Assembly (NCBI GenBank): GCA_965116925.1
Contig: OZ220744.1
Coordinates: 3,392,001 to 3,456,000 of the forward strand
Length of the DNA stretch: 64,000 nucleotides
Direction: 5' to 3'
Origin: Candidatus Poribacteria bacterium
GTDB taxonomy: Bacteria; Poribacteria; WGA-4E; PCPOR2b
The position numbers and the translations under genes are program-made. Below the pieces are notes generated by a model that made no database searches, had not been told where the DNA came from, and saw nothing but the letters and a program-made list of their open reading frames with translations. This document shows positions 1-64,000 of the stretch, piece after piece (positions within the stretch are counted from its first letter, which is position 1; each line of letters opens with the position of its first letter).

Positions 1-1
1 T

Positions 2-502
2 TTCGGACTGGTCAATGCCAATGAGAAATATATCGAATGGGGCTGGCATATCCCAAAAGAGATTCGATTATTTGCAGGGGACGGTGGTGGAGGTATGTTT
101 GGCATCTGGCTACCCGAAACGGACAATCCGATTTATAACCACCCGATTATTGAGGTAGGGGAGTTGCCGGGTGAGGAAGGCTGCATGGGTATTGCAGGGA
201 CTAACCTGTTGTCTTTCTTGCGCGGATGGAGTGCCTACCAGATGATGGGGCAGCACGCAATACTGGAAAAAGTTGACAAATCGAAAGAATCGGAATTTCT
301 GGATAAATTGCAAGTTCCACGATGGCTAAGGTCTGAACACTTCGATCAGAGCCAATATGACGCAACCCACGCCTGGGACGATCCCCACTTTACACAACTG
401 AGAAAATGGGCAGATCCTCAGTTGTCTGATCCGTCCGGCAGTTCCTATAACCAAGAATACACTATAGCCGACCTCAAGCGGATTTTCGGTGAATCAAAGT
501 GA
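2..502 (+). CDS. SMI1/KNR4 (SUKH)-like immunity protein, 5'-truncated by window edge
   Basis: Frame is open from base 2 (FGLVNANEKYIEWGWHIPKEIRLF...). Clear paralog of 4869..5567 (GIWL.E..NPIYNHPIIEVG, KWADPQL.DP.G.SY). Confidence 0.7.
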   Translation, partial: FGLVNANEKYIEWGWHIPKEIRLFAGDGGGGMFGIWLPETDNPIYNHPIIEVGELPGEEGCMGIAGTNLLSFLRGWSAYQMMGQHAILEKVDKSKESEFLDKLQVPRWLRSEHFDQSQYDATHAWDDPHFTQLRKWADPQLSDPSGSSYNQEYTIADLKRIFGESK

Positions 503-509
503 ATTAAGG

Positions 510-630
510 TATGAAACGGATAGTAACCTCTATTACTACGCTGTCCGCTCCTACGACCCCGACATCGGCAGGTTTACCCGGCGAGATCCCATTGGCGATG
601 GCGTGAATTGGTATGTTTATTGCACAACAA
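510..630 (+). pseudogene. RHS repeat-associated core domain remnant
   Basis: Manual translation YETDSNLYYYAVRSYDPDIGRFTRRDPIGDGVNWYVYC matches the RHS core pattern. No start codon or toxin tip; ends at a MITE end near 639. Confidence 0.8.
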
Positions 631-759
631 CGGACAACTATGGTGAATTAGAGAAATAAGTAGACACTTGCCCCCTCGGTAGGTGCGGTATCCTAACCAC
701 ACAGTATAGGTGCAGCTGGAAACAGCGCTTACCAAACGGGGGAACGGTATTGTGGAGGC

Positions 760-2310
760 TTGAAAATGTACAGACGAACGATGATTCTTGTCGCTTTAAT
801 TATGTTACCTTTTCTGAATTTCAATTGTATTATTGATGAGGAGTCCCTGAATTGCCCATCTTGGTCAAAAAAGAATATCGAGTTCTTGGTCAAAAAGCTA
901 TCGAGTTCAAAGAATGTAGAGCATCGTGCATGTGCTGCGCTAAAGCTCGGTTGGATAGGTGAACCGGCGGCGAAGCAAGGAGTTCCTGCATTGATACAGG
1001 CACTGACCGATGAACACTATCTGGTGCGCTCTTACGCTGCGTCGGCTTTAGACGATATGGGCGCAGCGGGGGTGCGAGCTGTTCCCGCATTGATAGAAAG
1101 GTTAAATAACGATAAAGATGGAAGGGTCATCAACGATGTGGCTCGGACATTGGGTAGAATCGGACCAGTGGCGAAAGACGCGGTCCCCGCTTTGGTAAAG
1201 TTGGCGCAGGAAAATCGGTCAGATCTCTATCTTCCGCCGATCGTTCTGGCAGTATTTCAGATTGACCAGACTGCATTTTATCAAATCGAGTTACCCACTC
1301 AAGCACTTGTCGTGATGATGGTGGAAGAGTTCATAAGGTTTAATTATGATAGCGCATTACAGGTCGTTGATGACGGGACAGTGGTATCGGTTTTGATAGA
1401 GGCACTGGGGGATGAAGATTCGTTGGTTCGCTATGACGCTGCTAGAGCGTTGGCGCGGATGACCCCAACAGCTCAGGCGGCGGTCCCAGCGTTGACAGTC
1501 GCTTTGAACGATACATCTGAGTATGTGCGCAGTTATGCCACGATTGCACTGGGGGAAATTAGAGAAAATGTGCCGTTACAGGCATTGATAGCAGTCTTAA
1601 GGGATGTAGATACGGACCTTGCTATAGACGCTGCGGAAGCACTTGGAAAGATTAGGGATCCGGCAGCGGTGCCTGCATTAATAGAGACGTTGGGGAATGA
1701 AAGTCAAGCAATTGATCTAACGGTCGCAGCAGCTTCGGCTTTAGGTGAGATTGGTGATCCCAGTGCGACACAACCGCTGCAAAAAACCTTGCGTGAAACA
1801 CAATCACCAAAACTTCGTATTTCTGCAGCTTTGGCTTTGTATCGAGTCAATAGGTCTCAGAGGGATACGATCATTCATACCCTGAAAGACGAGTTACAGC
1901 CGGGCAAACACAATTTGAATCGCGTCAACGCTGCGGCTGCTCTGTATCGAGTAGATCCATCTCAACGTGATGTCGTGGTTTCCCTACTTATTGACCTTGT
2001 TCTGACAAAGCCGAAACGTCGAGCAGGTTATGATCATCGAAGTAATGCTGCAAAGGCTTTGGGTGAGATGGGCGAAGCCGCCCACGAGGCAGCACCGGTG
2101 TTAATTGATCTCATCATGAATCCACGCGATTATATTCCGATTCGTACAATAAAGGATGCGATTGTTCGCATTGGTGAACCATCCGTTCCAAAGTTGATAG
2201 AAACATTGACGGATAAGAGATGGCCCTTTTACACCAAGTCCTTTCACCTGCTGAAACGGATTGGCACACCTGAAGCGATGAAAGCAATCGAAGGGTTTGA
2301 AGGGAGATGA
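760..2310 (+). CDS. HEAT/PBS-lyase repeat protein with signal/lipoprotein-like N-terminus
   Basis: Repeated VPALI.AL.D...VR..AA.ALG.IG units; hydrophobic N-terminus followed by Cys. Confidence 0.85.
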   Translation: MKMYRRTMILVALIMLPFLNFNCIIDEESLNCPSWSKKNIEFLVKKLSSSKNVEHRACAALKLGWIGEPAAKQGVPALIQALTDEHYLVRSYAASALDDMGAAGVRAVPALIERLNNDKDGRVINDVARTLGRIGPVAKDAVPALVKLAQENRSDLYLPPIVLAVFQIDQTAFYQIELPTQALVVMMVEEFIRFNYDSALQVVDDGTVVSVLIEALGDEDSLVRYDAARALARMTPTAQAAVPALTVALNDTSEYVRSYATIALGEIRENVPLQALIAVLRDVDTDLAIDAAEALGKIRDPAAVPALIETLGNESQAIDLTVAAASALGEIGDPSATQPLQKTLRETQSPKLRISAALALYRVNRSQRDTIIHTLKDELQPGKHNLNRVNAAAALYRVDPSQRDVVVSLLIDLVLTKPKRRAGYDHRSNAAKALGEMGEAAHEAAPVLIDLIMNPRDYIPIRTIKDAIVRIGEPSVPKLIETLTDKRWPFYTKSFHLLKRIGTPEAMKAIEGFEGR

Positions 2311-3452
2311 TTATCATGGCTAAGTATCTTTTGCTTCTATTTACACTGATAAGTCTAGAGTGGCACAAAAAGGATGTTGCGTTTTTGATTGAAAAGCTAG
2401 AGAACAGTGATATAAGCGATCGCGATGTGGCGGCAACTGCGGTGGGTATGATTGGTGAACCCGCTCAAGCTGCGGTTCCTGCGTTAATTGGAGTCTTGGA
2501 AGATGAGATTGCTTGGACGCGGCGCAATGCAGCAGGGTTGTTAGATCCAAAACCGAAGGGATTTAGAAAGGAGGAGTTTAGCAGGGAGATGGTTCGGTGC
2601 GCTGTGACATGGGCGTTCGGTCAGATTGGACCCCCTGCGATAGACGCAGTTCCAGTGCTGCTGCTGGCTCTCAAGGATCCAGATAAAACCGTGCGTAGCA
2701 ATGCCGCGAAGTCGTTGGGTCAAATTGGGAAGCAGGATATAGCACTTCTACCGGATTTAATTCGAGCCATGAACGATGAGTCGTGGGGAGTCCGGGTCAG
2801 CGCAGCGTATGCCGTGTATCGAACCGATCGCTCAAAGTGGGATATAGTACTTCCGCTATTGACGGAGGCTATCAACCATAAAAATTATGATGTTCGTTCT
2901 GATGCTGTTCGTGTCTTAGGCGATATTAAGGCACCGATTCAGGACGTGATGCCGCTGTTGGTTCAGGCATTCAACGATGAAAACGCCTCTGTTCGTCGCG
3001 GCACTCCGGAGGCTCTGGGCAAGATTGGAGACCCTGTTGCGGTGCCTGTGTTGAGAGAAGCCTTGCAGGATGAGGACAGTAGCATGGTGAAAAGAGTAGC
3101 GATCGCGCTGACACAGATTGATGCGCCTGAAGCGTTGCAAACTCTCATCTCCGCGTTGAATGATCCGGATAGTACGGTCCGTTACCATGTCTCTGATGCC
3201 TTGGAAAAAATGAACCCGTCACCGAAAGACGCGGCTGAGGCGTTGATAGCGACACTCAACGATACAGATCCCTCAGTTCGTCGTAATGCGGCTAGCGCAT
3301 TAGGGCAGATTGGAGACCCTGCCGCTGTCCCCATGCTAAGAAAGAACTTGACTCATCGGAATCCATGGGTCCGTAAAGCGGCGATTGACGCACTCAAGAA
3401 GATTGGCACCCCAGAAGCCCTGAAAGCCGTTCAGGAATTTGATGGCAAATAA
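2307..3452 (+). CDS. HEAT/PBS-lyase repeat protein
   Basis: Same repeat type; ATGA overlap with the previous gene; shares the C-terminal IGTPEA.KA motif. Confidence 0.85.
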   Translation: MIIMAKYLLLLFTLISLEWHKKDVAFLIEKLENSDISDRDVAATAVGMIGEPAQAAVPALIGVLEDEIAWTRRNAAGLLDPKPKGFRKEEFSREMVRCAVTWAFGQIGPPAIDAVPVLLLALKDPDKTVRSNAAKSLGQIGKQDIALLPDLIRAMNDESWGVRVSAAYAVYRTDRSKWDIVLPLLTEAINHKNYDVRSDAVRVLGDIKAPIQDVMPLLVQAFNDENASVRRGTPEALGKIGDPVAVPVLREALQDEDSSMVKRVAIALTQIDAPEALQTLISALNDPDSTVRYHVSDALEKMNPSPKDAAEALIATLNDTDPSVRRNAASALGQIGDPAAVPMLRKNLTHRNPWVRKAAIDALKKIGTPEALKAVQEFDGK

Positions 3453-3645
3453 CAGGATTGAGACAACCCCCGCTTTGCCCTTAACCCCGGAGAGACTTCA
3501 TTACGTTGCTATTGAACGTGAAGATGCCACCACGGACGCGATGATATTTTTTATCATCCGCTTGGATCCGACGGGTAGACCGGTCAAAATAGAATATACT
3601 TCTTCAAACCACGACGCACACAATGTTAAAGTGATAACGAGGTGA
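3439..3645 (+). pseudogene. C-terminal fragment paralogous to the two downstream lipoproteins
   Basis: PALPLTPERL...FIIRLDPTGRP..IEY aligns with the C-termini of 3650..4201 and 4207..4854. Confidence 0.6.
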
Positions 3646-3649
3646 CAAA

Positions 3650-4201
3650 ATGAGACGAGTGATTGTCGTTTTTCTCATCTGTGTCGGTTGTTTGGGTTCG
3701 GGTGGGTGTAATACGCTTACTCTGGAGCATGGCTATACACACCCCCATTCCGCAGTGACGGCACCGACTTTTTGTTTCTACGAGGGTTGGGATGAACATT
3801 CACAACCGATCCCAATCTACGAGATGATCATTGCTAGACAGGAGAAATTCAGTGGAGATGAGCGATTCGAGTGGAACAATTGGCGATCGTGGAGCAAGGG
3901 CCGATACGCTGACCAAGTGACATGGAGAATCCAATATGTGCCTGATGACCACGACCAGGCTTTGACGAAACCGTTGTCTTGTATTACCTACGGCAAAGCA
4001 CCGCCGGGGTATGACGAGCCAATCCCTCCATTGCCTCTGATCCCTGAAAGAATTTATGACGTCTCGATTCGGTCGAAGCACCGGGTCTGGGGGGTGTACT
4101 TTATCATCCGTGCAGATTCAACGGGGCACCCCACTCAATTGGAAGTTAATCACGTTGATCGCTACGGACGTGATGACATTCACATCATAACTCAGGAGTA
4201 G
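3650..4201 (+). CDS. Putative lipoprotein, unknown function
   Basis: Hydrophobic N-terminus plus GGC lipobox-like site; paralog of 4207..4854. Confidence 0.7.
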   Translation: MRRVIVVFLICVGCLGSGGCNTLTLEHGYTHPHSAVTAPTFCFYEGWDEHSQPIPIYEMIIARQEKFSGDERFEWNNWRSWSKGRYADQVTWRIQYVPDDHDQALTKPLSCITYGKAPPGYDEPIPPLPLIPERIYDVSIRSKHRVWGVYFIIRADSTGHPTQLEVNHVDRYGRDDIHIITQE

Positions 4202-4206
4202 ATAAA

Positions 4207-4854
4207 ATGTATAAAGCGAAAATACGAATGCTGCGAGCCATTGCCGTTTTGCTTATCGGTATCAGTGCTCTGTTTTCGAGTGGCTGTGAGAGCAAGCTCA
4301 AGCTGCACGGCTTCGCACATCCCCATTCAGACGTGACGGCACCGACATTCTGTCTGCACGAGGGGGAGGCACACGACAAAAATGCACCGCCCTTTCCAAT
4401 CTACCGGATTATCGTTCTTCGGGATAAGCAAGAGAGAGGCAATCAACGCTTAGAGTGGCGCAATTGGATCTTGTGGCGAGATGGGCGACGCGGTTACCCA
4501 ATGGCATGGGAGATAGAATACGGAGATCCAGTGGCAGAGGCGAGATTGAACCGATACACTGACCAAGTCGCATGGGTGATGGAATACGCGCCGGATCCCG
4601 AAGCGCAACCCTCGCCGAGACCGTTCTCTTGCATCACCTATGGCAAAGTACCGCCGGGGTACATCGAGAAAATCCCTGCTGTGCCCTTAATCCCGGAAAG
4701 GCTTTACGCGGTTCTGCTTGAAACCCAAGAAGTCACTGCACGGGGTGGGGTGTATTTTATCATCCGCTTAGATTTAGCGGGGCACCCGACTCAATTGGAA
4801 TACACTATCAAACCGACACGACTTGACCAGATTCGCGAGATTACCCAAGAGTGA
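4207..4854 (+). CDS. Putative lipoprotein, unknown function
   Basis: SSGC lipobox-like site; shares HPHS.VTAPTFC and SCITYGK.PPGY motifs with 3650..4201. Confidence 0.7.
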   Translation: MYKAKIRMLRAIAVLLIGISALFSSGCESKLKLHGFAHPHSDVTAPTFCLHEGEAHDKNAPPFPIYRIIVLRDKQERGNQRLEWRNWILWRDGRRGYPMAWEIEYGDPVAEARLNRYTDQVAWVMEYAPDPEAQPSPRPFSCITYGKVPPGYIEKIPAVPLIPERLYAVLLETQEVTARGGVYFIIRLDLAGHPTQLEYTIKPTRLDQIREITQE

Positions 4855-4868
4855 AGGGATATATAAAA

Positions 4869-5567
4869 ATGACCATTCAGACACTTTTAGATGCTTGGAA
4901 GGCATCTGGCGTACATACCTCGATTGAAGCACCTGCCACTGAAGCAGAAATCCAAGCAGCGGAGAACAAAATCGGGGCGACGCTGCCTAATCTCTTGCGC
5001 GAAGTGTATCCGTTATTCAATGGAGGCTGGGCTTGGGAATTGGATTTTTTGCCGCTTGAACCTACGCCCAAAAGTTATGGACTGACTCGTGGAAATGAGC
5101 AGTTTATTGAATATGGGTGGGATATACCAAAAGAGATTCGCCTGTTTGCACTTGAAGGGGGCTCGGATCTTTTTGGTATCTGGCTGGCTGAAGCAGGCAA
5201 TCCGATTTATAACCACCCGATTATTGAAGTTGGAATGATATTTGAGGCGGGCTGCATGGGACTCGCCGGCACGAACTTAATCTCATTTTTGCGCGGCTGG
5301 GCAGCTTTCCATCTTGTGTATGATGAACGCGATAAATTGTGGGCAGTCGAGTTAGGAGAGGATAAAGACGCGCCGAATCGATTAAAGCGAATACAGACCG
5401 CACTGGACATGCTACAGGTCCCACAATCTCTCAAAGGTGAGAACTTCGATGATGAAATGCCCCCTTTCAAAAAGTGGGCGGATCCCCAGTTGCCAGATCC
5501 TTACGGCACTTCCTATAGCCAGCGATACACCATTGGAGACCTCAAGAAATTGTTCGGTGTAACTTAA
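4869..5567 (+). CDS. SMI1/KNR4 (SUKH) family protein
   Basis: PATEAEIQAAE.KIG..LP..LRE.Y..FNG signature at the N-terminus. Confidence 0.85.
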   Translation: MTIQTLLDAWKASGVHTSIEAPATEAEIQAAENKIGATLPNLLREVYPLFNGGWAWELDFLPLEPTPKSYGLTRGNEQFIEYGWDIPKEIRLFALEGGSDLFGIWLAEAGNPIYNHPIIEVGMIFEAGCMGLAGTNLISFLRGWAAFHLVYDERDKLWAVELGEDKDAPNRLKRIQTALDMLQVPQSLKGENFDDEMPPFKKWADPQLPDPYGTSYSQRYTIGDLKKLFGVT

Positions 5568-5653
5568 CTGTATCAGCATAGAGACAACCAAGACTGAGCG
5601 CGTTGCTTGCCTTTTTCGTTTAAGGTCATAACAACGCGTATAAGGAAACCGTA

Positions 5654-6259
5654 ATGACGCCAACCGCCGAATACAATCAACGTCAATATCAACTGATGGC
5701 AAAATTTTTGGACGAGGTCGATTACTCTAATGTCGAGGGCTTAGGTCAATTGGTTGATAGTCTCTCAGCATTACTGGGGACTCTCGAAGAACCGGATGAA
5801 GTTTGGGAGGCAGATTTCATAAGCGCGTGGGCAACGTTAGAGTTAATTTACGCCGTTGCTCGTGTCAACTATGAGGAGGCTCCTGATGATTTTACAAACC
5901 AATTGTCCGTTGAATCTATAAACCGAGCCGAGGAAGCCGTAAAACAGTTAAAAGAGATGGTGAAGGCTGTTAGCTCAATTGAGATTACCAAAGCGGCAAA
6001 AAAAAAGTTAGAAACCATCGCCCAGAAGTTTGGTAGGACCACGGATGATATGTTGTCAGAAGCCCTCGCTTCAAACTCGACATTTCGGGATACAGACACA
6101 GGAAACCTCAATATATGGATTTCCCGTCCGGACAATTCGTCGGGGCTAATTCGAGTGATACTCAATCCTTCGGGGGAACGGGTTATATCCGGCGGGCTTA
6201 ACCACGGAAAAGACATACGAAATATGCTGAAAAAAGAACGTTTCATTTACATTTCGTGA
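5654..6259 (+). CDS. Hypothetical protein, possibly a chimera of an immunity-like helical half and a toxin-tip-like half
   Basis: 201-aa ORF with an acidic helical N-half and a basic alpha/beta C-half; lies in an immunity array. Confidence 0.55.
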   Translation: MTPTAEYNQRQYQLMAKFLDEVDYSNVEGLGQLVDSLSALLGTLEEPDEVWEADFISAWATLELIYAVARVNYEEAPDDFTNQLSVESINRAEEAVKQLKEMVKAVSSIEITKAAKKKLETIAQKFGRTTDDMLSEALASNSTFRDTDTGNLNIWISRPDNSSGLIRVILNPSGERVISGGLNHGKDIRNMLKKERFIYIS

Positions 6260-6284
6260 AAGCAGTCTATCAAAAGGAGCAACC

Positions 6285-6608
6285 GTGGACTATCTAGCTG
6301 TATTACAGGGTATGGTCACTCGTCTATTAGATGGTACTTGGACCGTGTCAGAATTCCATGACCATTTCTATACGTTCTTTGTTGATGAAGTTCCAGATAA
6401 CGTGCTTTCAGACACAGATTTTTCATTTTTCTGTGAAATCCACGAAAAACTGGACTGGACGGCTGAGGCTCCGGATTCGGCAAGTCGAAGTGATGGTTGG
6501 ATAGATGAGGGGGCATACTTGAATTGGATTCGGAAAATATACGCTTTATATATGAAAGGTGAATGGAGTGAAAGGTGTAGATGGGGATCCACTGAGGCGG
6601 CTCAATAA
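6285..6608 (+). CDS. Small acidic helical protein, colicin-D-immunity-like
   Basis: AGGAG RBS before GTG; L..G.W.V.EF...FY pattern and acidic composition. Family call is tentative. Confidence 0.5.
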   Translation: MDYLAVLQGMVTRLLDGTWTVSEFHDHFYTFFVDEVPDNVLSDTDFSFFCEIHEKLDWTAEAPDSASRSDGWIDEGAYLNWIRKIYALYMKGEWSERCRWGSTEAAQ

Positions 6609-6673
6609 CGGATAAGATAGGGTATTGGGACAAGTAGCATGTTCCTGCTCTGCTGCACTACTGAACCAATGAG

Positions 6674-7453
6674 CTACCACGTATTGCGGATTGGCACCCC
6701 TTCGCTCTCAAGGTAACGCTTGATATGCTCAATTGAGAATTCGCCGTAATGGGTAATCGAAGCGACAATGGCTGCGTCGGCATTGCTCTCGACGAAGACA
6801 TCGCGGATGTGTTGTGGATTGCCAGCCCCGCCAGATGCAATGACAGGCACCGGGACGAGTGCTGCGATCGCTCCTGTCAGTTCTAGGTCGTATCCCGCTT
6901 TCGTTCCGTCTTGATCAATGCTGTTTGCCACGATTTCACCCGCACCCAATTCCACACCGTGTTGTGCCCACTGGAGCGCGTCTAACCCCATTGGACGACG
7001 ACCTCCATCGATGTAGATTTCAAACCCACTTGGGATTTCATCGCTTTTCGGGACCCGCTTGACCTGCATACTCAATACAACGCACTGACTCCCAAACGCC
7101 TTCGCACCCTCTGCGAGGAGTTGCGGATTCCTCACCGCGCCGGAGTCGATGCTCACCTTCTCCGCTCCCGCAAGGAGGACGCGGCGCATATCATCTAAGG
7201 TTCGAAGCCCACCGCCCACCGAGAAAGGGATGAAGATCTCTGCCGCGACCGCTGAAACGACATCAATCATAATGTCGCGTCTCTCGTTGCTGGCGGTGAT
7301 GTCATAAAACACAAGTTCGTCCACCCCGCCTTCATAGTACGCACGCGCCATCGCGACCGGATCGCCGACATCAATATTGCCTTGAAAAGCAACTCCCTTT
7401 GTGACCTTGCCCGCTCGAACATCGAGACACGGGATAATTCGTTTCGTAATCAT
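6674..7453 (-). CDS. hisF: Imidazole glycerol phosphate synthase cyclase subunit
   Basis: [24 protein letters not shown] and PVIASGGAG motifs. Confidence 0.97.
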
Positions 7454-7484
7454 GAAATAATTCTCAATCGTCGATTGGTTATTT

Positions 7485-8951
7485 TCAGTTATCGGTCTTC
7501 AACGTGGACTGATAAATTTTGAACACGCGCAGCTGGTCGATAGCCCGGATAATCCGCGGATCATATTCGTACTCATCTATGTCGTTTTCCGTCTCACGTG
7601 CGATTGCGAGTTTCAATCCAACATCGCTCAAGATAATCCCTTCCGCTGTCAGTGAATCGACCAGCCGTTGGTATTTCCTCAACAGTGAAGCGGCTTCGGT
7701 ATCATCCTTAGAGGCGTGCCGTGCCTTCTCCAACTGAGCGAGGATGTCATCCCCATTACTTTCAATAAAGGCTTGGATCTCTTTATGTTTTCGGAGTTTC
7801 TGCAACATCTGAATTTCAGAACGACTGAACCATGGATCTTCAATGTCAGGGACGATGCCAATTTTATGAATATCAACCCCATTTGGGCTGTAGTAGTGTG
7901 CGACTGTCAGTTTGACGGCGGCACCACCGCTCAGTGTAAAAATTTGCTGTACAGAGGCTTTCCCGAAGGTCTTTTCTCCCATCACCAAGCCACGCCCATG
8001 ATCTTTGATCGCACCGGCAACAATCTCGGACGCGCTTGCGCTGCCACCGTTGACAAGGACGATCAGGGGATAACGTTTTTGCTGTTTGCCTTTCTCTGCG
8101 TTGTATTCTTCGCGCGGTGTCTTGCCTTGCGTATAAACGATCAATTGTCCCGGTCCCACAAAGTCGCTGGCGATCTCAACTGCGGATCGCAGTAAGCCGC
8201 CTGGGTTAGATCGGAGATCTAAAATGAGCCCCTCTATTTCCTGTTGGTTAAAGGTTTCAAACACCTTATCCACATCATTAGCGGTGTTAGCGCGGAATTG
8301 GTTAATCCGTATGTATCCGATATTTTCCTTGAGGACCTTTGATTCGACACTAGGGAATTGGATAACATCACGTGTCAATGTGACTTCCAGCGGTTTCAAT
8401 TCACCTTCGCGAACAATCGTGATGGTGACCTGTGTCCCCGGCTCCCCTCGAAGATGTTCAACAGCATCGGTCGTTGTCATGTTCGTTGTCGATTTGCCTT
8501 CGATTTGGCTAATAATGTCGCCGCTCTGGAGCCCCGCTTTATCGGCGGGCGTTCCCTTGAAGGGGGAGATGATTGTTAGCTGATTATCTCGGATACCGAT
8601 CTCCATGCCGAGTCCACCGTAAGTGCCACGACTCTCCGTGCGAAAGTCCGCATAGTTTTCTGGAGGAAAAAATTGGCTGTATGGATCGAGCGTCCGCAGC
8701 ATCCCTCGAATTGCACCGTACATAAGTGGTTCGGAATCAGGAGAATCTAAGTGATTCTGTTGGATGTGCGCCAATACTTCTGAGAGCAACGATATATTTT
8801 CTAATAGTTTGTCATCTATTATATCTTTGGACGCATTGTTTTCCTCCTGTGTAAGCCCTAGGGTCGGTTGCAACAGCAGGATGAAAACCCAAGCGATGAG
8901 ACACGTCAGTAAATTAAATCTATAGCGTTGATACGATTTCTGCCTTTTCAT
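7485..8951 (-). CDS. ctpA: C-terminal processing peptidase S41 with PDZ domain
   Basis: LDPYS, GLG.EIG (PDZ), [16 protein letters not shown] and TFGK.SVQ motifs. Confidence 0.9.
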
Positions 8952-8959
8952 GGTGACTG

Positions 8960-9439
8960 TTATCCCGTCCTGAAAAAAAAGTGATATAAACGTCTGCTGT
9001 AGGATACACGAAACGCAATGTATGCCGAAACCACATAAAAGAGCAGGTCAATCCACTCCATGCGTTGGCGCATGAGTTGCCACACTGATGCGTCGTATCC
9101 AGTCGTCTCAACCATTTTTGGTTGATCTAACGGTGTATTCTCGATGATTGCGACCGTTACTGTTTGAGGGGCGTTCCATTGAACATCGAGATATTTGCCG
9201 AGCAGGATGCCAACAACAGCAAACAGTGCAGCAACTAGGCTGATAGAGACTTGCCGCGACCTGCCTACCAGTAACACGCCGATTCCTGTGAAGATACCGA
9301 TAGCAAGCGCAACCCACCCGGCAGTAAGCCCGGTCCATTGAATATATTTAGCCCAAAGCGCGCCCCCCAGCAACGCACCAACTAGCCCACCTAACGGTGC
9401 GAATGGGAGATGGCGTGGGGATTTATATGTATTGTCCAT
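8960..9439 (-). CDS. Membrane protein, unknown function
   Basis: Several hydrophobic Gly-rich segments. Confidence 0.7.
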   Translation of the reverse strand: MDNTYKSPRHLPFAPLGGLVGALLGGALWAKYIQWTGLTAGWVALAIGIFTGIGVLLVGRSRQVSISLVAALFAVVGILLGKYLDVQWNAPQTVTVAIIENTPLDQPKMVETTGYDASVWQLMRQRMEWIDLLFYVVSAYIAFRVSYSRRLYHFFFRTG

Positions 9440-9493
9440 TGTGCTTGACCTTTCTGAGGAGAATCAGATACACAGATCTACCATTCTGCTTAT

Positions 9494-10312
9494 CTAGCTA
9501 TCCTCGTCCTGTGAGGCAGCCAGTTGTGCACGGAGTTGTTCTAATTCCAACTCTACCTGTTGGCGGCGGTGTGCTTCCTGTTGGGCGCGTGCTTCTGCCT
9601 CGTGTCTGCGCTCGATTTCTGTTTGGGCAAGTGCTTGTGCCTCCTTTCGCAGCTGCATCTCCTCTGCGGAGGTGGTGATTGGAGTCCCATCAGGTAGATA
9701 GGGTCGTAAAAGCCGCACGTTGCCGATGTAGTCTTCCCAACGGAGCCATAGATTCAAACTATGACTAAATAATCCCCCTTCGGCATCGGGTTGGATACCT
9801 TCAATCTCACCGGCGGGACTTCGACGCCAACCGTGAAATTCTGGCGGTTTGTCTCCTTCGGGTTGATGGATAAAATACTCCGCTACTCCGATGTCAACGA
9901 GGTATTGCTTTAGCTTTGCCCCACGGTCCTGCGCGGCGGTGGAATCGGAAAGGAACTCAAACACGACCGTCGGCAAAGCCCCCTCTGCCCAGGTGTAGAA
10001 ACTGCGTCGCTCTGGATACTTCTCCGCACCCAAGACAACGTAGATGTCCGGGGCAACGAATTTGGTTCGGTTCCCTTCGTAATAGTAGATAAAACTGTCA
10101 ATACCGATGTAGACAGCCGATTCGGTGCTAAAATAACGCGCAAGTTGGTCGCTGAAGGTCCGAATCTGCACGCCGTGGAATCCGGTTGCAGCCATTGGCT
10201 CATCGTCCTCCGAGGGATAGCCCTCAATATAAACCGTGGGCTTGCCGGTGGCTCTTGGAAAGACCGGCATATATTTCTTTCGCTTGAAATTAAAATCCTT
10301 TACGGTGTCCAT
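9494..10312 (-). CDS. Uma2/DUF820 family endonuclease-like protein with C-terminal coiled coil
   Basis: YPS.D.EPMA, APD.YVV, VVFEFLS.ST...DRG.K and GV.EYF motifs. Confidence 0.9.
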   Translation of the reverse strand: MDTVKDFNFKRKKYMPVFPRATGKPTVYIEGYPSEDDEPMAATGFHGVQIRTFSDQLARYFSTESAVYIGIDSFIYYYEGNRTKFVAPDIYVVLGAEKYPERRSFYTWAEGALPTVVFEFLSDSTAAQDRGAKLKQYLVDIGVAEYFIHQPEGDKPPEFHGWRRSPAGEIEGIQPDAEGGLFSHSLNLWLRWEDYIGNVRLLRPYLPDGTPITTSAEEMQLRKEAQALAQTEIERRHEAEARAQQEAHRRQQVELELEQLRAQLAASQDEDS

Positions 10313-10490
10313 GAGTCCCCTCCATGTTCACAAATCCCCCATCAAGTTGAGGGCGAATTTGGTCGCTTGCGATAGTGAGACACAATTGGTATTTGAAACC
10401 GTAGAGACGTGGCTCTACGTGACAAAAACTCGGTTGCGTTGTCCGCCTTTTTTCCATGAGCGATCCTATCTATGCACACCCTTAGCTTGT

Positions 10491-11372
10491 CTAGCTGGTC
10501 TCGTCTTTTAAAGCAGCGAGTTGTGCACGGAGTTGTTCTAATTCGGACTCTATCTGTTGGCGGCGTTGTGCTTCCTGTTGGGCGCGTGCTTCTGCACGTT
10601 GTCGTCCCTGTGCTTCCTGTTGAGCGCGCGTTTCTGCCTGTTGCGCTGTAAACTCTGCCTCGTGTCTGCGCTCGGTTTCTGCTTGGGCAAATGCTTGTGC
10701 CTCCTCTCGGAGCTGTACCTCCTCTGCGGAGGTGGGAATTGGTGTCCCATCAGGTAGATAGGGTCGCAAAAGCCGCACGTTGCCGATGTAGTCTTCCCAA
10801 CGGAGCCATAGATTCAAACTATGACTAAATAATCCCCCTTCGGCATCGGGTCGGATACCTTCAATCTCACCGGCGGGACTTCGACGCCAGCCATGAAATT
10901 CTGGCGGTTTATCCCCTTCGGGTTGATGGATAAAATACTCCGCCACCCCGATGTCAATGAGGTATTGTTTCAGTTTCGCTCCACGGTCCTGAGCGGCGGT
11001 GGAGTCGGAAAGGAACTCGAACACGACCGTTGGCAGAGCCCCCTCTGCCCAGGTGTAGAAACTCCGTCGCTCTGGGTACTTCTCCGCACCCAAGACAACG
11101 TAGATGTCCGGAGCAACGAATTTGGTTTGATCTCCTTCGTAATAGTAGATAAAGCTGTCAATACCAATATGGACAGCCGATTCGGTGCTAAAGTAACGCG
11201 CAAGTTGGTCGCTAAGGGTCAGAATCTGGACGCCGTGGAATCCGGTTGCAGCCATTGGCTCATCGTCCTCCGAGGGGTAGCCCTCAATATAAACCGTGGG
11301 CTTGCCGGTGGCTCTTGGAAAGACCGGCATATATTTCTCTCGCTTGAAATCATAACTGTTTAAGACATCCAT
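10491..11372 (-). CDS. Uma2/DUF820 family protein, near-identical tandem paralog
   Basis: Almost identical to 9494..10312, with extra AE.RAQQEA units. Confidence 0.9.
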   Translation of the reverse strand: MDVLNSYDFKREKYMPVFPRATGKPTVYIEGYPSEDDEPMAATGFHGVQILTLSDQLARYFSTESAVHIGIDSFIYYYEGDQTKFVAPDIYVVLGAEKYPERRSFYTWAEGALPTVVFEFLSDSTAAQDRGAKLKQYLIDIGVAEYFIHQPEGDKPPEFHGWRRSPAGEIEGIRPDAEGGLFSHSLNLWLRWEDYIGNVRLLRPYLPDGTPIPTSAEEVQLREEAQAFAQAETERRHEAEFTAQQAETRAQQEAQGRQRAEARAQQEAQRRQQIESELEQLRAQLAALKDETS

Positions 11373-11402
11373 GAGTCCCCTCCACGTTCTACAGAGTCCT
11401 TA

Positions 11403-12872
11403 TCAAGTTGAGGATAGATCCGGTCGCTTTCGATGGTGGTCGGTATTCTGCTCAAAAGTATACGCCACCCGTAGGATTTTCTCCTCCTCAAACGGGGCGG
11501 CAAGGATTTGCAAGCCGATCGGTAAATCGTCCTGCGTCAAACCGCACGGTATGGAAATCCCCGGTAGCCCTGCGAGGCTCGCCGGCGTTGTCAGGACATC
11601 GGAGAGATACATCTGCAACGGATCCGCTGTCCGTTCCCCAATCTTGAACGCTGCTGTCGGTGAGGTCGGTGTCACGACCACATCGACCTGCTCAAAGGCG
11701 TTATCAAAATCGGATTTAATCAGCGTTCTTACCTTTTGTGCCTTTAGGTAGTAGGCATCGTAGTATCCCGAACTGAGCGCGTAAGTGCCGAGCATGATAC
11801 GGCGCTTAACCTCTTCGCCAAAACCTTCGCTCCGCGTCTTTCTATACATATCACCCAATTCTTCAGCGTTTGTTGCACGGAAACCGTATCGGACGCCGTC
11901 GTACCGCGCTAGATTCGCACTCGCTTCAGCGGGAGCGATAATGTAATATGTTGCCATTGCGTAGTCGGTATGGGGCAGAGAGACCTCTTCAATAATCGCT
12001 CCACCCGCTTGAAGTACCTCAATCGCACTCCGGACGCTTTCCTCTACATCTGGATCAATTCCTGCCGTGAAATACTCTTTTGGGATACCAACTTTGACCC
12101 CTTCAAGGTCGTTAATCAAGGATTTGGTAAAATCTGGGACGGGTAGATTTGCTGAGGTCGAATCCATCGGATCATGTCCGCAGATTGCGTTGAGCAGTAG
12201 GGCGCAGTCGGTTACATCCTTTGAGAACGGTCCAATCTGATCCAAAGACGATGCGAACGCCACCAACCCAAACCGTGAGGCGCGCCCGTAGGTTGGCTTC
12301 ATCCCCACGACGCCGCATAGGGCAGCAGGCTGCCGAATCGAGCCGCCGGTGTCTGATCCGAGCGAGCAGATCGCTTCGCCTGCAGCGACAACCGCCGAGG
12401 AGCCGCCGCTTGACCCACCGGGAATCGTTTCCAGATTCCACGGATTACGCGTGTTCTGGTACGCCGAGTTCTCCGTTGATGACCCCATCGCGAACTCGTC
12501 CATGTTCGTTTTGCCGAGCATCACGGCTCCCTGCTGATGGAGTTTCGTCATCACCGTTGCATCGTAGGGGGAGACGAAATTTCCCAAGATTTCGGAGCCG
12601 CACGTTGTCAACACGCCTTTGGTGCAGATCACATCCTTAATCGCGATCGGGATGCCTGCCAACGGAGGCATTTCATCGCCGCGCTGAAAGCCTGCGTCCA
12701 CGGCTGCGGCACTCTCAAGCGCAATATCTTCGGTCAGTGTTAGGTAACCTTTTATCTGTTCTTCGACCGCACCGATTCGGTCATACATCGACTGCGTCAG
12801 TTCGAGGGCGGTAATCTCCCGCTCTTTCAATTTCTCATGAAGTTCGTGGGCTGTTAGTTCATATAACGGCAT
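11403..12872 (-). CDS. gatA: Asp/Glu-tRNA amidotransferase subunit A
   Basis: [31 protein letters not shown] and [11 protein letters not shown] motifs; RBS favours the ATG at 12872. Confidence 0.97.
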
Positions 12873-12888
12873 GAAACATTTGCTCCTT

Positions 12889-13179
12889 TTACTCAATCAC
12901 CTTCGGCACCTCAAAGTATCCCTCTTCCACACTCGGAGCCCCTTCCAAAACAGTGTCTCGGTCGTATGAGGACTTAGCGAGATCTTCTTTGACGACATTG
13001 CGGAGTGGGAGGGGGTGCGACGTCGGCGGCACATCCGTCGTATCCAATTCGTTCAATTTTCCGATATAGTCCAAAATCCGAGCGAGTTGATGCGTGAACT
13101 GCTCTATATCTTCCTCGTTAAATTCGAGACGTGCAAGGGTTGCAACGTGCTGCACGTCGTCGGTAGTAATTGTTGCCAT
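12889..13179 (-). CDS. gatC: Asp/Glu-tRNA amidotransferase subunit C
   Basis: V.HVA.LARL...L.ELDT..VPPT...YF.VPKVIE; directly upstream of gatA. Confidence 0.95.
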
Positions 13180-13201
13180 TTGATCCTCCCTATTCCTGCA
13201 T

Positions 13202-13309
13202 TATAGTAGATTTTAGAATTAATGGGACACGCCGAACCGGCGCAGTTGGAAACAGCGCCTACCAAACATGGGGGGCGCAAGTGTTTCTTTATTTTTTGAA
13301 TTCACTATA
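13202..13309. mobile_element. MITE family B (TATAGTRGAT...GAATTCACTATA ends, TA-flanked, IS630/Tc1-like)
   Basis: Other copies: 27714-27821, 43079-43262, 56014-56233, 60799-61188, 63610-63712. Partial copies near 639, 18318, 24403, 52475-52568 and 57304. Confidence 0.75.
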
Positions 13310-13342
13310 AATTATGTTTAGGCTAGATGGGCTTTCCTTGCT

Positions 13343-15484
13343 TCAACCCACCCGCTGCAACCGCGCATGTGCCGCAGCGAGGACTTTCTCGGATCCGCGT
13401 TCAAACCGCACGGTGATCCGCATATCAAATCCATACCCACTGATAGCAGTAATCTTTCCTCTCCCAAACTGCCCGTGATATACAACGTCCCCAACGTCGT
13501 AAGGGAATGAAACTTCCTCCTCAAAATCGGGTTCATCGGGATCATAGGACGAAACCACCGGTCGCCGCGGCGATTCATGGGGAGTCCCCTGATCAATCAG
13601 TTCAGTTGGAATCTCCTCAATGAAGCGCGAAGGGATACGATAATCGATGTCCCGATACAACCGCCGTGAACGGGCGTAAGTCAGGTAGACATGCTCCTGT
13701 GCGCGTGTAATTCCAACGTAACACAGTCTCCGCTCCTCCTCAAGTTCGGCTTCGCTGTCGTAAGAACGTTGATGCGGTAGCAATCCTTCTTCGATTCCGA
13801 CCATAAAGACAATCGGAAATTCCAACCCCTTTGCGCTGTGCAGCGTCATCATTGTCACCACATCGCTCTTATCCTCCATACTGTCGATATCGGAAGCCAA
13901 CGTAATCTTTTCCAAGAAACCCGCCAACGTCGGCTCTGGTTCACTTTCCTCGTATTCCGCAACCGCGGCCATTAACTCTTGGAGGTTCTCTTCGCGGCTC
14001 TGTGCCTCAATGGAGCCTTCGCTTCGCAAGGTGCGTAAGTAGTCAGAACGATCGAGTAAATCTTCCGCTGTGCGTGCTGGCGGATCGTTTGGACTGAACG
14101 ACGCGATTAATTCAGCGAATGCCCTTACCTTGTTTTTCGCCCCATTGTTGAGTGTCGATACCTCCCCAACCCGCTGAATCGCTTCAAATAGCGGGATACC
14201 TTCTTCATAAGCAAAATCCTCGATTTTCTGTATCGTCGCAACACCGATCCCACGGCGCGGCACATTGATGATACGCTTGATGCTTACCGTATCGGCGGGA
14301 TTGACAATCACCCGCATATAAGCGATGATGTCTTTGACCTCCATCCGTTCATAGAATCGGATGCCGCCCACGATCTGATACGGGATATTTGCGCCGCGTA
14401 GCGCGTCCTCAAATGTACGGGATTGGGCGTTAATCCGATAAAAAATGACGCAGTCGCCGTATTTCCGCCTACGCCCTCGCCACTCCCGAATCTGCCGCAG
14501 CACATAGTCCGCCTCGCTGAGGTCTTCCGTCGCTTCATGGAGGGTGATTGCGTTCCCTCTCTTGTTCTCTGTCCACATCTGCTTTTCCTTGCGTCTCTGA
14601 TTGTTGTGGATGACATGATAGGCGGCATCAAGAATATTTTTCGTGGAACGATAGTTCTGTTCTAAGCGCAAAACCTTCGTGTTTGAATAGTCCTTCTCGA
14701 AATCAAGGATGTTGTTGATATCCGCGCCCCTAAATGCGTAAATGCTTTGGTCGTCGTCCCCCACGACGCAGATGTTCTGGTGTTTCTGTGCCAACGCATT
14801 GACAAGCAGATATTGACCACGATTGGTGTCCTGATACTCATCAACGAGGATGTACCGAAACTTGTCCTGATAGTACGCCAATACATTCGGGTTTGACTCA
14901 AACAACTCGACGGTCAACTTGATCAGGTCATCAAAATCGAGAGCGTTGTTTTCGCGGAGGAAATCTTGATACACCGGATAGATCTCTGCGACGGCTGCCT
15001 CGAAAAACCCGACTATGCGCTTCGTATAATCTTCAGGCGAGATAAAATCGCTCTTGGCTCTGCTAATCTCTCCGATGACGGGTCCCGGATTATTCAGTGA
15101 AAGTTGAAGCGTCTTGATTAGTTCTTTAATCAGGGTTCGCTGATCTGAGGTATCGTAGATTGTAAATGAGCGTTCATAGCCGAGATGATGAATGTCCCGT
15201 CGTAGAATCTGAGCACATGTCGAATGGAAGGTTGCCACCCACAGCTGGCTCTGACCGATGAGATTTTCAAGACGGGTTCTCATCTCTTCCGCAGCTTTGT
15301 TTGTGAACGTCACCGCGAGAATATTATATGGGGAAACGCCGTGGTGACGGATGAGGTAGGCAATTCGATGGGTAATCACGCGGGTCTTACCGCTGCCCGC
15401 ACCGGACAGGATGAGCAGTGGTCCTTCGGTGTGCTGTACCGCTTCGCGCTGAACGGGATTCAAGGATTCGAGGAGATCGGTCAT
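13343..15484 (-). CDS. pcrA: UvrD/PcrA superfamily 1 DNA helicase
   Basis: GAGSGKT, LVDEYQDTN, VGDDDQSIY, LEQNYRST, TLHSAKGLEF and EERRLCYVGITRA motifs. Confidence 0.93.
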   Translation of the reverse strand: MTDLLESLNPVQREAVQHTEGPLLILSGAGSGKTRVITHRIAYLIRHHGVSPYNILAVTFTNKAAEEMRTRLENLIGQSQLWVATFHSTCAQILRRDIHHLGYERSFTIYDTSDQRTLIKELIKTLQLSLNNPGPVIGEISRAKSDFISPEDYTKRIVGFFEAAVAEIYPVYQDFLRENNALDFDDLIKLTVELFESNPNVLAYYQDKFRYILVDEYQDTNRGQYLLVNALAQKHQNICVVGDDDQSIYAFRGADINNILDFEKDYSNTKVLRLEQNYRSTKNILDAAYHVIHNNQRRKEKQMWTENKRGNAITLHEATEDLSEADYVLRQIREWRGRRRKYGDCVIFYRINAQSRTFEDALRGANIPYQIVGGIRFYERMEVKDIIAYMRVIVNPADTVSIKRIINVPRRGIGVATIQKIEDFAYEEGIPLFEAIQRVGEVSTLNNGAKNKVRAFAELIASFSPNDPPARTAEDLLDRSDYLRTLRSEGSIEAQSREENLQELMAAVAEYEESEPEPTLAGFLEKITLASDIDSMEDKSDVVTMMTLHSAKGLEFPIVFMVGIEEGLLPHQRSYDSEAELEEERRLCYVGITRAQEHVYLTYARSRRLYRDIDYRIPSRFIEEIPTELIDQGTPHESPRRPVVSSYDPDEPDFEEEVSFPYDVGDVVYHGQFGRGKITAISGYGFDMRITVRFERGSEKVLAAAHARLQRVG

Positions 15485-15534
15485 GAAAAGTTCCTTCCGA
15501 ATAAAGAAGTATGGCACGATTTTTTCAAGTGTTA

Positions 15535-15563
15535 AGTATAAACGATCCGCTGCATATTGGCAA
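15535..15563 (-). promoter_or_regulatory. Sigma70-like promoter for the helicase gene
   Basis: TTGCCA-17 nt-TATACT on the minus strand, about 50 nt upstream of the ATG. Confidence 0.5.
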
Positions 15564-15604
15564 GGTAGAAATTCATAGAGTGTAGTGAGATTTAATTCTC
15601 TACT

Positions 15605-15633
15605 TTAACACAGGGAATCAGGTGTGATAAAAT
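15605..15633 (+). promoter_or_regulatory. Sigma70-like promoter for pbpC
   Basis: TTAACA-17 nt-TAAAAT with a TGn extension. Confidence 0.45.
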
Positions 15634-15685
15634 AAGGTAGTAGGCATACTCCGTATGCCGTAACTCGCGTAAAAAGGGCAGAACC

Positions 15686-18085
15686 ATGAAATCAAATCTC
15701 TCAAAACACCTCAAACCTACCATAAAAAGCCTCATTATCGTCTCAGGTCCCCTGATAACAGCGTTCGCTCTGCTGCTGTTGCACGAAGTCCACGATAGGA
15801 GCAAATTGGTTTCACCGCCGGCGACACCGATTTTTACCGATCGATACGGCACCTTCTTGGCAGAGGGAACTGCCGACGAGGACGCACCACTCGGCTTTTG
15901 GGATCCGCCGGAGGCTTCGCCCAAGCGGATCGTTTCATGCCTGTTAGCGGTCGAGGACAAGCGGTATTACGAGCATTTTGGCGTCGATTTCCGTTCCCTT
16001 CTTCGGGCATTGGTGAATAACCTCAGCGGTGGACCGCGGCAGGGTGCCTCGACGATTGCGATGCAGGTGGCGCGACTACAACGCCCCGGAAAACGAACCC
16101 TCTGGAAAAAAGCGTGTGAAATGGGCACGGCGGTATGGCTCAACCGAAAGTTCGGTCATGAAAACGTGCTGCGGCACTACCTGAAAATTGTCCCTCAAGG
16201 TAATCGTATTCACGGCGTTGCCTATGCAGCGAGACGGTACTTCCAGAAACCCTTAGCAGATCTGAGCTGGGCGGAAGCGGCGGTATTGGCGAGCCTCCCC
16301 AGAGCACCGGGCAGAATGAACCTTTACCAGTTTGAGGGGCGGCGAAAAGCGTTTGAGCGTGCGAAACTGATTCTCAATCTGCTCCATAAGAGCGGGACAC
16401 TCGATGCAGCCAACCTTGCAATCAGCCAGCGCCAGCTAAAGTCCTTGAAAATCCCCGTTAAGGAATCGCGACCGTACCACAGCTACCACGCTATTCTACG
16501 TCTCCAAGAAGCGGTCAACGGAGCTGCAGTCTATACCAAACCGGTATCCACTACTTTAGACCTTCCCCTTCAGGAAGTGGTGGATAGCATTGCCGGCGAA
16601 GCGATGGAGCATCTCCGTCAACGCGGCGCGGGCAATCTGGCTGTTATTGTGGCGGAGCGAGAGACGGGTGCGATTCGGAGTTATCTGGGCTCCGATTTTT
16701 ACGCCGATGAGGACTTCGCCGGTGCCATCAATTATGCGACAACCCCACGATCTGCCGGCAGCACCCTGAAGCCTTTTATCTATGCTTTGGGTATGGAGAC
16801 CGGAGCGTTCTCCCCCGCCAGCGTCTTGGGGGATCTCCCGTTCAATCTATCGCATTCGACGGGTCAGTACAGCGTGGCCAACTATGATGAGCGTCATCTC
16901 GGACCGATGCTCTATCGGAAGGCACTTGCCAATAGCCGAAATGTCCCGGCAGTTCATGTCCTGAAGACGGTAGGGCTAGCGAAGACATACGATCTGTTTC
17001 GTCAGTTGGGACTCGCAAAGGACGACAGATCTGCCAGTGTGTATGGGCTTGGTTTGGCAATTGGTGGGCTTTACGTCACTTTGGAGGATCTTGTCGCCGC
17101 TTATGGCGTGTTAGGGGTCGATGGCAGGGGGTTTAGGTTGCGCTGGTTTGAAACCGCTGATGAAGAGGCACCGTCGCAGCTTATCCCTGAAGATGTGGCT
17201 CGGCAGATCACCCTCTTTCTCTCCGACCCGCTAGCACGGTTGCCCACTTTCGCTCGCATGGGACCGTTGGAGTATCCCTTCCCCGTGGCGGTGAAAACTG
17301 GCACATCTCAGGGATTCCGAGATGCGTGGGCGGTGGCTTACAGCTCAAAATACATCGTCGGTACGTGGATTGGGCACCCGAATCATGATCGGATGAAACA
17401 GGTGAGTGGCCTTGACGCAGCGCAGCTGGTAAAAGGGATTCTACTCTTCTTGCACCCCAAAGAACGGCGGGGTGTAGACGAAAAGCCGTTTCCACCGCCC
17501 CAACTGCGTCAGGATTCAGAGGATTCTGTGGACTATCAGTTGGTGAAACTCTGTCCGCTGTCGGGGGAGCTTACAACTGAGGCATGTTCTGAGGTTGTTC
17601 CGGAATATCTCCCCCTTGGGACCGAAGCGAGGACCGCCTGCCGCGTCCACCAATCCTTTGCAGTTGACCGACGAACAGGAACACTGGCGGGTCCCATGAC
17701 ACCTCCAGAGTGGGTCGAAATTAGGAGTTATGCTGTCCTACCGCCACAGCTCGCGGCTTGGGGGGCAATACACGGCTACGGTCCCTCGCCATCGCCCTCC
17801 TCCGAATCGCCATACGCTGGCATCGCCATTGAGGAGCCGATTGATGGGAGTGTCTTTCGGTTTCATCCAGATACCCCACAGCAGTTGCAGAGCATCGCAC
17901 TCAGAGCCAACGTTACCCCCGCTGTTCCTGAGATTATCTGGTATGTGGATGGGGAACCCTTTCAAAAGGTGGCATATCCCTACACAACGCGATGGCAGCT
18001 TCGCGCAGGTTCGCACGCGCTGCAAGCCCGTTTCCCTCACGCCGATATACAGAGCGGTATTATCACGATTACCGTTGCTCCGTAG
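15686..18085 (+). CDS. pbpC: Penicillin-binding protein 1C
   Basis: Transglycosylase EDKRYY.H.GVD and GASTI.MQ; transpeptidase STLK, SRN and KTGTS; C-terminal W.VDG domain. Confidence 0.88.
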   Translation: MKSNLSKHLKPTIKSLIIVSGPLITAFALLLLHEVHDRSKLVSPPATPIFTDRYGTFLAEGTADEDAPLGFWDPPEASPKRIVSCLLAVEDKRYYEHFGVDFRSLLRALVNNLSGGPRQGASTIAMQVARLQRPGKRTLWKKACEMGTAVWLNRKFGHENVLRHYLKIVPQGNRIHGVAYAARRYFQKPLADLSWAEAAVLASLPRAPGRMNLYQFEGRRKAFERAKLILNLLHKSGTLDAANLAISQRQLKSLKIPVKESRPYHSYHAILRLQEAVNGAAVYTKPVSTTLDLPLQEVVDSIAGEAMEHLRQRGAGNLAVIVAERETGAIRSYLGSDFYADEDFAGAINYATTPRSAGSTLKPFIYALGMETGAFSPASVLGDLPFNLSHSTGQYSVANYDERHLGPMLYRKALANSRNVPAVHVLKTVGLAKTYDLFRQLGLAKDDRSASVYGLGLAIGGLYVTLEDLVAAYGVLGVDGRGFRLRWFETADEEAPSQLIPEDVARQITLFLSDPLARLPTFARMGPLEYPFPVAVKTGTSQGFRDAWAVAYSSKYIVGTWIGHPNHDRMKQVSGLDAAQLVKGILLFLHPKERRGVDEKPFPPPQLRQDSEDSVDYQLVKLCPLSGELTTEACSEVVPEYLPLGTEARTACRVHQSFAVDRRTGTLAGPMTPPEWVEIRSYAVLPPQLAAWGAIHGYGPSPSPSSESPYAGIAIEEPIDGSVFRFHPDTPQQLQSIALRANVTPAVPEIIWYVDGEPFQKVAYPYTTRWQLRAGSHALQARFPHADIQSGIITITVAP

Positions 18086-18581
18086 CAATATGTGTGGGAC
18101 AAAGGCGATTGTTATAGCGCACCCCTTTGTATAGTAGTAGGTATACGCTGTAGGCCGTAACTCCAGCAGTGTGCAGTGTAGAGGAGCCATCAGCTCAATC
18201 AACCAACATAGCCCCAGCGGGGCAACATGTATATAGCAATGCTGCATCCCTATACACCCAAGCCCCAGCGGGGCGACATGTGTAAGTAACGGTGCTGCCT
18301 CCAATAGGTTGGAAAACTATGGTGAATGCGAAAAATAAATAGACACTTTCACCCCTCAGTTTCGATTCCCCTGACAAATCGGGGTAAACTAATTATCGGG
18401 GCCGGTAGGTGCGGTTTCCCCCCGCACCGGACATCGCTCGGAAATTACCGAATTAATATTTTAATCTTCATACAGATTGTGATACAAAGGCGGTTAGGTT
18501 GCGGTGTGTAAACGCAAAATGGGCGAGGTGACCTCTCTCCTACGAGATTGTGGGTTCACTTACAGAAAGGGAACATTCTAT

Positions 18582-19709
18582 ATGAAAATAATGGCGATGG
18601 TACTTATGCTTTTGGTTCTATTTTTACCGAACACTTTTGCCCAAGAATACACACGGATGATTCTGCCCGAAGCTACGATTGTGCGTTTCGACCAGAGCAG
18701 TGTAATGCGGGTGCTGTATTCTCCGGACGGAGCACGGCTCGCTGTTCTGAGTGTCAACAGCCCTAAGGTGCCCATCGGTATTTGGCTCTACGACATAACG
18801 ACCTATCGAGAGGTTGTCCAGCTCGTCGGGCCAGATTGGGTCTATGGCATAGCGTTCAGCCCGGATAGCACCACGCTTGCCAGTGGTGGGAGTCGGGACG
18901 GGACGGTGTGGTTGTGGGATACCGAGACGGGTGAACAGAAGGGTAGCCTCACCGGGCATACGGAGGGGGTCACAAGCGTGGCGTTCAGTCCAGATGGCAA
19001 GACGCTTGCCAGTGGGAGTTATGACGGCACAGTGCGTTTGTGGGATGCCGAGACGTGGGAACCTAAGGGTACACTCACTAGGGATATGAGGGTAGTCTAT
19101 GACGTAGCGTTCAGTCCAGATGGCAAGACGGTCGCCGGTGGGAATTGGGACGGCACGGTGCGATTGTGGGATGCCGAGACGGGTGAACAGAAGGGTAAAC
19201 TCACTGGACATACGACAGCGGTCTATAGCGTCGTGTTCAGCCCAGATGGCAAGACGCTTGCCGGTAGAAGTGAGGCAAATACGCTGTGGCTGTGGGACAC
19301 CGAGATGGGTAAACCTAAGGGTACACCCACCGAGAGGATCTCAAGGGTAGTGTTCAGTCCAGATGGCAAGACGCTTGCCGGTGGTAGTTATGACCATACG
19401 GTGCGATTATGGGATGTCAAAACAGGTGAACCTAAGGGTACACTCACCGGTCATAGGCACACGGTCAATAGCGTAGCGTTCAGTCCAGATGGCAAGACAT
19501 TTGCCAGTAGTGGTAGTTATGACCATACGGTGCGGTTGTGGGATGCCGAGACGTGGGAACCTAAGGGCACACTCAACGGGCATACAGAGAGGGTCATAGA
19601 CATCACGTTCAGTCCATGGGTCACAGGCGTAGCGTTCAGTCCAGATGGCAAGACGCTTGCCAGTGGGAGCACGGACGGGACGCTGCGGTTGTGGAAAGTC
19701 CCTGATTAA
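18582..19709 (+). CDS. Secreted WD40-repeat protein
   Basis: Signal peptide followed by about 7 GH...VAFSPDGKTLASGS.D.TVRLWD repeats. Confidence 0.92.
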   Translation: MKIMAMVLMLLVLFLPNTFAQEYTRMILPEATIVRFDQSSVMRVLYSPDGARLAVLSVNSPKVPIGIWLYDITTYREVVQLVGPDWVYGIAFSPDSTTLASGGSRDGTVWLWDTETGEQKGSLTGHTEGVTSVAFSPDGKTLASGSYDGTVRLWDAETWEPKGTLTRDMRVVYDVAFSPDGKTVAGGNWDGTVRLWDAETGEQKGKLTGHTTAVYSVVFSPDGKTLAGRSEANTLWLWDTEMGKPKGTPTERISRVVFSPDGKTLAGGSYDHTVRLWDVKTGEPKGTLTGHRHTVNSVAFSPDGKTFASSGSYDHTVRLWDAETWEPKGTLNGHTERVIDITFSPWVTGVAFSPDGKTLASGSTDGTLRLWKVPD

Positions 19710-19974
19710 ACCGCCAAGTCTGGTAGGGGGCGTACCCTCCGAATCCCGACTCCTAATGTAGCGCAAACTGTATGCAATTAAAAAAATAATTCGGTAATTC
19801 TACGACGGACGATTCTCAATCAAGAAGTGGCTCTAACCTTGTAAATCCTTGAATTCCTGTAAATTCTGATCCAGACAATCAATACCACACATTACCGAAT
19901 TAATAAATCAATCTTCATACAGATTGTGGTACAAAGGAATATTTTATGGAAATAATTTAATGAAAGGAGGCACT

Positions 19975-21171
19975 ATGAACCGCGTCGCACCAGAACTGAC
20001 AGACGTGCACCATATCAAACTCTGCTACAGCAAAGGCACCTACTGCGGGCATCCTCGACAATGTCCAATCTACAATTACGGGGACGGCGAAATTGTCGTA
20101 ATCCACCACCATGCACCCGCCACCTATCAAACAAAAGAAAACATCCGGCACGGTCAAACCGGCTACAAAGGTCGGGCGAAGATCTTGCTTCAGCGATCGT
20201 ACGATCACGGTCAGACCTGGTCCCACGAAAACGAGGTGGTGATCTGGGACGACTCACGCCCTTTGGAGGAGAAACGCGCCATCTTGTGGCAGGCTGATGA
20301 ACCGGGGATTACCCGCGAACAAATCGACCTCGCTAGCCCGGACGCAGCGATCTACTTCCCGCGTCCACAGACGGGTCCCGCAGATGCCGACGGACATCCG
20401 ACGCTGGAATGCTTTGCCTTCCGTTCCGCCGATCGGGGGCACACATGGGAGACCATTCCGACGCGAGTGGCACCACCGCCGCCGCTCAAGTATGTCCATG
20501 TGGACGGAGCGCCCTTGGTACAGTTTGCCGACGGCACACAGATGGTAGCGGCGACCTTCGGACCAAGTGCTAATGACAACTTCGTGGGGATATACGGCAC
20601 CGACGACAACGGTTTGTCTTGGGAATATTTAGGGGAAGTCGCTCGCGATCCCACCGGTCTAGGACGACCGACCTACGCGAACTTACTGCTGCTGCCGAGC
20701 GGACGGTTGCAGTGCTATACCCTCAACATCGGCGGCCTCCGGAACGCAATCCAGATGGCGTATTCTGACGATGGCGGATACAGTTGGAGCGAACCGAAAC
20801 CGATTGTAGCGTGGGGGCAGTCACCGTGGACGGCGGCACGTCGTGAGGAGTACATCTGGGAAGGAGCAAGACGGAACGGTGTCCACTACCGCTCACCTTG
20901 GTCGCTGCGGCTGCGTGACGGGCGGATTGTGGTGCTGTTTGGTCGGCGGAAAGCACCATTTGGAATCGGCGTCATCGTCAGTGAGGACGACGGGGATTCT
21001 TGGTCGGCTGAGGGGATCGTCCGTGCGGACGCCAGTGATTGGGATCTTGGCTACCCCGTCGCCACGGAACTTGACGATGGCCGTATTTTTACCGCTTACT
21101 ACTACATGGAGAAAGACGGGGGCAACTTCGGCGGCGTACGCCATATCGCAGGCAGTTTCTTCCACTTGTGA
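19975..21171 (+). CDS. BNR/Asp-box sialidase-like protein
   Basis: Five S.D.G.(T/S)W Asp-boxes; AGGAGG RBS. Confidence 0.85.
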   Translation: MNRVAPELTDVHHIKLCYSKGTYCGHPRQCPIYNYGDGEIVVIHHHAPATYQTKENIRHGQTGYKGRAKILLQRSYDHGQTWSHENEVVIWDDSRPLEEKRAILWQADEPGITREQIDLASPDAAIYFPRPQTGPADADGHPTLECFAFRSADRGHTWETIPTRVAPPPPLKYVHVDGAPLVQFADGTQMVAATFGPSANDNFVGIYGTDDNGLSWEYLGEVARDPTGLGRPTYANLLLLPSGRLQCYTLNIGGLRNAIQMAYSDDGGYSWSEPKPIVAWGQSPWTAARREEYIWEGARRNGVHYRSPWSLRLRDGRIVVLFGRRKAPFGIGVIVSEDDGDSWSAEGIVRADASDWDLGYPVATELDDGRIFTAYYYMEKDGGNFGGVRHIAGSFFHL

Positions 21172-21478
21172 TAGAACGTGAAACGTGATGCGTGAAACGT
21201 GAAAAATGTAGTGTGTCCCGTCCTAAATAGGGTTGGCATGAGCGAGATAAAACTTTCCCATTTTTCCCGCGAAAATGCAAACTTTCCCATTTTTCCCGTC
21301 AAAATGGGGAAATTGTCCCTATTTCAGCATGAAGCGTTTTGTCATCAACCGTCGGTTGTATCACAAACAGATACAAACAATTACATTTCTATAGTCGAGA
21401 ATTGTTCCCTACAACGTGAAGCGTGAAACGTGAAACGTGACAAATGAACTAGTGAACTAATGAACCAAAAACAGGAGG

Positions 21479-23269
21479 TTGCAAATGGAGACACAAACAA
21501 TTGACCGAATTGGCGACGGTTGGTTGAGCCAACAGCCCATCTATCGAACGGATCTGGATCGCTGCACCCCCGCAGACGCGCTTGCCACAGAACCCCGTCT
21601 GCGTCGCTGGCGGACGTTGACTTACGAGATCGACTCGCTATCCGGCACCATGTTGCTAGCAGGACCGGAAACGGCGGCACCCACTATCACCTATCCGTTG
21701 AACCTTCGCGGTTTATACGCGGTGTCCGTTGGCGTCTTGCCGATTACAAGTTCCGAAGAAGGGCACCAGCTGGCAGTGCTTCTCAAACGCAGCGGAGCTG
21801 AGACATTTACAGCCCTCACGCTGCCGCCGCAAAGCGATGGCGGACCCCACCATCATGAGATCGTCGAGATGTTCTGGCGGATCACTGACCTGACAGGTCA
21901 CGATTTGCAGATTGGGCAGATTAGCGCACGGGTGGCACCCGGTGATAATGCCGGTTCGTTTGAGTGTGCGCCGGCGCGGGTGGCTTACTTCAAACTTATA
22001 CCCTTGACAGATGCGGAAGCACGCGCCTTTCAATCAGATCAGCAAAGTTCTGATACCAAGCGGTTGTTCGCTCACAATGATGCCCATGGACCGCACTACC
22101 AGTATCGTTTGACGACTCCTGACCATGTGAGGCGCGAGATTGAGCCGTATCGCGACACAGATTTCTCGCGCATCTATTGGGAGGCAGGGGGCGGCGACCA
22201 GACCTCATATCTCAGTCAGATTGGGCGGCGGCACACGATTGATCTCGGCGATTTCGGTCGGCGTGGGGATCGGCTGCACGTAGAAAGTTGGCATGAGTTT
22301 GAAAGACAGGGGATAGATCCATTCGATGTCGCGCTTGAGCATACACACGAGATCGGGCTTCAGTTTCACGCCAGTTATCGGGTGGCTGGTTTCCATTACC
22401 CACCGCCGCTTGACCATTTCAATACAGGCGATACCTTCTATAAGAGACATCCGGAGTGGCGCGGTGTAGACCGGACGGGTCGGCACACGCCACGAATGGC
22501 ATACAGCTTTCCAGAGGTTCGCCGGTTCGTTATCTCGTTGCTTCGCGAGATGGCACAACGACCGATCGATGGCGTCTGCCTGCTCTACAACCGCCGAATG
22601 CCTTTGGTGGAGTACGAGCCACTAATCGTAGAGGGGTTCAAGGGGCAGTTCGGCGACGACCCGCACCAATTAGACCCGGACGATCCGCGCTGGCTGTCGT
22701 ATCGAGCGGGCGTTCTGACGGAGTTCATGCGAGAGGTTCGTGCCGCGATGGATCAAGAGGGGCACGCACAGGGGCGTAGCAAACGTATCGAAATATCGGC
22801 GATCGTCGGCGGCACTGAGCGGGAGAACCTCATCAACGGGATGGACTTGGCGGCATGGATAGGCGAAGGTTTGGTGGACACGCTCATCCCCTATACGTCA
22901 GGACCGAACTACGACAGCAGCGTGACGGCTTGGACGGATCCGAAACAACTTGAGCACTTCGTTGATCTGGTTCGCGGAACATCATGTGTGCTTGCGCCAA
23001 ATCTCATGCCGCGCCACATGACACCGGAGGAGTTTCGACGACGTGCCGCAACAGTCTATAGTGCCGGTGCTGAGCACATGTTCTTTTGGGATTGTGCGGG
23101 GGGATCGGGACGCGCCAACTGCCGCGATATGTGGAACGCACTACGGCGGCTCGGCCATCGGGACGAGATCGATGCGTGGCGAGCGTCAGGCGAGTCAGAC
23201 CTGTCGAACCCGCGCATGGATCTACGTAAACTCGGCGATTGGGATCTGTCTTACGTCACGCCCGGATAG
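21479..23269 (+). CDS. Glycoside hydrolase-like TIM-barrel protein (GHL10-like)
   Basis: DPF..ALE..H..GL.FHAS.R, HPEW and FPEVR...IDGV motifs. Confidence 0.65.
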   Translation: MQMETQTIDRIGDGWLSQQPIYRTDLDRCTPADALATEPRLRRWRTLTYEIDSLSGTMLLAGPETAAPTITYPLNLRGLYAVSVGVLPITSSEEGHQLAVLLKRSGAETFTALTLPPQSDGGPHHHEIVEMFWRITDLTGHDLQIGQISARVAPGDNAGSFECAPARVAYFKLIPLTDAEARAFQSDQQSSDTKRLFAHNDAHGPHYQYRLTTPDHVRREIEPYRDTDFSRIYWEAGGGDQTSYLSQIGRRHTIDLGDFGRRGDRLHVESWHEFERQGIDPFDVALEHTHEIGLQFHASYRVAGFHYPPPLDHFNTGDTFYKRHPEWRGVDRTGRHTPRMAYSFPEVRRFVISLLREMAQRPIDGVCLLYNRRMPLVEYEPLIVEGFKGQFGDDPHQLDPDDPRWLSYRAGVLTEFMREVRAAMDQEGHAQGRSKRIEISAIVGGTERENLINGMDLAAWIGEGLVDTLIPYTSGPNYDSSVTAWTDPKQLEHFVDLVRGTSCVLAPNLMPRHMTPEEFRRRAATVYSAGAEHMFFWDCAGGSGRANCRDMWNALRRLGHRDEIDAWRASGESDLSNPRMDLRKLGDWDLSYVTPG

Positions 23270-23602
23270 TTCAGGGCGATTTTCTTATCCTAGCCCAAGT
23301 GTTTTGGGCAGGCACAAGCCCCACGCTCAACCTGCCCTCACATTGGATTGATTCCTGTAGGGGCAATCCCTTGTGGTTGCCCTGTTGTAGGTCGATTTTC
23401 CAAAATCGACATTCTTTCGTAGGCATCCCGATACATTGGGAGGATCATAGCGTATGAGGAGGTCGAGATATGAATCTCGACCTACAGACTGTATAGGGTA
23501 TGTTGACATTTTGATGTTGCTAATTCGGCAAACGCTGTAATCATTGGGTAATGTACCAAATGTAGCGCGAACTGTTAGTTTGCGAGATGGATCACAATCT
23601 AA

Positions 23603-23717
23603 ATGAAGATTAATTTATTAATTGGGTAATTTCCGAGCGATGTCCGGTGCGGTTGGAAACCGCACCTACCGGGTCTGGGGAAATATAGAATTACCCGTTT
23701 AATTTCTTAAAACCCAT
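23603..23717. mobile_element. MITE family C (ATGAAGATTAA...CAT, ~28-bp imperfect TIRs)
   Basis: Identical copy at 63295-63409; a copy with one difference at 51072-51186. Related copies: 24450-24684, 24503-24619, 50821-50937, 56062-56178, 60871-60987, 62090-62206, 19772-19918, and a partial ending at 18471. Confidence 0.9.
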
Positions 23718-23987
23718 ACAGATTGTGGCACAAAATCACAGACATACAGCAAATTGTAAAATCAACTCAACCCGCCTGATTTTATCCTATCATTCCTTTA
23801 ATGGTCGTATCCTCTTGGCTCCGGTTAAAATCTCCTCAGAAATCTTAGACATTCTTGAAAAAGAGTTGAGACCGTGATATGATAACCCAAGTTTCTCAGG
23901 CGTATCGACATTTATATGAGGTGTATCCGTAATTCAAGGCCTGGTATTGCTGGATACTGATGTTTACCCAATCGTAGGATCTTTTTT

Positions 23988-24038
23988 CGTAGGGGCGAGG
24001 TTTCCTCGCCCAATGGGTTGGGAGACCCAACCCCTACG
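23988..24038. repeat. GTAG-type REP doublet (REPIN-like)
   Basis: CGTAGGGGCGAGG-TTT-CCTCGCCC...GGGTTGGG-AGA-CCCAACCCCTACG. Similar copies near 61075 and 63485; halves near 18520, 55040 and 56874. Confidence 0.75.
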
Positions 24039-24734
24039 CATTCAACAGGTGTCCAGACAGTTTTTTCGCAGATGGAACACTCTCGGAATAGAGACATATT
24101 ATTCCTCTTTAGCCTCAGCGGGGCGATATGTATATAGCAAACTAGTTGTTGTTCTGGTGTTTGTCTGAATCGTGAGACGAAGCGTAATAGGTAATGCGGG
24201 CATCGCAGATTAGGCAATCTGCGCCACGATTGGCATCATTTGCACGACTACTGGGATTCTATAACATAAACCAAGTCGTTAGAATCAGACAGAAACCGAG
24301 TTTTGAAGAAAAAACTCGGTTTACAGTGCTTGGTCTATCAACTAGCAACTTGCGTTAATATACAAGATTCACCATCTCAATGTACCAATGAACTAACGAA
24401 CTGTAGTGGATCTTAGAATTAATGAGACACTCCAAACCGGTGCGGTTGCATGAAGTTTAATTTATTAGTTCGGTAATTTGCTAGCGACATCGGCGCGGTT
24501 GAATGAAAATTAAAAAAATAATTCGGTAATTTGCTAGCGATGCCGGCGCGGTTGAAAACCGCGCCTACCGTATGTTTCGAGGCAAATCGGGATTACCGAT
24601 TTAAATACTTAAACTTCATAAAACCGCGCCTACCGTGTGTTTCGAGGGAAATCGGGATTACCGATTTAAATACTTAAATCTCATCAAACCGCACCTACCA
24701 TCTCAATGAACCAACCATATAAAGGAGTATAATC

Positions 24735-25670
24735 ATGGGTCAAACAATGCGGTATTTGCCTGACGGTCGTATTGAACTTATTGGACAGGACGTGCCCGAT
24801 CCGGGTGCGAATGAGGTGCAGGTCACAGGGGGCGCGTGCGGGATCTGTTCGTGGGATTTGGTGACAGCTAAGCTGGGCGATAAGATGTCTCCCATGGCAC
24901 CGCCCGGACACGAAGGGGTCGGTTATGTGAGCAAGATCGGCGCGGAGGTCACCGGCGTGAAGGAAGGCGACCGCGTCGCAGGTGGCGGTTTTGCGACGGT
25001 GCGAAATCTGTCAGCGGAAAGGTTGTACAAGATCCCAGAATCTGCAAAGCCCGATGAACAGTGGATTGTGGAGCCTGTATCTTGTGCGGTCACGGGAGTT
25101 GATCACTGCCAGATCAGAGGTGGAGATCGGGTTGCTGTTGTCGGCTGCGGGTTCATGGGCTTACTGATTACGCAAGGTTTGCTGCACCACCCACTTGACC
25201 AACTGATCGCAATTGATGTGGTGCAGAACCGTCTGGAGGTGGCAAAGCAGTTTGGTGTGGACGAGGTGTATAACACAACCGAAGTCGATACGACTGAACT
25301 GGCGGCAGACCTGAAAGCGCGGGAGATTGATGTGGTTGTGGATACGTCGGGACATCAGGGCGGGCTGGATCTCGCCACCGATATTGTCAAGCGGGGTGGA
25401 CGGATCAATCTGTTCGGATGGCTCAAGGGCGATACTGCGACCTTTGATCCGACCAAATGGCACATGGGCGGGTTTACAGTTGTCAATTCGTCGCCATCAT
25501 CGAAGATCCGTGACACCTTTGAAGCCGCTATCCGAATGATACATAACGGCGTGTTCGATCTCGAACCGTTGGTCACGCACACGGCGACGTTGGAGGAGTA
25601 CCCGAATCTGATGCAACGGCTTGTAGCGGGCGATTCAAGCTATATTAAAGGTGTGATTACACTCGGATAG
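24735..25670 (+). CDS. Zinc-binding (MDR) alcohol dehydrogenase
   Basis: CGIC.WD, GHEG and V.V.GCG.MG motifs; the structural-zinc four-Cys loop is absent. Confidence 0.9.
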   Translation: MGQTMRYLPDGRIELIGQDVPDPGANEVQVTGGACGICSWDLVTAKLGDKMSPMAPPGHEGVGYVSKIGAEVTGVKEGDRVAGGGFATVRNLSAERLYKIPESAKPDEQWIVEPVSCAVTGVDHCQIRGGDRVAVVGCGFMGLLITQGLLHHPLDQLIAIDVVQNRLEVAKQFGVDEVYNTTEVDTTELAADLKAREIDVVVDTSGHQGGLDLATDIVKRGGRINLFGWLKGDTATFDPTKWHMGGFTVVNSSPSSKIRDTFEAAIRMIHNGVFDLEPLVTHTATLEEYPNLMQRLVAGDSSYIKGVITLG

Positions 25671-25961
25671 TTCGTGCCGATTTAGTTTACTAGCAGGAAT
25701 TACGCACTTCAGATTGTAGGGAACGCAGATCTGCGTTCCCTACGAATTACAAGGGCTGAATCATCATTACGAAGCGTTAACGTATCCAACTGCATAAGTC
25801 CTAACTAGTTCATTAATGAACCAATATACGTTTTGCACTTTCTTTTTACACTCATGTTAAGAAATTGTGCAACAGAAACCGAGTTTTGCCGAAAAAACTC
25901 GGTTTCTCTTCGTGTTTTGCACTTTCTTTTAACATGAACTGAATCAAAAAGGTACTATGCT

Positions 25962-27014
25962 ATGACAGCGAAGACATTTCCGAAAGTGGAGTGGGAGGTT
26001 GCTCTCCCTTCCGACGTGGGGATAGATGCTGAGAAATTGAACCTGGCCAAGGGGTGGCTCGATTCAAAGTTTGCAGATGACAGATACCGCATAGCGATTG
26101 TGCGGGACGGCTATCTCGTGGCAGAATGGACACATAATATCCTAAGTGGGGAAAAGCATCACATCGCCTCTGCCAATAAGTCGATCCTGTCCAGTATGCT
26201 CGGCATAGCGGTTGAGGAGGGCAAAATCGGAAGTGCCGACGATCTCGCTGTGGACTACTATCCTGAGCTGATGGAGGTGCCGGAGGGCGAAGGTCCCAAG
26301 GAGGGGCGGTGGGCATTTGAGGCGAATCGTGGGATGACGCTTCGACATCTGATCTGCAATGTATCGGGATATATGAAACCGGGTGAAGCACCGGGACAGG
26401 TGTTCAATTATCAGACCAACGGGATGTGTGTGCTTTCGCACTGCATCGAGAAAGCGTATGGGTTGTATGATGTCAATCGTCCGGAGGAATCACCGAAGAT
26501 TTCACCGCTTTACAAGGAGAAGATCGCTGATGTGATTGGTGCGGATTGGGAGTATAGATCGAGATCCCAACAGATGCACGATAAAGCGCGGCTCCACATC
26601 TTTGGGTGGGGTTCGGAAATTCTCACCAGTCTGCGAGCGTTGGCACGGTTGGGTTGGCTCTGGTGCAACTGGGGCAGGTGGGAAGGGAGGTCCGTAATCC
26701 CCGAAAGCTGGCTACGCGAGGCAACTGCTGTCGCGCCCGATATTCTGGCGAACAGTCCTGAGAATATGTGGCGGTACGGACACGGATTTTGGACAAATCA
26801 AAAGGGCAAACTCTGGCACGATCTGCCAAGAGAGGGGTATGCCGCTTGGGGTGCGGGTGGGCATTATGTGGTTGTGTTTCCGAGCTACGAACTTGTCGTA
26901 GTGATGAATCCCACGCCCTATCCGGGATCGTCGCAGCCTTACGAGACGCATACCGTCACATGGTTACAGCAGCAAGAGGTTTTGAGGCTGATCCTCGATG
27001 CGTGTGAAGCGTGA
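25962..27014 (+). CDS. Serine hydrolase, beta-lactamase/class C-like
   Basis: SANK (SxxK) and FNY..N motifs. Confidence 0.85.
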   Translation: MTAKTFPKVEWEVALPSDVGIDAEKLNLAKGWLDSKFADDRYRIAIVRDGYLVAEWTHNILSGEKHHIASANKSILSSMLGIAVEEGKIGSADDLAVDYYPELMEVPEGEGPKEGRWAFEANRGMTLRHLICNVSGYMKPGEAPGQVFNYQTNGMCVLSHCIEKAYGLYDVNRPEESPKISPLYKEKIADVIGADWEYRSRSQQMHDKARLHIFGWGSEILTSLRALARLGWLWCNWGRWEGRSVIPESWLREATAVAPDILANSPENMWRYGHGFWTNQKGKLWHDLPREGYAAWGAGGHYVVVFPSYELVVVMNPTPYPGSSQPYETHTVTWLQQQEVLRLILDACEA

Positions 27015-27094
27015 AACGTGAAACGTAACGCACTAAGTAGATACTGATTTACTGCACAAGAAACGGATTAAGTATTTAGCCAGTGGATAAATGC

Positions 27095-27427
27095 TTAATC
27101 TGAATCCTTACTTTTACGATCTGGTATAAGCTTATTCAGAATCAATCGAATGTCCGCTCGAATCTCATCAAATCGTCTATCAATAGCATCAAATCGTCTA
27201 TCAATAGCATCAAATCGTTTATCGATAGTCTCAAATCGCCTATCGATAGTCTCAAATCGTCTATCAACAGCCTCGAATTGTTTATCAACAGCCCCGAATC
27301 GTCTATTAACATCATTACGGAAATCATCAATGCGTTTGTTGGTTTGTCGGTTGACATATATCACAATGCCCCCAACACCAACAACAATTGACACGATGAT
27401 TGTAAGTGTCTGTCCCCAATCATTCAT
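27095..27427 (-). CDS. Membrane-anchored heptad-repeat coiled-coil protein
   Basis: N-terminal TM helix, (D.RF..I/V)n encoded by 21-nt repeats, AGGAGG RBS. Confidence 0.8.
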   Translation of the reverse strand: MNDWGQTLTIIVSIVVGVGGIVIYVNRQTNKRIDDFRNDVNRRFGAVDKQFEAVDRRFETIDRRFETIDKRFDAIDRRFDAIDRRFDEIRADIRLILNKLIPDRKSKDSD

Positions 27428-27453
27428 GTGTTTACCTCCTTATTAACTTTAAC

Positions 27454-27482
27454 AATATACATCAATTATATCCTACTGTCAA
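27454..27482 (-). promoter_or_regulatory. Sigma70-like promoter
   Basis: TTGACA-17 nt-TATATT upstream of the RBS of 27095..27427. Confidence 0.6.
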
Positions 27483-27509
27483 GAACAAAGATAAGTCCAC
27501 TTCTAGTGT

Positions 27510-27670
27510 CGTAGGTTGGGTTGAACGACAGTGAAACCCAACATCGTTGGTTGAAGTCCTAACTCCGTTGGGTTTCACTCAAATCTATTTATAAGTAAAG
27601 TATTGTTGAAAGACGAGACCGTTATTTTCTTTGATAGGGATTGGGGTAGAACCGTTCAACCCAACCTACG
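27510..27670. repeat. REPIN-like element with perfect CGTAGGTTGGGTTGAACG inverted ends
   Basis: Inverted ends are visible directly; right halves recur at about 51035-51257 and 58995-59099. Confidence 0.75.
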
Positions 27671-27857
27671 GGCTCGATGCGTGTGAAACGTAATGCGTAA
27701 AACGTGAATGAACTATAGTAGATTTTAGAATTAATGAGACACTCAAAATCGGCGCAGTTGGAAACAGCGCCTACCAAGCATGGGGAGCGAAAGTGTTTAT
27801 TTATTTTTTGAATTCACTATAATGAACCAATGAACCAGCAGAATGAGGAGGTTAGCG

Positions 27858-29054
27858 ATGACCGAATCAAGGAAGCGAGAGCTACAAGCAGAACTAGATA
27901 GCATGACCGTCCATCAAGAAACGCGGGTTGGGTGGGATGAAAATACGCCGCCCAATGAAACCTTAGATCAATATGGCAACCTCTTGGCGAGAAATCGGGG
28001 GGTGGTGCCGGTGCCGGACAATCGATCCCCCAAGCGTCGGGTGTACGATGATCCGAGCGTCGAGGCACTACGGGCACACCTCCGAGAACATAACGGGATT
28101 CGCGGTCTCGAAATCTGCGACCCCAGCGAGGTAGAGCGTGCCGCTCGGATTTTCCGTCGAGACGGCTTCGTGGTGGTGCGCGATCTGCTCAACGCGGAAC
28201 AGCTAGCGACTTGGAGGGCAGGCTGCGCCGAGGCACTGAAACAGATCTTGGAAACCCCCGGTCCGGGAGAGCGGAAATATATGACCGAAACCGGACGGCT
28301 GCCACACCGATACAGCTACGGCACCTGTTCCGCTTCGAGGCAGATGCTCCACCATCCCGCCTGGGCGCATATGATCGACCTGCCGACGACCACGCCCATT
28401 GTCACGGAGATCTTCGGTTCTTCCGATTACCGCGTTTGGGGTTCTGGTGGCGATCTCTGTCTGCCCGGCGCAGTCGAATATCAACACCTCCACTCCGACG
28501 GCAGAGACGGACAGCACCTCTCAGAGGCGCGCATCGAGCAGGCACGACGGGTGGGGGTTGAGTTCGATACCGACAGCTCGGGCAACTTGGATGTGCCGAC
28601 AATCAAGTTGATTATGGAGATGACACCGCCGACGGTAACCATCAACTTCTTGATGGCGGACCTCACGTGGGAGAACGGTCCAATTCGTCAGATTCCGGGG
28701 ACGCATACCGCGCAGCAGCCACCACCGATAACCGACGATGAACCCGATTGGATGCGACATTCAACGCTCGTCGGTGCCCCCGCGGGTGCCGGTGTTTTCC
28801 GCGATAACCGAGCGTGGCACGGTGCAACCCCCAATCTGTCCAAAGAGGTCAGGTCGCTGCCAAACGTCGAGTATGCCGCCCCGTGGCGCACGCGGGACGG
28901 GTTTAAGGTGGTCATGCCCCATGAGATGTGGGAAACAATGACACCGCACGGCAAGAAATTGTGCGACTGGATCAAGGCGGAGCCGGGCGTTTGGCCCCCC
29001 GGTGCCGGTATCATGCACCCGCTCGCAGGTGCGCGCGAAGAGGCAGCAAAGTGA
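27858..29054 (+). CDS. Phytanoyl-CoA dioxygenase (PhyH) family protein
   Basis: F.RDGFVVV, HSD, ENGP...PGTH and WHG motifs. Confidence 0.88.
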   Translation: MTESRKRELQAELDSMTVHQETRVGWDENTPPNETLDQYGNLLARNRGVVPVPDNRSPKRRVYDDPSVEALRAHLREHNGIRGLEICDPSEVERAARIFRRDGFVVVRDLLNAEQLATWRAGCAEALKQILETPGPGERKYMTETGRLPHRYSYGTCSASRQMLHHPAWAHMIDLPTTTPIVTEIFGSSDYRVWGSGGDLCLPGAVEYQHLHSDGRDGQHLSEARIEQARRVGVEFDTDSSGNLDVPTIKLIMEMTPPTVTINFLMADLTWENGPIRQIPGTHTAQQPPPITDDEPDWMRHSTLVGAPAGAGVFRDNRAWHGATPNLSKEVRSLPNVEYAAPWRTRDGFKVVMPHEMWETMTPHGKKLCDWIKAEPGVWPPGAGIMHPLAGAREEAAK

Positions 29055-29096
29055 GTGATGCGTGAAACGTGAATCAACTGATGCACTAATGAACTT

Positions 29097-29208
29097 GGTT
29101 CATATCAAAAGAAAGTGCAAAATGCAAAGAGAAACCGAGTCTTTTCGGAAGTACGGGCGGGGTAACCCCGCCCCTACGGTTTCTTTGCACTATTTCTTAA
29201 CATGAGCC
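29097..29208. mobile_element. MITE family G (GG(C/T)TCAT...ATGAGC ends, 8-bp TSD, IS1595-like)
   Basis: Flanked by ATGAACTT direct repeats. The copy at 61035-61166 is flanked by TTTATTTT. A third copy lies at about 25851-25939. Confidence 0.7.
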
Positions 29209-29232
29209 ATGAACTTATTTAGGAGGCAACCC

Positions 29233-30273
29233 ATGTTAAACTGGGGCGTTATGAGTGCCGGCGGCATCGCCTACGTCTTCTGCAATGCGATGCGCTTTAC
29301 GGACTCTGGGGGTATTCTTGCGGTCGCGAGTCGTACCCAATCCCGTATGGACAGGTTGGTGGACGATTTTGATATCCCCCGACAATACACCAGCTATGAG
29401 GCACTGTTAGAGGACGACGAGATCGATGCCATCTATATCGCAACGATCCACCCACTCCACGCCGAATGGGCGATTAAATGCGCCGAAGCCGGCAAGCACA
29501 TCCTCGTCGAGAAACCGATTAGCATGAACCACGCCGAAGCCGCGGCGATGGTTGACGCTGCACGGGAAAACGATGTGTTCCTTATGGAAGCCTTTATGTA
29601 TCGGTGCCATCCGCAGATCCAACGGGTGGTTCAGCTTATACAGGATGGCGCTATCGGCGATGTCCACATCGTTCGGGCAACGTTCGGTGGGCAGGTCGGT
29701 TTCAACCCGCAAAGCCGGATTTACAACCGCGAAATGGGCGGCGGGGGTATCCTCGATCTGGGATGCTATACCGCTTCAGCCGTCCGCCGCTTCGCCGGTG
29801 CTGCCGAAGGGAAGCTGTTTCTGCATCCGACTGTGGTAAAAGCGACCGGGAAGGTGGGCCCCACGGGGGTAGACCACATCGCCGCAGCCGCACTCAAGTT
29901 TGAAAACAACATCGTTGGGGATATAGTTGCTGCGGTCGAGGGGAGCGTTGGGAGGGGTGTCTCCATCCACGGCTCGGAGGGGGTTATCACGATCCCGAAT
30001 CCGTGGCTGCCTTCTTCGCCGTGTCGGGGTGCGAAGGAACCGCTGCCGCTTGATACCGTCTTTCCGTCATCGACGATCATCGTTCAACCCCATGGTGAGG
30101 GCGAACCCACTGAGATTGAGGTCACTGTTGACCGCGACCTCTTTACCTATGAAGCGGACATGGTCGCCAATCACATCGACGCACGGCAAGCCCCTGCAAT
30201 GTCTTGGGACGATACGCTTTCAAATATGCGACTGTTGGACACTTGGCGGGAACAGGTTGGGGTGGTTCATTAA
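29233..30273 (+). CDS. Gfo/Idh/MocA oxidoreductase
   Basis: GKHILVEKP, EAFMYR.HP and GGG.ILDLGCY motifs. Confidence 0.93.
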   Translation: MLNWGVMSAGGIAYVFCNAMRFTDSGGILAVASRTQSRMDRLVDDFDIPRQYTSYEALLEDDEIDAIYIATIHPLHAEWAIKCAEAGKHILVEKPISMNHAEAAAMVDAARENDVFLMEAFMYRCHPQIQRVVQLIQDGAIGDVHIVRATFGGQVGFNPQSRIYNREMGGGGILDLGCYTASAVRRFAGAAEGKLFLHPTVVKATGKVGPTGVDHIAAAALKFENNIVGDIVAAVEGSVGRGVSIHGSEGVITIPNPWLPSSPCRGAKEPLPLDTVFPSSTIIVQPHGEGEPTEIEVTVDRDLFTYEADMVANHIDARQAPAMSWDDTLSNMRLLDTWREQVGVVH

Positions 30274-30401
30274 CGATAATATGTAGGAATGAGGAGGCGA
30301 GGAAGCGGGGAAGCGAGGAGGCGGGGAAAGATACTCGCTCCCTCACCCCCACGCTCCCTCGTTCACTCCCTTACGCACTGTTCTTCTAAGGAGATTAGTC
30401 T

Positions 30402-31619
30402 ATGCGAAAAGCTAACATTGCATCGGTCGGTTTGGGCGCGGTGGCACAACGCTGGCATCTGCCGACCATCGCTGAGTTGACAAAAAAAGGAGATCTGAAT
30501 TTTATCGCCGTATGCGATATCGATGAAGCGAAGGCGAGCGAGACCGGGAAACAGTACGGTCTGCCGTACTATACCGATGTCGAAGAGATGTTAGAAAAAC
30601 ACAAGGATATCGATGTCGTAGACGTTTGCGCTGGCGATTATGAGCATCATACGGTCGCGAAGATTGCCGCGGAACATAAGATGCACCCGATCGTCGAAAA
30701 ACCGATGGCACCGACCCTGCCCATATGCGATGTAATCATAAACGCCTGCAAGAAAAACGGCGTCCACTTCGAGGTCGCCGAAAACTACTTCCGGATGCCG
30801 AACGATCGGATCCTCATCAAGCTAATCACCGAGGGTGTACTCGGTGACATCATGCGAGTCCACTTTATCGAACCGTCTGGGCGAGGCAGACAGTTTGTGC
30901 ACGGGGCGAAACCGCAAGGGATCGCTCGCCCGGTCTCGACGTTTGGCTCCCACTCCGGTGTCTGTATTGATATGGGTGTGCATCGGATGTCTCAGCTCCG
31001 GTTTTATGCCCAGAGCGAGCCGAAACGGATAGCGGGAATCACCAAGCAGTTCGTCCCGAACACCGAGAGGGTATACGAGGATTGGGGGCACGCACTGATC
31101 GAGTTTGAAAGCGGTGCGGTCGGTGTCTACGAGGCGTCGCAGGTCGGTGAGGAAACGATCCGGTACAACCAGGTCATGGGAACAAAAGGGGTGATGACAA
31201 ACGCCAATTATTGGACCTCCGATTTCCCACTCCGTGCGATGGTGGACGGCGAGATGCAGGATATTCCGATCGAGAGGGAGCGGCATACCGTCGATGGGGT
31301 TGATGTCCTGTCAAGGATAGTTGTCCACACCGATCCGCAGATTGTATATGAGAATCCGTTCCGAGAATATGCGATAGATGATTGGAACGTCGGGACCGCT
31401 GAGGAGATCATGAGCATCGCCAACGCCGCGCTGTATGACCGTGAACCGGAATACGGGATTGGTGGACGGAAAGATGTGGAGATGTGTATCGCGCTCTATG
31501 AATCTTCGCTTACGGGGATGACACCTGTCGATCTGCCGATAACGGAGATCACCAATTATGAGCAGATGGTCCACGACGAGTATCGTGAAGCGTTTGGTCA
31601 CGCCCCCGACGAAATTTGA
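30402..31619 (+). CDS. Gfo/Idh/MocA oxidoreductase
   Basis: VGLG, VEKPMA, VAENY and DMGVH motifs. Confidence 0.9.
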   Translation: MRKANIASVGLGAVAQRWHLPTIAELTKKGDLNFIAVCDIDEAKASETGKQYGLPYYTDVEEMLEKHKDIDVVDVCAGDYEHHTVAKIAAEHKMHPIVEKPMAPTLPICDVIINACKKNGVHFEVAENYFRMPNDRILIKLITEGVLGDIMRVHFIEPSGRGRQFVHGAKPQGIARPVSTFGSHSGVCIDMGVHRMSQLRFYAQSEPKRIAGITKQFVPNTERVYEDWGHALIEFESGAVGVYEASQVGEETIRYNQVMGTKGVMTNANYWTSDFPLRAMVDGEMQDIPIERERHTVDGVDVLSRIVVHTDPQIVYENPFREYAIDDWNVGTAEEIMSIANAALYDREPEYGIGGRKDVEMCIALYESSLTGMTPVDLPITEITNYEQMVHDEYREAFGHAPDEI

Positions 31620-31802
31620 GTTAGTTCACTAGTGCTGCCAAATGTAGCGCGAACTGTTAGTTTGCGGCGTGGGATCACAATCTAACAGATCGTGGTACAA
31701 CAGACTTCTATGAAATAAGTTTGGGTGTCAAGATATGAATCTCGACCTACAATTGGCTAGTTGATTTAATGAACCGATGAACAAATATGGGAGGGAATAC
31801 CG

Positions 31803-33005
31803 ATGCCAAAAGATGAGATTTTTCAGGAAACTGTTACTCGTGTCGAAAAGCCGTCATCACACTTTACGCTACTTCGTGCGCCCAGTGGGGATTACCTCGG
31901 CGCGTCCGATGATGGATTTGCGACCTTTGACTATGTGGACGATCAGGCGATATGGGACGCCGACGGAGAGGGCTATCGTCATGTAGCAACGGGCCTCACC
32001 GTTGGGGTAGAATCCCCGCGCTCCAAGGAGGGAGATTATCTCCGTCATGGTGGGAAGTGGCTCGCCAGTGACGGCACACTTGCCGATGCCGCCGCGCTGT
32101 TCGTCTCTGGTCACGGTCCCGCGCACATGCCGTCAACATATCTGGAATCGTTCAGAGAGAACGGATGGGTCTGTGTACCTGCGGTCATCGATCCCGATGT
32201 GATTGAGGAGTTGGAGCGGGTCAGCTACACCGGTCGTTGGGAAAGCGACGGAGAGTTTGATCGGAGCGTTGCACCGATGCTCCAGACTTCAGCGGTCGCA
32301 AAGATCGCGACGGAGCCTGTCTCCTTGTGGTTGATGCGCGAATATATGGGGGTCCAAGACATTCGACTCGGACATTCGCCCGGCTTCGCCATACTTCCCA
32401 AAGACGACGGCAAACGGAACGTCCAAGGCTGGCATTCCGATTTCCCGTATCTCTGGGGCATTGCCGGCAGGACAAAGGACCGGATCCCTGTGCATCAGGT
32501 TGATGGATTCGCCATGGGTGTCCAGCGCAACCTGTGCGTATCGGAATTTCGGAAGGAGAATGGGGCGACCTGTTTCAAACTCGGCTCACACGCACTCGGC
32601 GCAGGACCGCCCGTCGAATGGGGCACCGGAAACGCAAACAAGGAGCCGGGACATCGTGAAGCGAGGGGGCTGCCCTACACCGGTCCCGATGCCGATGTCG
32701 TTGAGGCACCGCCCGGCAGTTATATCCTCTACGATTCGCGGACGTGGCATCGTGCAGGCGTGAACCGTACCCCGCATAAACGCGCCGCCATGTTGCAGGC
32801 GGTGGTCCCGATGTACATGATGCCGTTCAGGGACACCAGTCGCGTGTACAAGAATTTTATCAAAGGTCCCTATGTCGAGGAACTGACCGAACTTGAGAAA
32901 CGGGAGCTTGAGTCGCTGATGGTGAGCCGGATGCTCAGTCCCGATGGGCCTCTGGCAATCACGGTTGATGATGAGTTGACTGAGCGGGTTCGCTCTGCGG
33001 ATTGA
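31803..33005 (+). CDS. PhyH family dioxygenase with N-terminal beta-rich extension
   Basis: WHSD, ENGAT...GSH and TWHRAG.N motifs. Confidence 0.85.
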   Translation: MPKDEIFQETVTRVEKPSSHFTLLRAPSGDYLGASDDGFATFDYVDDQAIWDADGEGYRHVATGLTVGVESPRSKEGDYLRHGGKWLASDGTLADAAALFVSGHGPAHMPSTYLESFRENGWVCVPAVIDPDVIEELERVSYTGRWESDGEFDRSVAPMLQTSAVAKIATEPVSLWLMREYMGVQDIRLGHSPGFAILPKDDGKRNVQGWHSDFPYLWGIAGRTKDRIPVHQVDGFAMGVQRNLCVSEFRKENGATCFKLGSHALGAGPPVEWGTGNANKEPGHREARGLPYTGPDADVVEAPPGSYILYDSRTWHRAGVNRTPHKRAAMLQAVVPMYMMPFRDTSRVYKNFIKGPYVEELTELEKRELESLMVSRMLSPDGPLAITVDDELTERVRSAD

Positions 33006-33515
33006 TGCTGTTGTCTGAATCGCGGATAAGGATGCGTGAAACGTGAAACGTGATGCGTGACAGATTGTAATGTATAAAGTTCATCAGATCTGTCTCATTA
33101 AATTGTCTGAATCCGGATTTTCAGAATCGAAGGATAAACAGGATAAGAAAGGGAGCGTCCAAAAATCCATGAGTGCTAGGGTCGGGAAGACGACGAAACT
33201 GTCTGAATCGCGGATTAAGAGGATTACACAGATTGCGCGGATAAGAGCGCGTGAAACGTGATGCGTGACAGATTGTAATGTATAGGGTTCATTAGTTCAA
33301 TGAACCAACATAGCCCCAGCGGGGCGATATGTATATAGAAAGGCAATACGCCTAATCCCCGCGCTCCAGCGGAGCGCAATGTATAGAATTCATCAATTCG
33401 ATGCACCAAAGTAGTAGGCATACTCCGTATGCCGTAACCACAGTTAATGAACCAATGAACCAACGTAGCTCCAGCGGGGCACCATGTATATAGAATCCTA
33501 GCTTGAATAAAATGA

Positions 33516-34742
33516 ATGGAAACCACAATGCCAGATTTTACAGACGAAGAGTTATTGCAAATCATTGAATATAATGAAGCTGATTGCGTCGAGTTTAAAG
33601 AGTCTTTGTCCGGTGATGCTCCGAGAGAAATAAGAGAAGCTATTTGTGCATTTGCCAACGATTTACCCCACCGCGAAAAACCTGGCTTTGTTTTCGTGGG
33701 AGTGAGGAACGACAGAACTATCGCAGGTCTACCTGTTACGGACCGATTGCTCCGGCGGTTGGCTGATATGAAAACCGATGGGAATACCGTACCGCCCCCA
33801 TCCCTAAACGTTGAAAAGCGCGTACTGCAAGGTAAAGAAATTGCCGTGGTCACGGTACAACCCTCCGATTCGCCGCCGGTTCGATACAGAGGTACTATCC
33901 ATATCCGTACTGGTCCGCGCCGCGGTATCGCCACAGCACAGGATGAAAGGATTCTCAACGAAAAGCGGCGATTTGGCAACATTCCCTTTGACCTGCACCC
34001 TATTCCCACAGCCGACATCTCGGACCTTAACCTAGTCCCGTTCGAGAACGAATATCTACCGCAAGCGGTTGCCTCTGATATACTTGAAGCCAATGAACGC
34101 ACTCCCGAAGAACGTCTTACAGCGATGAAGATGATTGCGCCAGGCGATGAACGAACCCCAACGGTGTTGGGAATATTGGTACTCGGCAAAAATCCACAGG
34201 ACTTTCTTCCAGGGGCTTACCTACAATTCCTCAGGATTGATGGCAACGAGCTAGCAGATAATATTCTTGATAGTGAAGAGATGTGCGGTACAATTCCTGA
34301 CCTGCTTCGCCGTCTGGACGAGAAACTGACCGCTCACAATCGTATCACTGTTGATTTCACAACCAGCGTCGTCGAACAACGAACGGAACTTTATCCTATC
34401 CCAGCGCTGCAACAGATCACTCGGAATGCCGTTATGCACAGAACTTATGAAGCAACGCACGCGCCGATTCGTGTATCTTGGTTCAATGACCGCATTGAGG
34501 TTTTAAGCCCCGGTGGCGTGTTTGGGGTGGTAACGGCTGCGAATTTTGGCCAACCCGGACTTACCGATTATCGGAACCCCAATCTCGCGGAAGCGATGAA
34601 AAATCTAGGCTATGTACAGCGGTTTGGCGTGGGAATACCGACAGCGAGAAGGCTGCTGAAAGCAGCGGGACACCCAGAACCGGAATTTGCAATTAATGAT
34701 ACCAACATACATGTCACGATAAGGGCATTGCCCAAATTCTAA
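33516..34742 (+). CDS. AlbA_2/Schlafen-like domain plus HATPase_c_4 protein
   Basis: E...VEFKE, ICAFAN, FVGV; NAVMHRTY, DRIEV.SPG and RNP.LA..M..LGYVQRFG.GI motifs. Confidence 0.88.
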   Translation: METTMPDFTDEELLQIIEYNEADCVEFKESLSGDAPREIREAICAFANDLPHREKPGFVFVGVRNDRTIAGLPVTDRLLRRLADMKTDGNTVPPPSLNVEKRVLQGKEIAVVTVQPSDSPPVRYRGTIHIRTGPRRGIATAQDERILNEKRRFGNIPFDLHPIPTADISDLNLVPFENEYLPQAVASDILEANERTPEERLTAMKMIAPGDERTPTVLGILVLGKNPQDFLPGAYLQFLRIDGNELADNILDSEEMCGTIPDLLRRLDEKLTAHNRITVDFTTSVVEQRTELYPIPALQQITRNAVMHRTYEATHAPIRVSWFNDRIEVLSPGGVFGVVTAANFGQPGLTDYRNPNLAEAMKNLGYVQRFGVGIPTARRLLKAAGHPEPEFAINDTNIHVTIRALPKF

Positions 34743-34754
34743 AAAGAGATAAAA

Positions 34755-35768
34755 ATGTCTGTCCCAATTTTAACCTTTTTCAATAATAAGAGCGGTGCTG
34801 GCAAGACATCCTTGGTCTATCATCTATCGTGGATGCTATCCGATATTGATTATCAAGTACTTGCTTGTGACCTCGATCCACAGGCGAACCTTACCCGTAT
34901 GTTTATCAATGAGGAACGCCTAGAAATGCTGTGGCCTGACAATGGACCAAGAAAAACCATCTATAATGCCCTCCAACCGCTTTTGGACGGGACCGGAGAC
35001 ATTGAGCAACCTTACTTGGAGCGGATAGCACCGAAGTTGAGCCTTATCGTAGGGGACCTTTCATTATCTGCTACCGAGGAGGCGTTTTCGATCCAATGGC
35101 AAGCGTGTCTTGACCGTCGCCCACGGGCTTTCCGTGTCATCTCAGCACTATGGCGCATTTTACAAACGGCAGCGAACGATAGTGGTGCTGAAATCGTCTT
35201 GGTAGATGTGGGGCCCAACTTAGGGGCTTTGAATAGAGCGGTGCTGATTGCGACGGATTACGTTATCGTTCCGCTTGGCACCGATCTAATCGCACTTCAA
35301 GGACTGCGTACCCTCGGGTCAACCCTACGAGATTGGCGCAATGGGTGGAAAGATAGATATGACTGTAACCCCATCCCTGACCTATGTATACCCGATGGAT
35401 TAATCCAACCCATCGGGTATACGGTACAGCAGCACGGAATTCTTTTGGGGCGTCCCATTCGGGCATACGATAAGTGGGTCAATCGTATGCCGGAGGAATA
35501 TGCTCGAAACCTACTGGACGATAACGATGGACCTTACCCTAAGACACCGGCGCAAGATGAAGCACACGCCCTCGCGACTGTCAAGCACTACCGAAGCTTA
35601 GTGTCGATGGCGCAGGAAGCACGTAAGCCTATGTTTCAGCTCACACCAGCCGATGGCGCGATGGGCAGCCACGCCGATGCCGCCAATACCGCCCGCGCCG
35701 ATTTCAAGGCTCTGGCTGAGAAGATCGCCGCAAGGATTAATTTGGAAAAATGTAAGGAAACCGTCTGA
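34755..35768 (+). CDS. ParA/Soj-like ATPase
   Basis: NNKSGAGKTS Walker A, DLDPQANLT and DVGPNLG motifs. Confidence 0.9.
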   Translation: MSVPILTFFNNKSGAGKTSLVYHLSWMLSDIDYQVLACDLDPQANLTRMFINEERLEMLWPDNGPRKTIYNALQPLLDGTGDIEQPYLERIAPKLSLIVGDLSLSATEEAFSIQWQACLDRRPRAFRVISALWRILQTAANDSGAEIVLVDVGPNLGALNRAVLIATDYVIVPLGTDLIALQGLRTLGSTLRDWRNGWKDRYDCNPIPDLCIPDGLIQPIGYTVQQHGILLGRPIRAYDKWVNRMPEEYARNLLDDNDGPYPKTPAQDEAHALATVKHYRSLVSMAQEARKPMFQLTPADGAMGSHADAANTARADFKALAEKIAARINLEKCKETV

Positions 35769-35906
35769 ATCGCGGATTCAGCGGATTACGCAGATTGCGC
35801 GGATAAGGACGCGTGAAACGTGATGCTTGAAAGCAGATTGTAATGTATGGAGTCCGTCAGTTCAATTGAACCAATGAACCAAAGCGACCTGAGATAGGTG
35901 TAAACT

Positions 35907-38900
35907 ATGTCAAACCGTAACACCCGAATCCGGGATAACCATGACCGAGGAACGGTCGGCGATTTTCTGGAAGCCAACATTAAGGACGATGCATCGCTCT
36001 CGGTGGTGTCGGCGTACTTCACGATCCACGCCTTTGAAGCCCTCAAAGAGCGTCTGTGGAAAATTGACGGACTGCGATTCCTGTTCGGTGAGCCCGACTT
36101 TATCAAAAATCTCGACGCAAGGGACACCGATCCGAAAGCCTTCAAAATTGAGGACGAGGGTTTGCAGCTTGACAAGCCGCTTCAACAGAGACCGATTGCT
36201 AAAGAATGCGCTGAGTGGATAAAAAAGAAGGTGGAGATTAAGTCAACCCGGCAATCGAATCTACTCCACGGGAAGATGTATCATATCGGCAACAACGACG
36301 AGGAAAAAGCCATCATGGGCAGTTCCAATTTTACCGTGCAGGGACTCGGATTGAGTCAGTCGAACAGTAACATTGAGCTCAATCTTGAGGTGGAGGACTC
36401 CCAAGACCGTCGAGACCTGAAAGCGTGGTTTGATGATGTCTGGAATGACAATGAACGGGTCGAAGATGTAAAGAAAAAGGTAATTGCTAGGTTAGAGAAG
36501 CTGGGGGACGATCAGGCACCAGAGTTCATCTATTACAAGACACTCTACGAGCTGTTCCGGGACGACTTAGAAGCCCGAATGAACAACGAGCAGAAATTAG
36601 AAGACACGCACCTGTACGACACCAAAATCTGGGATAAATTGTACGACTTCCAGAAAGATGGCGTCAAAAGCGTTATCGCCCGTCTGCTACGGCATAACGG
36701 CTGCATCCTCGCCGATAGCGTGGGATTGGGCAAAACCTACACGGCATTGGCGGTTATCAAGTTCTTTGAATTGAGAAATGAGCGTGTCTTAGTGTTGTGT
36801 CCCAAAAAGTTACGCGAAAACTGGGCGTTGTATCCAGTGCATTACAACCAGCGCAGCAATCCTTTCGAGGACGACAAATTCGGCTACTCGCTTCTATCGC
36901 ATACCGACCTATCCCGTTACAGCGGCGACACCGACGGCACTGATTTGGCAGGCTTTAATTGGAGCAATTTTGACTTGGTGGTGATCGACGAATCGCACAA
37001 CTTCCGCAACGACACCAAACCGACCCTTGATGACGCCGGTAATATCACCCGCCACAGTCGCTACTCGCGGTTGTTGGAAGAGGTTATCAAGGAAGGTGCC
37101 CAAACGAAGGTGTTGATGCTTTCAGCGACGCCGGTGAACACCTCACTCATTGACCTGCGAAATCAGATCTACCTGATGACCGGAAAGCGTGAAGAGACTT
37201 TCCGGGAAAGCTTAGGAATCGGTAATATCCGCGCTTTGCTAGGGCAGGCACAAAGGGAGTTTAAGGCATGGGAAGACGATAAAGACAGTGGTAGAGACAA
37301 ATTGAAATTGCTGACTAAATTGGGGGCTGATTTTTTCCGATTACTCGGTGGTGTGTCTATTGCCCGTTCTCGGCGGCACATTGAAAATTTCTACGCCGAT
37401 GAAATAGGGAGAATTGGGGAGTTTCCCGAACAACTGAAACCGGAAAACCATCACCCATTGACCGACCTGACCGGCGCGCTCTCTTATAAATACTTGGCGG
37501 ATCAGATAGAGAAATTCTCCCTGTCCGTTTATACGCCATCCAGTTACGTCATCAGCGAGGCAGCAAAACAGCGACTGGCAAAAGAGAAACAGGACTTCCG
37601 TTTCAATCAGTTAGACCGTGAGAAATTCCTGATTGGGATGATGCAGACCAACTTTCTCAAGCGTTTGGAGAGCTCCGCACACTCCCTCACAGAAACGCTT
37701 GAACGCACAATCGGCAAAATTGACGACTTACTGGAAAAGATTGATCGCTACGAACAGAATCAGCAGACGCCGCAAGCGGGGTCCGAGGTGCTGCTAGAGA
37801 ACGACATCCTACCGGAGGACGACGAAGACGATGAGGAGTTTCTGGTAAATAAGGCGCGCTACCCCTATCACCTCCGGGAATTGGATTGTGTCTGCTGGAA
37901 AGAAGATCTCATAAAGGACAGAGAGACGTTGAGCGAGGCGTGGGAAAGCGTCAAAGCAATTACGCCGGAGCGGGATGGCAAACTTCAAGCGATTAAGGCG
38001 CATATTCGGGAGAAGGCAGAACACCCACCGACCGACAAGGACGGGGAGACCAACCGCAAGCTGCTGGTGTTCACCACCTTCAAGGACACGGCGGAGTACC
38101 TCTATGATAACCTGTCGGATCTGGCGGCGGAACTGAACCTGAATATGGCGATGGTCTCCGGTGACGTGACGCGAACCCAATCCCGCCCAAACAACTTCAA
38201 CGCCATCCTGACCAATTTCGCACCGCGAGCACGCGGGCGCACTGACAACGATGGCGATGAAATCGATCTGCTAATCGCCACCGATTGCATATCGGAGGGA
38301 CAGAACCTACAGGATTGCGACACGGTGTTGAACTACGACATCCACTGGAATCCGGTGCGTATCATCCAACGCTTTGGACGCATTGACCGCATCGGCAGCC
38401 GCAACAAGTCAGTGCGAATGATTAACTATTGGCCCACCGAAGATATGGAGGTCTACCTGCGCTTGCAAAGCCGTGTCGAGGCTCGCATGGCACTTGCGGA
38501 CGCTGCAGCAACCGGCACTGATGACCCATTGAACGAATCGGCATACGAACAAGCCCAGATGGAACTGAATTTCCGTAATCAACAACTGAGGCAGCTGCGC
38601 GAGGAGGTGCTAGACTTCGATGACCTCTCCGATGGCGTTGTGCTGAGCGATTTTACGCTCGATTACTTCTTTACCCAATTGTTGCGGTATCTGGAAAAGA
38701 ACAAAAAGGAGTTGGAAGCGACCCCCAACGGCGTGTATGCGGTCACCCACGATGCAGACCGTCCGATGGAAAGAGGGGTTATCTTTTTTCTCCGCCAACG
38801 GAACGCCAGTACGGATATACAGAGAAAAACAGCCAGCCCGATCCACCCTTTTTATGGGGTCTATATCCGCAACACTGGTGACATCCGCTACGGTTGTGCA

Positions 38901-39206
38901 AACACCCGACAGGTGCTGGATCTGTTTGAATCGGCGGCTGTCGGCAAGACTCAACCGTTGCATAACCTATGCGTCCAATTTGACAGCGAAACCAAAAATG
39001 GCAAGAAGATGGGACGGTATAACGGACTGTTGAAAGCGGTTATTGACCACATCAGCAGGGCGCATACGACGACACAAACCAACAATATGGGACTTAGTGG
39101 CTCACGCGACTTTGCACTCCCTCTGGAATCCGAAACCCCCAGAGATACCAGTGATTTTGAGTTGGTGACATGGCTAGTGATCACCACCCCACAGAGAAAA
39201 AGCTGA
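35907..39206 (+). CDS. PLD-nuclease-like domain fused to SNF2 helicase
   Basis: HGKMY...GSSNFT; LADSVGLGKT, DESH, LSATP, SEGQNLQ and WNPVRIIQRFGRIDR motifs. Confidence 0.92.
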   Translation: MSNRNTRIRDNHDRGTVGDFLEANIKDDASLSVVSAYFTIHAFEALKERLWKIDGLRFLFGEPDFIKNLDARDTDPKAFKIEDEGLQLDKPLQQRPIAKECAEWIKKKVEIKSTRQSNLLHGKMYHIGNNDEEKAIMGSSNFTVQGLGLSQSNSNIELNLEVEDSQDRRDLKAWFDDVWNDNERVEDVKKKVIARLEKLGDDQAPEFIYYKTLYELFRDDLEARMNNEQKLEDTHLYDTKIWDKLYDFQKDGVKSVIARLLRHNGCILADSVGLGKTYTALAVIKFFELRNERVLVLCPKKLRENWALYPVHYNQRSNPFEDDKFGYSLLSHTDLSRYSGDTDGTDLAGFNWSNFDLVVIDESHNFRNDTKPTLDDAGNITRHSRYSRLLEEVIKEGAQTKVLMLSATPVNTSLIDLRNQIYLMTGKREETFRESLGIGNIRALLGQAQREFKAWEDDKDSGRDKLKLLTKLGADFFRLLGGVSIARSRRHIENFYADEIGRIGEFPEQLKPENHHPLTDLTGALSYKYLADQIEKFSLSVYTPSSYVISEAAKQRLAKEKQDFRFNQLDREKFLIGMMQTNFLKRLESSAHSLTETLERTIGKIDDLLEKIDRYEQNQQTPQAGSEVLLENDILPEDDEDDEEFLVNKARYPYHLRELDCVCWKEDLIKDRETLSEAWESVKAITPERDGKLQAIKAHIREKAEHPPTDKDGETNRKLLVFTTFKDTAEYLYDNLSDLAAELNLNMAMVSGDVTRTQSRPNNFNAILTNFAPRARGRTDNDGDEIDLLIATDCISEGQNLQDCDTVLNYDIHWNPVRIIQRFGRIDRIGSRNKSVRMINYWPTEDMEVYLRLQSRVEARMALADAAATGTDDPLNESAYEQAQMELNFRNQQLRQLREEVLDFDDLSDGVVLSDFTLDYFFTQLLRYLEKNKKELEATPNGVYAVTHDADRPMERGVIFFLRQRNASTDIQRKTASPIHPFYGVYIRNTGDIRYGCANTRQVLDLFESAAVGKTQPLHNLCVQFDSETKNGKKMGRYNGLLKAVIDHISRAHTTTQTNNMGLSGSRDFALPLESETPRDTSDFELVTWLVITTPQRKS

Positions 39207-39493
39207 AAACGGGAAAACCGGAAAACGAGACAAGGTATTCAGTCATCCCCCGATTTATCGGGGCGACATGTGCCATTTGTCTGAATCACGGATTAACACG
39301 GATTCACGGATTCACGGATAAGAGGAAAAAATGGGAAGCCCAGCTTTTAGCCCCAACGGGGCGATATGTTTATAGCTAGGTGATAGGCCCTTTCTCTCAA
39401 GCCCCAGAGGGGCGACATGTTAGGACTTATGCAGTTCAGGTTGTAGGGAACGCAGATCTGCGTTCCCTACGCACATAACAAGGAACGAAACAG

Positions 39494-42400
39494 ATGAGCA
39501 ACGAAGAAATCAGAAAGAAGGAAGAAATCGAATTCGCCTTGGCGGCAATGATTGACGACGATTTTTTGGAAACCTCAAAGGATCTGTTGGAGGTTTTGGG
39601 CTACTGTAGCGACCGGACTGCGAACTTCCCGGTAACAGCGGATCACTTTATTTGGCGGTTTCCAGCTCCAAACGAAAACACCGACACAGAGCGGGAATTC
39701 CGCCAGAACGTGGAATCGGTCGAGCTGGTGTTTCAAGTCAGCAGCACGGAAATTGCCCCCGACGATCAGCCAATGCTGTTTGAGGTGCCTACCTTTGATG
39801 AGGGATATGTAAGGACTTTCACCTTCTTTGCAATCGAATTGAAAGATTCGGACTACCCACGAGGCAAATATGCCCAATTCACACGGGAGGTCAACAAGCG
39901 GTTTATAATGCCTGTTGTGGTATTCTTTCGCGTTAAAGACCGTTTGACCATCGGCTTTGTCGGGCGCCGTCAACACAGGCGTGACCCAGACCGCGATGTG
40001 TTAGAACAGGTTACGCTGATTAAGGACATTCGTCTGGATGATCCACACCGGGCGCATCTGGATATCCTGTTTGAACTCTCATTAGAGGAATGCGCGAAGT
40101 GGATGAGGGACCACAACGAACAGGAAAACTTCGATGGTTTGCTTGCGGCGTGGCTTGCCCGACTGGACACCGAAGAGCTCAACAAGAAATTCTACCGGGA
40201 ACTGTTCGCTTGGTTTGAATGGGCGGTTGCTGAAGGGCAATTCCCCACAGATAAAAATCGCACCCTGAAGCCGGAGGAGCATGTCATCCGCTTAATCACA
40301 CGCCTCCTGTTCGTCTGGTTTATCAAAGAGAAGGGACTAATTGCAGGTGAACTGTTCAATGAGGCGCGAATTTCCCCCTTGCTGAAGGACTACGACCGGG
40401 ACACCGGCAATTCCTACTACCGCGCTGTGCTGCAAAACCTGTTTTTTGCCACGCTGAACACCGAGATAGGAAAACGTAAGTTTAGCGAAGGGGGAAACCC
40501 ACGCCATCGCAATTTCTCACTGTATCGCTACAAGGATCAGATAACTGACCCCGATAAACTGCTGGGGCTATTTGAGAAAACGCCATTTATCAACGGGGGA
40601 TTGTTCGATTGCCTCGACAGCGAGGAGGCAACACGAGATGGCGGCTACCGTATCGACTGCTTTTCTGATGTGGATTACGGTAAATTGAGAGTTCCCAACC
40701 GTCTCTTTTTTGACAAGGAGCATGGTTTGATTCCTCTCCTAGAACACTACAAATTCACCGTTGAGGAAAATACACCGATAGAGCAGGAGGTCGCGTTAGA
40801 TCCAGAACTACTCGGCAAGGTGTTTGAAAATCTGCTCGCTGCATATAACCCCGAAACCGGCGCAACAGCACGGAAACAGACCGGCTCCTACTATACCCCG
40901 CGTCCCATCGTAGACTACATGGTGGAGGAGGCGTTAGTGACGACACTAACAGAGCAGGTCTCCCCAACGCACGGAGATGCGAAGTTTTGGGAGGAACGGT
41001 TACGCTATCTGTTCGATTATGCGAAGGTGTTTGACGATGCGAGCGAATGGTTCGATAGCCGCAAAGCTGACGCGGTGGTGCGAGCAATTTCAGAACTTAA
41101 AATACTGGATCCGGCGGTCGGTTCCGGTGCGTTTCCGATGGGCGTCTTGCACAAGCTAACCCTCGCCCTGCGGCGACTTGACCCGGATAACAAACGCTGG
41201 GAAGCATTGCAAAAGGAACGTGCCGCCCAACGCGCGGCGGATGCGTTTGATACGGAAGATGATCAAACGCGACGTGAGGAACTCCTCGAAATCAACGAAA
41301 CTTTCAAACGCTACCGCGATTCGGACTTCGGACGGAAGTTATATCTGATTCAAAACAGTATCTTCGGCGTGGACATTCAATCTATCGCCTGTCAAATCGC
41401 CAAACTCCGCTTCTTCATCTCCCTTGCTATTGAGCAGGAGCCGGATAGAAGCGCAGACAACTTTGGAATCAAGCCGCTGCCGAATCTGGAGACACGGTTT
41501 ATTACAGCGAACACACTCATCGGTCTCGAAGAGGAGCGAACCCTGACAAGTCCCAAAGCGAGGGATTTAGAGCGAGAATTGGGCGAGAACCGCGAGCGGC
41601 ATTTCCACGCAACAACGCGCCCACAGAAACTGGCGTGTAAACGAGCGGACAAGAAGTTGCGGCGGGGGTTGGCGAAGGAATTAAAGGATATTGGGATGCC
41701 CCCCGATGATGCGGAGAAAATTGCCCATTGGGACCCTTACGATCAGAACGCAAGTGCGGATTGGTTTGATTCGGAATGGATGTTTGGTATCGTAGACGGG
41801 TTTGATGTGGTGATTGGGAATCCGCCGTATGTTAGCCATGATAAAATTTCCAAACAGCTTAAAACCGAAATTAAAGATCGCTATCAATCTTACGAACCCT
41901 TTGCGGATATGTACTGCTATTTCATTGAAAAAGCAATAGGGTTGCAAAATCAGCAAGGAATACTTAGCTTTATTACTTCAAATTCATATTTGAGAGCGGA
42001 ATATGGTGCCCCAATCCGAAAGCTGCTGAAAAATGAGAATATGCTGCTTAGAGTGTTAAATATTGAAGATTCACAGGTTTTCGAGAGTGTGATTGTTAAT
42101 GTCGCAATAATAGTGTCTCGTAAATCGACAAATCTCACTGATGATTTTTGTATTGTTGTCAATTCGCCATTTTCAGGTAATAGTTTTGAGGATTTTATAA
42201 AAAGCAATGGTTTTCATTATCCTCAAGCGTACTTTAATTCAAAGTCGTGGAACCTTATAGAACCAGAACTTGTTGAACTTCAAAGGAAATTGGAATCATC
42301 AGGGAAAACTCTCGAACAGCTGAGAACAAAAATTAGACTTGGTATTGCGACCGGCAGCAATGAAGCCTTTCTGATAGGTGAAGATAAGAAACGAGAACTT

Positions 42401-43069
42401 TGTGAAAGAAACCCTGTCAATGCTGAAATCATAAAACCCATTTTGAGAGGTAGAGATATTTTTCGCTACAGTTACACATCAGCGGGGCAGTATATTTTGC
42501 TGGCTAAAAATGGAGTCAATGTGCAAAGAGATTATCCTGATATATACGAACATTTAGAGTCATTCGGGGATAGGTTCAGGAATCGTGGGGCGCAAGGACA
42601 ACACTGGACGAATCTAAGGGCGTGCTCATTCTATGATGACTTCAAAAAAGAAAAGATTGTGTGGATTGAATTGACGGATTCAGGGCGGTTTGCCCTTTGC
42701 AATGAGGAAATCTATCTACTAAATTCAGCGTATTTTTTACTACCTCCGTCAGGCATAGAGTCAAAATTTCTGCTAGGTGTCCTAAATTCAAGCACAATTC
42801 GCTTTTACTTGGGTCTTATTGCAGAAACGAGTGGGATGGGAACAAGCCGTTGGATTAACAATTATGTGAAAGAATTTCCGATACCGGAGGCTACCTGTGA
42901 GCAACAAGCCCTGATTATTGATCTTGTCGATCAAATCCTTGATGCCAAACACACCGATCCAGACGCCGATGTATCCGAACTTGAAAATGAGATTGATCAG
43001 ATAGTATACTTATTATACGGTCTTACCCGTGAAGAAATCGCTATTGTGGAGGGAGCGGAAAATGTCTGA
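39494..43069 (+). CDS. Type IIG/Eco57I-like N6-adenine methyltransferase with C-terminal TRD
   Basis: GSYYTP, DPAVGSGAF (motif I) and GNPPY (motif IV); TaqI_C-like tail. Confidence 0.92.
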   Translation: MSNEEIRKKEEIEFALAAMIDDDFLETSKDLLEVLGYCSDRTANFPVTADHFIWRFPAPNENTDTEREFRQNVESVELVFQVSSTEIAPDDQPMLFEVPTFDEGYVRTFTFFAIELKDSDYPRGKYAQFTREVNKRFIMPVVVFFRVKDRLTIGFVGRRQHRRDPDRDVLEQVTLIKDIRLDDPHRAHLDILFELSLEECAKWMRDHNEQENFDGLLAAWLARLDTEELNKKFYRELFAWFEWAVAEGQFPTDKNRTLKPEEHVIRLITRLLFVWFIKEKGLIAGELFNEARISPLLKDYDRDTGNSYYRAVLQNLFFATLNTEIGKRKFSEGGNPRHRNFSLYRYKDQITDPDKLLGLFEKTPFINGGLFDCLDSEEATRDGGYRIDCFSDVDYGKLRVPNRLFFDKEHGLIPLLEHYKFTVEENTPIEQEVALDPELLGKVFENLLAAYNPETGATARKQTGSYYTPRPIVDYMVEEALVTTLTEQVSPTHGDAKFWEERLRYLFDYAKVFDDASEWFDSRKADAVVRAISELKILDPAVGSGAFPMGVLHKLTLALRRLDPDNKRWEALQKERAAQRAADAFDTEDDQTRREELLEINETFKRYRDSDFGRKLYLIQNSIFGVDIQSIACQIAKLRFFISLAIEQEPDRSADNFGIKPLPNLETRFITANTLIGLEEERTLTSPKARDLERELGENRERHFHATTRPQKLACKRADKKLRRGLAKELKDIGMPPDDAEKIAHWDPYDQNASADWFDSEWMFGIVDGFDVVIGNPPYVSHDKISKQLKTEIKDRYQSYEPFADMYCYFIEKAIGLQNQQGILSFITSNSYLRAEYGAPIRKLLKNENMLLRVLNIEDSQVFESVIVNVAIIVSRKSTNLTDDFCIVVNSPFSGNSFEDFIKSNGFHYPQAYFNSKSWNLIEPELVELQRKLESSGKTLEQLRTKIRLGIATGSNEAFLIGEDKKRELCERNPVNAEIIKPILRGRDIFRYSYTSAGQYILLAKNGVNVQRDYPDIYEHLESFGDRFRNRGAQGQHWTNLRACSFYDDFKKEKIVWIELTDSGRFALCNEEIYLLNSAYFLLPPSGIESKFLLGVLNSSTIRFYLGLIAETSGMGTSRWINNYVKEFPIPEATCEQQALIIDLVDQILDAKHTDPDADVSELENEIDQIVYLLYGLTREEIAIVEGAENV

Positions 43070-43311
43070 ATCACGGATTATAGTAAATGTTAGAATTATT
43101 GGGACACTGTAGGAGGGTTTTCCAAACCCCGATTATACCCTCCCCTCTGATTTCACAGGCCAATCAAGAAGGTTTCCCCGCACCCTGGTCTCGGAACGGA
43201 CAAGGCAGTTCTCCTGAAATCCCTATTGGAGAAGCGTCAAATTATTTTTATTATTCACCATAAATGCCCCCTAATCCTTTAACCTATCAACTATAAAAGG
43301 AACATCTTATC

Positions 43312-43983
43312 ATGAAGGACCGAAGCTTATCTGCACTGTGGCAGGGAGGGCCATTCCAGATGAGCATAGAATACCCTCGACATATCTCACAATGTACAGT
43401 AAATGAGGCAGCTGGGATTCTTGAGGCAATTAAGATTCTTGAGGATTTTTGCAGTAATTGCCAAGAGCAAAGCATCATTTTCGATATCGCACGTCTCGGA
43501 AAAGATCAATGGTTAGATAAGCACAAGCATATACTTGAAAAAGGTAAAGATAACACAATATTTTTTGGAACAAATTTCCCAGATGCCTATCAATCACCTG
43601 GAAAATCGACAACTGGTAAAATACCCATGAAGCACCTTCTCGAAAACTTGAAGCCAAGAGGAGAATTTGAAAACCAACTGGCCAAAATGCTTATTGTATT
43701 CATATATCATCTGTGGGAGGATAATTGCCGAAATAAAATTGCTGACTCCTTATCAATATCAAAGGATCGAGTTGAATGTGATCTGATGGGAGACATTCGC
43801 AAAATAAGACACAGTATCATTCATAAGAATTCTGTTGTTTCTCAGAAGTTACCAAATAATCTCAAAATATTACCACAAATATGGAATATTCAACCGGGGC
43901 TATTGATAATTTCAGAGAATATGGTTCAGTCGCTGATGGAACAGATCAACGCCCTGCGTGTGAAAATAAAATCGGATTCATAA
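43312..43983 (+). CDS. Hypothetical AT-rich protein, possibly HEPN-like
   Basis: AAGGA RBS; helical, with an RHSIIH (Rx4H) motif. Confidence 0.6.
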   Translation: MKDRSLSALWQGGPFQMSIEYPRHISQCTVNEAAGILEAIKILEDFCSNCQEQSIIFDIARLGKDQWLDKHKHILEKGKDNTIFFGTNFPDAYQSPGKSTTGKIPMKHLLENLKPRGEFENQLAKMLIVFIYHLWEDNCRNKIADSLSISKDRVECDLMGDIRKIRHSIIHKNSVVSQKLPNNLKILPQIWNIQPGLLIISENMVQSLMEQINALRVKIKSDS

Positions 43984-44017
43984 GATTCAGAACTTCTTTG
44001 AATATCATTTTCGTTCT

Positions 44018-44155
44018 CAAGTCTTCGCCGCCGGAGACACCAACCCAAACGCCGATGTATCCGAACTTGAAAAGCGGATTGATCAGATAGTATACTTGTT
44101 ATACGGTCTCACCCCTGATGAAATTGCTATTGTGGAGGAAGCGGAAAATGTCTGA
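44018..44155 (+). pseudogene. Duplicated 3' end of the methyltransferase gene
   Basis: Translates QVFAAGDTNPNADVSELEKRIDQIVYLLYGLTPDEIAIVEEAENV*, versus the methylase end QILDAKHTDPDADVSELENEIDQIVYLLYGLTREEIAIVEGAENV*. Confidence 0.9.
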
Positions 44156-44240
44156 ATCGCGGATTAAGAGGATTACGCAGATTGCGCGGATTTTTTAATC
44201 CGTGTAATCCCTGAATCTGCGATAATCTGCGATTCTGACA
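44149..44240. repeat. Family E: inverted pair of 8-9-mer arrays (TGTCTGAATCGCGGAT...ATCYGCGATTCWGACA)
   Basis: Left arms at 33012, 33104, 33200, 35763, 39278, 43063, 44149 and 49086. Right arms end near 19877, 44240, 44325, 46007, 48235, 48454, 49636, 49878, 51616 and 52612. Confidence 0.85.
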
Positions 44241-44362
44241 GTAAAGAAATCGCTATAGTGAAGAAGCCGCCTCATCACCCCAAAATCCTGAGAATCCTTG
44301 AATTCCGTAAATCCCGATTCAGACAATGAGAAGATGATCATCGTAACGGAAAAATCATAAGT

Positions 44363-45064
44363 ATGAAAAATCAACCCAATCCCAAAGACGACCTAAACGC
44401 GATTTTGGAAATCCTTCGTGAGATAGCAGAAAAATCAGAGGGTGGTAACTACATCTATCGTGGCGAACCTGACATTTATGACAGAGTGTCGTCAAGCCTT
44501 TGGCGTGTGTGTAAAAGAAAAATGAAGACAGAGAACTTTGATATACAGGCTATTGAAGATTCAATACTGGAGTCGGTAAAAAACTATACTTCCGAACAAG
44601 AGGAGATTGAAATTTGGGCTGAACTCCAACACTATGGGGGGCACACCAATCTTATAGACTTTACAACCGATAACCACATAGCCCTCTTCTTTGCCTGCGA
44701 TCGCTTCTTTGACAAACCTGGCAGAGTCATTTTTTTGGGAGAGGAAGCGCAGAACGAGAATCAAGTTAAGGAAAAACCTCAGAACCCACGAAACCGCATC
44801 ATAGCTCAGAAGAGTATATTCATTCGACCACCTACAGGAGTTGTTGAGCCAGACGATGTAATCACTATCCCGGCACATCTCAAACAACCCATATTAGGCT
44901 ACTTGAACAAACATCACGGTATATCTACGGAAACCATCTACAACGACCTCCATGGGTTTATTAGAAATCAGGACATGCACCAGACTGTCTCTATAGCGTT
45001 TTATGTTGGGTCAATCCAGCAATACACAGGAGAAGCGGAGAATGCAGACACAAGCGAAACTTGA
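44363..45064 (+). CDS. FRG domain protein
   Basis: YRGE, LQHYG..T.LIDFT....ALFFAC and RIIAQKS.F motifs. Confidence 0.88.
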   Translation: MKNQPNPKDDLNAILEILREIAEKSEGGNYIYRGEPDIYDRVSSSLWRVCKRKMKTENFDIQAIEDSILESVKNYTSEQEEIEIWAELQHYGGHTNLIDFTTDNHIALFFACDRFFDKPGRVIFLGEEAQNENQVKEKPQNPRNRIIAQKSIFIRPPTGVVEPDDVITIPAHLKQPILGYLNKHHGISTETIYNDLHGFIRNQDMHQTVSIAFYVGSIQQYTGEAENADTSET

Positions 45065-45941
45065 GCATTACGATAAGGCAATTGAGCACTATAGCACAGC
45101 AATAGCATTGCAACCCAATTTTGTCATCGCCTACAACAATCGCGGCATTGCTTACGCCGATAAAGGTGAGTATGACCTTGCCATTGAAGACTTTAACACG
45201 GCAATCAAGCTGAAACCGGACTATGCGATTGGCTACAACAATCGCGGGACTGTTTACCGCATCATAGGTGAGTATGACCTTGCCATTGAAGACTGTAATA
45301 AGGCGATAGCACTCGATCCCGGTTATGCTGAACCTTATAGCAATCGTGGTGCGGCTTATCGGGAAAAAGACGAGGAGGACCGCGCGATTGCCGACTATGA
45401 CAAAGCGATAGAACTAAAACCCGATTTTGTCGAGGCATACTATAATCGCGCGATTGCTTACACCAAAAAAGGCAATTTTGATCGTGCCATCGTAGGTAAT
45501 GCCAAGACGATAGAATTGGAACGTGACCTCGTTGGGGCTTATAGCGAGCGTGGTGAAGCTTATCTCGAAAAAGGCAATTTTGACCATGCTATTGAAGATT
45601 ATACCAAAGCGATAGAACTGAAACCTGACCTTGCCGAGGCTTATAACAATCGCGGTCATGCTTATAGTAAAAAAGGCAATTTTGACCGTGCGATTAAGGA
45701 TTATACCAAAGCGATAGAACTGGAATGTGACCTTGTTGAAGCGTATAGTAATCGTGGTGAAGCGTGGCTACACCTCGGAGAATGGGAAAAAGCCAAGTCA
45801 GACTTGACGACTGCCAACGATATGGGACAGGATATCATTGGCTCATTTCAAAATGACTACGAAAACGTTGCACACTTCGAGGGTAGAAATGGGGTGAAGC
45901 TCCCGGCAGACCTCGCCGCAATGCTGACACCCCCGCGATAA
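45003..45941 (+). CDS. TPR protein, possibly the frameshifted continuation of the FRG gene
   Basis: 34-aa AYNNRG.AY..KG.YD.AI.D..KAI.L.PD repeats; overlaps the FRG ORF. Confidence 0.8.
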   Translation: MLGQSSNTQEKRRMQTQAKLEHYDKAIEHYSTAIALQPNFVIAYNNRGIAYADKGEYDLAIEDFNTAIKLKPDYAIGYNNRGTVYRIIGEYDLAIEDCNKAIALDPGYAEPYSNRGAAYREKDEEDRAIADYDKAIELKPDFVEAYYNRAIAYTKKGNFDRAIVGNAKTIELERDLVGAYSERGEAYLEKGNFDHAIEDYTKAIELKPDLAEAYNNRGHAYSKKGNFDRAIKDYTKAIELECDLVEAYSNRGEAWLHLGEWEKAKSDLTTANDMGQDIIGSFQNDYENVAHFEGRNGVKLPADLAAMLTPPR

Positions 45942-46041
45942 ACATCACCGCCGATGTTTTTTTTATCCGTGCAATCCGTTAATCCGCGACAATCCGCGAT
46001 TCAGACAGTGAAGAAATCACCATTGCGTGAGAACAAAAAGT

Positions 46042-46887
46042 ATGGCAGAAAAAGCGTCGAGCCGTGTCAAAACGCTGAATAGTTTTATCAAATGGGCAGC
46101 ACAATTCAATGACGGGCAATATCTGTTTCGGGGTGTTTCAAACGAGTCCTACGGAATAGAAGCGTCTGCCTATCGCCGCTTACCAGAAGCACAAAGAAAT
46201 AATCCGGCTCGACTCCTCCGAATCAATCAGGACTTAATAGAAAAAGCGCGTCTCCTAGGGCACGATCAGAAAAACGGGCAGCGACTTTCGGATCTGGAAC
46301 TCCTTGCAGAACTACAGCACTTCGGCGCAGCTACCTGTCTGATAGACTTTACTCGCAACGCACTAGTCGCGCTCTGGATGGCCTGCCAACAAAGTACCAC
46401 CGGGGAAGCAAACGGCAAAGTTATCGCTGTGCGTAGCGATGAATCTGCTCGGCTAGAAACGATTACTCCCAAATTGGTAACGGACGAAGATATTGATTAC
46501 TTTTTTAGGAGAGATGAACGTAGGGGATATCCACTCTACCAATGGCAACCCAAGTACCAGAACAACCGCATTATCGCCCAGCAATCCATCTTCATTTTTG
46601 GCGGTGCCCAAATTGAGACAGAGGCCGAGTGTATCATCCTAAAAAGTAGTAAGGAAGATATTCTGACATCTCTGGATAAAATATCAGGAATCACTGAAGG
46701 AAGCATCTACCCTGACTTTGACGGTTTTGCACGCCAACATGCCCATAATAAACCTTACGTTGAAGCTGACCCGGAAGACCTTATGCAACGAGGTGTTGAG
46801 GCATACCTAGAAGGTAGACTAGATGATGCTATTGACCGCTACAATGAAGTTATCTCGTTACTCGACCCGGAAGGAGATTTAGAATGA
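46042..46887 (+). CDS. FRG domain protein with C-terminal TPR-like helices
   Basis: LFRG, LQHFGAAT.LIDFT and NNRIIAQQS motifs. Confidence 0.88.
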   Translation: MAEKASSRVKTLNSFIKWAAQFNDGQYLFRGVSNESYGIEASAYRRLPEAQRNNPARLLRINQDLIEKARLLGHDQKNGQRLSDLELLAELQHFGAATCLIDFTRNALVALWMACQQSTTGEANGKVIAVRSDESARLETITPKLVTDEDIDYFFRRDERRGYPLYQWQPKYQNNRIIAQQSIFIFGGAQIETEAECIILKSSKEDILTSLDKISGITEGSIYPDFDGFARQHAHNKPYVEADPEDLMQRGVEAYLEGRLDDAIDRYNEVISLLDPEGDLE

Positions 46888-48125
46888 ATTCACAAAGTAT
46901 TGCTTCTTACCTTGAGGTCCCCTCGTTACCACCGGATAAACTTACCCTCGCTAGGGCATACTACAGTCGCGGCCTTGCCTACGACGCTAAAGGGGATTAT
47001 GACCGTGCCATCGCAGACTTTACCAAAGCGGTAAAACTTAAACCCAATGATGCCAATACCTATTACAATCGCGGTATTGCTTACTACGCTAAAGGCGATT
47101 TTATCAATGCTATTGAGGATTTGAACAAAGCGATACAACTCAAACCCAATGATGCCCAATCCTATAACAATCGCGGTATGGCTTATGAAAAAAAAGGCGA
47201 TTTTGACCGTGCTATCGCAGATTTTACCAAAGTGATAAACCTGAATCCCAATGATGCCTACGCCTATAGCAATCGCGGAAATGTTTACTACGAAAAAGGT
47301 GAATATGACCGTGCAATTGAAGACTTTAACACAGCGATACAACTCAAACCCAATATCGCCGAAGTCTACAGTAATCGCGGTAATGCTTACAACAGTAAAG
47401 AGGAATATGACCGCGCCATTGAAAACTTTAACACAGCGATACAATTCAAACCCAGTCTCGTCGAAGCCTACAGTAATCGCGGTAATGCTTACAACGGCAA
47501 AGGTGAATATGACCGCGCTATTGAAGATTACACCCAAGCGATACAGCTTAAACCCGATTATGCCCGTGCCTACAACAATCGCGGGGAGGCTTACAACGGC
47601 AAAGGTGAATATGACCGTGCAATTGAAGATTACACCCAAGCGATACAACTCAAACCCGATTTTGCCGAAGCCTATTACAGTCGCGGAGTGGCTTATTGTT
47701 ATAAAGGCGAATATGACCGCGCCATCGAAAACTTTAACATAGCGATACAACTCAAACCCGATTTTGCCGAAGCCTATTACAGTCGCGGGGAGGCTTACTA
47801 TCGCAAAGACGATTATGACCGTGCAATTGAAGGTTACACCAAAACGATACAACTCAAACCCGATTATGACCTTGCCTATTTCAGTCGTGGGGCGACTTAC
47901 TACAGCACAGGCAATTTTGACCGTGCCATTGAAGATTATAACGTAGTTATAAACCTGACCCCTGATTACGCCAGTGCCTATTTCAATCGCGGGTTGGCTT
48001 ACTACAGCAAAGGCGATTATGATCGTGCAATTGAAGATTATAAGACGGCAATACAGCTAAATCCCCATGATACCCAAGCCTATACCAATCTTAGGATTGC
48101 TTACGAAAAAAAAGAGAAGTCATAA
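46884..48125 (+). CDS. TPR protein with about 11 highly similar repeats
   Basis: 102-nt tandem repeats; ATGA overlap with the FRG gene. Confidence 0.92.
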   Translation: MNSQSIASYLEVPSLPPDKLTLARAYYSRGLAYDAKGDYDRAIADFTKAVKLKPNDANTYYNRGIAYYAKGDFINAIEDLNKAIQLKPNDAQSYNNRGMAYEKKGDFDRAIADFTKVINLNPNDAYAYSNRGNVYYEKGEYDRAIEDFNTAIQLKPNIAEVYSNRGNAYNSKEEYDRAIENFNTAIQFKPSLVEAYSNRGNAYNGKGEYDRAIEDYTQAIQLKPDYARAYNNRGEAYNGKGEYDRAIEDYTQAIQLKPDFAEAYYSRGVAYCYKGEYDRAIENFNIAIQLKPDFAEAYYSRGEAYYRKDDYDRAIEGYTKTIQLKPDYDLAYFSRGATYYSTGNFDRAIEDYNVVINLTPDYASAYFNRGLAYYSKGDYDRAIEDYKTAIQLNPHDTQAYTNLRIAYEKKEKS

Positions 48126-48486
48126 CCGTGCCGTAAGCCATTATTACTAGGCTAACTCCCCAGCAATAAGCATCACCGCCGATGTTTTTTGAATCCGTGT
48201 AATCCGTTAATCCGCGCTAATCCGCGATTCAGACAATGAAGAAGATAATCACGGATTCTCAATATATCAGGCATGATCCCAATGCGACACATGTCGCCCC
48301 GCTGGGGCTTTAGGTCACAATTTGAGTTGAACAGAATCAATGGGAAATATCAAGCGTCAGAGTTGCGATTCGGAGGGTACGCCCCCTGCTTGGTTTATCA
48401 ACTAACAACTTGGGTTAATATACCAATAATCCGCGATAATCTGCGATTCAGACAACAGAGGGCAAACAGAATGAAAGAGGAACCCC

Positions 48487-48696
48487 ATGCGAAAAGCAGA
48501 CCTACAACAGCAAGCCGTTGAGTTAATCAAACAACTCTCGACGGAAAACTTGCAAGCGGGGGTTGACTATCTGACCGCTCTGCGAGACAAGGAGGAGCAG
48601 GAAGCCACCCACGAATCGGCGACCGATTTTGAAAGCGTCTTAGACGAGATAGTAAGAAAATATGATCGAGCATGGAAAACACTGGCGAAACCTTGA
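48487..48696 (+). CDS. Putative antitoxin
   Basis: Small ORF overlapping the start of a Doc-type toxin; paralog at 52645. Confidence 0.75.
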   Translation: MRKADLQQQAVELIKQLSTENLQAGVDYLTALRDKEEQEATHESATDFESVLDEIVRKYDRAWKTLAKP

Positions 48697-49064
48697 GATA
48701 TTTGACAATTTCGGAAATTCTGAGAGTTGCTGAGAAGCATGTAGGTAGCTATCAGTTGTTAAATGAAAATCAGTTACACTATGTGGTTGAAATAGTTTGT
48801 GCGAAATTGGGTGATACAGAACTGTTTCCGACCTTGCCCCAAAAGGCTGCTGTGTATGCCCATCACATTATTACTGGACACCTGTTTTCTGATGGGAATA
48901 AACGTGTCGGTCTGACCTGCGCGCTCACATTTCTGGTTTTGAATGGTTGTTCCCTTCAGCGCGACATTGAAGATTCGATTATTGAGCTTGGCTTTAAGGT
49001 TGCAGATGGGACCATCACCGATGTGGAGATAATCGCTGACCATATACAGCAATGGATTCAGTAA
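48693..49064 (+). CDS. Doc/Fic family toxin
   Basis: HLFSDGNKR Fic motif; TTG start overlapping the antitoxin stop. Confidence 0.9.
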   Translation: MRYLTISEILRVAEKHVGSYQLLNENQLHYVVEIVCAKLGDTELFPTLPQKAAVYAHHIITGHLFSDGNKRVGLTCALTFLVLNGCSLQRDIEDSIIELGFKVADGTITDVEIIADHIQQWIQ

Positions 49065-49177
49065 CAGATTGATGAGGCGGAAAACGTCTGAATCGCGGAT
49101 TAAGAGGATTACACAGATAGCGCGGATTTTTGTATCTGCGGCAACCCGCTATTCTATACCAACACAGGATACAAACA

Positions 49178-49576
49178 ATGAACGACAATCTAAAATACGG
49201 TGATATCACTGACAAGATTATCGGGGCAGCTTTTGAGGTCCATACATTTTTAGGTAACGGCTTCCAAGAAGTGATTTATCAACGAGCGTTAGCACTTGAA
49301 CTATCACGAGTGGGGTTGACATTTGGGCGTGAAGTTGAGCAAGACATTTTCTACAAAGAAGCACCAGAACCTATCGGTACACGCCGAGCGGATTTCGTAG
49401 TCGAAGGCAAGGTGTTAGTCGAGTTGAAGGCTATCTCTACATTGGAAGAGGTACACATAGCCCAGTTATTAAATTATCTGAGAGCCTATCGGTTGGAGGT
49501 CGGTTTGTTAATCAATTTCGGATCAAAAAGCATGACATTCAAAAGATTGGCTCTCTCGCAACCGAATCGCCGCTGA
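49178..49576 (+). CDS. GxxExxY family PD-(D/E)XK nuclease-like protein
   Basis: IIGAAFEVH..LG.GFQEVIY, RADFVVE..V.VELK and QLLNYL.....VGLLINFG motifs. Confidence 0.92.
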   Translation: MNDNLKYGDITDKIIGAAFEVHTFLGNGFQEVIYQRALALELSRVGLTFGREVEQDIFYKEAPEPIGTRRADFVVEGKVLVELKAISTLEEVHIAQLLNYLRAYRLEVGLLINFGSKSMTFKRLALSQPNRR

Positions 49577-49924
49577 TGTAGATAACGCCTTTAATCCGTG
49601 TAATCCGTTAATCCGCGTCAATCCGCGATTCAGACAGAGGGGGATTGTGGTGACGTATCGGGGCAAGTTGCTTTGAATTCCGATCTTATCGGGGATGCCC
49701 CTCCCACGTCCAGCGGTGCTTGTAGGTCGAGATTCACATCTCGACACCAAAGCGTCGATTTTGGAAAATCGACCTACAAAAATCTTTATCTGTTTCCCGT
49801 TTTCCGGTTATCTCGTTTTCCCGTTTTCTCTTTTTTCTCCGCGTAATCCTTAAATCCGCGTCAATCCGCGATTCAGACAAACAAATTCTAAACTTTACCG
49901 ATAAAAAAGGGGGCTATCTGTTTT

Positions 49925-50704
49925 ATGATGTGTATAACGGGTTGTGGAGGGGCAAAAAATTTGCCTCCCTATACTCACAACGTGAAGTGGGGTTATGCAG
50001 CAGAGAATGGACCGGCTGTTTGGGGGCGGCTGAGTCAGGAATACATCCTTTGCGGCGTGGGGACACACCAATCACCGATCGACATTGTGAACCCCATACC
50101 AACCGAACTGCCGTCTATCTCTTATGAGTACCACCCTGCAACGGGTGTGAACATCCACCATAACGGACATACGATTGAAGTGGCGTATCCTGAAGGCAGC
50201 GGCATCCAGATCGATGGCACCGACTATCAACTGCTCCAGTTCCATTTCCATGCACCTGGCGAACATACGGTAGACGGTAAACCGTTTGACATGGAAATGC
50301 ACCTTGTTCACGAAAGTGAAGATGGCAATTTAGCAGTCGTTGGTCTGTTAATCGAGAGTGGTCATCACCATCCCGCATTTGATCCAATCTGGGCATCTTT
50401 ACCGTCCACGCCGCTCGAAACACAGCGTATTGAGAATGTCACTGTTGATTTGCCTATGATGTTGTCGCCAAATAGACAGGTACTCGACGAATCAGTACAG
50501 GCTTTTCCCAGCACCTACCGCTACAACGGTTCACTGACGACCCCGCCGTGTTCAGAGGGAGTCAAATGGATTGTACTAACAACGCCCGTTGAGATGTCTG
50601 AATCGCAAATTGCGGCATTTAAGGCGATTATCTATGGCAACAACCGGCCGGTACAGCCACTGAATGGACGTGAACTGCTCCTTGATGCCACAGGAGTGCC
50701 GTAA
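49925..50704 (+). CDS. Alpha-class carbonic anhydrase (start uncertain)
   Basis: QSPIDI, QFHFH...EH, EMHLVH, GSLTTPPCSEGV.W and NNRPVQP motifs. Confidence 0.95.
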   Translation: MMCITGCGGAKNLPPYTHNVKWGYAAENGPAVWGRLSQEYILCGVGTHQSPIDIVNPIPTELPSISYEYHPATGVNIHHNGHTIEVAYPEGSGIQIDGTDYQLLQFHFHAPGEHTVDGKPFDMEMHLVHESEDGNLAVVGLLIESGHHHPAFDPIWASLPSTPLETQRIENVTVDLPMMLSPNRQVLDESVQAFPSTYRYNGSLTTPPCSEGVKWIVLTTPVEMSESQIAAFKAIIYGNNRPVQPLNGRELLLDATGVP

Positions 50705-51263
50705 ATTATTTCGCCCCATGTAAAAAGAAAACGCAATAAGAACCTACGCACATGGTCAGAAAATAGGGTATAATAACCCAAGTTGCTAGTACATTGTCAG
50801 ATGAATGTAGCGCAAACTGTATGAAGATTAAAAAAACAGTTCGGTAATTTGTTATGGACACCGGCGCGGTTGCAAACCGCGCCTACCGTGTGTTTCGAGG
50901 AAAATCGGGATTACCGAATTAATAAATTAAACCTCATTTAGTTTGCGGACTCGGATCACAATCTAACAGATTGTGGTACAGAAGATTCGTTTTATGAAAT
51001 AAGCTTTTGAACAGGAGACTTCCCGATGACAAACGGAGTTGGGTTTCACTCTATCTGTGTATCAACAACAGATGAAGATTAATTTATTAATTAGGTAATT
51101 TCCGAGCGATGTCCGGTGCGGTTGGAAACCGCACCTACCGGGTCTGGGGAAATATAGAATTACCCGTTTAATTTCTTAAAACCCATGTGTTGTTGAACAA
51201 CTAAGCCTCTCTTGTCGTTGATAGGGATTGGTGTTTAACCGTTCAACCCAACCTACGGACTGA

Positions 51264-51500
51264 CAGGGACCTGCCAAATCCCTGACATTTGGCGAGGTTA
51301 TGGTGCCATTTCAGTGAAAAACCGTTCATAAACAGTGCGTATTTGTCAGGTCAAAAAGCCGTTTGGGCGCACCTTCTGTTGCGCGGTAAAAATCTACAAA
51401 TGCTTTGAAGCTAGGCCCCATCAGGGTTCAGAGAAACATCGGCTAATGATGAACCCCCCGATGTGAGGTTGAATTTTTTTTTAGACCTGACAGGGCCCTG
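51264..51500. mobile_element. Possible 237-bp MITE with CAGGG.CCTG.CA inverted ends
   Basis: CAGGGACCTGCCA...TGACAGGGCCCTG; single copy, no target duplication seen. Confidence 0.4.
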
Positions 51501-51616
51501 ACAAATCGCCGAATCGACCTACAAAAATCGTTGTCAGTTTCCCGTTTTCCGGTTATCTCGTTCTCTCGTTTTCCTCCGTGTAATCCCTTAATCCGTGACA
51601 ATCCGCGATTCTGACA

Positions 51617-52459
51617 ATGCAGAAAGGAGATGGCTCGGTGAGTATGAAAAAAGACTTGGAATTTGATTATCAAGCGTATCTGAAGGAAAATCCGCCAGAT
51701 CTCAGCAAAATCCATCGGGGACCAGAGGCGCGTCAAAAGCGACGCGAAGCCGTTCTCCATAACAATCGTGGGGTGGCTTATGCGAACAAGGGCGATTATG
51801 ACCTTGCGGTTGAAGCGTTTACGAATGCGATAGCACTGAATCCGAACCTTGCGCTGGCGTATAGCAATCGTGGCGGTGCTTACCGCGACAAAGGGGACTA
51901 CGACCGCGCCATCGAAGATTGCAACAAAGCGATAGAGTTGAACCCTGACCTCGCTATGGCGTATAACAATCGTGGCGGTGCTCACGAGCGCAAAGGGGAT
52001 TATGACCGTGCCATCGCAGACTTGAGCAGAGCGATAGCGTTCAAACCCGATCTCGCAGAGGCTTACGGGAATCGTGGGAGTGCTTACGCGAAGGTGGGGA
52101 ATTATGACCTTGCCATCATAGACTATACCAGAGCGATAACGCTGAATTCCGATGCCGCCCAATCCTATAACAATCGCGGTGTGGCTCACTACAAAAAAGG
52201 GGATTATGACCGTGCCATCGCAGATTATACCAAAGCGATAGAACGCAAGCCCGATTTTGCCGAGGCACATTACAATCGCGCCGAAGCGTGGTTACATCTC
52301 GGAGAGTGGGAGAACGCCAAATCAAATTTAACCGTTGCCCTAGCGATGGGAGTAGACATCATCGGTGGGTTTCGTAACGAATACGCCAGCGTCCCGGACT
52401 TTGAGCGGAGAAATGGGGTGAAGCTCCCGGCAGACCTCGCCGCCATGTTGACACCCTAG
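51617..52459 (+). CDS. TPR protein (start uncertain)
   Basis: TPR repeats; C-terminal cap RNGVKLPADLAAMLTP shared with 45003..45941. Confidence 0.88.
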   Translation: MQKGDGSVSMKKDLEFDYQAYLKENPPDLSKIHRGPEARQKRREAVLHNNRGVAYANKGDYDLAVEAFTNAIALNPNLALAYSNRGGAYRDKGDYDRAIEDCNKAIELNPDLAMAYNNRGGAHERKGDYDRAIADLSRAIAFKPDLAEAYGNRGSAYAKVGNYDLAIIDYTRAITLNSDAAQSYNNRGVAHYKKGDYDRAIADYTKAIERKPDFAEAHYNRAEAWLHLGEWENAKSNLTVALAMGVDIIGGFRNEYASVPDFERRNGVKLPADLAAMLTP

Positions 52460-52644
52460 GAATAAATATTACCTCAAATAAATGAACACTTTCGCTCCCC
52501 ATGTTTGGTAGGCACTGTTTGCAACTGCGCCGATTCTGGGTGTCTCATTAATTCTGAAATCTACTATAAATCCGTGTAATCCCTTAATCCGTGATAATCC
52601 GCAATTCAGACAATAGAGAACAAACAGAACGAAAGGAGAACACC

Positions 52645-52875
52645 ATGCGAAAAGCAGATTTACAACAGCAAGCGGTTGAGTTAATCAAACAACTCTCGAT
52701 GGAAAAACTGAAAGCAGGGGTTGACTATCTGAACTACCTGCAAGATAAGGAAGCGTGGGAAGCGACTCACGAATTGGCAAGTGACCTAGAGATCGTCAAG
52801 AGTTTAGAACGCGCAGAGGCGGATGTGAAAGCGGGAAGGCTAAAACGTTGGAGCGATGTTAGACAGGACGTTTGA
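52645..52875 (+). CDS. Putative antitoxin
   Basis: AGGAG RBS; EATHEL...L.RAEADVKAGR...W tail; overlaps the RelE gene. Confidence 0.8.
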   Translation: MRKADLQQQAVELIKQLSMEKLKAGVDYLNYLQDKEAWEATHELASDLEIVKSLERAEADVKAGRLKRWSDVRQDV

Positions 52876-53131
52876 GGTACAATTCACTGATGAAGCGGCA
52901 ACGCATTACAACGCGCTTGATGCCAATATGAAGAGGCGAGTAAATGGGGCGATTGATCTGTTAGCTCAGAATCCGCTCTTTGGGCGGAACATCGTCAAGT
53001 TGAAGGGAGCGTACGCAGGACAATATAGATACCGCGTCGGAAGTTACCGTATTGTTTACAGTGTGGACACGCAACGTCAAATCTGTATCATCAAAGGTAT
53101 TTACCGACGCAGCAGAGCCTATCGCCCCTAA
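52856..53131 (+). CDS. RelE/ParE family toxin
   Basis: V.F...A, KLKG...YRYRVG.YRIVY and I..R..AY motifs. Confidence 0.9.
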   Translation: MLDRTFEVQFTDEAATHYNALDANMKRRVNGAIDLLAQNPLFGRNIVKLKGAYAGQYRYRVGSYRIVYSVDTQRQICIIKGIYRRSRAYRP

Positions 53132-53198
53132 TTTAATGGAGAACATAGATTCAACGAATTTAATCTGTGTAATATCTTCAACAGAAAGGAAAATCCTT

Positions 53199-54401
53199 AT
53201 GCTATCCAAGCAGGACAGAACAAGATTCAGATGTATCTCAGTCTACGGCATTTTTATATTACTTTTCTTATTAACCGTTTCCTTATTCGGGTGCGATGTG
53301 ATTCAACAGCTTGTATCACCCGACACCCCCGACGACATGGCTTCAGTCAAAATCGGTTTCATTTATAGCCCACCCGATCCGGGGACAACTCGGAACGGTG
53401 CCGAGTTAGCGGTTGCCCTTGCTAACGAGGCAGGGGGCATCAACGGAGTGCCGATAGAGCTGCTCATTATGGATGATCAGCGCGATCCGTCAATCGGCGT
53501 CCAACGCGCACAGGAGCTAATTGATGCGGGGGTATTGGCAATCGTCGGACCGGACTACAGTGTGATCGCTGTGGAAGTCGGAGCGGTTGCCCAGCAGTAC
53601 GGTATACCGATGGTAACCACCTATCCGACGAACCCAAACGTGACGAGAAACGGGAACTTTTCCTTTATGGGTGCTTTCATAGATCCCTATCAGGCGAGTG
53701 TGATGGCGAATTTTGCGATCCAGGAGTTGGGCGCAACGACCGCTGCAATCCTCACAGAAACAGATAACAGCTACTCTGAAGGTTTATCGAATACTTTCAT
53801 TGAACGATTTATCGCGCTAGGCGGTACAATTGCGGCTCAACAGTTTTATGAGGCAGATGCCACTGATTTTACCGAGCAATTGACGGCAATTGTTGCGATA
53901 GACTCACCCGTTGATGTTGTCTTTTTGCCCAGCTTGGGTCCCGAATTCCCGTTGGCAGTTAAACAGGCAAAATCTCCTGCATTTGGTATGACTGCCACCT
54001 TCCTTGGCGGCGATGGTTGGGATCGACCGGACTTAGTTGAAATTGGCGGGATGGCGCTTGAAGGGAGTTTCTTTGCAAATCACTTTTCGCCCGGCGGACC
54101 GCCAGAGCGGTTAAGTGAGGCGGCACGTCAATTTATTGTCGCCTATACGACACAATTTGGTATCGCACCCGACGGTCCTGCGTCACTCGGCTACGATGCT
54201 GCCACCATTATCATTGAAGCGATGCGGCGGTCCGCTGACCTGACGCCCGTGGTGATTCGCGACCAAATTGAGGCGACTCAGAACTATAGCGGGGCGACAG
54301 TCCTATCGCATTTTGATGAGAATCGACATGCAATCAAAAGTTTGGTTGTCAACACCGTTAAAGAGGGAAAGATACAATTCCATCAACTTCTATTACTGTA
54401 A
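53199..54401 (+). CDS. Branched-chain amino acid-type ABC substrate-binding lipoprotein
   Basis: LFGC lipobox; GAELAV..AN.AGGING, GGDGWD and LGYDA motifs. Confidence 0.88.
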   Translation: MLSKQDRTRFRCISVYGIFILLFLLTVSLFGCDVIQQLVSPDTPDDMASVKIGFIYSPPDPGTTRNGAELAVALANEAGGINGVPIELLIMDDQRDPSIGVQRAQELIDAGVLAIVGPDYSVIAVEVGAVAQQYGIPMVTTYPTNPNVTRNGNFSFMGAFIDPYQASVMANFAIQELGATTAAILTETDNSYSEGLSNTFIERFIALGGTIAAQQFYEADATDFTEQLTAIVAIDSPVDVVFLPSLGPEFPLAVKQAKSPAFGMTATFLGGDGWDRPDLVEIGGMALEGSFFANHFSPGGPPERLSEAARQFIVAYTTQFGIAPDGPASLGYDAATIIIEAMRRSADLTPVVIRDQIEATQNYSGATVLSHFDENRHAIKSLVVNTVKEGKIQFHQLLLL

Positions 54402-54420
54402 CCATCGCGGCGGAAAAATC

Positions 54421-54819
54421 ATGACGACACAAAACCGATCCAAACCCCAAACCGATGAGCAGTCGAAGGAACCCACTTCACAGCTGCCGGATACCACACC
54501 CGCTCAGCCGATCGAAGAGCAGCCTGACCAAGATTCGTCAAACCTGAAGGTGATTGAGAGTCCGCTTGAGCATCGACTCTTGGAAATGGAATCGCAAGTC
54601 ACCCACAAATTGGATACGATGCAATCCAAAATAGATAGCAGCTTTTCAGGATTGCGCGACGATATCTCCGACTTGAACGATTCCCTCAACGAGTCAATGG
54701 ATCGACTCGAAAACTCGGTAGATCGATTCACCACGACGGTGAAATGGTATATTGTGATAGCCGGGGGAACCGCGGTTGTTGTGATCGCGTTGTTACTGTG
54801 GAATGTTTTCTTTGACTAG
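54421..54819 (+). CDS. Hypothetical coiled-coil protein with C-terminal TM helix
   Basis: ORF composition only. Confidence 0.65.
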   Translation: MTTQNRSKPQTDEQSKEPTSQLPDTTPAQPIEEQPDQDSSNLKVIESPLEHRLLEMESQVTHKLDTMQSKIDSSFSGLRDDISDLNDSLNESMDRLENSVDRFTTTVKWYIVIAGGTAVVVIALLLWNVFFD

Positions 54820-55141
54820 GGTGTGTTGACACTTTGAAGCTGCTCATTCGGCAAACGCTGTAATCACCAGCCAATCTGCCAAATGTAGCGCGAACTGTTA
54901 GTTTGCAGGCTGGGATCACAATCTAACAGATCGTGGTACAGAGGGAGATTGTAGGTCGAGATTCATATCTCAACACCGAAACGTTGATTTTGGACAATCA
55001 ACCGACAGAAGTTCAAAATCGTCTCTGATACGTGACCACAGGGTTGGGAAACCCAACCCCTACGAAGGAGCATGTGTCTGTGCACACCCCTCAATTATCT
55101 GATTGCGATGAGATGTCAACAGAACCTAATGGAGAAACAAA

Positions 55142-55981
55142 ATGGATCCCACAAATACAGACAAAAATTGGAAAACCGAAACGACGGTCACCGATGACGA
55201 GGTGGCTTTCTACAATGAGAACGGCTACCTCAAATATGGCAGGATCTTCACGCAGGGGGAATTGGACGAACTGCGCGATTACGTAGACGACATGATCGCA
55301 TCGCTCCCCGAAGGCAAACGCCCGGAACAGATGGACGTGCCGCACGTCGAGCACCCCTACCTATTCAAATACCTCGCAGACCCGCGTGTGCTAGATGTAA
55401 TTGAACGGTTCATCGGACCCGATATCCTCCTCTGGTCAAGCCACTTTATCAGCAAACGGACAAGCGACGGGCTGGCGGTGCCGTGGCATCAGGACGGCGT
55501 TTACTGGGGCGAACGGTTGCAACCGATGCACGTCATCACGATGTGGTTGGCGGTGGACGAATCAATGCTTGAAAACGGTTGTATGCGCGTGATTGCTGGC
55601 AGCCATAAACTCACGGATCGGCGGTACGAGAACGTGGATAGCGAAAAGCACCTGTTTGGCAGAGAGGTCATCGCCGAAGATCTGGACGAGTCAAAAGTTG
55701 TCGATCTGGAACTGTCGGTCGGCGAATGCCATTTCCACGATGCGTTCACCATCCACGGCTCCGCACCGAACACTTCACAGAAACGTCGGTGCGGCTACAC
55801 GATGCGGTATATGCCGGCGGATGTCCGCTGCAATGACCCTTCATTGAGACCGAGCCATCACATCTATCTCCTGCGCGGTGAGGATCGAACAGACGGTTTC
55901 AACACCTATACGCCTATACCGGATTTTCTTGAGACAAAAAAACACAATGTAGGACAAAAAAGCGTGAAACGTGATGCGTAA
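55142..55981 (+). CDS. PhyH family dioxygenase
   Basis: FY.ENGY, WHQD, ENGCM.VI.GSH and IHGS.PN.S..RR motifs. Confidence 0.92.
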   Translation: MDPTNTDKNWKTETTVTDDEVAFYNENGYLKYGRIFTQGELDELRDYVDDMIASLPEGKRPEQMDVPHVEHPYLFKYLADPRVLDVIERFIGPDILLWSSHFISKRTSDGLAVPWHQDGVYWGERLQPMHVITMWLAVDESMLENGCMRVIAGSHKLTDRRYENVDSEKHLFGREVIAEDLDESKVVDLELSVGECHFHDAFTIHGSAPNTSQKRRCGYTMRYMPADVRCNDPSLRPSHHIYLLRGEDRTDGFNTYTPIPDFLETKKHNVGQKSVKRDA

Positions 55982-56263
55982 AACGTGAAAAATGCACTAA
56001 TGAACCAATGAACTATAGTAGATTTTAGAATTAATGGGACACGCCAAACCGGTGCGGTTACATGAAAATTAAAAAAATAATTCGGTAATTTGCTAGCGAT
56101 GCCGGCGCGGTTGAAAACCGCGCCTACCGTATGTTTCGAGGAAAATAGGGATTACCGATTTAAATACTTAAACTTCATCAAACCGCACCTACCGGGGGGC
56201 GCGAGTGTTTCTTTATTTCTTGAATTCACTATAAATCAGTTTCTATCTTATAGGTTACCCATC

Positions 56264-56752
56264 ATGCCAAACGAAAAGATTTATACTCGGAATGAACTGG
56301 TCGAAATTGTTCAGCAATTGAAAGCGGACGGCAAAGTTGTCGTGACGACCAACGGCTGCTTCGATGTGCTACATGTCGGTCATCTCCGTTACCTGCAAGC
56401 CGCACAGGCACTCGGCGACCTCCTCGTTGTCGGTGTCAACAGCGATGATTCTGTCCGCGTACTCAAAGGGGAGAACCGTCCCCTCGTCCCCGCAGACGAA
56501 CGCGCCGAGATGCTCGCCGGCTTGGGGTGTGTCGATTATGTCACGATTTTCCCCGAACTCGATCCGGTTGATCTGTTATCTGCCATCAAGCCGAACATCC
56601 ACGTCAAAGGCGGCGATTACACAATCGAACGGGTCATCGAGCGGGAGGCTGTCGAATCGAACGGGGGCAAAGTAATCCTTGGGTTGAACGTGCCGGGCAA
56701 ATCGACCACCGATCTCGTCGAAACAATCCGTGAAAGGTATAGTGACGCGTGA
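56264..56752 (+). CDS. rfaE2: D-glycero-beta-D-manno-heptose 1-phosphate adenylyltransferase
   Basis: TNGCFDVLHVGH, VGVNSD.SV..LKG..RP, KGGDY and STT motifs. Confidence 0.92.
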   Translation: MPNEKIYTRNELVEIVQQLKADGKVVVTTNGCFDVLHVGHLRYLQAAQALGDLLVVGVNSDDSVRVLKGENRPLVPADERAEMLAGLGCVDYVTIFPELDPVDLLSAIKPNIHVKGGDYTIERVIEREAVESNGGKVILGLNVPGKSTTDLVETIRERYSDA

Positions 56753-57021
56753 AACGTGATGCGTGACATGACCAGTGAGTGGATTGTAGGCCGAGATTCA
56801 TATCTCGACACCGAAAGCCGATTTTGGAAAATCAACTACAGAATCCCGAAATCGGCTCTGACGTATGAACAACGGGTTGGGAGACCCAACCCCTACGAAG
56901 GACTGTGGTTCTGTGCACACCTCTAAATCGCTATGACGGACAACAGGGAAGCTGCTATTGAGTACGCAACACTGTTTTTTTCTTCCTTAGTCAAATTTGC
57001 TAGGACACCGGATATTAAGTA

Positions 57022-57225
57022 TTTATTAGAAATTTATTAAAGCTTTATTAGACGATTGTGGATAACTCATCGGGCTCAATAACCACAAGGGTTTCAGCCG
57101 TTTTATTTTTTAGGATTTTGACATCGTTGTCAAAATTGTGACACCGGCGTCAAAGCTGAGACAAGCATATCAAAACTGGGACACCGGTGTCAAACATAGG
57201 CAAATTGTGGATAACCTGTGGATAA
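57022..57225. promoter_or_regulatory. DnaA-box cluster with AT-rich repeats (oriC-like or DnaA titration site)
   Basis: Perfect TGTGGATAA at 57057, 57206 and 57217; three TTTATTA repeats at 57022-57052; four 20-bp repeats at 57120-57199. Confidence 0.6.
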
Positions 57226-57488
57226 CTTTGCCTGAAACGCAAAGTAGTAGGCATACTCCGTATGCCGTAACCGCAGTTAAACCAATGCACAAATGAACCA
57301 ATTTATAGTGGACCTTAGAATTAATGAGACACTCCAAATCGGGAGGTTAGGAAAACGAAGATACCGTTCTACCGTTTGGTAGGCGCTGTTTATAACTGCG
57401 CCGATGCGGTGCGGTTACAAACCGCACCTACCGGGTGGCAAAAGTGTCTATTTATTTTTTAATTTCAATTTAGAAAGGAACTCATAGG

Positions 57489-58973
57489 ATGCAAATTGAT
57501 GTCAAAGTTGGAGATTTCAGGACAGAAACCGCCGATGCTATCGTATTCGGGGTATTTGAGGGAGAACCCCTCGTCAGCGTCGCGCAAACCGCTGATGCAG
57601 CGACGGAGGGCGCGATTAGCGAACTGATTGATGCTGGCGACTTCAAAGGTGAACACAAACAGACCGCGCTACTCTACACTAGAGGGGCAATCACCGCCTC
57701 ACGGATCGCGCTGGTCGGTTTGGGAAAAAACGAGGAGTTGGATCCAGAGAAGGTGCGTCAGGCAGCGGGCAAAGTTGTCCAAGAACTTCGAGATCTGGGA
57801 CTAAAAAACATCACGGTTTCGTTGCCACCAGAGACCCCACCAGAGATAGCACAGGCAGCCGCCGAAGCGAGTCGGCTCGCGCTCTACCAATTCAATCAGC
57901 ACAAGACGCAAGACCTTGACAAGATCAAAGCACTTGACTCTATCACCTTCTTGGTAACGGACGAAGCGACTCGGTCGATGGTCGAAGGAAGCGTTGCTAT
58001 CGGTGATGCGATTGCGAACGGGACCAACCTCGCCCGTGATCTGAGCAACCAACCGCCGAACCACTTGACCCCAACGATGCTCGCTGACAAGGCGGTTGAG
58101 GTCGCAAATGAGGTGGGGTTGAAATGCGAAGTCTTTGATCTCGCACAACTCCAAGAGAAGGGGTTTCGCACACTGCTCGGTGTGTCTCAAGGGAGTGCCG
58201 AAGAACCGCGATTTATCGTCTTGGAACATATCCCCGAAGGTGAGGGGAAGGACACCGTTGCGTTTGTCGGGAAAGCCATCACCTTCGATAGCGGTGGGCT
58301 GTCGCTCAAGTCTGGCTCCGGTATGATGGACATGAAGCACGATATGTCCGGCGCAGCGGCGGTGCTTGGTGCGATGCAGGTGGTCGGTACTCTTAAACCG
58401 GATCTCCATGTCGTTGGGCTGATCGCAGCGAGCGAAAATATGCCGAGCGCGACCGCCCAGCGACCGGGCGATGTTGTCGAGAGCTACGGGGGCAAAACAA
58501 TCGAGATCCTCAATACGGACGCGGAAGGTCGGCTGGTATTGGCGGATGCGTTGGGCTATGCCGCCCAGTATAATCCGAAGGCGGCGATAGATCTGGCAAC
58601 CCTGACGGGGGCTGTCATCACCGCTTTGGGAAATATTGCCTGCGGGATGATGGGGACGGACGACCCTTTGATGGATAAAGTCAGAGCCGCTGCAGAGAAA
58701 ACGCATGAGCGGGTGTGGGAGCTCCCCCTGTGGGACGATTACAACGAACTAATCAAAAGCGATGTCGCTGACGTCAAAAATATCGGCGACAGCACAGCAG
58801 GTACGATCGTCGGCGGGGCGTTCCTGAAGAAGTTTGCGGAGGGCTATCCGTGGGTGCATCTTGACATCGCCGGTACAGCCTGGGATGTCAAAGGGTCGTC
58901 GTATGTTCCCAGCAAGGGCGGTACTGGATACGGGGTGCGGTTGCTGGTGCAGTTCGCACGCGATTGGACTTAA
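57489..58973 (+). CDS. pepA: Leucyl aminopeptidase (M17)
   Basis: VGK.ITFDSGG, MK.DM.GAA, NTDAEGRL.LAD and HLDIAG motifs. Confidence 0.96.
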   Translation: MQIDVKVGDFRTETADAIVFGVFEGEPLVSVAQTADAATEGAISELIDAGDFKGEHKQTALLYTRGAITASRIALVGLGKNEELDPEKVRQAAGKVVQELRDLGLKNITVSLPPETPPEIAQAAAEASRLALYQFNQHKTQDLDKIKALDSITFLVTDEATRSMVEGSVAIGDAIANGTNLARDLSNQPPNHLTPTMLADKAVEVANEVGLKCEVFDLAQLQEKGFRTLLGVSQGSAEEPRFIVLEHIPEGEGKDTVAFVGKAITFDSGGLSLKSGSGMMDMKHDMSGAAAVLGAMQVVGTLKPDLHVVGLIAASENMPSATAQRPGDVVESYGGKTIEILNTDAEGRLVLADALGYAAQYNPKAAIDLATLTGAVITALGNIACGMMGTDDPLMDKVRAAAEKTHERVWELPLWDDYNELIKSDVADVKNIGDSTAGTIVGGAFLKKFAEGYPWVHLDIAGTAWDVKGSSYVPSKGGTGYGVRLLVQFARDWT

Positions 58974-59100
58974 GGAAGCGTCCCGATGAAAAACGGAGTT
59001 GGGTTTCACTCTATCTGTCTAGAAGCAGGTGTTGTTGGACGCCGGAGTCTCTATTGGACTTGATAGGGATTGACGGTTAACCGTTCAACCCAACCTACGG

Positions 59101-59266
59101 ACTGTTAGTTTGCAGGTGAGGATCACAATCTAACAGATCGTGGTACAAAGGTAGATTGTAGGTCGAGATTCATATCTCGACAAAACTGTTAGTTTGCAGG
59201 TGGGGATCACAATCTAACAGATCGTGGTACAAAGGTAGATTGTAGGTCGAGATTCATATCTCGACA
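59101..59266. repeat. Two tandem 84-bp units made of REP-like hairpins
   Basis: Units start at 59101 and 59185 and are nearly identical. Related composites at 54885-54975, 63745-63835 (reverse) and 31643-31700. Confidence 0.85.
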
Positions 59267-59311
59267 TAAGACTCATATCCAAAGGTCTCCGACAATGGAG
59301 GAGAGGCAATT

Positions 59312-59854
59312 ATGCTGCTGCGCTTTGTCTGTGTTGCGTACCTGTCACTCCTACTATCCGGGTGCGCTGCTCCCATACCTCAACTTGACGTGACGCCCGA
59401 ACAGATGAACGGGATCGATCGGTTGATTGGCGAGAACTTCTTAACCTTTCACGCCGATATCGAGCCGATACTGGGAGAAGCGCGGAAAACGATAGAAAAC
59501 GACACGCCCACTTACGACTTTGGAGATAAATATCGGTTCAGAGGCTTAACCGCGGGCATTCTGAACGACAAAGTGGCAATGCTCTCGTTCTATGCTCATA
59601 GACGGCTCACCCCGCACGAAGCGATTTATGCGTTAGGCTATCGGGAGTTGCCCGAATTTAGTTGGATTGATGGTAGACCCGTGTATATGCTCAACACGGA
59701 GAACGGCAAGCGCATCTTCTTTATAGTCCAACAGTCAGGCTGGACATTTGTCCGCATCTTCTCCAATGCACTCGATGTAAAAAAGCATTTCAACCTACAA
59801 ATCACACCATTTCCATACCCGTCATTCTATTTTTCTGAATCCAACAATCGTTAG
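59312..59854 (+). CDS. Putative lipoprotein
   Basis: LSGC lipobox; GGAGG RBS. Confidence 0.75.
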   Translation: MLLRFVCVAYLSLLLSGCAAPIPQLDVTPEQMNGIDRLIGENFLTFHADIEPILGEARKTIENDTPTYDFGDKYRFRGLTAGILNDKVAMLSFYAHRRLTPHEAIYALGYRELPEFSWIDGRPVYMLNTENGKRIFFIVQQSGWTFVRIFSNALDVKKHFNLQITPFPYPSFYFSESNNR

Positions 59855-59894
59855 TTCATTGGTTCATTAGTTCATTGAGTTTGCTCATCATGTT

Positions 59895-60758
59895 TCATTG
59901 AATGACCTGAATCCCAAGCTCCGCTGCGGTCCGATGGAGGAAATCACTGACCTCCGGCAATTGTTCCTCTTGGGCACCTTCGACAATCAACGGATACTCT
60001 GGATCGAGCGCGTGCATTCGGCGGATATAGGCTTTGAAATCGAGCATTCCCGTTCCGGCTGCACAGGTCGGCAGGTGGAGGGTGTGTTCGTTGGTGAGCG
60101 TGATGTCCTTCGCATGGCCACTCACAATATGTTGACCGAGCGTGTCGAATATCCGATCGATGTATTCTCCGGTGTTGTAGACCGTTTTGAGCGTTACCCA
60201 GTTTGCCGGATCCAGATCAGATCTGACCCACGGTGAATCGACCGCATCAAGAATCTCCTTCGTGACCCTCTCATTTGCAAGCACGACGAGTTGATGCCCT
60301 TCTAGACTGAGGTAAACCTGATTATCCGCTGCTGCTTTCGCGCACTCCCGCAGACTCTTGATTAGCTGATCCTTGCTTTTTTGACTCCAGTTGTCGGGGT
60401 GCGGATTCCACGGTCCTGTTGGGTTCATCGATCCCGGTCCCGTGTCGATGCCACGCGCCCCAATATCGCCGGCAACTCGGAGTGCTTCCTGTACCGTACG
60501 CACCGCTTTCTTTCGCTCTGTCTCGTCGGGGTGGATCAAGCACTGCCAATAGCCCGTCGTTTGATACATCCGAATCCCCTCATCCGCTAGGACATCGCGG
60601 ACTCGGTGGCATTGGGCGGTTGTTGTTTCAAATGGATCGTTCTCTCGAAAACGGGTGAACACCCCTGAAAATCCGAAGGATCTGGCCTTCTTTGCAATCT
60701 CCGGTGTGAAGTCATCCATATTACTCGGCAAAAATGTTCCGCTCATTCCAAAACGCAT
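59895..60758 (-). CDS. Sugar phosphate isomerase/epimerase (AP endonuclease 2 TIM barrel)
   Basis: LSLE, LDPAN, HAKD and G.G.LDF motifs. Confidence 0.88.
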   Translation of the reverse strand: MRFGMSGTFLPSNMDDFTPEIAKKARSFGFSGVFTRFRENDPFETTTAQCHRVRDVLADEGIRMYQTTGYWQCLIHPDETERKKAVRTVQEALRVAGDIGARGIDTGPGSMNPTGPWNPHPDNWSQKSKDQLIKSLRECAKAAADNQVYLSLEGHQLVVLANERVTKEILDAVDSPWVRSDLDPANWVTLKTVYNTGEYIDRIFDTLGQHIVSGHAKDITLTNEHTLHLPTCAAGTGMLDFKAYIRRMHALDPEYPLIVEGAQEEQLPEVSDFLHRTAAELGIQVIQ

Positions 60759-61204
60759 AGTTAGCTCCCTAAATTGGTTCAAGAGTTCATTGGTTCATTA
60801 TAGTGGATCCCAGAATTAATGAGACACCGTAGCGCGAAGTGTTAGTTTGCGATAGAGGATCACAATCTAAATGAAGATGAATTTATTAATTCGGTAATGT
60901 CCGGGCGATGTCCGGTGCGGTTAGAAACCGCACCTACCGGGCCTGGGGGAAAATATAGAATTACCGAAGTATTTTCTGAAACCTCATACAGATTGTGGTA
61001 CAAAAAACTTCTACTTTTAATGTCTATTTATTTTGGCTCATGTAAAAAGAAGGTGCAAAACACGAAGCGAAATCGTAGGGGCGGGGTCTCCCCGCTCGCC
61101 GTAAGGGTTGGGAGACCCAACCCCTACGAATATTCGGTTTCTTTGCACTAAATCTTAACATGAGCGTTTATTTTTATAATTCACTATAGTTCATTTTTCA
61201 CGTT

Positions 61205-61939
61205 TCATTCGTCCTGAATGACATGGGGACGATTACCGATAGAGGGTGGGGATAGAATCCGTTTTTGCTGTTCCGTCAACTCGCCAAACTCGCTGAGGTC
61301 GTAGAAGTTTCCAGACCATGCGGAGTGTCCGGGGCTGTATTTGTAGAGCAACGATCGGCGCTCGTGTGCTGCGCGCCACGGCATTGTCCCGTGGATGACC
61401 GCTTCGGTGAAGAAGATCACATCCCCAGCCTTGGCATCCGGCTGGACAACGTAATGTGCGTCCCTCTCGAAACTGCGTACGTCTGTGGGTAGATAGGTGG
61501 CGAAGTTACTCTTGTGGCTACCCGGTATGCACGAGAATCCGCCATCGCCTTCCCCGACATCGGATAGGCAGTAGGTCATCACAATCAGTCCATTTCGGAT
61601 GACCCCATCTCGGTATTTGTACCAGTGATCTCCTTCGGGTCCCCCGGCACGACCGCCATCCTCTCCGCCGTGCAATCTCCCGCGATGTTCGCCTTGACTC
61701 ATGAAGATAGCGTAATCGTGATCGAGGCGGAATGTGGGACCCAGCAATTCAATGAGGTAGGGCAGGATCTTCGGATGGTCAATCAGCTTCTTGAAGGGTG
61801 CACCCCAGCGCGTCGGATGGCCAGAGCGGTCCCCCTGATCAATGATCTTGTTCAGTTCGTCAACTTCGTTAGATGCCAGCACATCTTTGATGACCAGATA
61901 TCCTTCGAGATCGACGAGGAATTTTTCTTCGTTTGTCAT
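61205..61939 (-). CDS. PhyH family Fe/2OG enzyme with HxG in place of HxD
   Basis: DLEGYLVI, LHGG, DGGF..IPGSHK and AGDVIFFTEA..HG motifs. Confidence 0.85.
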   Translation of the reverse strand: MTNEEKFLVDLEGYLVIKDVLASNEVDELNKIIDQGDRSGHPTRWGAPFKKLIDHPKILPYLIELLGPTFRLDHDYAIFMSQGEHRGRLHGGEDGGRAGGPEGDHWYKYRDGVIRNGLIVMTYCLSDVGEGDGGFSCIPGSHKSNFATYLPTDVRSFERDAHYVVQPDAKAGDVIFFTEAVIHGTMPWRAAHERRSLLYKYSPGHSAWSGNFYDLSEFGELTEQQKRILSPPSIGNRPHVIQDE

Positions 61940-62357
61940 GATAAAAATCCTTTTCTTAAATCTGTGTGCTGCCAGCAATTTAGGCGATTGTAGGTCGATT
62001 TTGGAAAATCGACAGTCTTGCTGTAATCATCGGGCAATCAGACATAAGTAGTGCAAACTGTTAGTTTGCGGCAGAGGATCACAATCTAAATGAAGATAAA
62101 AAAAACAGTTCGGTAATTTGCTAGCGACACCAGCGCGGTTTCAAACCGCGCCTACCGTGTGTTTCGAGGAAAATCGGGATTACCGATTTAAATACTTAAA
62201 TCTCATACAGATTGTGGTACACATGTAGCGGAAAGTTCTGTGTCGAGACATGAATCTCGACCTACAGGTGCGAATGAATTACTATACACAGCGTAGACAC
62301 GCTCTGTCCTGCCATTATTTGCACAAGGGTTACGGCATACGGAGTATGCCTACTACT

Positions 62358-63164
62358 TTAACGCAGATCCTGCAACTGGGTGATAGGTCCCGTATTGCCG
62401 AAACCCAGCTCAATGGCTCGCTCCATCATCTTTTGGCGACGGGGACCTGCGGTCGAAATTAAACGGTCGCTGTAGAATCGTCCCCAACCCTTCGTTTCCC
62501 CAGCGAGAAAGGTCATAAGCCAGTCGAAATGTTCCCGGTTTTTCTCAGGCGTTGTGTTCGGGACACAGTTGATGTGGATAGCGCGTCTGCCATACTTGTC
62601 ACTCAGGGCGGCGTGATAGGTCTTGTGATTCATAAAGAGCACGTCCCCCGGTTCGTTGCAGAGCGGATAGCGTCCCGGCATCTCGTCGGGAAGCGCACCG
62701 AGTTCATCTCTCATCTGGTTGATTGCTTCCCCAAACTCCTTGAAATGGCTGCCGGGGATGACGGTCAGGCATCCATCTTCAGGACCGAGCGGATCCAGAT
62801 AGATCGCCGCCCGCATACTGAAGTAACCCTCCGGGGCGTAGGCATCGTGATGCCACGGGGAGCCGCCGGTATGGATAATCCCTTCGCTAAGGGTCAGGAT
62901 GAAGTCTTCGCCCATCAAGCCCTCAAAAATGTCTACGATTTTCTCATGGTCTAACAGAGGATAAAGCACTTCTGGGTGGTAGTCGAAGAAGGGGACAATC
63001 TGCTGTCTTTTTTCTCCCGGTTGCGGTGGTGGTGCGTCCTTGCGTGCCAACTGCATTCCTTCATCGAAGGCGTTGGAGATTACCGCCATCTCCTCCGGTG
63101 ACAGCAAGCCCTTGTACTGAATAAATCCGAACCGCTGAAAATATTTAATATCTTCCTGAGTCAT
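62358..63164 (-). CDS. PhyH family dioxygenase
   Basis: F..FGF, WHHD, GCL.VIPGSH and PGDV...H..YHA motifs. Confidence 0.88.
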   Translation of the reverse strand: MTQEDIKYFQRFGFIQYKGLLSPEEMAVISNAFDEGMQLARKDAPPPQPGEKRQQIVPFFDYHPEVLYPLLDHEKIVDIFEGLMGEDFILTLSEGIIHTGGSPWHHDAYAPEGYFSMRAAIYLDPLGPEDGCLTVIPGSHFKEFGEAINQMRDELGALPDEMPGRYPLCNEPGDVLFMNHKTYHAALSDKYGRRAIHINCVPNTTPEKNREHFDWLMTFLAGETKGWGRFYSDRLISTAGPRRQKMMERAIELGFGNTGPITQLQDLR

Positions 63165-63900
63165 AGTTTTTTCCCGTATATAATAACGCAAGTTGCTAGT
63201 TATAAAACCCGCTCGGCTCCGACTTCGCCAATCCGTTCTTAGGACTTCAATTTATCGGCAGTACTTGGCTCTGGCTATACACATTGCGCTCCTCATGAAG
63301 ATTAATTTATTAATTGGGTAATTTCCGAGCGATGTCCGGTGCGGTTGGAAACCGCACCTACCGGGTCTGGGGAAATATAGAATTACCCGTTTAATTTCTT
63401 AAAACCCATCTGGAGCGCGGGGATCGAACCTATTGCGGTTCTATAGACATATCGCTCCTCTGGAGCGGAAGCAAAACCCGAAATCGTAGGGGCGAGGTTT
63501 CCTCGTCCATCGGGTTGGGAGACCCAACCCCTACGGATTCAAACTCCCATCCTCTCGTCTTCTCCTTGTTTCTCTTTGCATCCTTGCGCTCTTGCGTTAA
63601 ATTGTTTTTTATAGTAGATTTTAGAATTAATGGGACACGCCAAACCGGTGCGGTTACAAACCGCACCTACCGGGGAGGCGCAAGTGTTTCTTTATTTTTT
63701 GAATTCACTATAATTGCATCAATGCACCAATAACACCATTTGGTTGTCGAGATATGAATCTCGACCTACAATCTCCTTTTGTACCACGATCTGTTAGATT
63801 GTGATCTCAGCCTGCAAACTAACAGTTTGCACTACTTATGGCGGATTACCTGATAATTACAGCATTTACCGAATAAGCAGCTTCAAAGTGTCAACACGCC

Positions 63901-63999
63901 CTAATGAACCGATGCACTATCAACGCGGTGCCGATTGATGAAATCCCAGTCTAATTCTAAGCCCAACCCCGGCTTATCGGTCATGGCGATCTGTCCGTC
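63901..63999 (-). CDS. 3' end of a mandelate racemase/enolase-superfamily protein (truncated by window edge)
   Basis: Manual translation DGQIAMTDKPGLGLELDWDFINRHRVDSASVH*. Confidence 0.6.
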   Translation of the reverse strand, partial: DGQIAMTDKPGLGLELDWDFINRHRVDSASVH

Positions 64000-64000
64000 T

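Follow-up and report, generated by a model that had tools for sequence, protein, structure and literature searches.

We describe a 384-aa transposase, encoded in a Candidatus Poribacteria genome, that inserts, with a probability that we put at roughly 70%, its own insertion sequence (IS) and the non-coding derivatives of that IS (MITEs) on the dyads of palindromes, the target being the tip of a hairpin or cruciform, or an equivalently distorted dyad. The pattern of insertions in this and related genomes suggests that it is the transposase that recognizes the hairpin.

Insertions at palindrome centres

The window, the 64-kb stretch of DNA that was analysed, contains nine copies of 115 or 117 nt with ATGAAR...CAT termini (Table 1). 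All nine are palindrome-centred, with the coordinates and flanks that an earlier note on this DNA had given, and empty alleles of targets were found in the window, as it had also reported. The outer copy at 24450-24684 is interrupted at its own internal hairpin loop, leaving the halves 24450-24502 and 24620-24684, and the copy at 63295-63409 belongs to a set of eight identical genomic copies. Two additional copies, at 18396-18471 and 19772-19918, were absent from the nine noted earlier; the latter is flanked by arms of two distinct adjacent hairpins, the arrangement expected after a deletion between copies. Neither tRNA genes nor Rfam matches were found in the window, so that tRNAs and known RNA families do not account for targets or contents there.

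Table 1. Element copies and empty target hairpins in the window.
Feature	Position	Strand	Remarks
MITE copy, 115 nt	23603..23717	+	A duplicated; target CACAATCT-AAC-AGATTGTG hairpin
Outer MITE copy, 117-type	24450..24684	+	C duplicated; target GGTGCGGTT hairpin
Inner nested MITE copy, 117 nt	24503..24619	+	A duplicated; target is the outer copy's internal GGCGCGGTT-GAA hairpin
MITE copy, 117 nt	50821..50937	+	T duplicated; target GCAAACT-GTT-AGTTTGC hairpin
MITE copy, 115 nt	51072..51186	+	G duplicated; target centre of TCAACAACA-G-TGTTGTTGA
MITE copy, 117 nt	56062..56178	+	C duplicated; target GGTGCGGTT-ACA hairpin
MITE copy, 117 nt	60871..60987	+	A duplicated; target CACAATCT-AAC hairpin
MITE copy, 117 nt	62090..62206	+	A duplicated; target CACAATCT-AAC hairpin
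MITE copy, 115 nt	63295..63409	+	C duplicated; target GCGCTCC-TCT-GGAGCGC hairpin
Truncated MITE copy	18396..18471	-	Profile positions 1-78; left flank is CACAATCT hairpin arm
147-bp variant element	19772..19918	-	MITE-like ends, different interior
Empty CACAATCT-AAC hairpin (target allele)	31676..31694	.	Further empties at 50957, 54917, 59124, 59208
Empty TCGCTCC-TCT-GGAGCG hairpin (target allele)	63452..63467	.	
Empty GGTGCGGTT-ACA-AACCGCACC hairpin (target allele)	63647..63667	.	Second empty at 57408-57428

Genome-wide, 95 non-redundant full MITE copies (115-117 nt) were collected. A site was counted as palindromic when at least seven of nine flank pairs around a 3-nt loop were complementary, and 200,000 random pseudo-insertions served as baseline. 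Palindromic flanks were present at 87/95 copies (0.15% of random positions), a repeated junction base at 76/95 (26%) and both together at 72/95 (0.04%); the repeated base among the 76 sites was G in 26, C in 25, A in 16 and T in 9. When the empty sites were rebuilt with one base removed, 59/95 were found again, as identical 21-mers, at another place in the genome, against 8/95 with none removed and 0/95 with two or three removed. With this collection and reconstruction, proposed earlier as a check, the pattern seen in the window extends to the genome. At least 12 unrelated stem types are used in this genome, in 66 distinct outer-flank contexts and 33 distinct stem-and-loop combinations, and others in further genomes; both outer flanks are common to 25 of the 95 copies, which form one composite context. 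That identical copies occupy different targets was confirmed, since eight copies with 100% identity are spread across five stem types. Across central spacers of 0-5 nt, the insertion point tracks the dyad and keeps no fixed offset from a motif. As exceptions, the duplication is missing in 19/95 copies and an in-register palindrome in 8/95, and five insertions (three in this genome, two in other genomes) lie in a 3-nt loop without duplication.

A GTAG or GTAC tag adjoins the stem at 63 of the 87 palindromic sites. Many targets are thus tagged REP-like repeats, and the element is also a REP-loop-targeting one. Not all targets are repeats, however, since site 4904154, empty in five congeners, is a unique non-repeat hairpin. 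In the main REP family, loops have 3 nt (184 hairpins) or 4 nt (10 hairpins), with no 5-7-nt loops and no signal of excision footprints.

Duplication length and closing base

The duplication depends on the parity of the target, judging from orthologous empty sites: one base is repeated when the palindrome is odd, and no base when it is even. A duplication of exactly 1 nt, as first described, does not hold throughout, and fails for the 19 copies mentioned above. Orthologous empty sites in related species show 1 nt at two odd palindromes (930113 and 4926031, where the empty allele in G005, and G004, equals left plus right flank minus one base) and to 0 nt at two even ones (1421130 and 3027907, where it equals left plus right exactly). 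The G005 site whose centre is CC may, however, be a footprint of excision and not an ancestral even site.

The earlier note had also described targeting as regardless of sequence. Many unrelated stems are indeed used, but targeting is not sequence-blind: of the 87 filled hairpins, 85 have a pyrimidine (T or C) as the base 5' of the loop. By closing base, empty and filled hairpins number 427 and 66 for T, 366 and 19 for C, 238 and 2 for A, and 452 and 0 for G, so that no filled hairpin has G 5' of the loop despite the 452 empty ones. The two MITE types also differ, with 50 GGTT/AGTT sites versus 5 CTCC for the 117-type and 0 versus 10 for the 115-type (Fisher p = 1.7e-8), a difference that would not be predicted from one sequence-blind enzyme.

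The partner element and its transposase

No transposase is encoded in the window, as had been noticed, but a search elsewhere in the genome for a long element with matching ends around an ORF, also suggested at that time, yielded a 1241-bp IS with one frame, which encodes the 384-aa protein. Its two genomic copies (G000:C1:4122211-4123451 and 1430426-1431666) are 98.6% identical and both occupy MITE hairpin loops. Terminal inverted repeats of ~28 nt are common to the IS and the MITEs, and the 115-117-nt repeats are its non-coding derivatives; being short, non-coding, multi-copy and sharing ends and target habit with the 1241-bp element, they deserve the MITE label that they had been given.

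The protein matches Pfam DDE_3 (1.3e-19; 71 bits, cut-off 28.6) and, in residues 29-143, HTH_32, HTH_29, HTH_28 and HTH_23 above their cut-offs. Since a sequence search of solved structures with the transposase gave solely a spurious Sel1-repeat match, a fold search was used: with an AlphaFold model (pLDDT 73.7), the best Foldseek matches were Mos1 transpososomes (4u7b, 3hos, 5hoo; E ~3e-6) and the Sleeping Beauty catalytic domain (5cr4). The transposase belongs to the IS630/Tc1-mariner lineage, with its DDE(D) RNase-H-like core, bipartite N-terminal HTH and one-gene layout of ~1.1-1.3 kb. It departs from that lineage in lacking TA insertion with a 2-bp duplication and in the distance from the second D to the E, which is 60 residues (D273 to E334) and not the expected 34-35 or so. 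By functional class the element is a REP-loop-targeting IS with bacterial MITEs; it is not of the IS200/IS605 or RAYT type, having a DDE_3 protein, inverted repeats and a 1-nt duplication.

Relatives in other genomes

Full-length elements in other Candidatus Poribacteria genomes provided 30 distinct flank pairs, 25 of them palindromic, 21 with a 1-nt repeat and 19 with both, at stems that include new types, and the hairpin-targeting habit persists in elements whose protein is as little as 57% identical. Within the phylum there is also a canonical relative (35-38% identical, five copies in two genomes, homologous ends ATGAAC...GTTCAT), which is flanked by TA, a TA duplication, in the context C-TA-G. 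Its second D and its E are separated by 35 residues, versus 60 in the hairpin clade, where a conserved insertion of ~25 aa accounts for the spacing. By this correlation, the insertion is a candidate determinant of the altered target choice. A metagenome scan for relatives gave four loci, one of which, 46% identical, is truncated on its left by the end of the contig. In four public sequencing runs, contigs end at every repeat and none spans a MITE site; only one joint (63294 to 63439) falls on a MITE edge, and one of its sides, 21 nt long, lies within a hairpin arm that is repeated.

Proposed mechanism

We hypothesize that the transposase moves the IS and the MITEs by cut-and-paste and that it would ignore TA and capture the tip of a hairpin or cruciform that has been extruded, or a dyad distorted in an equivalent way. 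On its own strand, each 3'-OH of the transposon would join the apex of the loop, in odd loops at the phosphate 5' of the central base, giving a 1-nt stagger, and in even loops at the central phosphate, giving a blunt join. Insertion into intergenic REP-like hairpin loops, including the hairpin inside each MITE, would spare genes, and insertion into MITE-internal hairpins would build nested arrays, such as that at 24450-24684. Against an extruded target, short GC-rich cruciforms form poorly in vivo, and the two hairpin tips of a cruciform are probably far apart for the compact active-site pair of Tc1/mariner enzymes. We give even odds to a broader proposal, in which a DDE transposase of the Tc1/mariner lineage swapped the TA rule for DNA shape, target parity sets the stagger, and the ~25-aa loop beside the catalytic glutamate mediates the change, making the enzyme a natural protein-only, structure-directed 'safe-harbour' integrase.

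The transposase dimer could instead read B-form duplex, through a weak symmetric motif (a pyrimidine, three bases and a purine) and deformability, with arms that are incidental because REP-like repeats are abundant and with no extrusion. Many transposases prefer palindromic sites because the complex is two-fold symmetric. Such palindromic consensus sites are described in PMC2577343, canonical IS630 already inserts in the palindrome C-TA-G, and the closing-base bias is a sequence component of the kind that this reading requires. We nevertheless consider it unlikely, since 87/95 sites have complementary, mutually unrelated arms of 7-10 bp, compared with 0.18% of genome positions, whereas a five-base motif would be far more frequent outside palindromes; the insertion point, moreover, follows the dyad across the different spacers, and a parity-dependent stagger is hard to square with a rigid duplex-bound complex.

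Comparison with known systems

The Poribacteria element shares with IS630/Tc1-mariner elements (IS630, ISY100, Mos1, Sleeping Beauty) a single HTH plus DDE_3 transposase, a length of ~1.2 kb, ~28-nt inverted repeats and MITE derivatives, but it inserts on the dyads of palindromes, where it duplicates 1 nt, which can be any base, or 0 nt, and has 60 and not 35 residues from D to E. Insertion in that group is exclusively at TA, with 2 bp duplicated, and ISY100 showed the normal TA duplication in 34/39 products, according to PMC2170065. The literature searched, which did not include ISfinder or TnPedia, yielded no IS630/Tc1-mariner element with a hairpin target or 1-nt duplication, and four wordings for a target-site duplication of 1 bp or 1 nt did not occur in it. 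Of the earlier impression of an unrecognized structure-directed element, what stands is the hairpin targeting, not found in the literature for this family; the family itself is described.

REP-targeting ISs (IS1397 and ISKpn1 of IS3; IS621, ISPpu9, ISPpu10 and ISPa11 of IS110; ISRm22 of IS4) likewise insert in intergenic REP hairpins and spare genes. Each of these is known for specificity to a single REP type, with RNA guidance in the IS110 group, whereas the Poribacteria element uses at least 12 unrelated stems, including the unique non-repeat hairpin. The families named as REP-targeting in PMC1525189 are IS3, IS110, IS4, IS256 and IS5, and the term IS630 occurs 0 times in the paper. New insertions of IS1272 (IS1182 family) in Staphylococcus aureus targeted inverted-repeat structures, without target duplications and in an inverted-repeat-replacing mode, as reported in PMC5678879; the Poribacteria transposase is of another family, and both arms of the target hairpin remain whole beside its insertions. 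For RAG1/2, hairpin targets stimulate transposition in vitro, and tip sequence alters efficiency more than 100-fold (PMC1618415). This DDE-type enzyme offers a parallel to our closing-base bias, but it is a recombinase of eukaryotes, the work on it was done in vitro, and it does not represent a natural genome-wide insertion pattern. Its fold family is another one, and its duplication is longer. Recognition of a folded hairpin, and not of sequence, is also known from IS200/IS605 with RAYT/REP and from integron attC recombination; these rely on HUH or tyrosine recombinases, unlike the DDE_3 protein described here, and their elements are not known to have terminal inverted repeats or to make a duplication.

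Strict TA targeting has its textbook example in Tc1/mariner and IS630, which are also widely used gene-delivery tools. A natural member on hairpin tips that ignores TA would imply that enzymes of this fold can be rewired in their choice of target, with the ~25-aa insertion as the candidate segment, and one protein with two 28-nt ends would constitute a simple two-component system for DDE reading of DNA structure. Hairpin-tip landing would also explain the nested repeat arrays and REP-plus-MITE composites in sponge-symbiont genomes, with genes undestroyed. For annotation, the 'inverted repeats' flanking such elements are part of the target and not of the element.

Strand bias and further alternatives

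MITE orientation is regionally biased, with 46 minus and 2 plus copies at 3.0-3.4 Mb and 61 plus and 10 minus at 3.4-5.0 Mb. Empty REPs share the bias (68 to 8), and crude gene calls are without it. Such a bias in copies and empty hairpins is not predicted by a symmetric DDE reaction. Replication was rejected as its cause, since GC skew flips near 3.4 Mb, but the stretch at 2.0-2.8 Mb combines positive skew with mostly minus copies; dnaA-family matches at 4.98 and 6.05 Mb do not fix the origin and terminus.

The bias, and the tagged REP-like hairpin inside each MITE, would suit a single-strand, replication-tied route in which a REP-associated tyrosine (HUH) transposase acts on the REP hairpin of the MITE and moves or orients MITEs, while the IS630-type element merely shares ends; strand bias linked to replication is known for IS200/IS605. 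We find this improbable: full-length elements without an internal REP show the same targeting in many genomes, and terminal inverted repeats together with a short duplication are typical of DDE chemistry and not of HUH elements. MITE and REP orientation are, in addition, inseparable, as the six discordant cases of the core region split, four MITEs versus two REPs following the region. Least probable by far is an absence of targeting, with the arms being variable long inverted repeats of the element, or few ancestral insertions having spread passively with host repeats or gene conversion: the 25 copies with common outer flanks fit it, as do chimeric flanks showing that copies recombine, but it is largely refuted by the orthologous ones among the empty alleles available for most targets, and the number of distinct contexts and stem-and-loop combinations, the duplicated base that tracks the loop variant, and the identical copies in five unrelated stems all speak against it. 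In an orthologous comparison of the window region 50400-51700, the closest relative is without the entire 530-bp repeat cluster.

Insertion into palindromes across the genome

The genome, a single 6.47-Mb contig in which the window corresponds to G000:C1:3392001-3456000, was searched with a MITE profile built from eight window copies, and the 335 matches obtained were reduced to 261 non-redundant ones, 95 of them full length. The flanks of 87 of these 95 copies are palindromic (a 3-nt loop with 7 or more of the 9 flank pairs complementary), the last base of the left flank is the same as the first base of the right flank in 76 (G 26, C 25, A 16 and T 9), and both features coincide in 72, against 0.15%, 26% and 0.04%, respectively, in a control of 200,000 random pseudo-insertions. 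Empty sites were rebuilt in four ways, and the exact 11+10-nt string was sought elsewhere in the genome: with one base removed a match was found for 59 of the 95 sites, with no base removed for 8, and with two or three bases removed for none. The insertions are largely independent events, since 64 different pairs of 9+9-nt flanks can be told apart among the 95 full copies, along with 66 outer-flank contexts, of which the commonest is shared by 25 copies, and eight 115-nt copies that are 100% identical lie in five different stem types.

Within the window, the nine copies described in the earlier note were recovered with the coordinates and flanks that it had read (115 or 117 nt each, starting with ATGAAR and ending with CAT), and the empty target alleles that it had reported are indeed present, for three hairpin types (see the table). 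We also identified two minus-strand elements absent from that list, a truncated copy and a 147-bp variant. The variant has on each side the outer arm of a different hairpin, the two hairpins being neighbours, an arrangement expected from a deletion between two copies. The 530-bp cluster of hairpin repeats at 50730-51260, together with its two MITEs, is wholly absent in the closest relative, G005, which has 28 bp instead at this locus; in the intergenic repeat clusters, turnover is by blocks.

The 115-nt form was also detected, with 97-99% identity, in other species of the genus (G058, G059 and G005; e.g., G058:C2:2301223-2301339), where the unique DNA flanking it is only ~77-90% identical, which suggests recent spread between co-resident lineages. 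The two length forms differ in their targets: the 117-type is found 50 times in GGTT/AGTT stems and 5 times in CTCC stems, and the 115-type 0 and 10 times, respectively (Fisher's test, p = 1.7e-8), a difference possibly due to distinct variants of the transposase or to activity at different times.

Features in the window (window coordinates) and elsewhere in the genome (contig coordinates)
Feature	Coordinates	Strand	Remarks
Window			
MITE copy, interrupted	24450-24684		A second copy, 24503-24619, lies in its internal hairpin loop and splits it
MITE copy, truncated	18396-18471	-	
147-bp variant	19772-19918	-	MITE ends, unrelated interior, no REP hairpin
Empty hairpin CACAATCT-AAC	31676 and four further places		
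Empty hairpin TCGCTCC-TCT	63452		
Empty hairpin GGTGCGGTT-ACA	63647 and 57408		
Coding-looking repeats	18838-19700		126-nt period (families D3, D4, D6, D8); adjoin both minus-strand MITE copies
Long tandem arrays	45063-48107 and 51791-52294		102-nt units, 18 copies, 60-71% identity
Tandem array	27147-27335		21-nt unit, 7 copies
Elsewhere in the genome			
1241-bp element	4122211-4123451	+	In the loop of a MITE internal hairpin
1241-bp element	1430426-1431666	-	In the loop of a MITE internal hairpin
Insertion site	930113		G005 CATCGTTTATAACGATG = left and right flanks joined, less one base; duplicated base, A
Insertion site	4926031		G005 and G004 GGCATACGGAGTATGCC = left + right minus one base; one G duplicated
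Insertion site, perfect even palindrome	1421130		G005 TCAATATCAATTGATATT = left + right exactly; none duplicated
Insertion site, even CC centre	3027907		G005 GTCGATTTTCCAAAATCGAC = left + right
Insertion site, unique non-repeat hairpin	4904154		Empty in G002, G003, G004, G061 and G001; loop diverged
Insertion site	2957470		Empty in G005, G004 and G008; loop diverged

Target duplication follows the parity of the palindrome

Parity was examined at loci orthologous in congeners, at six sites of which four are readable. All four obey a single rule, by which insertion is on the dyad and adds one base to an odd palindrome and none to an even one. The duplication of exactly 1 nt claimed in the earlier note holds at the two odd palindromes and fails at the two even ones (0 nt); 19 of the 95 full copies lack a repeat at the junction. 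Site 3027907 has an even centre, CC, and the apparent 1-nt repeat seen there in this genome is accordingly coincidental.

The insertion point tracks the dyad for central unpaired stretches of 0, 1, 2, 3 or 5 nt, so there is no fixed offset from the stem. A fixed-geometry transpososome acting on duplex DNA should give one stagger. Since the stagger varies instead with the target, which is our main argument, we infer that the target is recognised as an extruded hairpin, and the data suggest that the attack on each strand would fall at the tip of the loop formed by that strand.

Some of the copies without a repeat are even palindromes. In three, the 3-nt loop is preserved and the first and second loop bases are parted by the element, an arrangement also present in two elements of other genomes. 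Comparable imprecision was described for ISY100 in vitro, where, in 3 of 39 products, TA flanked one end and A alone the opposite end (PMC2170065). For each remaining case within the main REP family, the flanks can be read as a junction between two known loop types, the left half coming from one and the right half from the other, which would fit exchange between copies; none of the 4-nt loops thereby implied occurs empty in the genome.

Sequence preference at the loop

The genome contains 1483 perfect hairpins whose stem is 7 bp and whose loop is 3 nt, and these belong to a few large families. Their occupancy is very uneven with respect to the base 5' of the loop (T, 427 empty and 66 filled; C, 366 and 19; A, 238 and 2; G, 452 and 0), the families being non-independent data points in these counts, and the earlier description of targeting regardless of sequence cannot be maintained. 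Plentiful G-closed families are not used at all (5-mers beside the loop TTGGG, 141 empty; CGGGG, 103; CGAGG, 49; TCGGG, 48; none filled), and insertions are found in CGGTT (196 empty, 42 filled), AATCT (37 and 10) and GCTCC (133 and 11). The stems at full-length elements in other genomes likewise have T or C as closing base.

DNA triloops closed by a 5' pyrimidine and a 3' purine are markedly more stable than those with the reverse closure, and this order of stability would fit a structural reading of the bias. A precedent is found in RAG transposition, in which the hairpin tip's sequence was described as altering efficiency more than 100-fold (PMC1618415).

The autonomous element and its transposase

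Two MITE copies are split, in the loop of their internal hairpin, by a 1241-bp insert. The two inserts are 98.6% identical to each other, and both carry the MITE terminal sequence of ~28 nt at each end and one reading frame of 384 amino acids. No copy was found in the window, in agreement with the earlier statement that the transposase is not encoded there. We assign the predicted protein to the IS630/Tc1-mariner lineage, because it has Pfam matches to DDE_3 (1.3e-19) and to four HTH families above the cut-offs, and because its AlphaFold model (41 homologues, mean pLDDT 73.7) finds its best fold matches in Mos1 transpososomes (E ~3e-6 to 9e-6) and in the catalytic domain of Sleeping Beauty.

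Relatives of the element in the phylum

In Candidatus Poribacteria the element is a genuine feature that is widespread and has been active recently. At E <= 0.001, 669 homologues of its protein were found, many of them on contigs whose length is exactly 1241 bp; the 12 homologue loci located in named genomes all carry the title Candidatus Poribacteria, and matches at E <= 1e-20 are present in 40 of the 176 genomes of the phylum, a count that takes in this genome and some distant relatives. Flanks of full-length elements were retrieved as 60 rows, that is, 30 distinct pairs each on both strands, among them the copy of this genome and, at locus L024, one pairing that is spurious; 25 of the 30 form palindromes (6 or more of 9 pairs), a one-base repeat is present in 21, and 19 combine the two features. 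New stems are thereby added (CCCCCCTT, TCGGGGTT, GAATGCC, TCACCCC and GTCCC, among others), and insertion at the palindrome centre is kept down to 57% protein identity (loci L045 and L046). Flanks from two different hairpins were observed at loci L001 and L028, as in the 147-bp variant of the window, as would be expected after copies had recombined or after a deletion between them.

A relative of ~1.23 kb with 35-38% identity, present in three copies in G104 and two in G092 (loci L051-L055), has the ends ATGAAC...GTTCAT and TA at both sides in a C-TA-G context, which is the canonical IS630 pattern. The homology of its termini with those of the hairpin-seeking element supports where the ends of the latter were placed. 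In the protein alignment, 35 residues separate the second D from the E in the TA-using relative, versus 60 in all 10 hairpin-clade proteins, the difference being a conserved insertion of ~25 residues (at about 289-316) directly before the LPTYA-W-NPIE motif, in a segment that is mostly coil in the model (residues 286-317). From this correlation, the insertion may have a role in the changed targeting.

Comparison with known systems

The element, the family of its transposase and its insertion pattern are documented here by observation, and protein and architecture are those of IS630/Tc1-mariner elements. Tc1/mariner transposition is described as occurring "exclusively into TA", with IS630 and ISY100 duplicating TA (PMC2170065), whereas the present element has neither this 2-bp target hallmark nor the usual D-to-E spacing. 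In searches of the published literature, as opposed to ISfinder and TnPedia, we found no hairpin-targeting IS630-type element and no 1-nt duplication described. In function the element is similar to insertion sequences that target REP loops, reported by Tobes and Pareja in five families, IS3, IS110, IS4, IS256 and IS5, with no mention of IS630 (PMC1525189). IS1272 targets inverted repeats and generates no duplications (PMC5678879), and the RAG transposase favours hairpin tips in vitro (PMC1618415).

Regional orientation of the repeats

The orientation of MITE copies and empty hairpin modules depends strongly on the region, with strand counts of 46 minus and 2 plus at 3.0-3.4 Mb, 61 plus and 10 minus at 3.4-5.0 Mb, and mostly minus again beyond 5.0 Mb. 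Five other repeat motifs switch strand likewise, so that MITEs, empty REP hairpins and these motifs are nearly all minus at 2.8-3.4 Mb and plus at 3.4-5.0 Mb. Crude gene calls gave no matching strand bias: at 3.2-3.4 Mb, 72% of the genes are on the plus strand, versus 18 minus and 1 plus for the elements. GC skew changes sign near 3.4 Mb and is inconsistent elsewhere. The first switch falls at about window 1-24000 (genome ~3.37-3.42 Mb), within or just beside the window, and a dnaA-family gene at 4.979 Mb lies close to the second. In the core region, the regional orientation is followed by 33 of 35 MITEs and 31 of 35 target REPs.

Follow-up and report, generated by a model that had tools for sequence, protein, structure and literature searches.

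GxxExxY genes and their repeat arms as likely drivers of mobile DNA at a poribacterial gene array

In the genome of a Candidatus Poribacteria bacterium, a gene for a small protein of the GxxExxY family lies between short inverted repeats (here called arms), and a similar pair of arms is found joined directly, with no gene between them, some 5 kb upstream. The question raised by this locus is whether gene and arms form a mobile unit, and whether such a unit has had a part in building the array of small gene cassettes that surrounds it. The stretch analyzed, hereafter the window, comprises 64,000 nucleotides (assembly GCA_965116925.1, contig OZ220744.1, positions 3,392,001 to 3,456,000). An earlier note on this DNA had proposed an undescribed nuclease-driven mobile repeat system, with 49086-49636 as its filled form and 44149-44240 as its empty form.

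The gene, its arms and the cassette array in the window

The GxxExxY protein of the window matches PF13366 (E 2e-36, 125 bits against a cut-off of 22), the sole Pfam family that it matches, and TIGR04256 (E 3e-38, 131 bits against a cut-off of 35), and has no PADLOC match. Its structure model (pLDDT 91) has among its VIA-align neighbours Cas4 SSO0001 (Z 8.2, rmsd 4.2, 102 aligned), BpuSI (Z 7.9, rmsd 2.6, 95 aligned), and Hjc (Z 6.8), each of them middling when taken alone. The putative catalytic residues D72, E82, and K84 are all present, D72 and K84 being invariant and E82 occurring in more than 90% of the rows of a 36-row alignment. By its fold and its D...(D/E)xK residues the protein is a predicted PD-(D/E)XK nuclease, as the earlier note had recognized. 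HUH and GIY-YIG chains are absent from the 50 VIA-align rows, an absence that excludes nothing. In the table of Steczkiewicz et al. (2012; PMC3424549), the family (PF13366 PDDEXK_3, TIGR04256) is given as of unknown function with multiple transfers, and the table passage on PF13366 names no repeat, target, or mobility.

The features around the gene are the following:

44150..44240, no strand: complete gene-less hairpin, left arm 44150-44195 plus right arm 44196-44240 (folding, alignment)
49075..49085, +: methylase-tail remnant before the left arm, about 11 nt, too short for statistics (alignment)
49086..49131, +: left arm (arm profile match, alignment)
49132..49155, +: decayed right arm completing the upstream hairpin (alignment; intact form in G022)
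49178..49576, +: GxxExxY gene, 132 aa (PF13366, TIGR04256)
49561..49592, +: decayed left arm, overlapping the final GxxExxY codons (alignment)
49593..49636, +: right arm after GxxExxY (arm profile match)

Arms and open reading frame of the supposed filled form are thus in place, and the resemblance between the two sites is real: the left arms starting at 49086 and 44150 are identical at 44 of 46 positions and the right arms ending at 49636 and 44240 at 38 of 45, while the gene-less hairpin folds at -26.3 kcal/mol (z -6.55), none of 200 shuffles folding as well. On the other hand, the segment 49132-49155 agrees with the right arm of the gene-less hairpin at 19 of 26 positions (counted by eye), with a closer counterpart in the related genome G014 and an intact one in G022, and the segment 49561-49592 agrees with the left arm at 19 of 28 positions, being shortened and running into the right arm. 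Because the former is a decayed right arm and the latter a decayed left arm, GxxExxY is flanked by two direct hairpins whose gene-facing halves have decayed, and is not in the loop of a single hairpin. The left flank GCGGAAAA that the note had seen at both places is indeed common to them, and it proved to be the 3' tail of a type IIG methylase gene, reduced to the remnant of about 11 nt before 49086. This gene anchors the array, whose parts are:

39494..43069, +: type IIG restriction-methylase gene, array anchor (Pfam Eco57I/TaqI_C; PADLOC REase_MTase_IIG, 3e-103)
43064..43081, +: truncated left arm over the methylase stop codon (arm profile, E 0.03)
44037..44166, +: direct copy of methylase tail and arm start, 130 bp, 90% identical to 42951-43080 (blastn)
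44241..44265, +: decayed downstream methylase-tail copy, beginning at the right-arm end (p 0.003 against shuffles)
44286..44325, +: right arm, AATCCTG-like variant, ahead of the first FRG gene (arm profile, E 0.013)
44363..45941, +: cassette of FRG-domain ORF 44363-45064 (Pfam) and TPR-like ORF 45003-45941
45964..46030, +: right arm 45964-46007 (arm profile), then a decayed methylase-tail copy (p 0.003)
46027..48125, +: cassette of FRG-domain ORF 46027-46887 (Pfam) and TPR-like ORF 46884-48125
48192..48235, +: right arm (arm profile)
48427..48454, +: short right arm closing a degenerate hairpin, ahead of the toxin-antitoxin pair (arm profile)
48487..49064, +: cassette of putative antitoxin 48487-48696 (no family match) and Doc/Fic toxin 48672-49064 (family profiles)
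49836..49879, +: right arm ahead of carbonic anhydrase (arm profile)
49925..50704, +: cassette of alpha-carbonic anhydrase, differing in array position in relatives (Pfam)
51575..52459, +: right arm 51575-51616 (arm profile) and TPR-like cassette 51617-52459 (ORF reading)
52569..53131, +: right arm 52569-52612 (arm profile), putative antitoxin, and ParE toxin (Pfam)

The methylase 3' tail ends in ...EEIAIVEGAENV followed by its stop codon, a TGA that falls inside the arm start GTCTGA. Since the 130-bp tail copy precedes the hairpin at 44150 and a decayed copy follows it, this supposed empty form is a sister joint of the array and not an empty allele of 49086-49636. A strict allelic pair is accordingly ruled out, both loci being decayed copies of a unit made of methylase tail plus hairpin. 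Behind the right arm ending at 49636 no methylase-tail copy was detected (p 0.43). The 223-aa ORF at 43312-43983, between both tail copies, has no Pfam, NCBIfam, or PADLOC match. The TPR-like label of the FRG partner ORFs derives from 34-aa repeats with a 102-nt period; in both FRG-TPR cassettes the two ORFs overlap (45003-45064 and 46884-46887). Directly 5' of the type IIG gene lies a PLD-SNF2 helicase gene (35907-39206), which is found before or after the array in relatives. A second arm-jointed array is present in the same genome (G000:C1:3748700-3753000), behind an orphan methylase 3' fragment with a full hairpin of its own; its ORFs are, to judge by their motifs, presumably antitoxin-like, PIN-like, and TIR/TPR-like.

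In the whole genome (6.47 Mb), a profile built from 12 arms of the window retrieves 88 arms at E<0.01, against 0 in the reversed genome, and there is a single GxxExxY gene. Nine of the 88 arms passed a hairpin filter, corresponding to about six real hairpins on inspection, and most arms are solo, embedded in mosaics with other repeats. Within the window (13200-63700), these other dispersed repeats comprise GGTGCGGTT...ACCGCACCTAC, ACGTGAA arrays, GTAGGTCGAGATT... palindromes, and TTATAGT...AGAATTAAT; the ACGTGAA and TTTCCCG short-period arrays may have partner genes of their own. A composite repeat of about 20 copies (for example, at C1:471932, 1276398, and 2960372) holds one arm fixed between constant flanks, which suggests the spread of a larger arm-carrying unit. 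Solo left-oriented arms at 33013, 33105, 33201, 35763, and 39279 lie just past gene ends, upstream of the helicase/methylase pair. A genome-wide role of arms as gene terminators was considered and rejected: a frame of at least 100 codons is closed by the TGA of only 2 of 80 arms, the other two frames combined giving 4, so that solo arms do not donate a stop codon as a rule.

Arms, protein clades and arrays in other genomes

The association between gene and arms extends well beyond Poribacteria. From 109 homologue loci (one duplicate having been excluded earlier), three with fewer than 105 aligned residues were dropped, and among the remaining 106 the arm-end motif lies within 250 nt of the gene in 84, against 3.1 for shuffled flanks. 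An independent set of 82 further loci from metagenomes and viruses contains 70 with enough flank, and inverted arms were found de novo in 59 of these. The expectation of the earlier note that homologues would carry short-period inverted arms was therefore borne out, and the same arm design stands beside GxxExxY in unrelated host genes of many phyla. Among viral contigs, 79 candidate stretches yielded two relatives. A distant GxxExxY clade (45-50%; L027, L028, and L030) has an ATTCGTG-type array that the arm motif misses. When the nearest arms were read at 80 genome loci, the order was left-gene-right in 17, left-gene-left in 13, right-gene-left in 10, and right-gene-right in 8, with none in 15.

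Arm variants co-vary with the protein clade, as the note had also anticipated. In a quick tree, several arm types occupy single branches (CTGT, 4 rows, 99; CCAG, 2 rows, 99; TCAG, 3 rows, 91), and the TCAC and TCGC types are intermixed in one large clade. The counts across genomes agree: at least three copies of the CTGT arm are peculiar to genera g5 (4/4) and g11 (10/10), and it is these genera that supplied all four genes of the CTGT clade placed in the tree; elsewhere there are one or two matches in 4 other genomes of the 61 and none in G000. A finer residue-to-base code (Q or M at residue 55 with T or C) was tried and discarded; in 147 of 161 loci residue 55 goes together with one letter of the arm, an association confounded with the tree, and independent pairs give a median p of 1.

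The distribution of arms without the gene is also informative. An exact arm 16-mer and PF13366 were counted across the 61 genomes, the former being present in 49 and the latter in 37, in some of them weakly. The arm-richest relatives (G044 with 253 exact 16-mers, G047 with 146, G057 with 74, G052 with 66, G013 with 47, and G017 with 40) have no PF13366 match in a search that gave matches in other genomes of the same set, and for five of these genomes a profile search at E<=1, which had no positive control of its own, was likewise empty. Of the two findings that the note had held to be jointly fatal to its idea, homologues lacking arms were not the rule, and repeat-rich genomes lacking the gene are what these relatives represent. 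Neither 16-mer nor gene occurs in family f4 (0/7) or in genera g6, g9, and g15. From the arm-rich gene-less genomes and the lineages lacking both, it follows that arms and gene are coupled by lineage and not by genome. In one gene-less genome, some 56 exact 16-mers lie within 35 kb between tandem paralogous ORFs (L161-L162, G044:C2:8400-43400).

The array itself has been followed in 20 stretches, corresponding to 19 loci, around the closest GxxExxY homologues. In 13 of the 19 a methylase tail precedes the gene at a distance of no more than 12 kb; in three of the remaining six (L042-L044) the gene is at tails that, to judge by a motif, are presumably dockerin-like. Cassettes (FRG-TPR, antitoxin-Doc, carbonic anhydrase, GxxExxY, and others) recur in differing order with arms at their joints, nearly all of them right arms in a single orientation, and at the three loci of the closest homologues (L031-L033, 89-92% aa identity) the nearest upstream arm is a right arm, so that direct repeats flank the gene. 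Among 17 methylase tails in these loci (two of them the window's own), 15 carry the exact GTCTGAATC at or just past the stop codon and two carry it in decayed form; a methylase-tail copy follows 31 of 104 right arms at p<0.02. One G044 tail has an arm-less end and adjoins another repeat type. In G013, a single contig of 98% completeness without the gene, the most expanded tandem units were seen: as many as 9-10 diverged units of tail plus hairpin follow one another, each about 154 nt long and lacking cargo, with an AATCCTG-type arm and with a tail copy that begins at different codons from unit to unit.

Of the filled/empty polymorphism that the note had suggested looking for, gene-bearing and gene-less states do occur among relatives, at a junction other than 44149-44240. 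After the Doc gene, GxxExxY is present in two of nine genomes (G000 and, truncated, G014) and absent with an arm in place in the other seven (G008, G009, G015, G017, G018, G019, and G022), G008 having the same decayed left arm plus right arm as that behind the window's gene. More generally, GxxExxY is patchy and often broken in relatives, some of which have two or three close copies. From the sequencing reads no persuasive excision joint or circle emerged: most of the joints in X1-X3 correspond to paralogous loci or are short-sided, and in X4 one joint skips GxxExxY with a short side of only 27 nt. Contigs X11 and X13 from RNA libraries cover gene and flanks evenly and therefore point to a related strain of like gene order rather than to expression. 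At four loci (L011-L014, from G001, G015, G012, and G007), a TPR-like stretch (262 aa in G001; L011:1498-2286, minus strand) is fused in frame ahead of GxxExxY; these fusions form one branch (99) and are composites from cassette joining.

Duplications at arm ends and their explanation

Outside the independent set, there are 45 loci in which the gene is preceded by a left arm and followed by a right arm; 11 of them were excluded because their flanks contain arm repeats. Among the remaining 34, a direct flank copy starting 0-7 nt from the right-arm end was found at p<=0.005 in 11, or 10 once the unverified L019 is set aside. The independent set gave 9 flagged loci of 52, with six accepted on inspection; the apparent duplications at L231, L253, and L267 are own-gene fragments or repeats and were discarded. 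Overall, 16 of 86 testable arm-gene-arm loci have an accepted duplication, of 23-97 nt and in seven host-gene classes, and 70 have none; at the window's own GxxExxY flanks none was detected (p 0.74). The duplication measures about 40 nt for the methylase tail, and 40-97 nt in six classes and 23 nt in one. The methylase was identified by domain scan, and the other classes are presumably, to judge by motifs, histidine-kinase, dockerin-like, Mod-like, HsdS-like, and ABC-permease-like tails and an HsdM-like start. In five of the seven classes the upstream copy is closed by the TGA of the left arm, and its downstream counterpart goes on into sequence that is not arm; in G061, three arm-free kinase paralogues end without arm sequence, like the downstream copy. 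The alleles available for comparison were arm-free paralogues and species-level relatives only. The nine cases at kinase tails may go back to a small number of events, and L059 and L061 have a downstream gene start in common. No duplicate pair is 100% identical, and therefore none is fresh. For a cut site resembling the arm hexamer, which had seemed persuasive by eye in the methylase and dockerin-like tails, the targets gave 24 matches against a null of 20.8 (P 0.07; seven events, one per class, the methylase row having a wrong left-arm start), which establishes no motif.

Since in several phyla the arms around GxxExxY lie between two copies of the end of a neighbour gene, the gene likely drives mobile DNA that spares the host gene. 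This DNA seems to be undescribed, and it likely seeded the swappable gene array of the window. We start from the observed association with arms, the matching of arms to clades, the duplications that begin at arm ends, the tandems of tail plus hairpin, the shuffled cassette order, and the presence or absence of the gene at one junction. The best reading, to which we give a probability of about 0.55, is a partnership of nuclease and repeat like RAYT/REPIN or Ssn/SRM, with a PD-(D/E)XK enzyme, in which insertion duplicates a long stretch of the target and is followed by host recombination that shuffles the cassettes. The GxxExxY protein would probably cut or nick DNA at arms of its own type, and the unit that the arms bound would probably insert with a target duplication of 20-100 nt that keeps the host gene whole, insertions surviving where one target copy does so. 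In Poribacteria, the favoured target would be the conserved tail of the type IIG methylase. Once two tail-plus-hairpin units were in place, homologous recombination of the host, perhaps prompted by nicks, could add, remove, and reorder cassettes. In the window, the nuclease gene itself would be one such cassette between two direct half-decayed hairpins, with the 44150 hairpin as a sister joint, and arms would outlast the gene, as the arm-rich gene-less genomes suggest. The note had ascribed the building of the array to the nuclease system; arms do stand at the junctions between the reshuffled cassettes, and host recombination can account for the array, given that arms and tail copies are already there. 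A bolder version is put forward tentatively: GxxExxY proteins might be the mobilizing enzymes of widespread minimal elements lacking transposase, integrase, and reverse transcriptase, whose staggered cuts tens of bases apart would copy the host gene end and whose terminus would donate the stop codon, the tail-plus-hairpin units serving as docking points that build and shuffle arrays of defence genes.

The arms might, alternatively, have been spread by another factor or by recombination alone, with the array formed through ordinary recombination at the methylase tail and GxxExxY merely linked to it. The arm-rich genomes lacking the gene and the gene-less expansion of tail-plus-hairpin units in G013 are in accordance with this, as are the absence of residue-letter coupling in independent pairs and the published insertions with long target duplication at restriction-modification loci, described for the cases concerned without another mobile element (Furuta et al., 2010; PMC2853133). 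It is nevertheless rather unlikely, because the same arm design flanks GxxExxY in unrelated host genes of many phyla, the arm type switches with the protein clade (the CTGT arm, at three or more copies, being confined to the two genera with that clade), and f4, g6, g9, and g15 lack arm 16-mer and gene together. The duplications found in several unrelated host genes, with their starts 0-7 nt from the arm end, read as insertion scars, and a patchy, often broken gene fits a transient element better than a retained host function; both make it improbable that GxxExxY is a domesticated nuclease of the Ssn kind, which would cut arm-bearing single-stranded DNA (for example, incoming DNA), tune recombination near defence cassettes, and insert nothing, the duplications being by-products of repair. 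Such a role would suit the one gene facing about 90 mostly solo arms in this genome, and the layout resembles SRM-ssn-SRM, whose demonstrated activity, in the sections of the paper concerned, is cleavage of single-stranded DNA that modulates transformation (Chenal et al., 2025; PMC11893778).

Folded hairpins at one-orientation joints between small cassettes of shuffled order would also be expected if the hairpins were sites for a separate host site-specific recombinase and GxxExxY one cassette among many. This is highly improbable, given that cassette boundaries are ragged and the duplicated tail begins at varying codons, unlike precise site-specific crossovers, that most joints have only half a hairpin, and that no integrase is found among the 11 window ORFs scanned. 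The partnership of nuclease and arms with insertion and later host recombination is retained as the preferred reading. It would be of significance because GxxExxY is a common family listed as of unknown function, for which the arms offer a candidate substrate and the 20-100 nt duplications a candidate product. If it is true, this would be the third nuclease fold paired with its own repeats, after HUH (RAYT) and GIY-YIG (Ssn), a possible origin of the long target duplications known from restriction-modification loci, and an integrase-free route by which a symbiont could build variable arrays of toxin-antitoxin, FRG, and TPR genes.

Comparison with known systems

No description of a GxxExxY-plus-arms system was found in the literature searched, supplements and most subscription journals lying outside the search. 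The main text of Di Nocera (2013; PMC3733652), whose supplements could list such repeats, contains neither TGAATC nor GGATT in the part consulted.

Integron cassette arrays and islands that target tRNA 3' ends have cassettes in one orientation behind an anchor and restore the end of the target gene, and the array described here resembles them in both respects. Unlike them, it has imprecise joints and uses many kinds of protein-gene tails as targets, and no tyrosine recombinase is found among the 11 ORFs scanned. Another known case is that of restriction-modification loci, where long variable direct repeats surround an insert without transposase or integrase, and amplification occurs via the repeats, according to the relevant sections of Furuta et al. 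(2010; PMC2853133). Common to both are a direct repeat of more than 30 bp around an insert of less than 20 kb and the link to restriction-modification. There, as far as those sections describe it, the insert is the restriction-modification system and has no terminal repeat family, whereas here conserved inverted arms bound the insert, which is arm-nuclease-arm or a cassette and not R plus M genes, the restriction-modification gene is the target, and other genes are targeted too.

The layout is that of the Ssn nucleases, GIY-YIG enzymes accompanied by NTS/SRM repeats. In the sections of the paper concerned, SRMs are inverted repeats of 20-50 nt, 71% of ssn genes are flanked by an SRM, and the SRM-ssn-SRM layout is likened to an insertion sequence (Chenal et al., 2025; PMC11893778). 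As in that system, so far as those sections go, a small single-domain nuclease gene is flanked by its own repeat, which has many dispersed copies, and repeat variants are paired with protein variants; the gene is flanked in most homologues here as well (84/106 and 59/70). GxxExxY differs from Ssn in lacking a GIY-YIG domain, with a PD-(D/E)XK fold instead, and each arm differs from an SRM in being a tandem array of 8-9-mers, two arms forming a hairpin. Long target duplication is seen here, and none is reported for Ssn in the sections covered; Ssn activity has been demonstrated there (PMC11893778), whereas GxxExxY is a predicted nuclease known from sequence and model.

RAYTs, in turn, are tyrosine (IS200-like) transposases described, in the relevant parts of Bertels and Rainey (2011; PMC3116915), as present in a single copy and unable to mobilize themselves, and the REPINs are mostly doublets. 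The parallel drawn in the earlier note holds in that one gene coexists with many gene-less repeats, clusters lie beside the gene, and repeat flavours match gene flavours. It does not extend to the repeats' organization, arms being mostly singlets unlike REPINs, nor to the enzyme, since GxxExxY has no Y1/HUH tyrosine transposase (PF13366 is its only Pfam match, and its structural neighbours are PD-(D/E)XK). Unlike RAYTs as there described, GxxExxY genes also occur at many unrelated sites and in two or three close copies in some relatives. Therefore, the GxxExxY-arm system stands outside both RAYT-REPIN and Ssn-SRM by fold, and outside RAYT-REPIN also by doublet organization.
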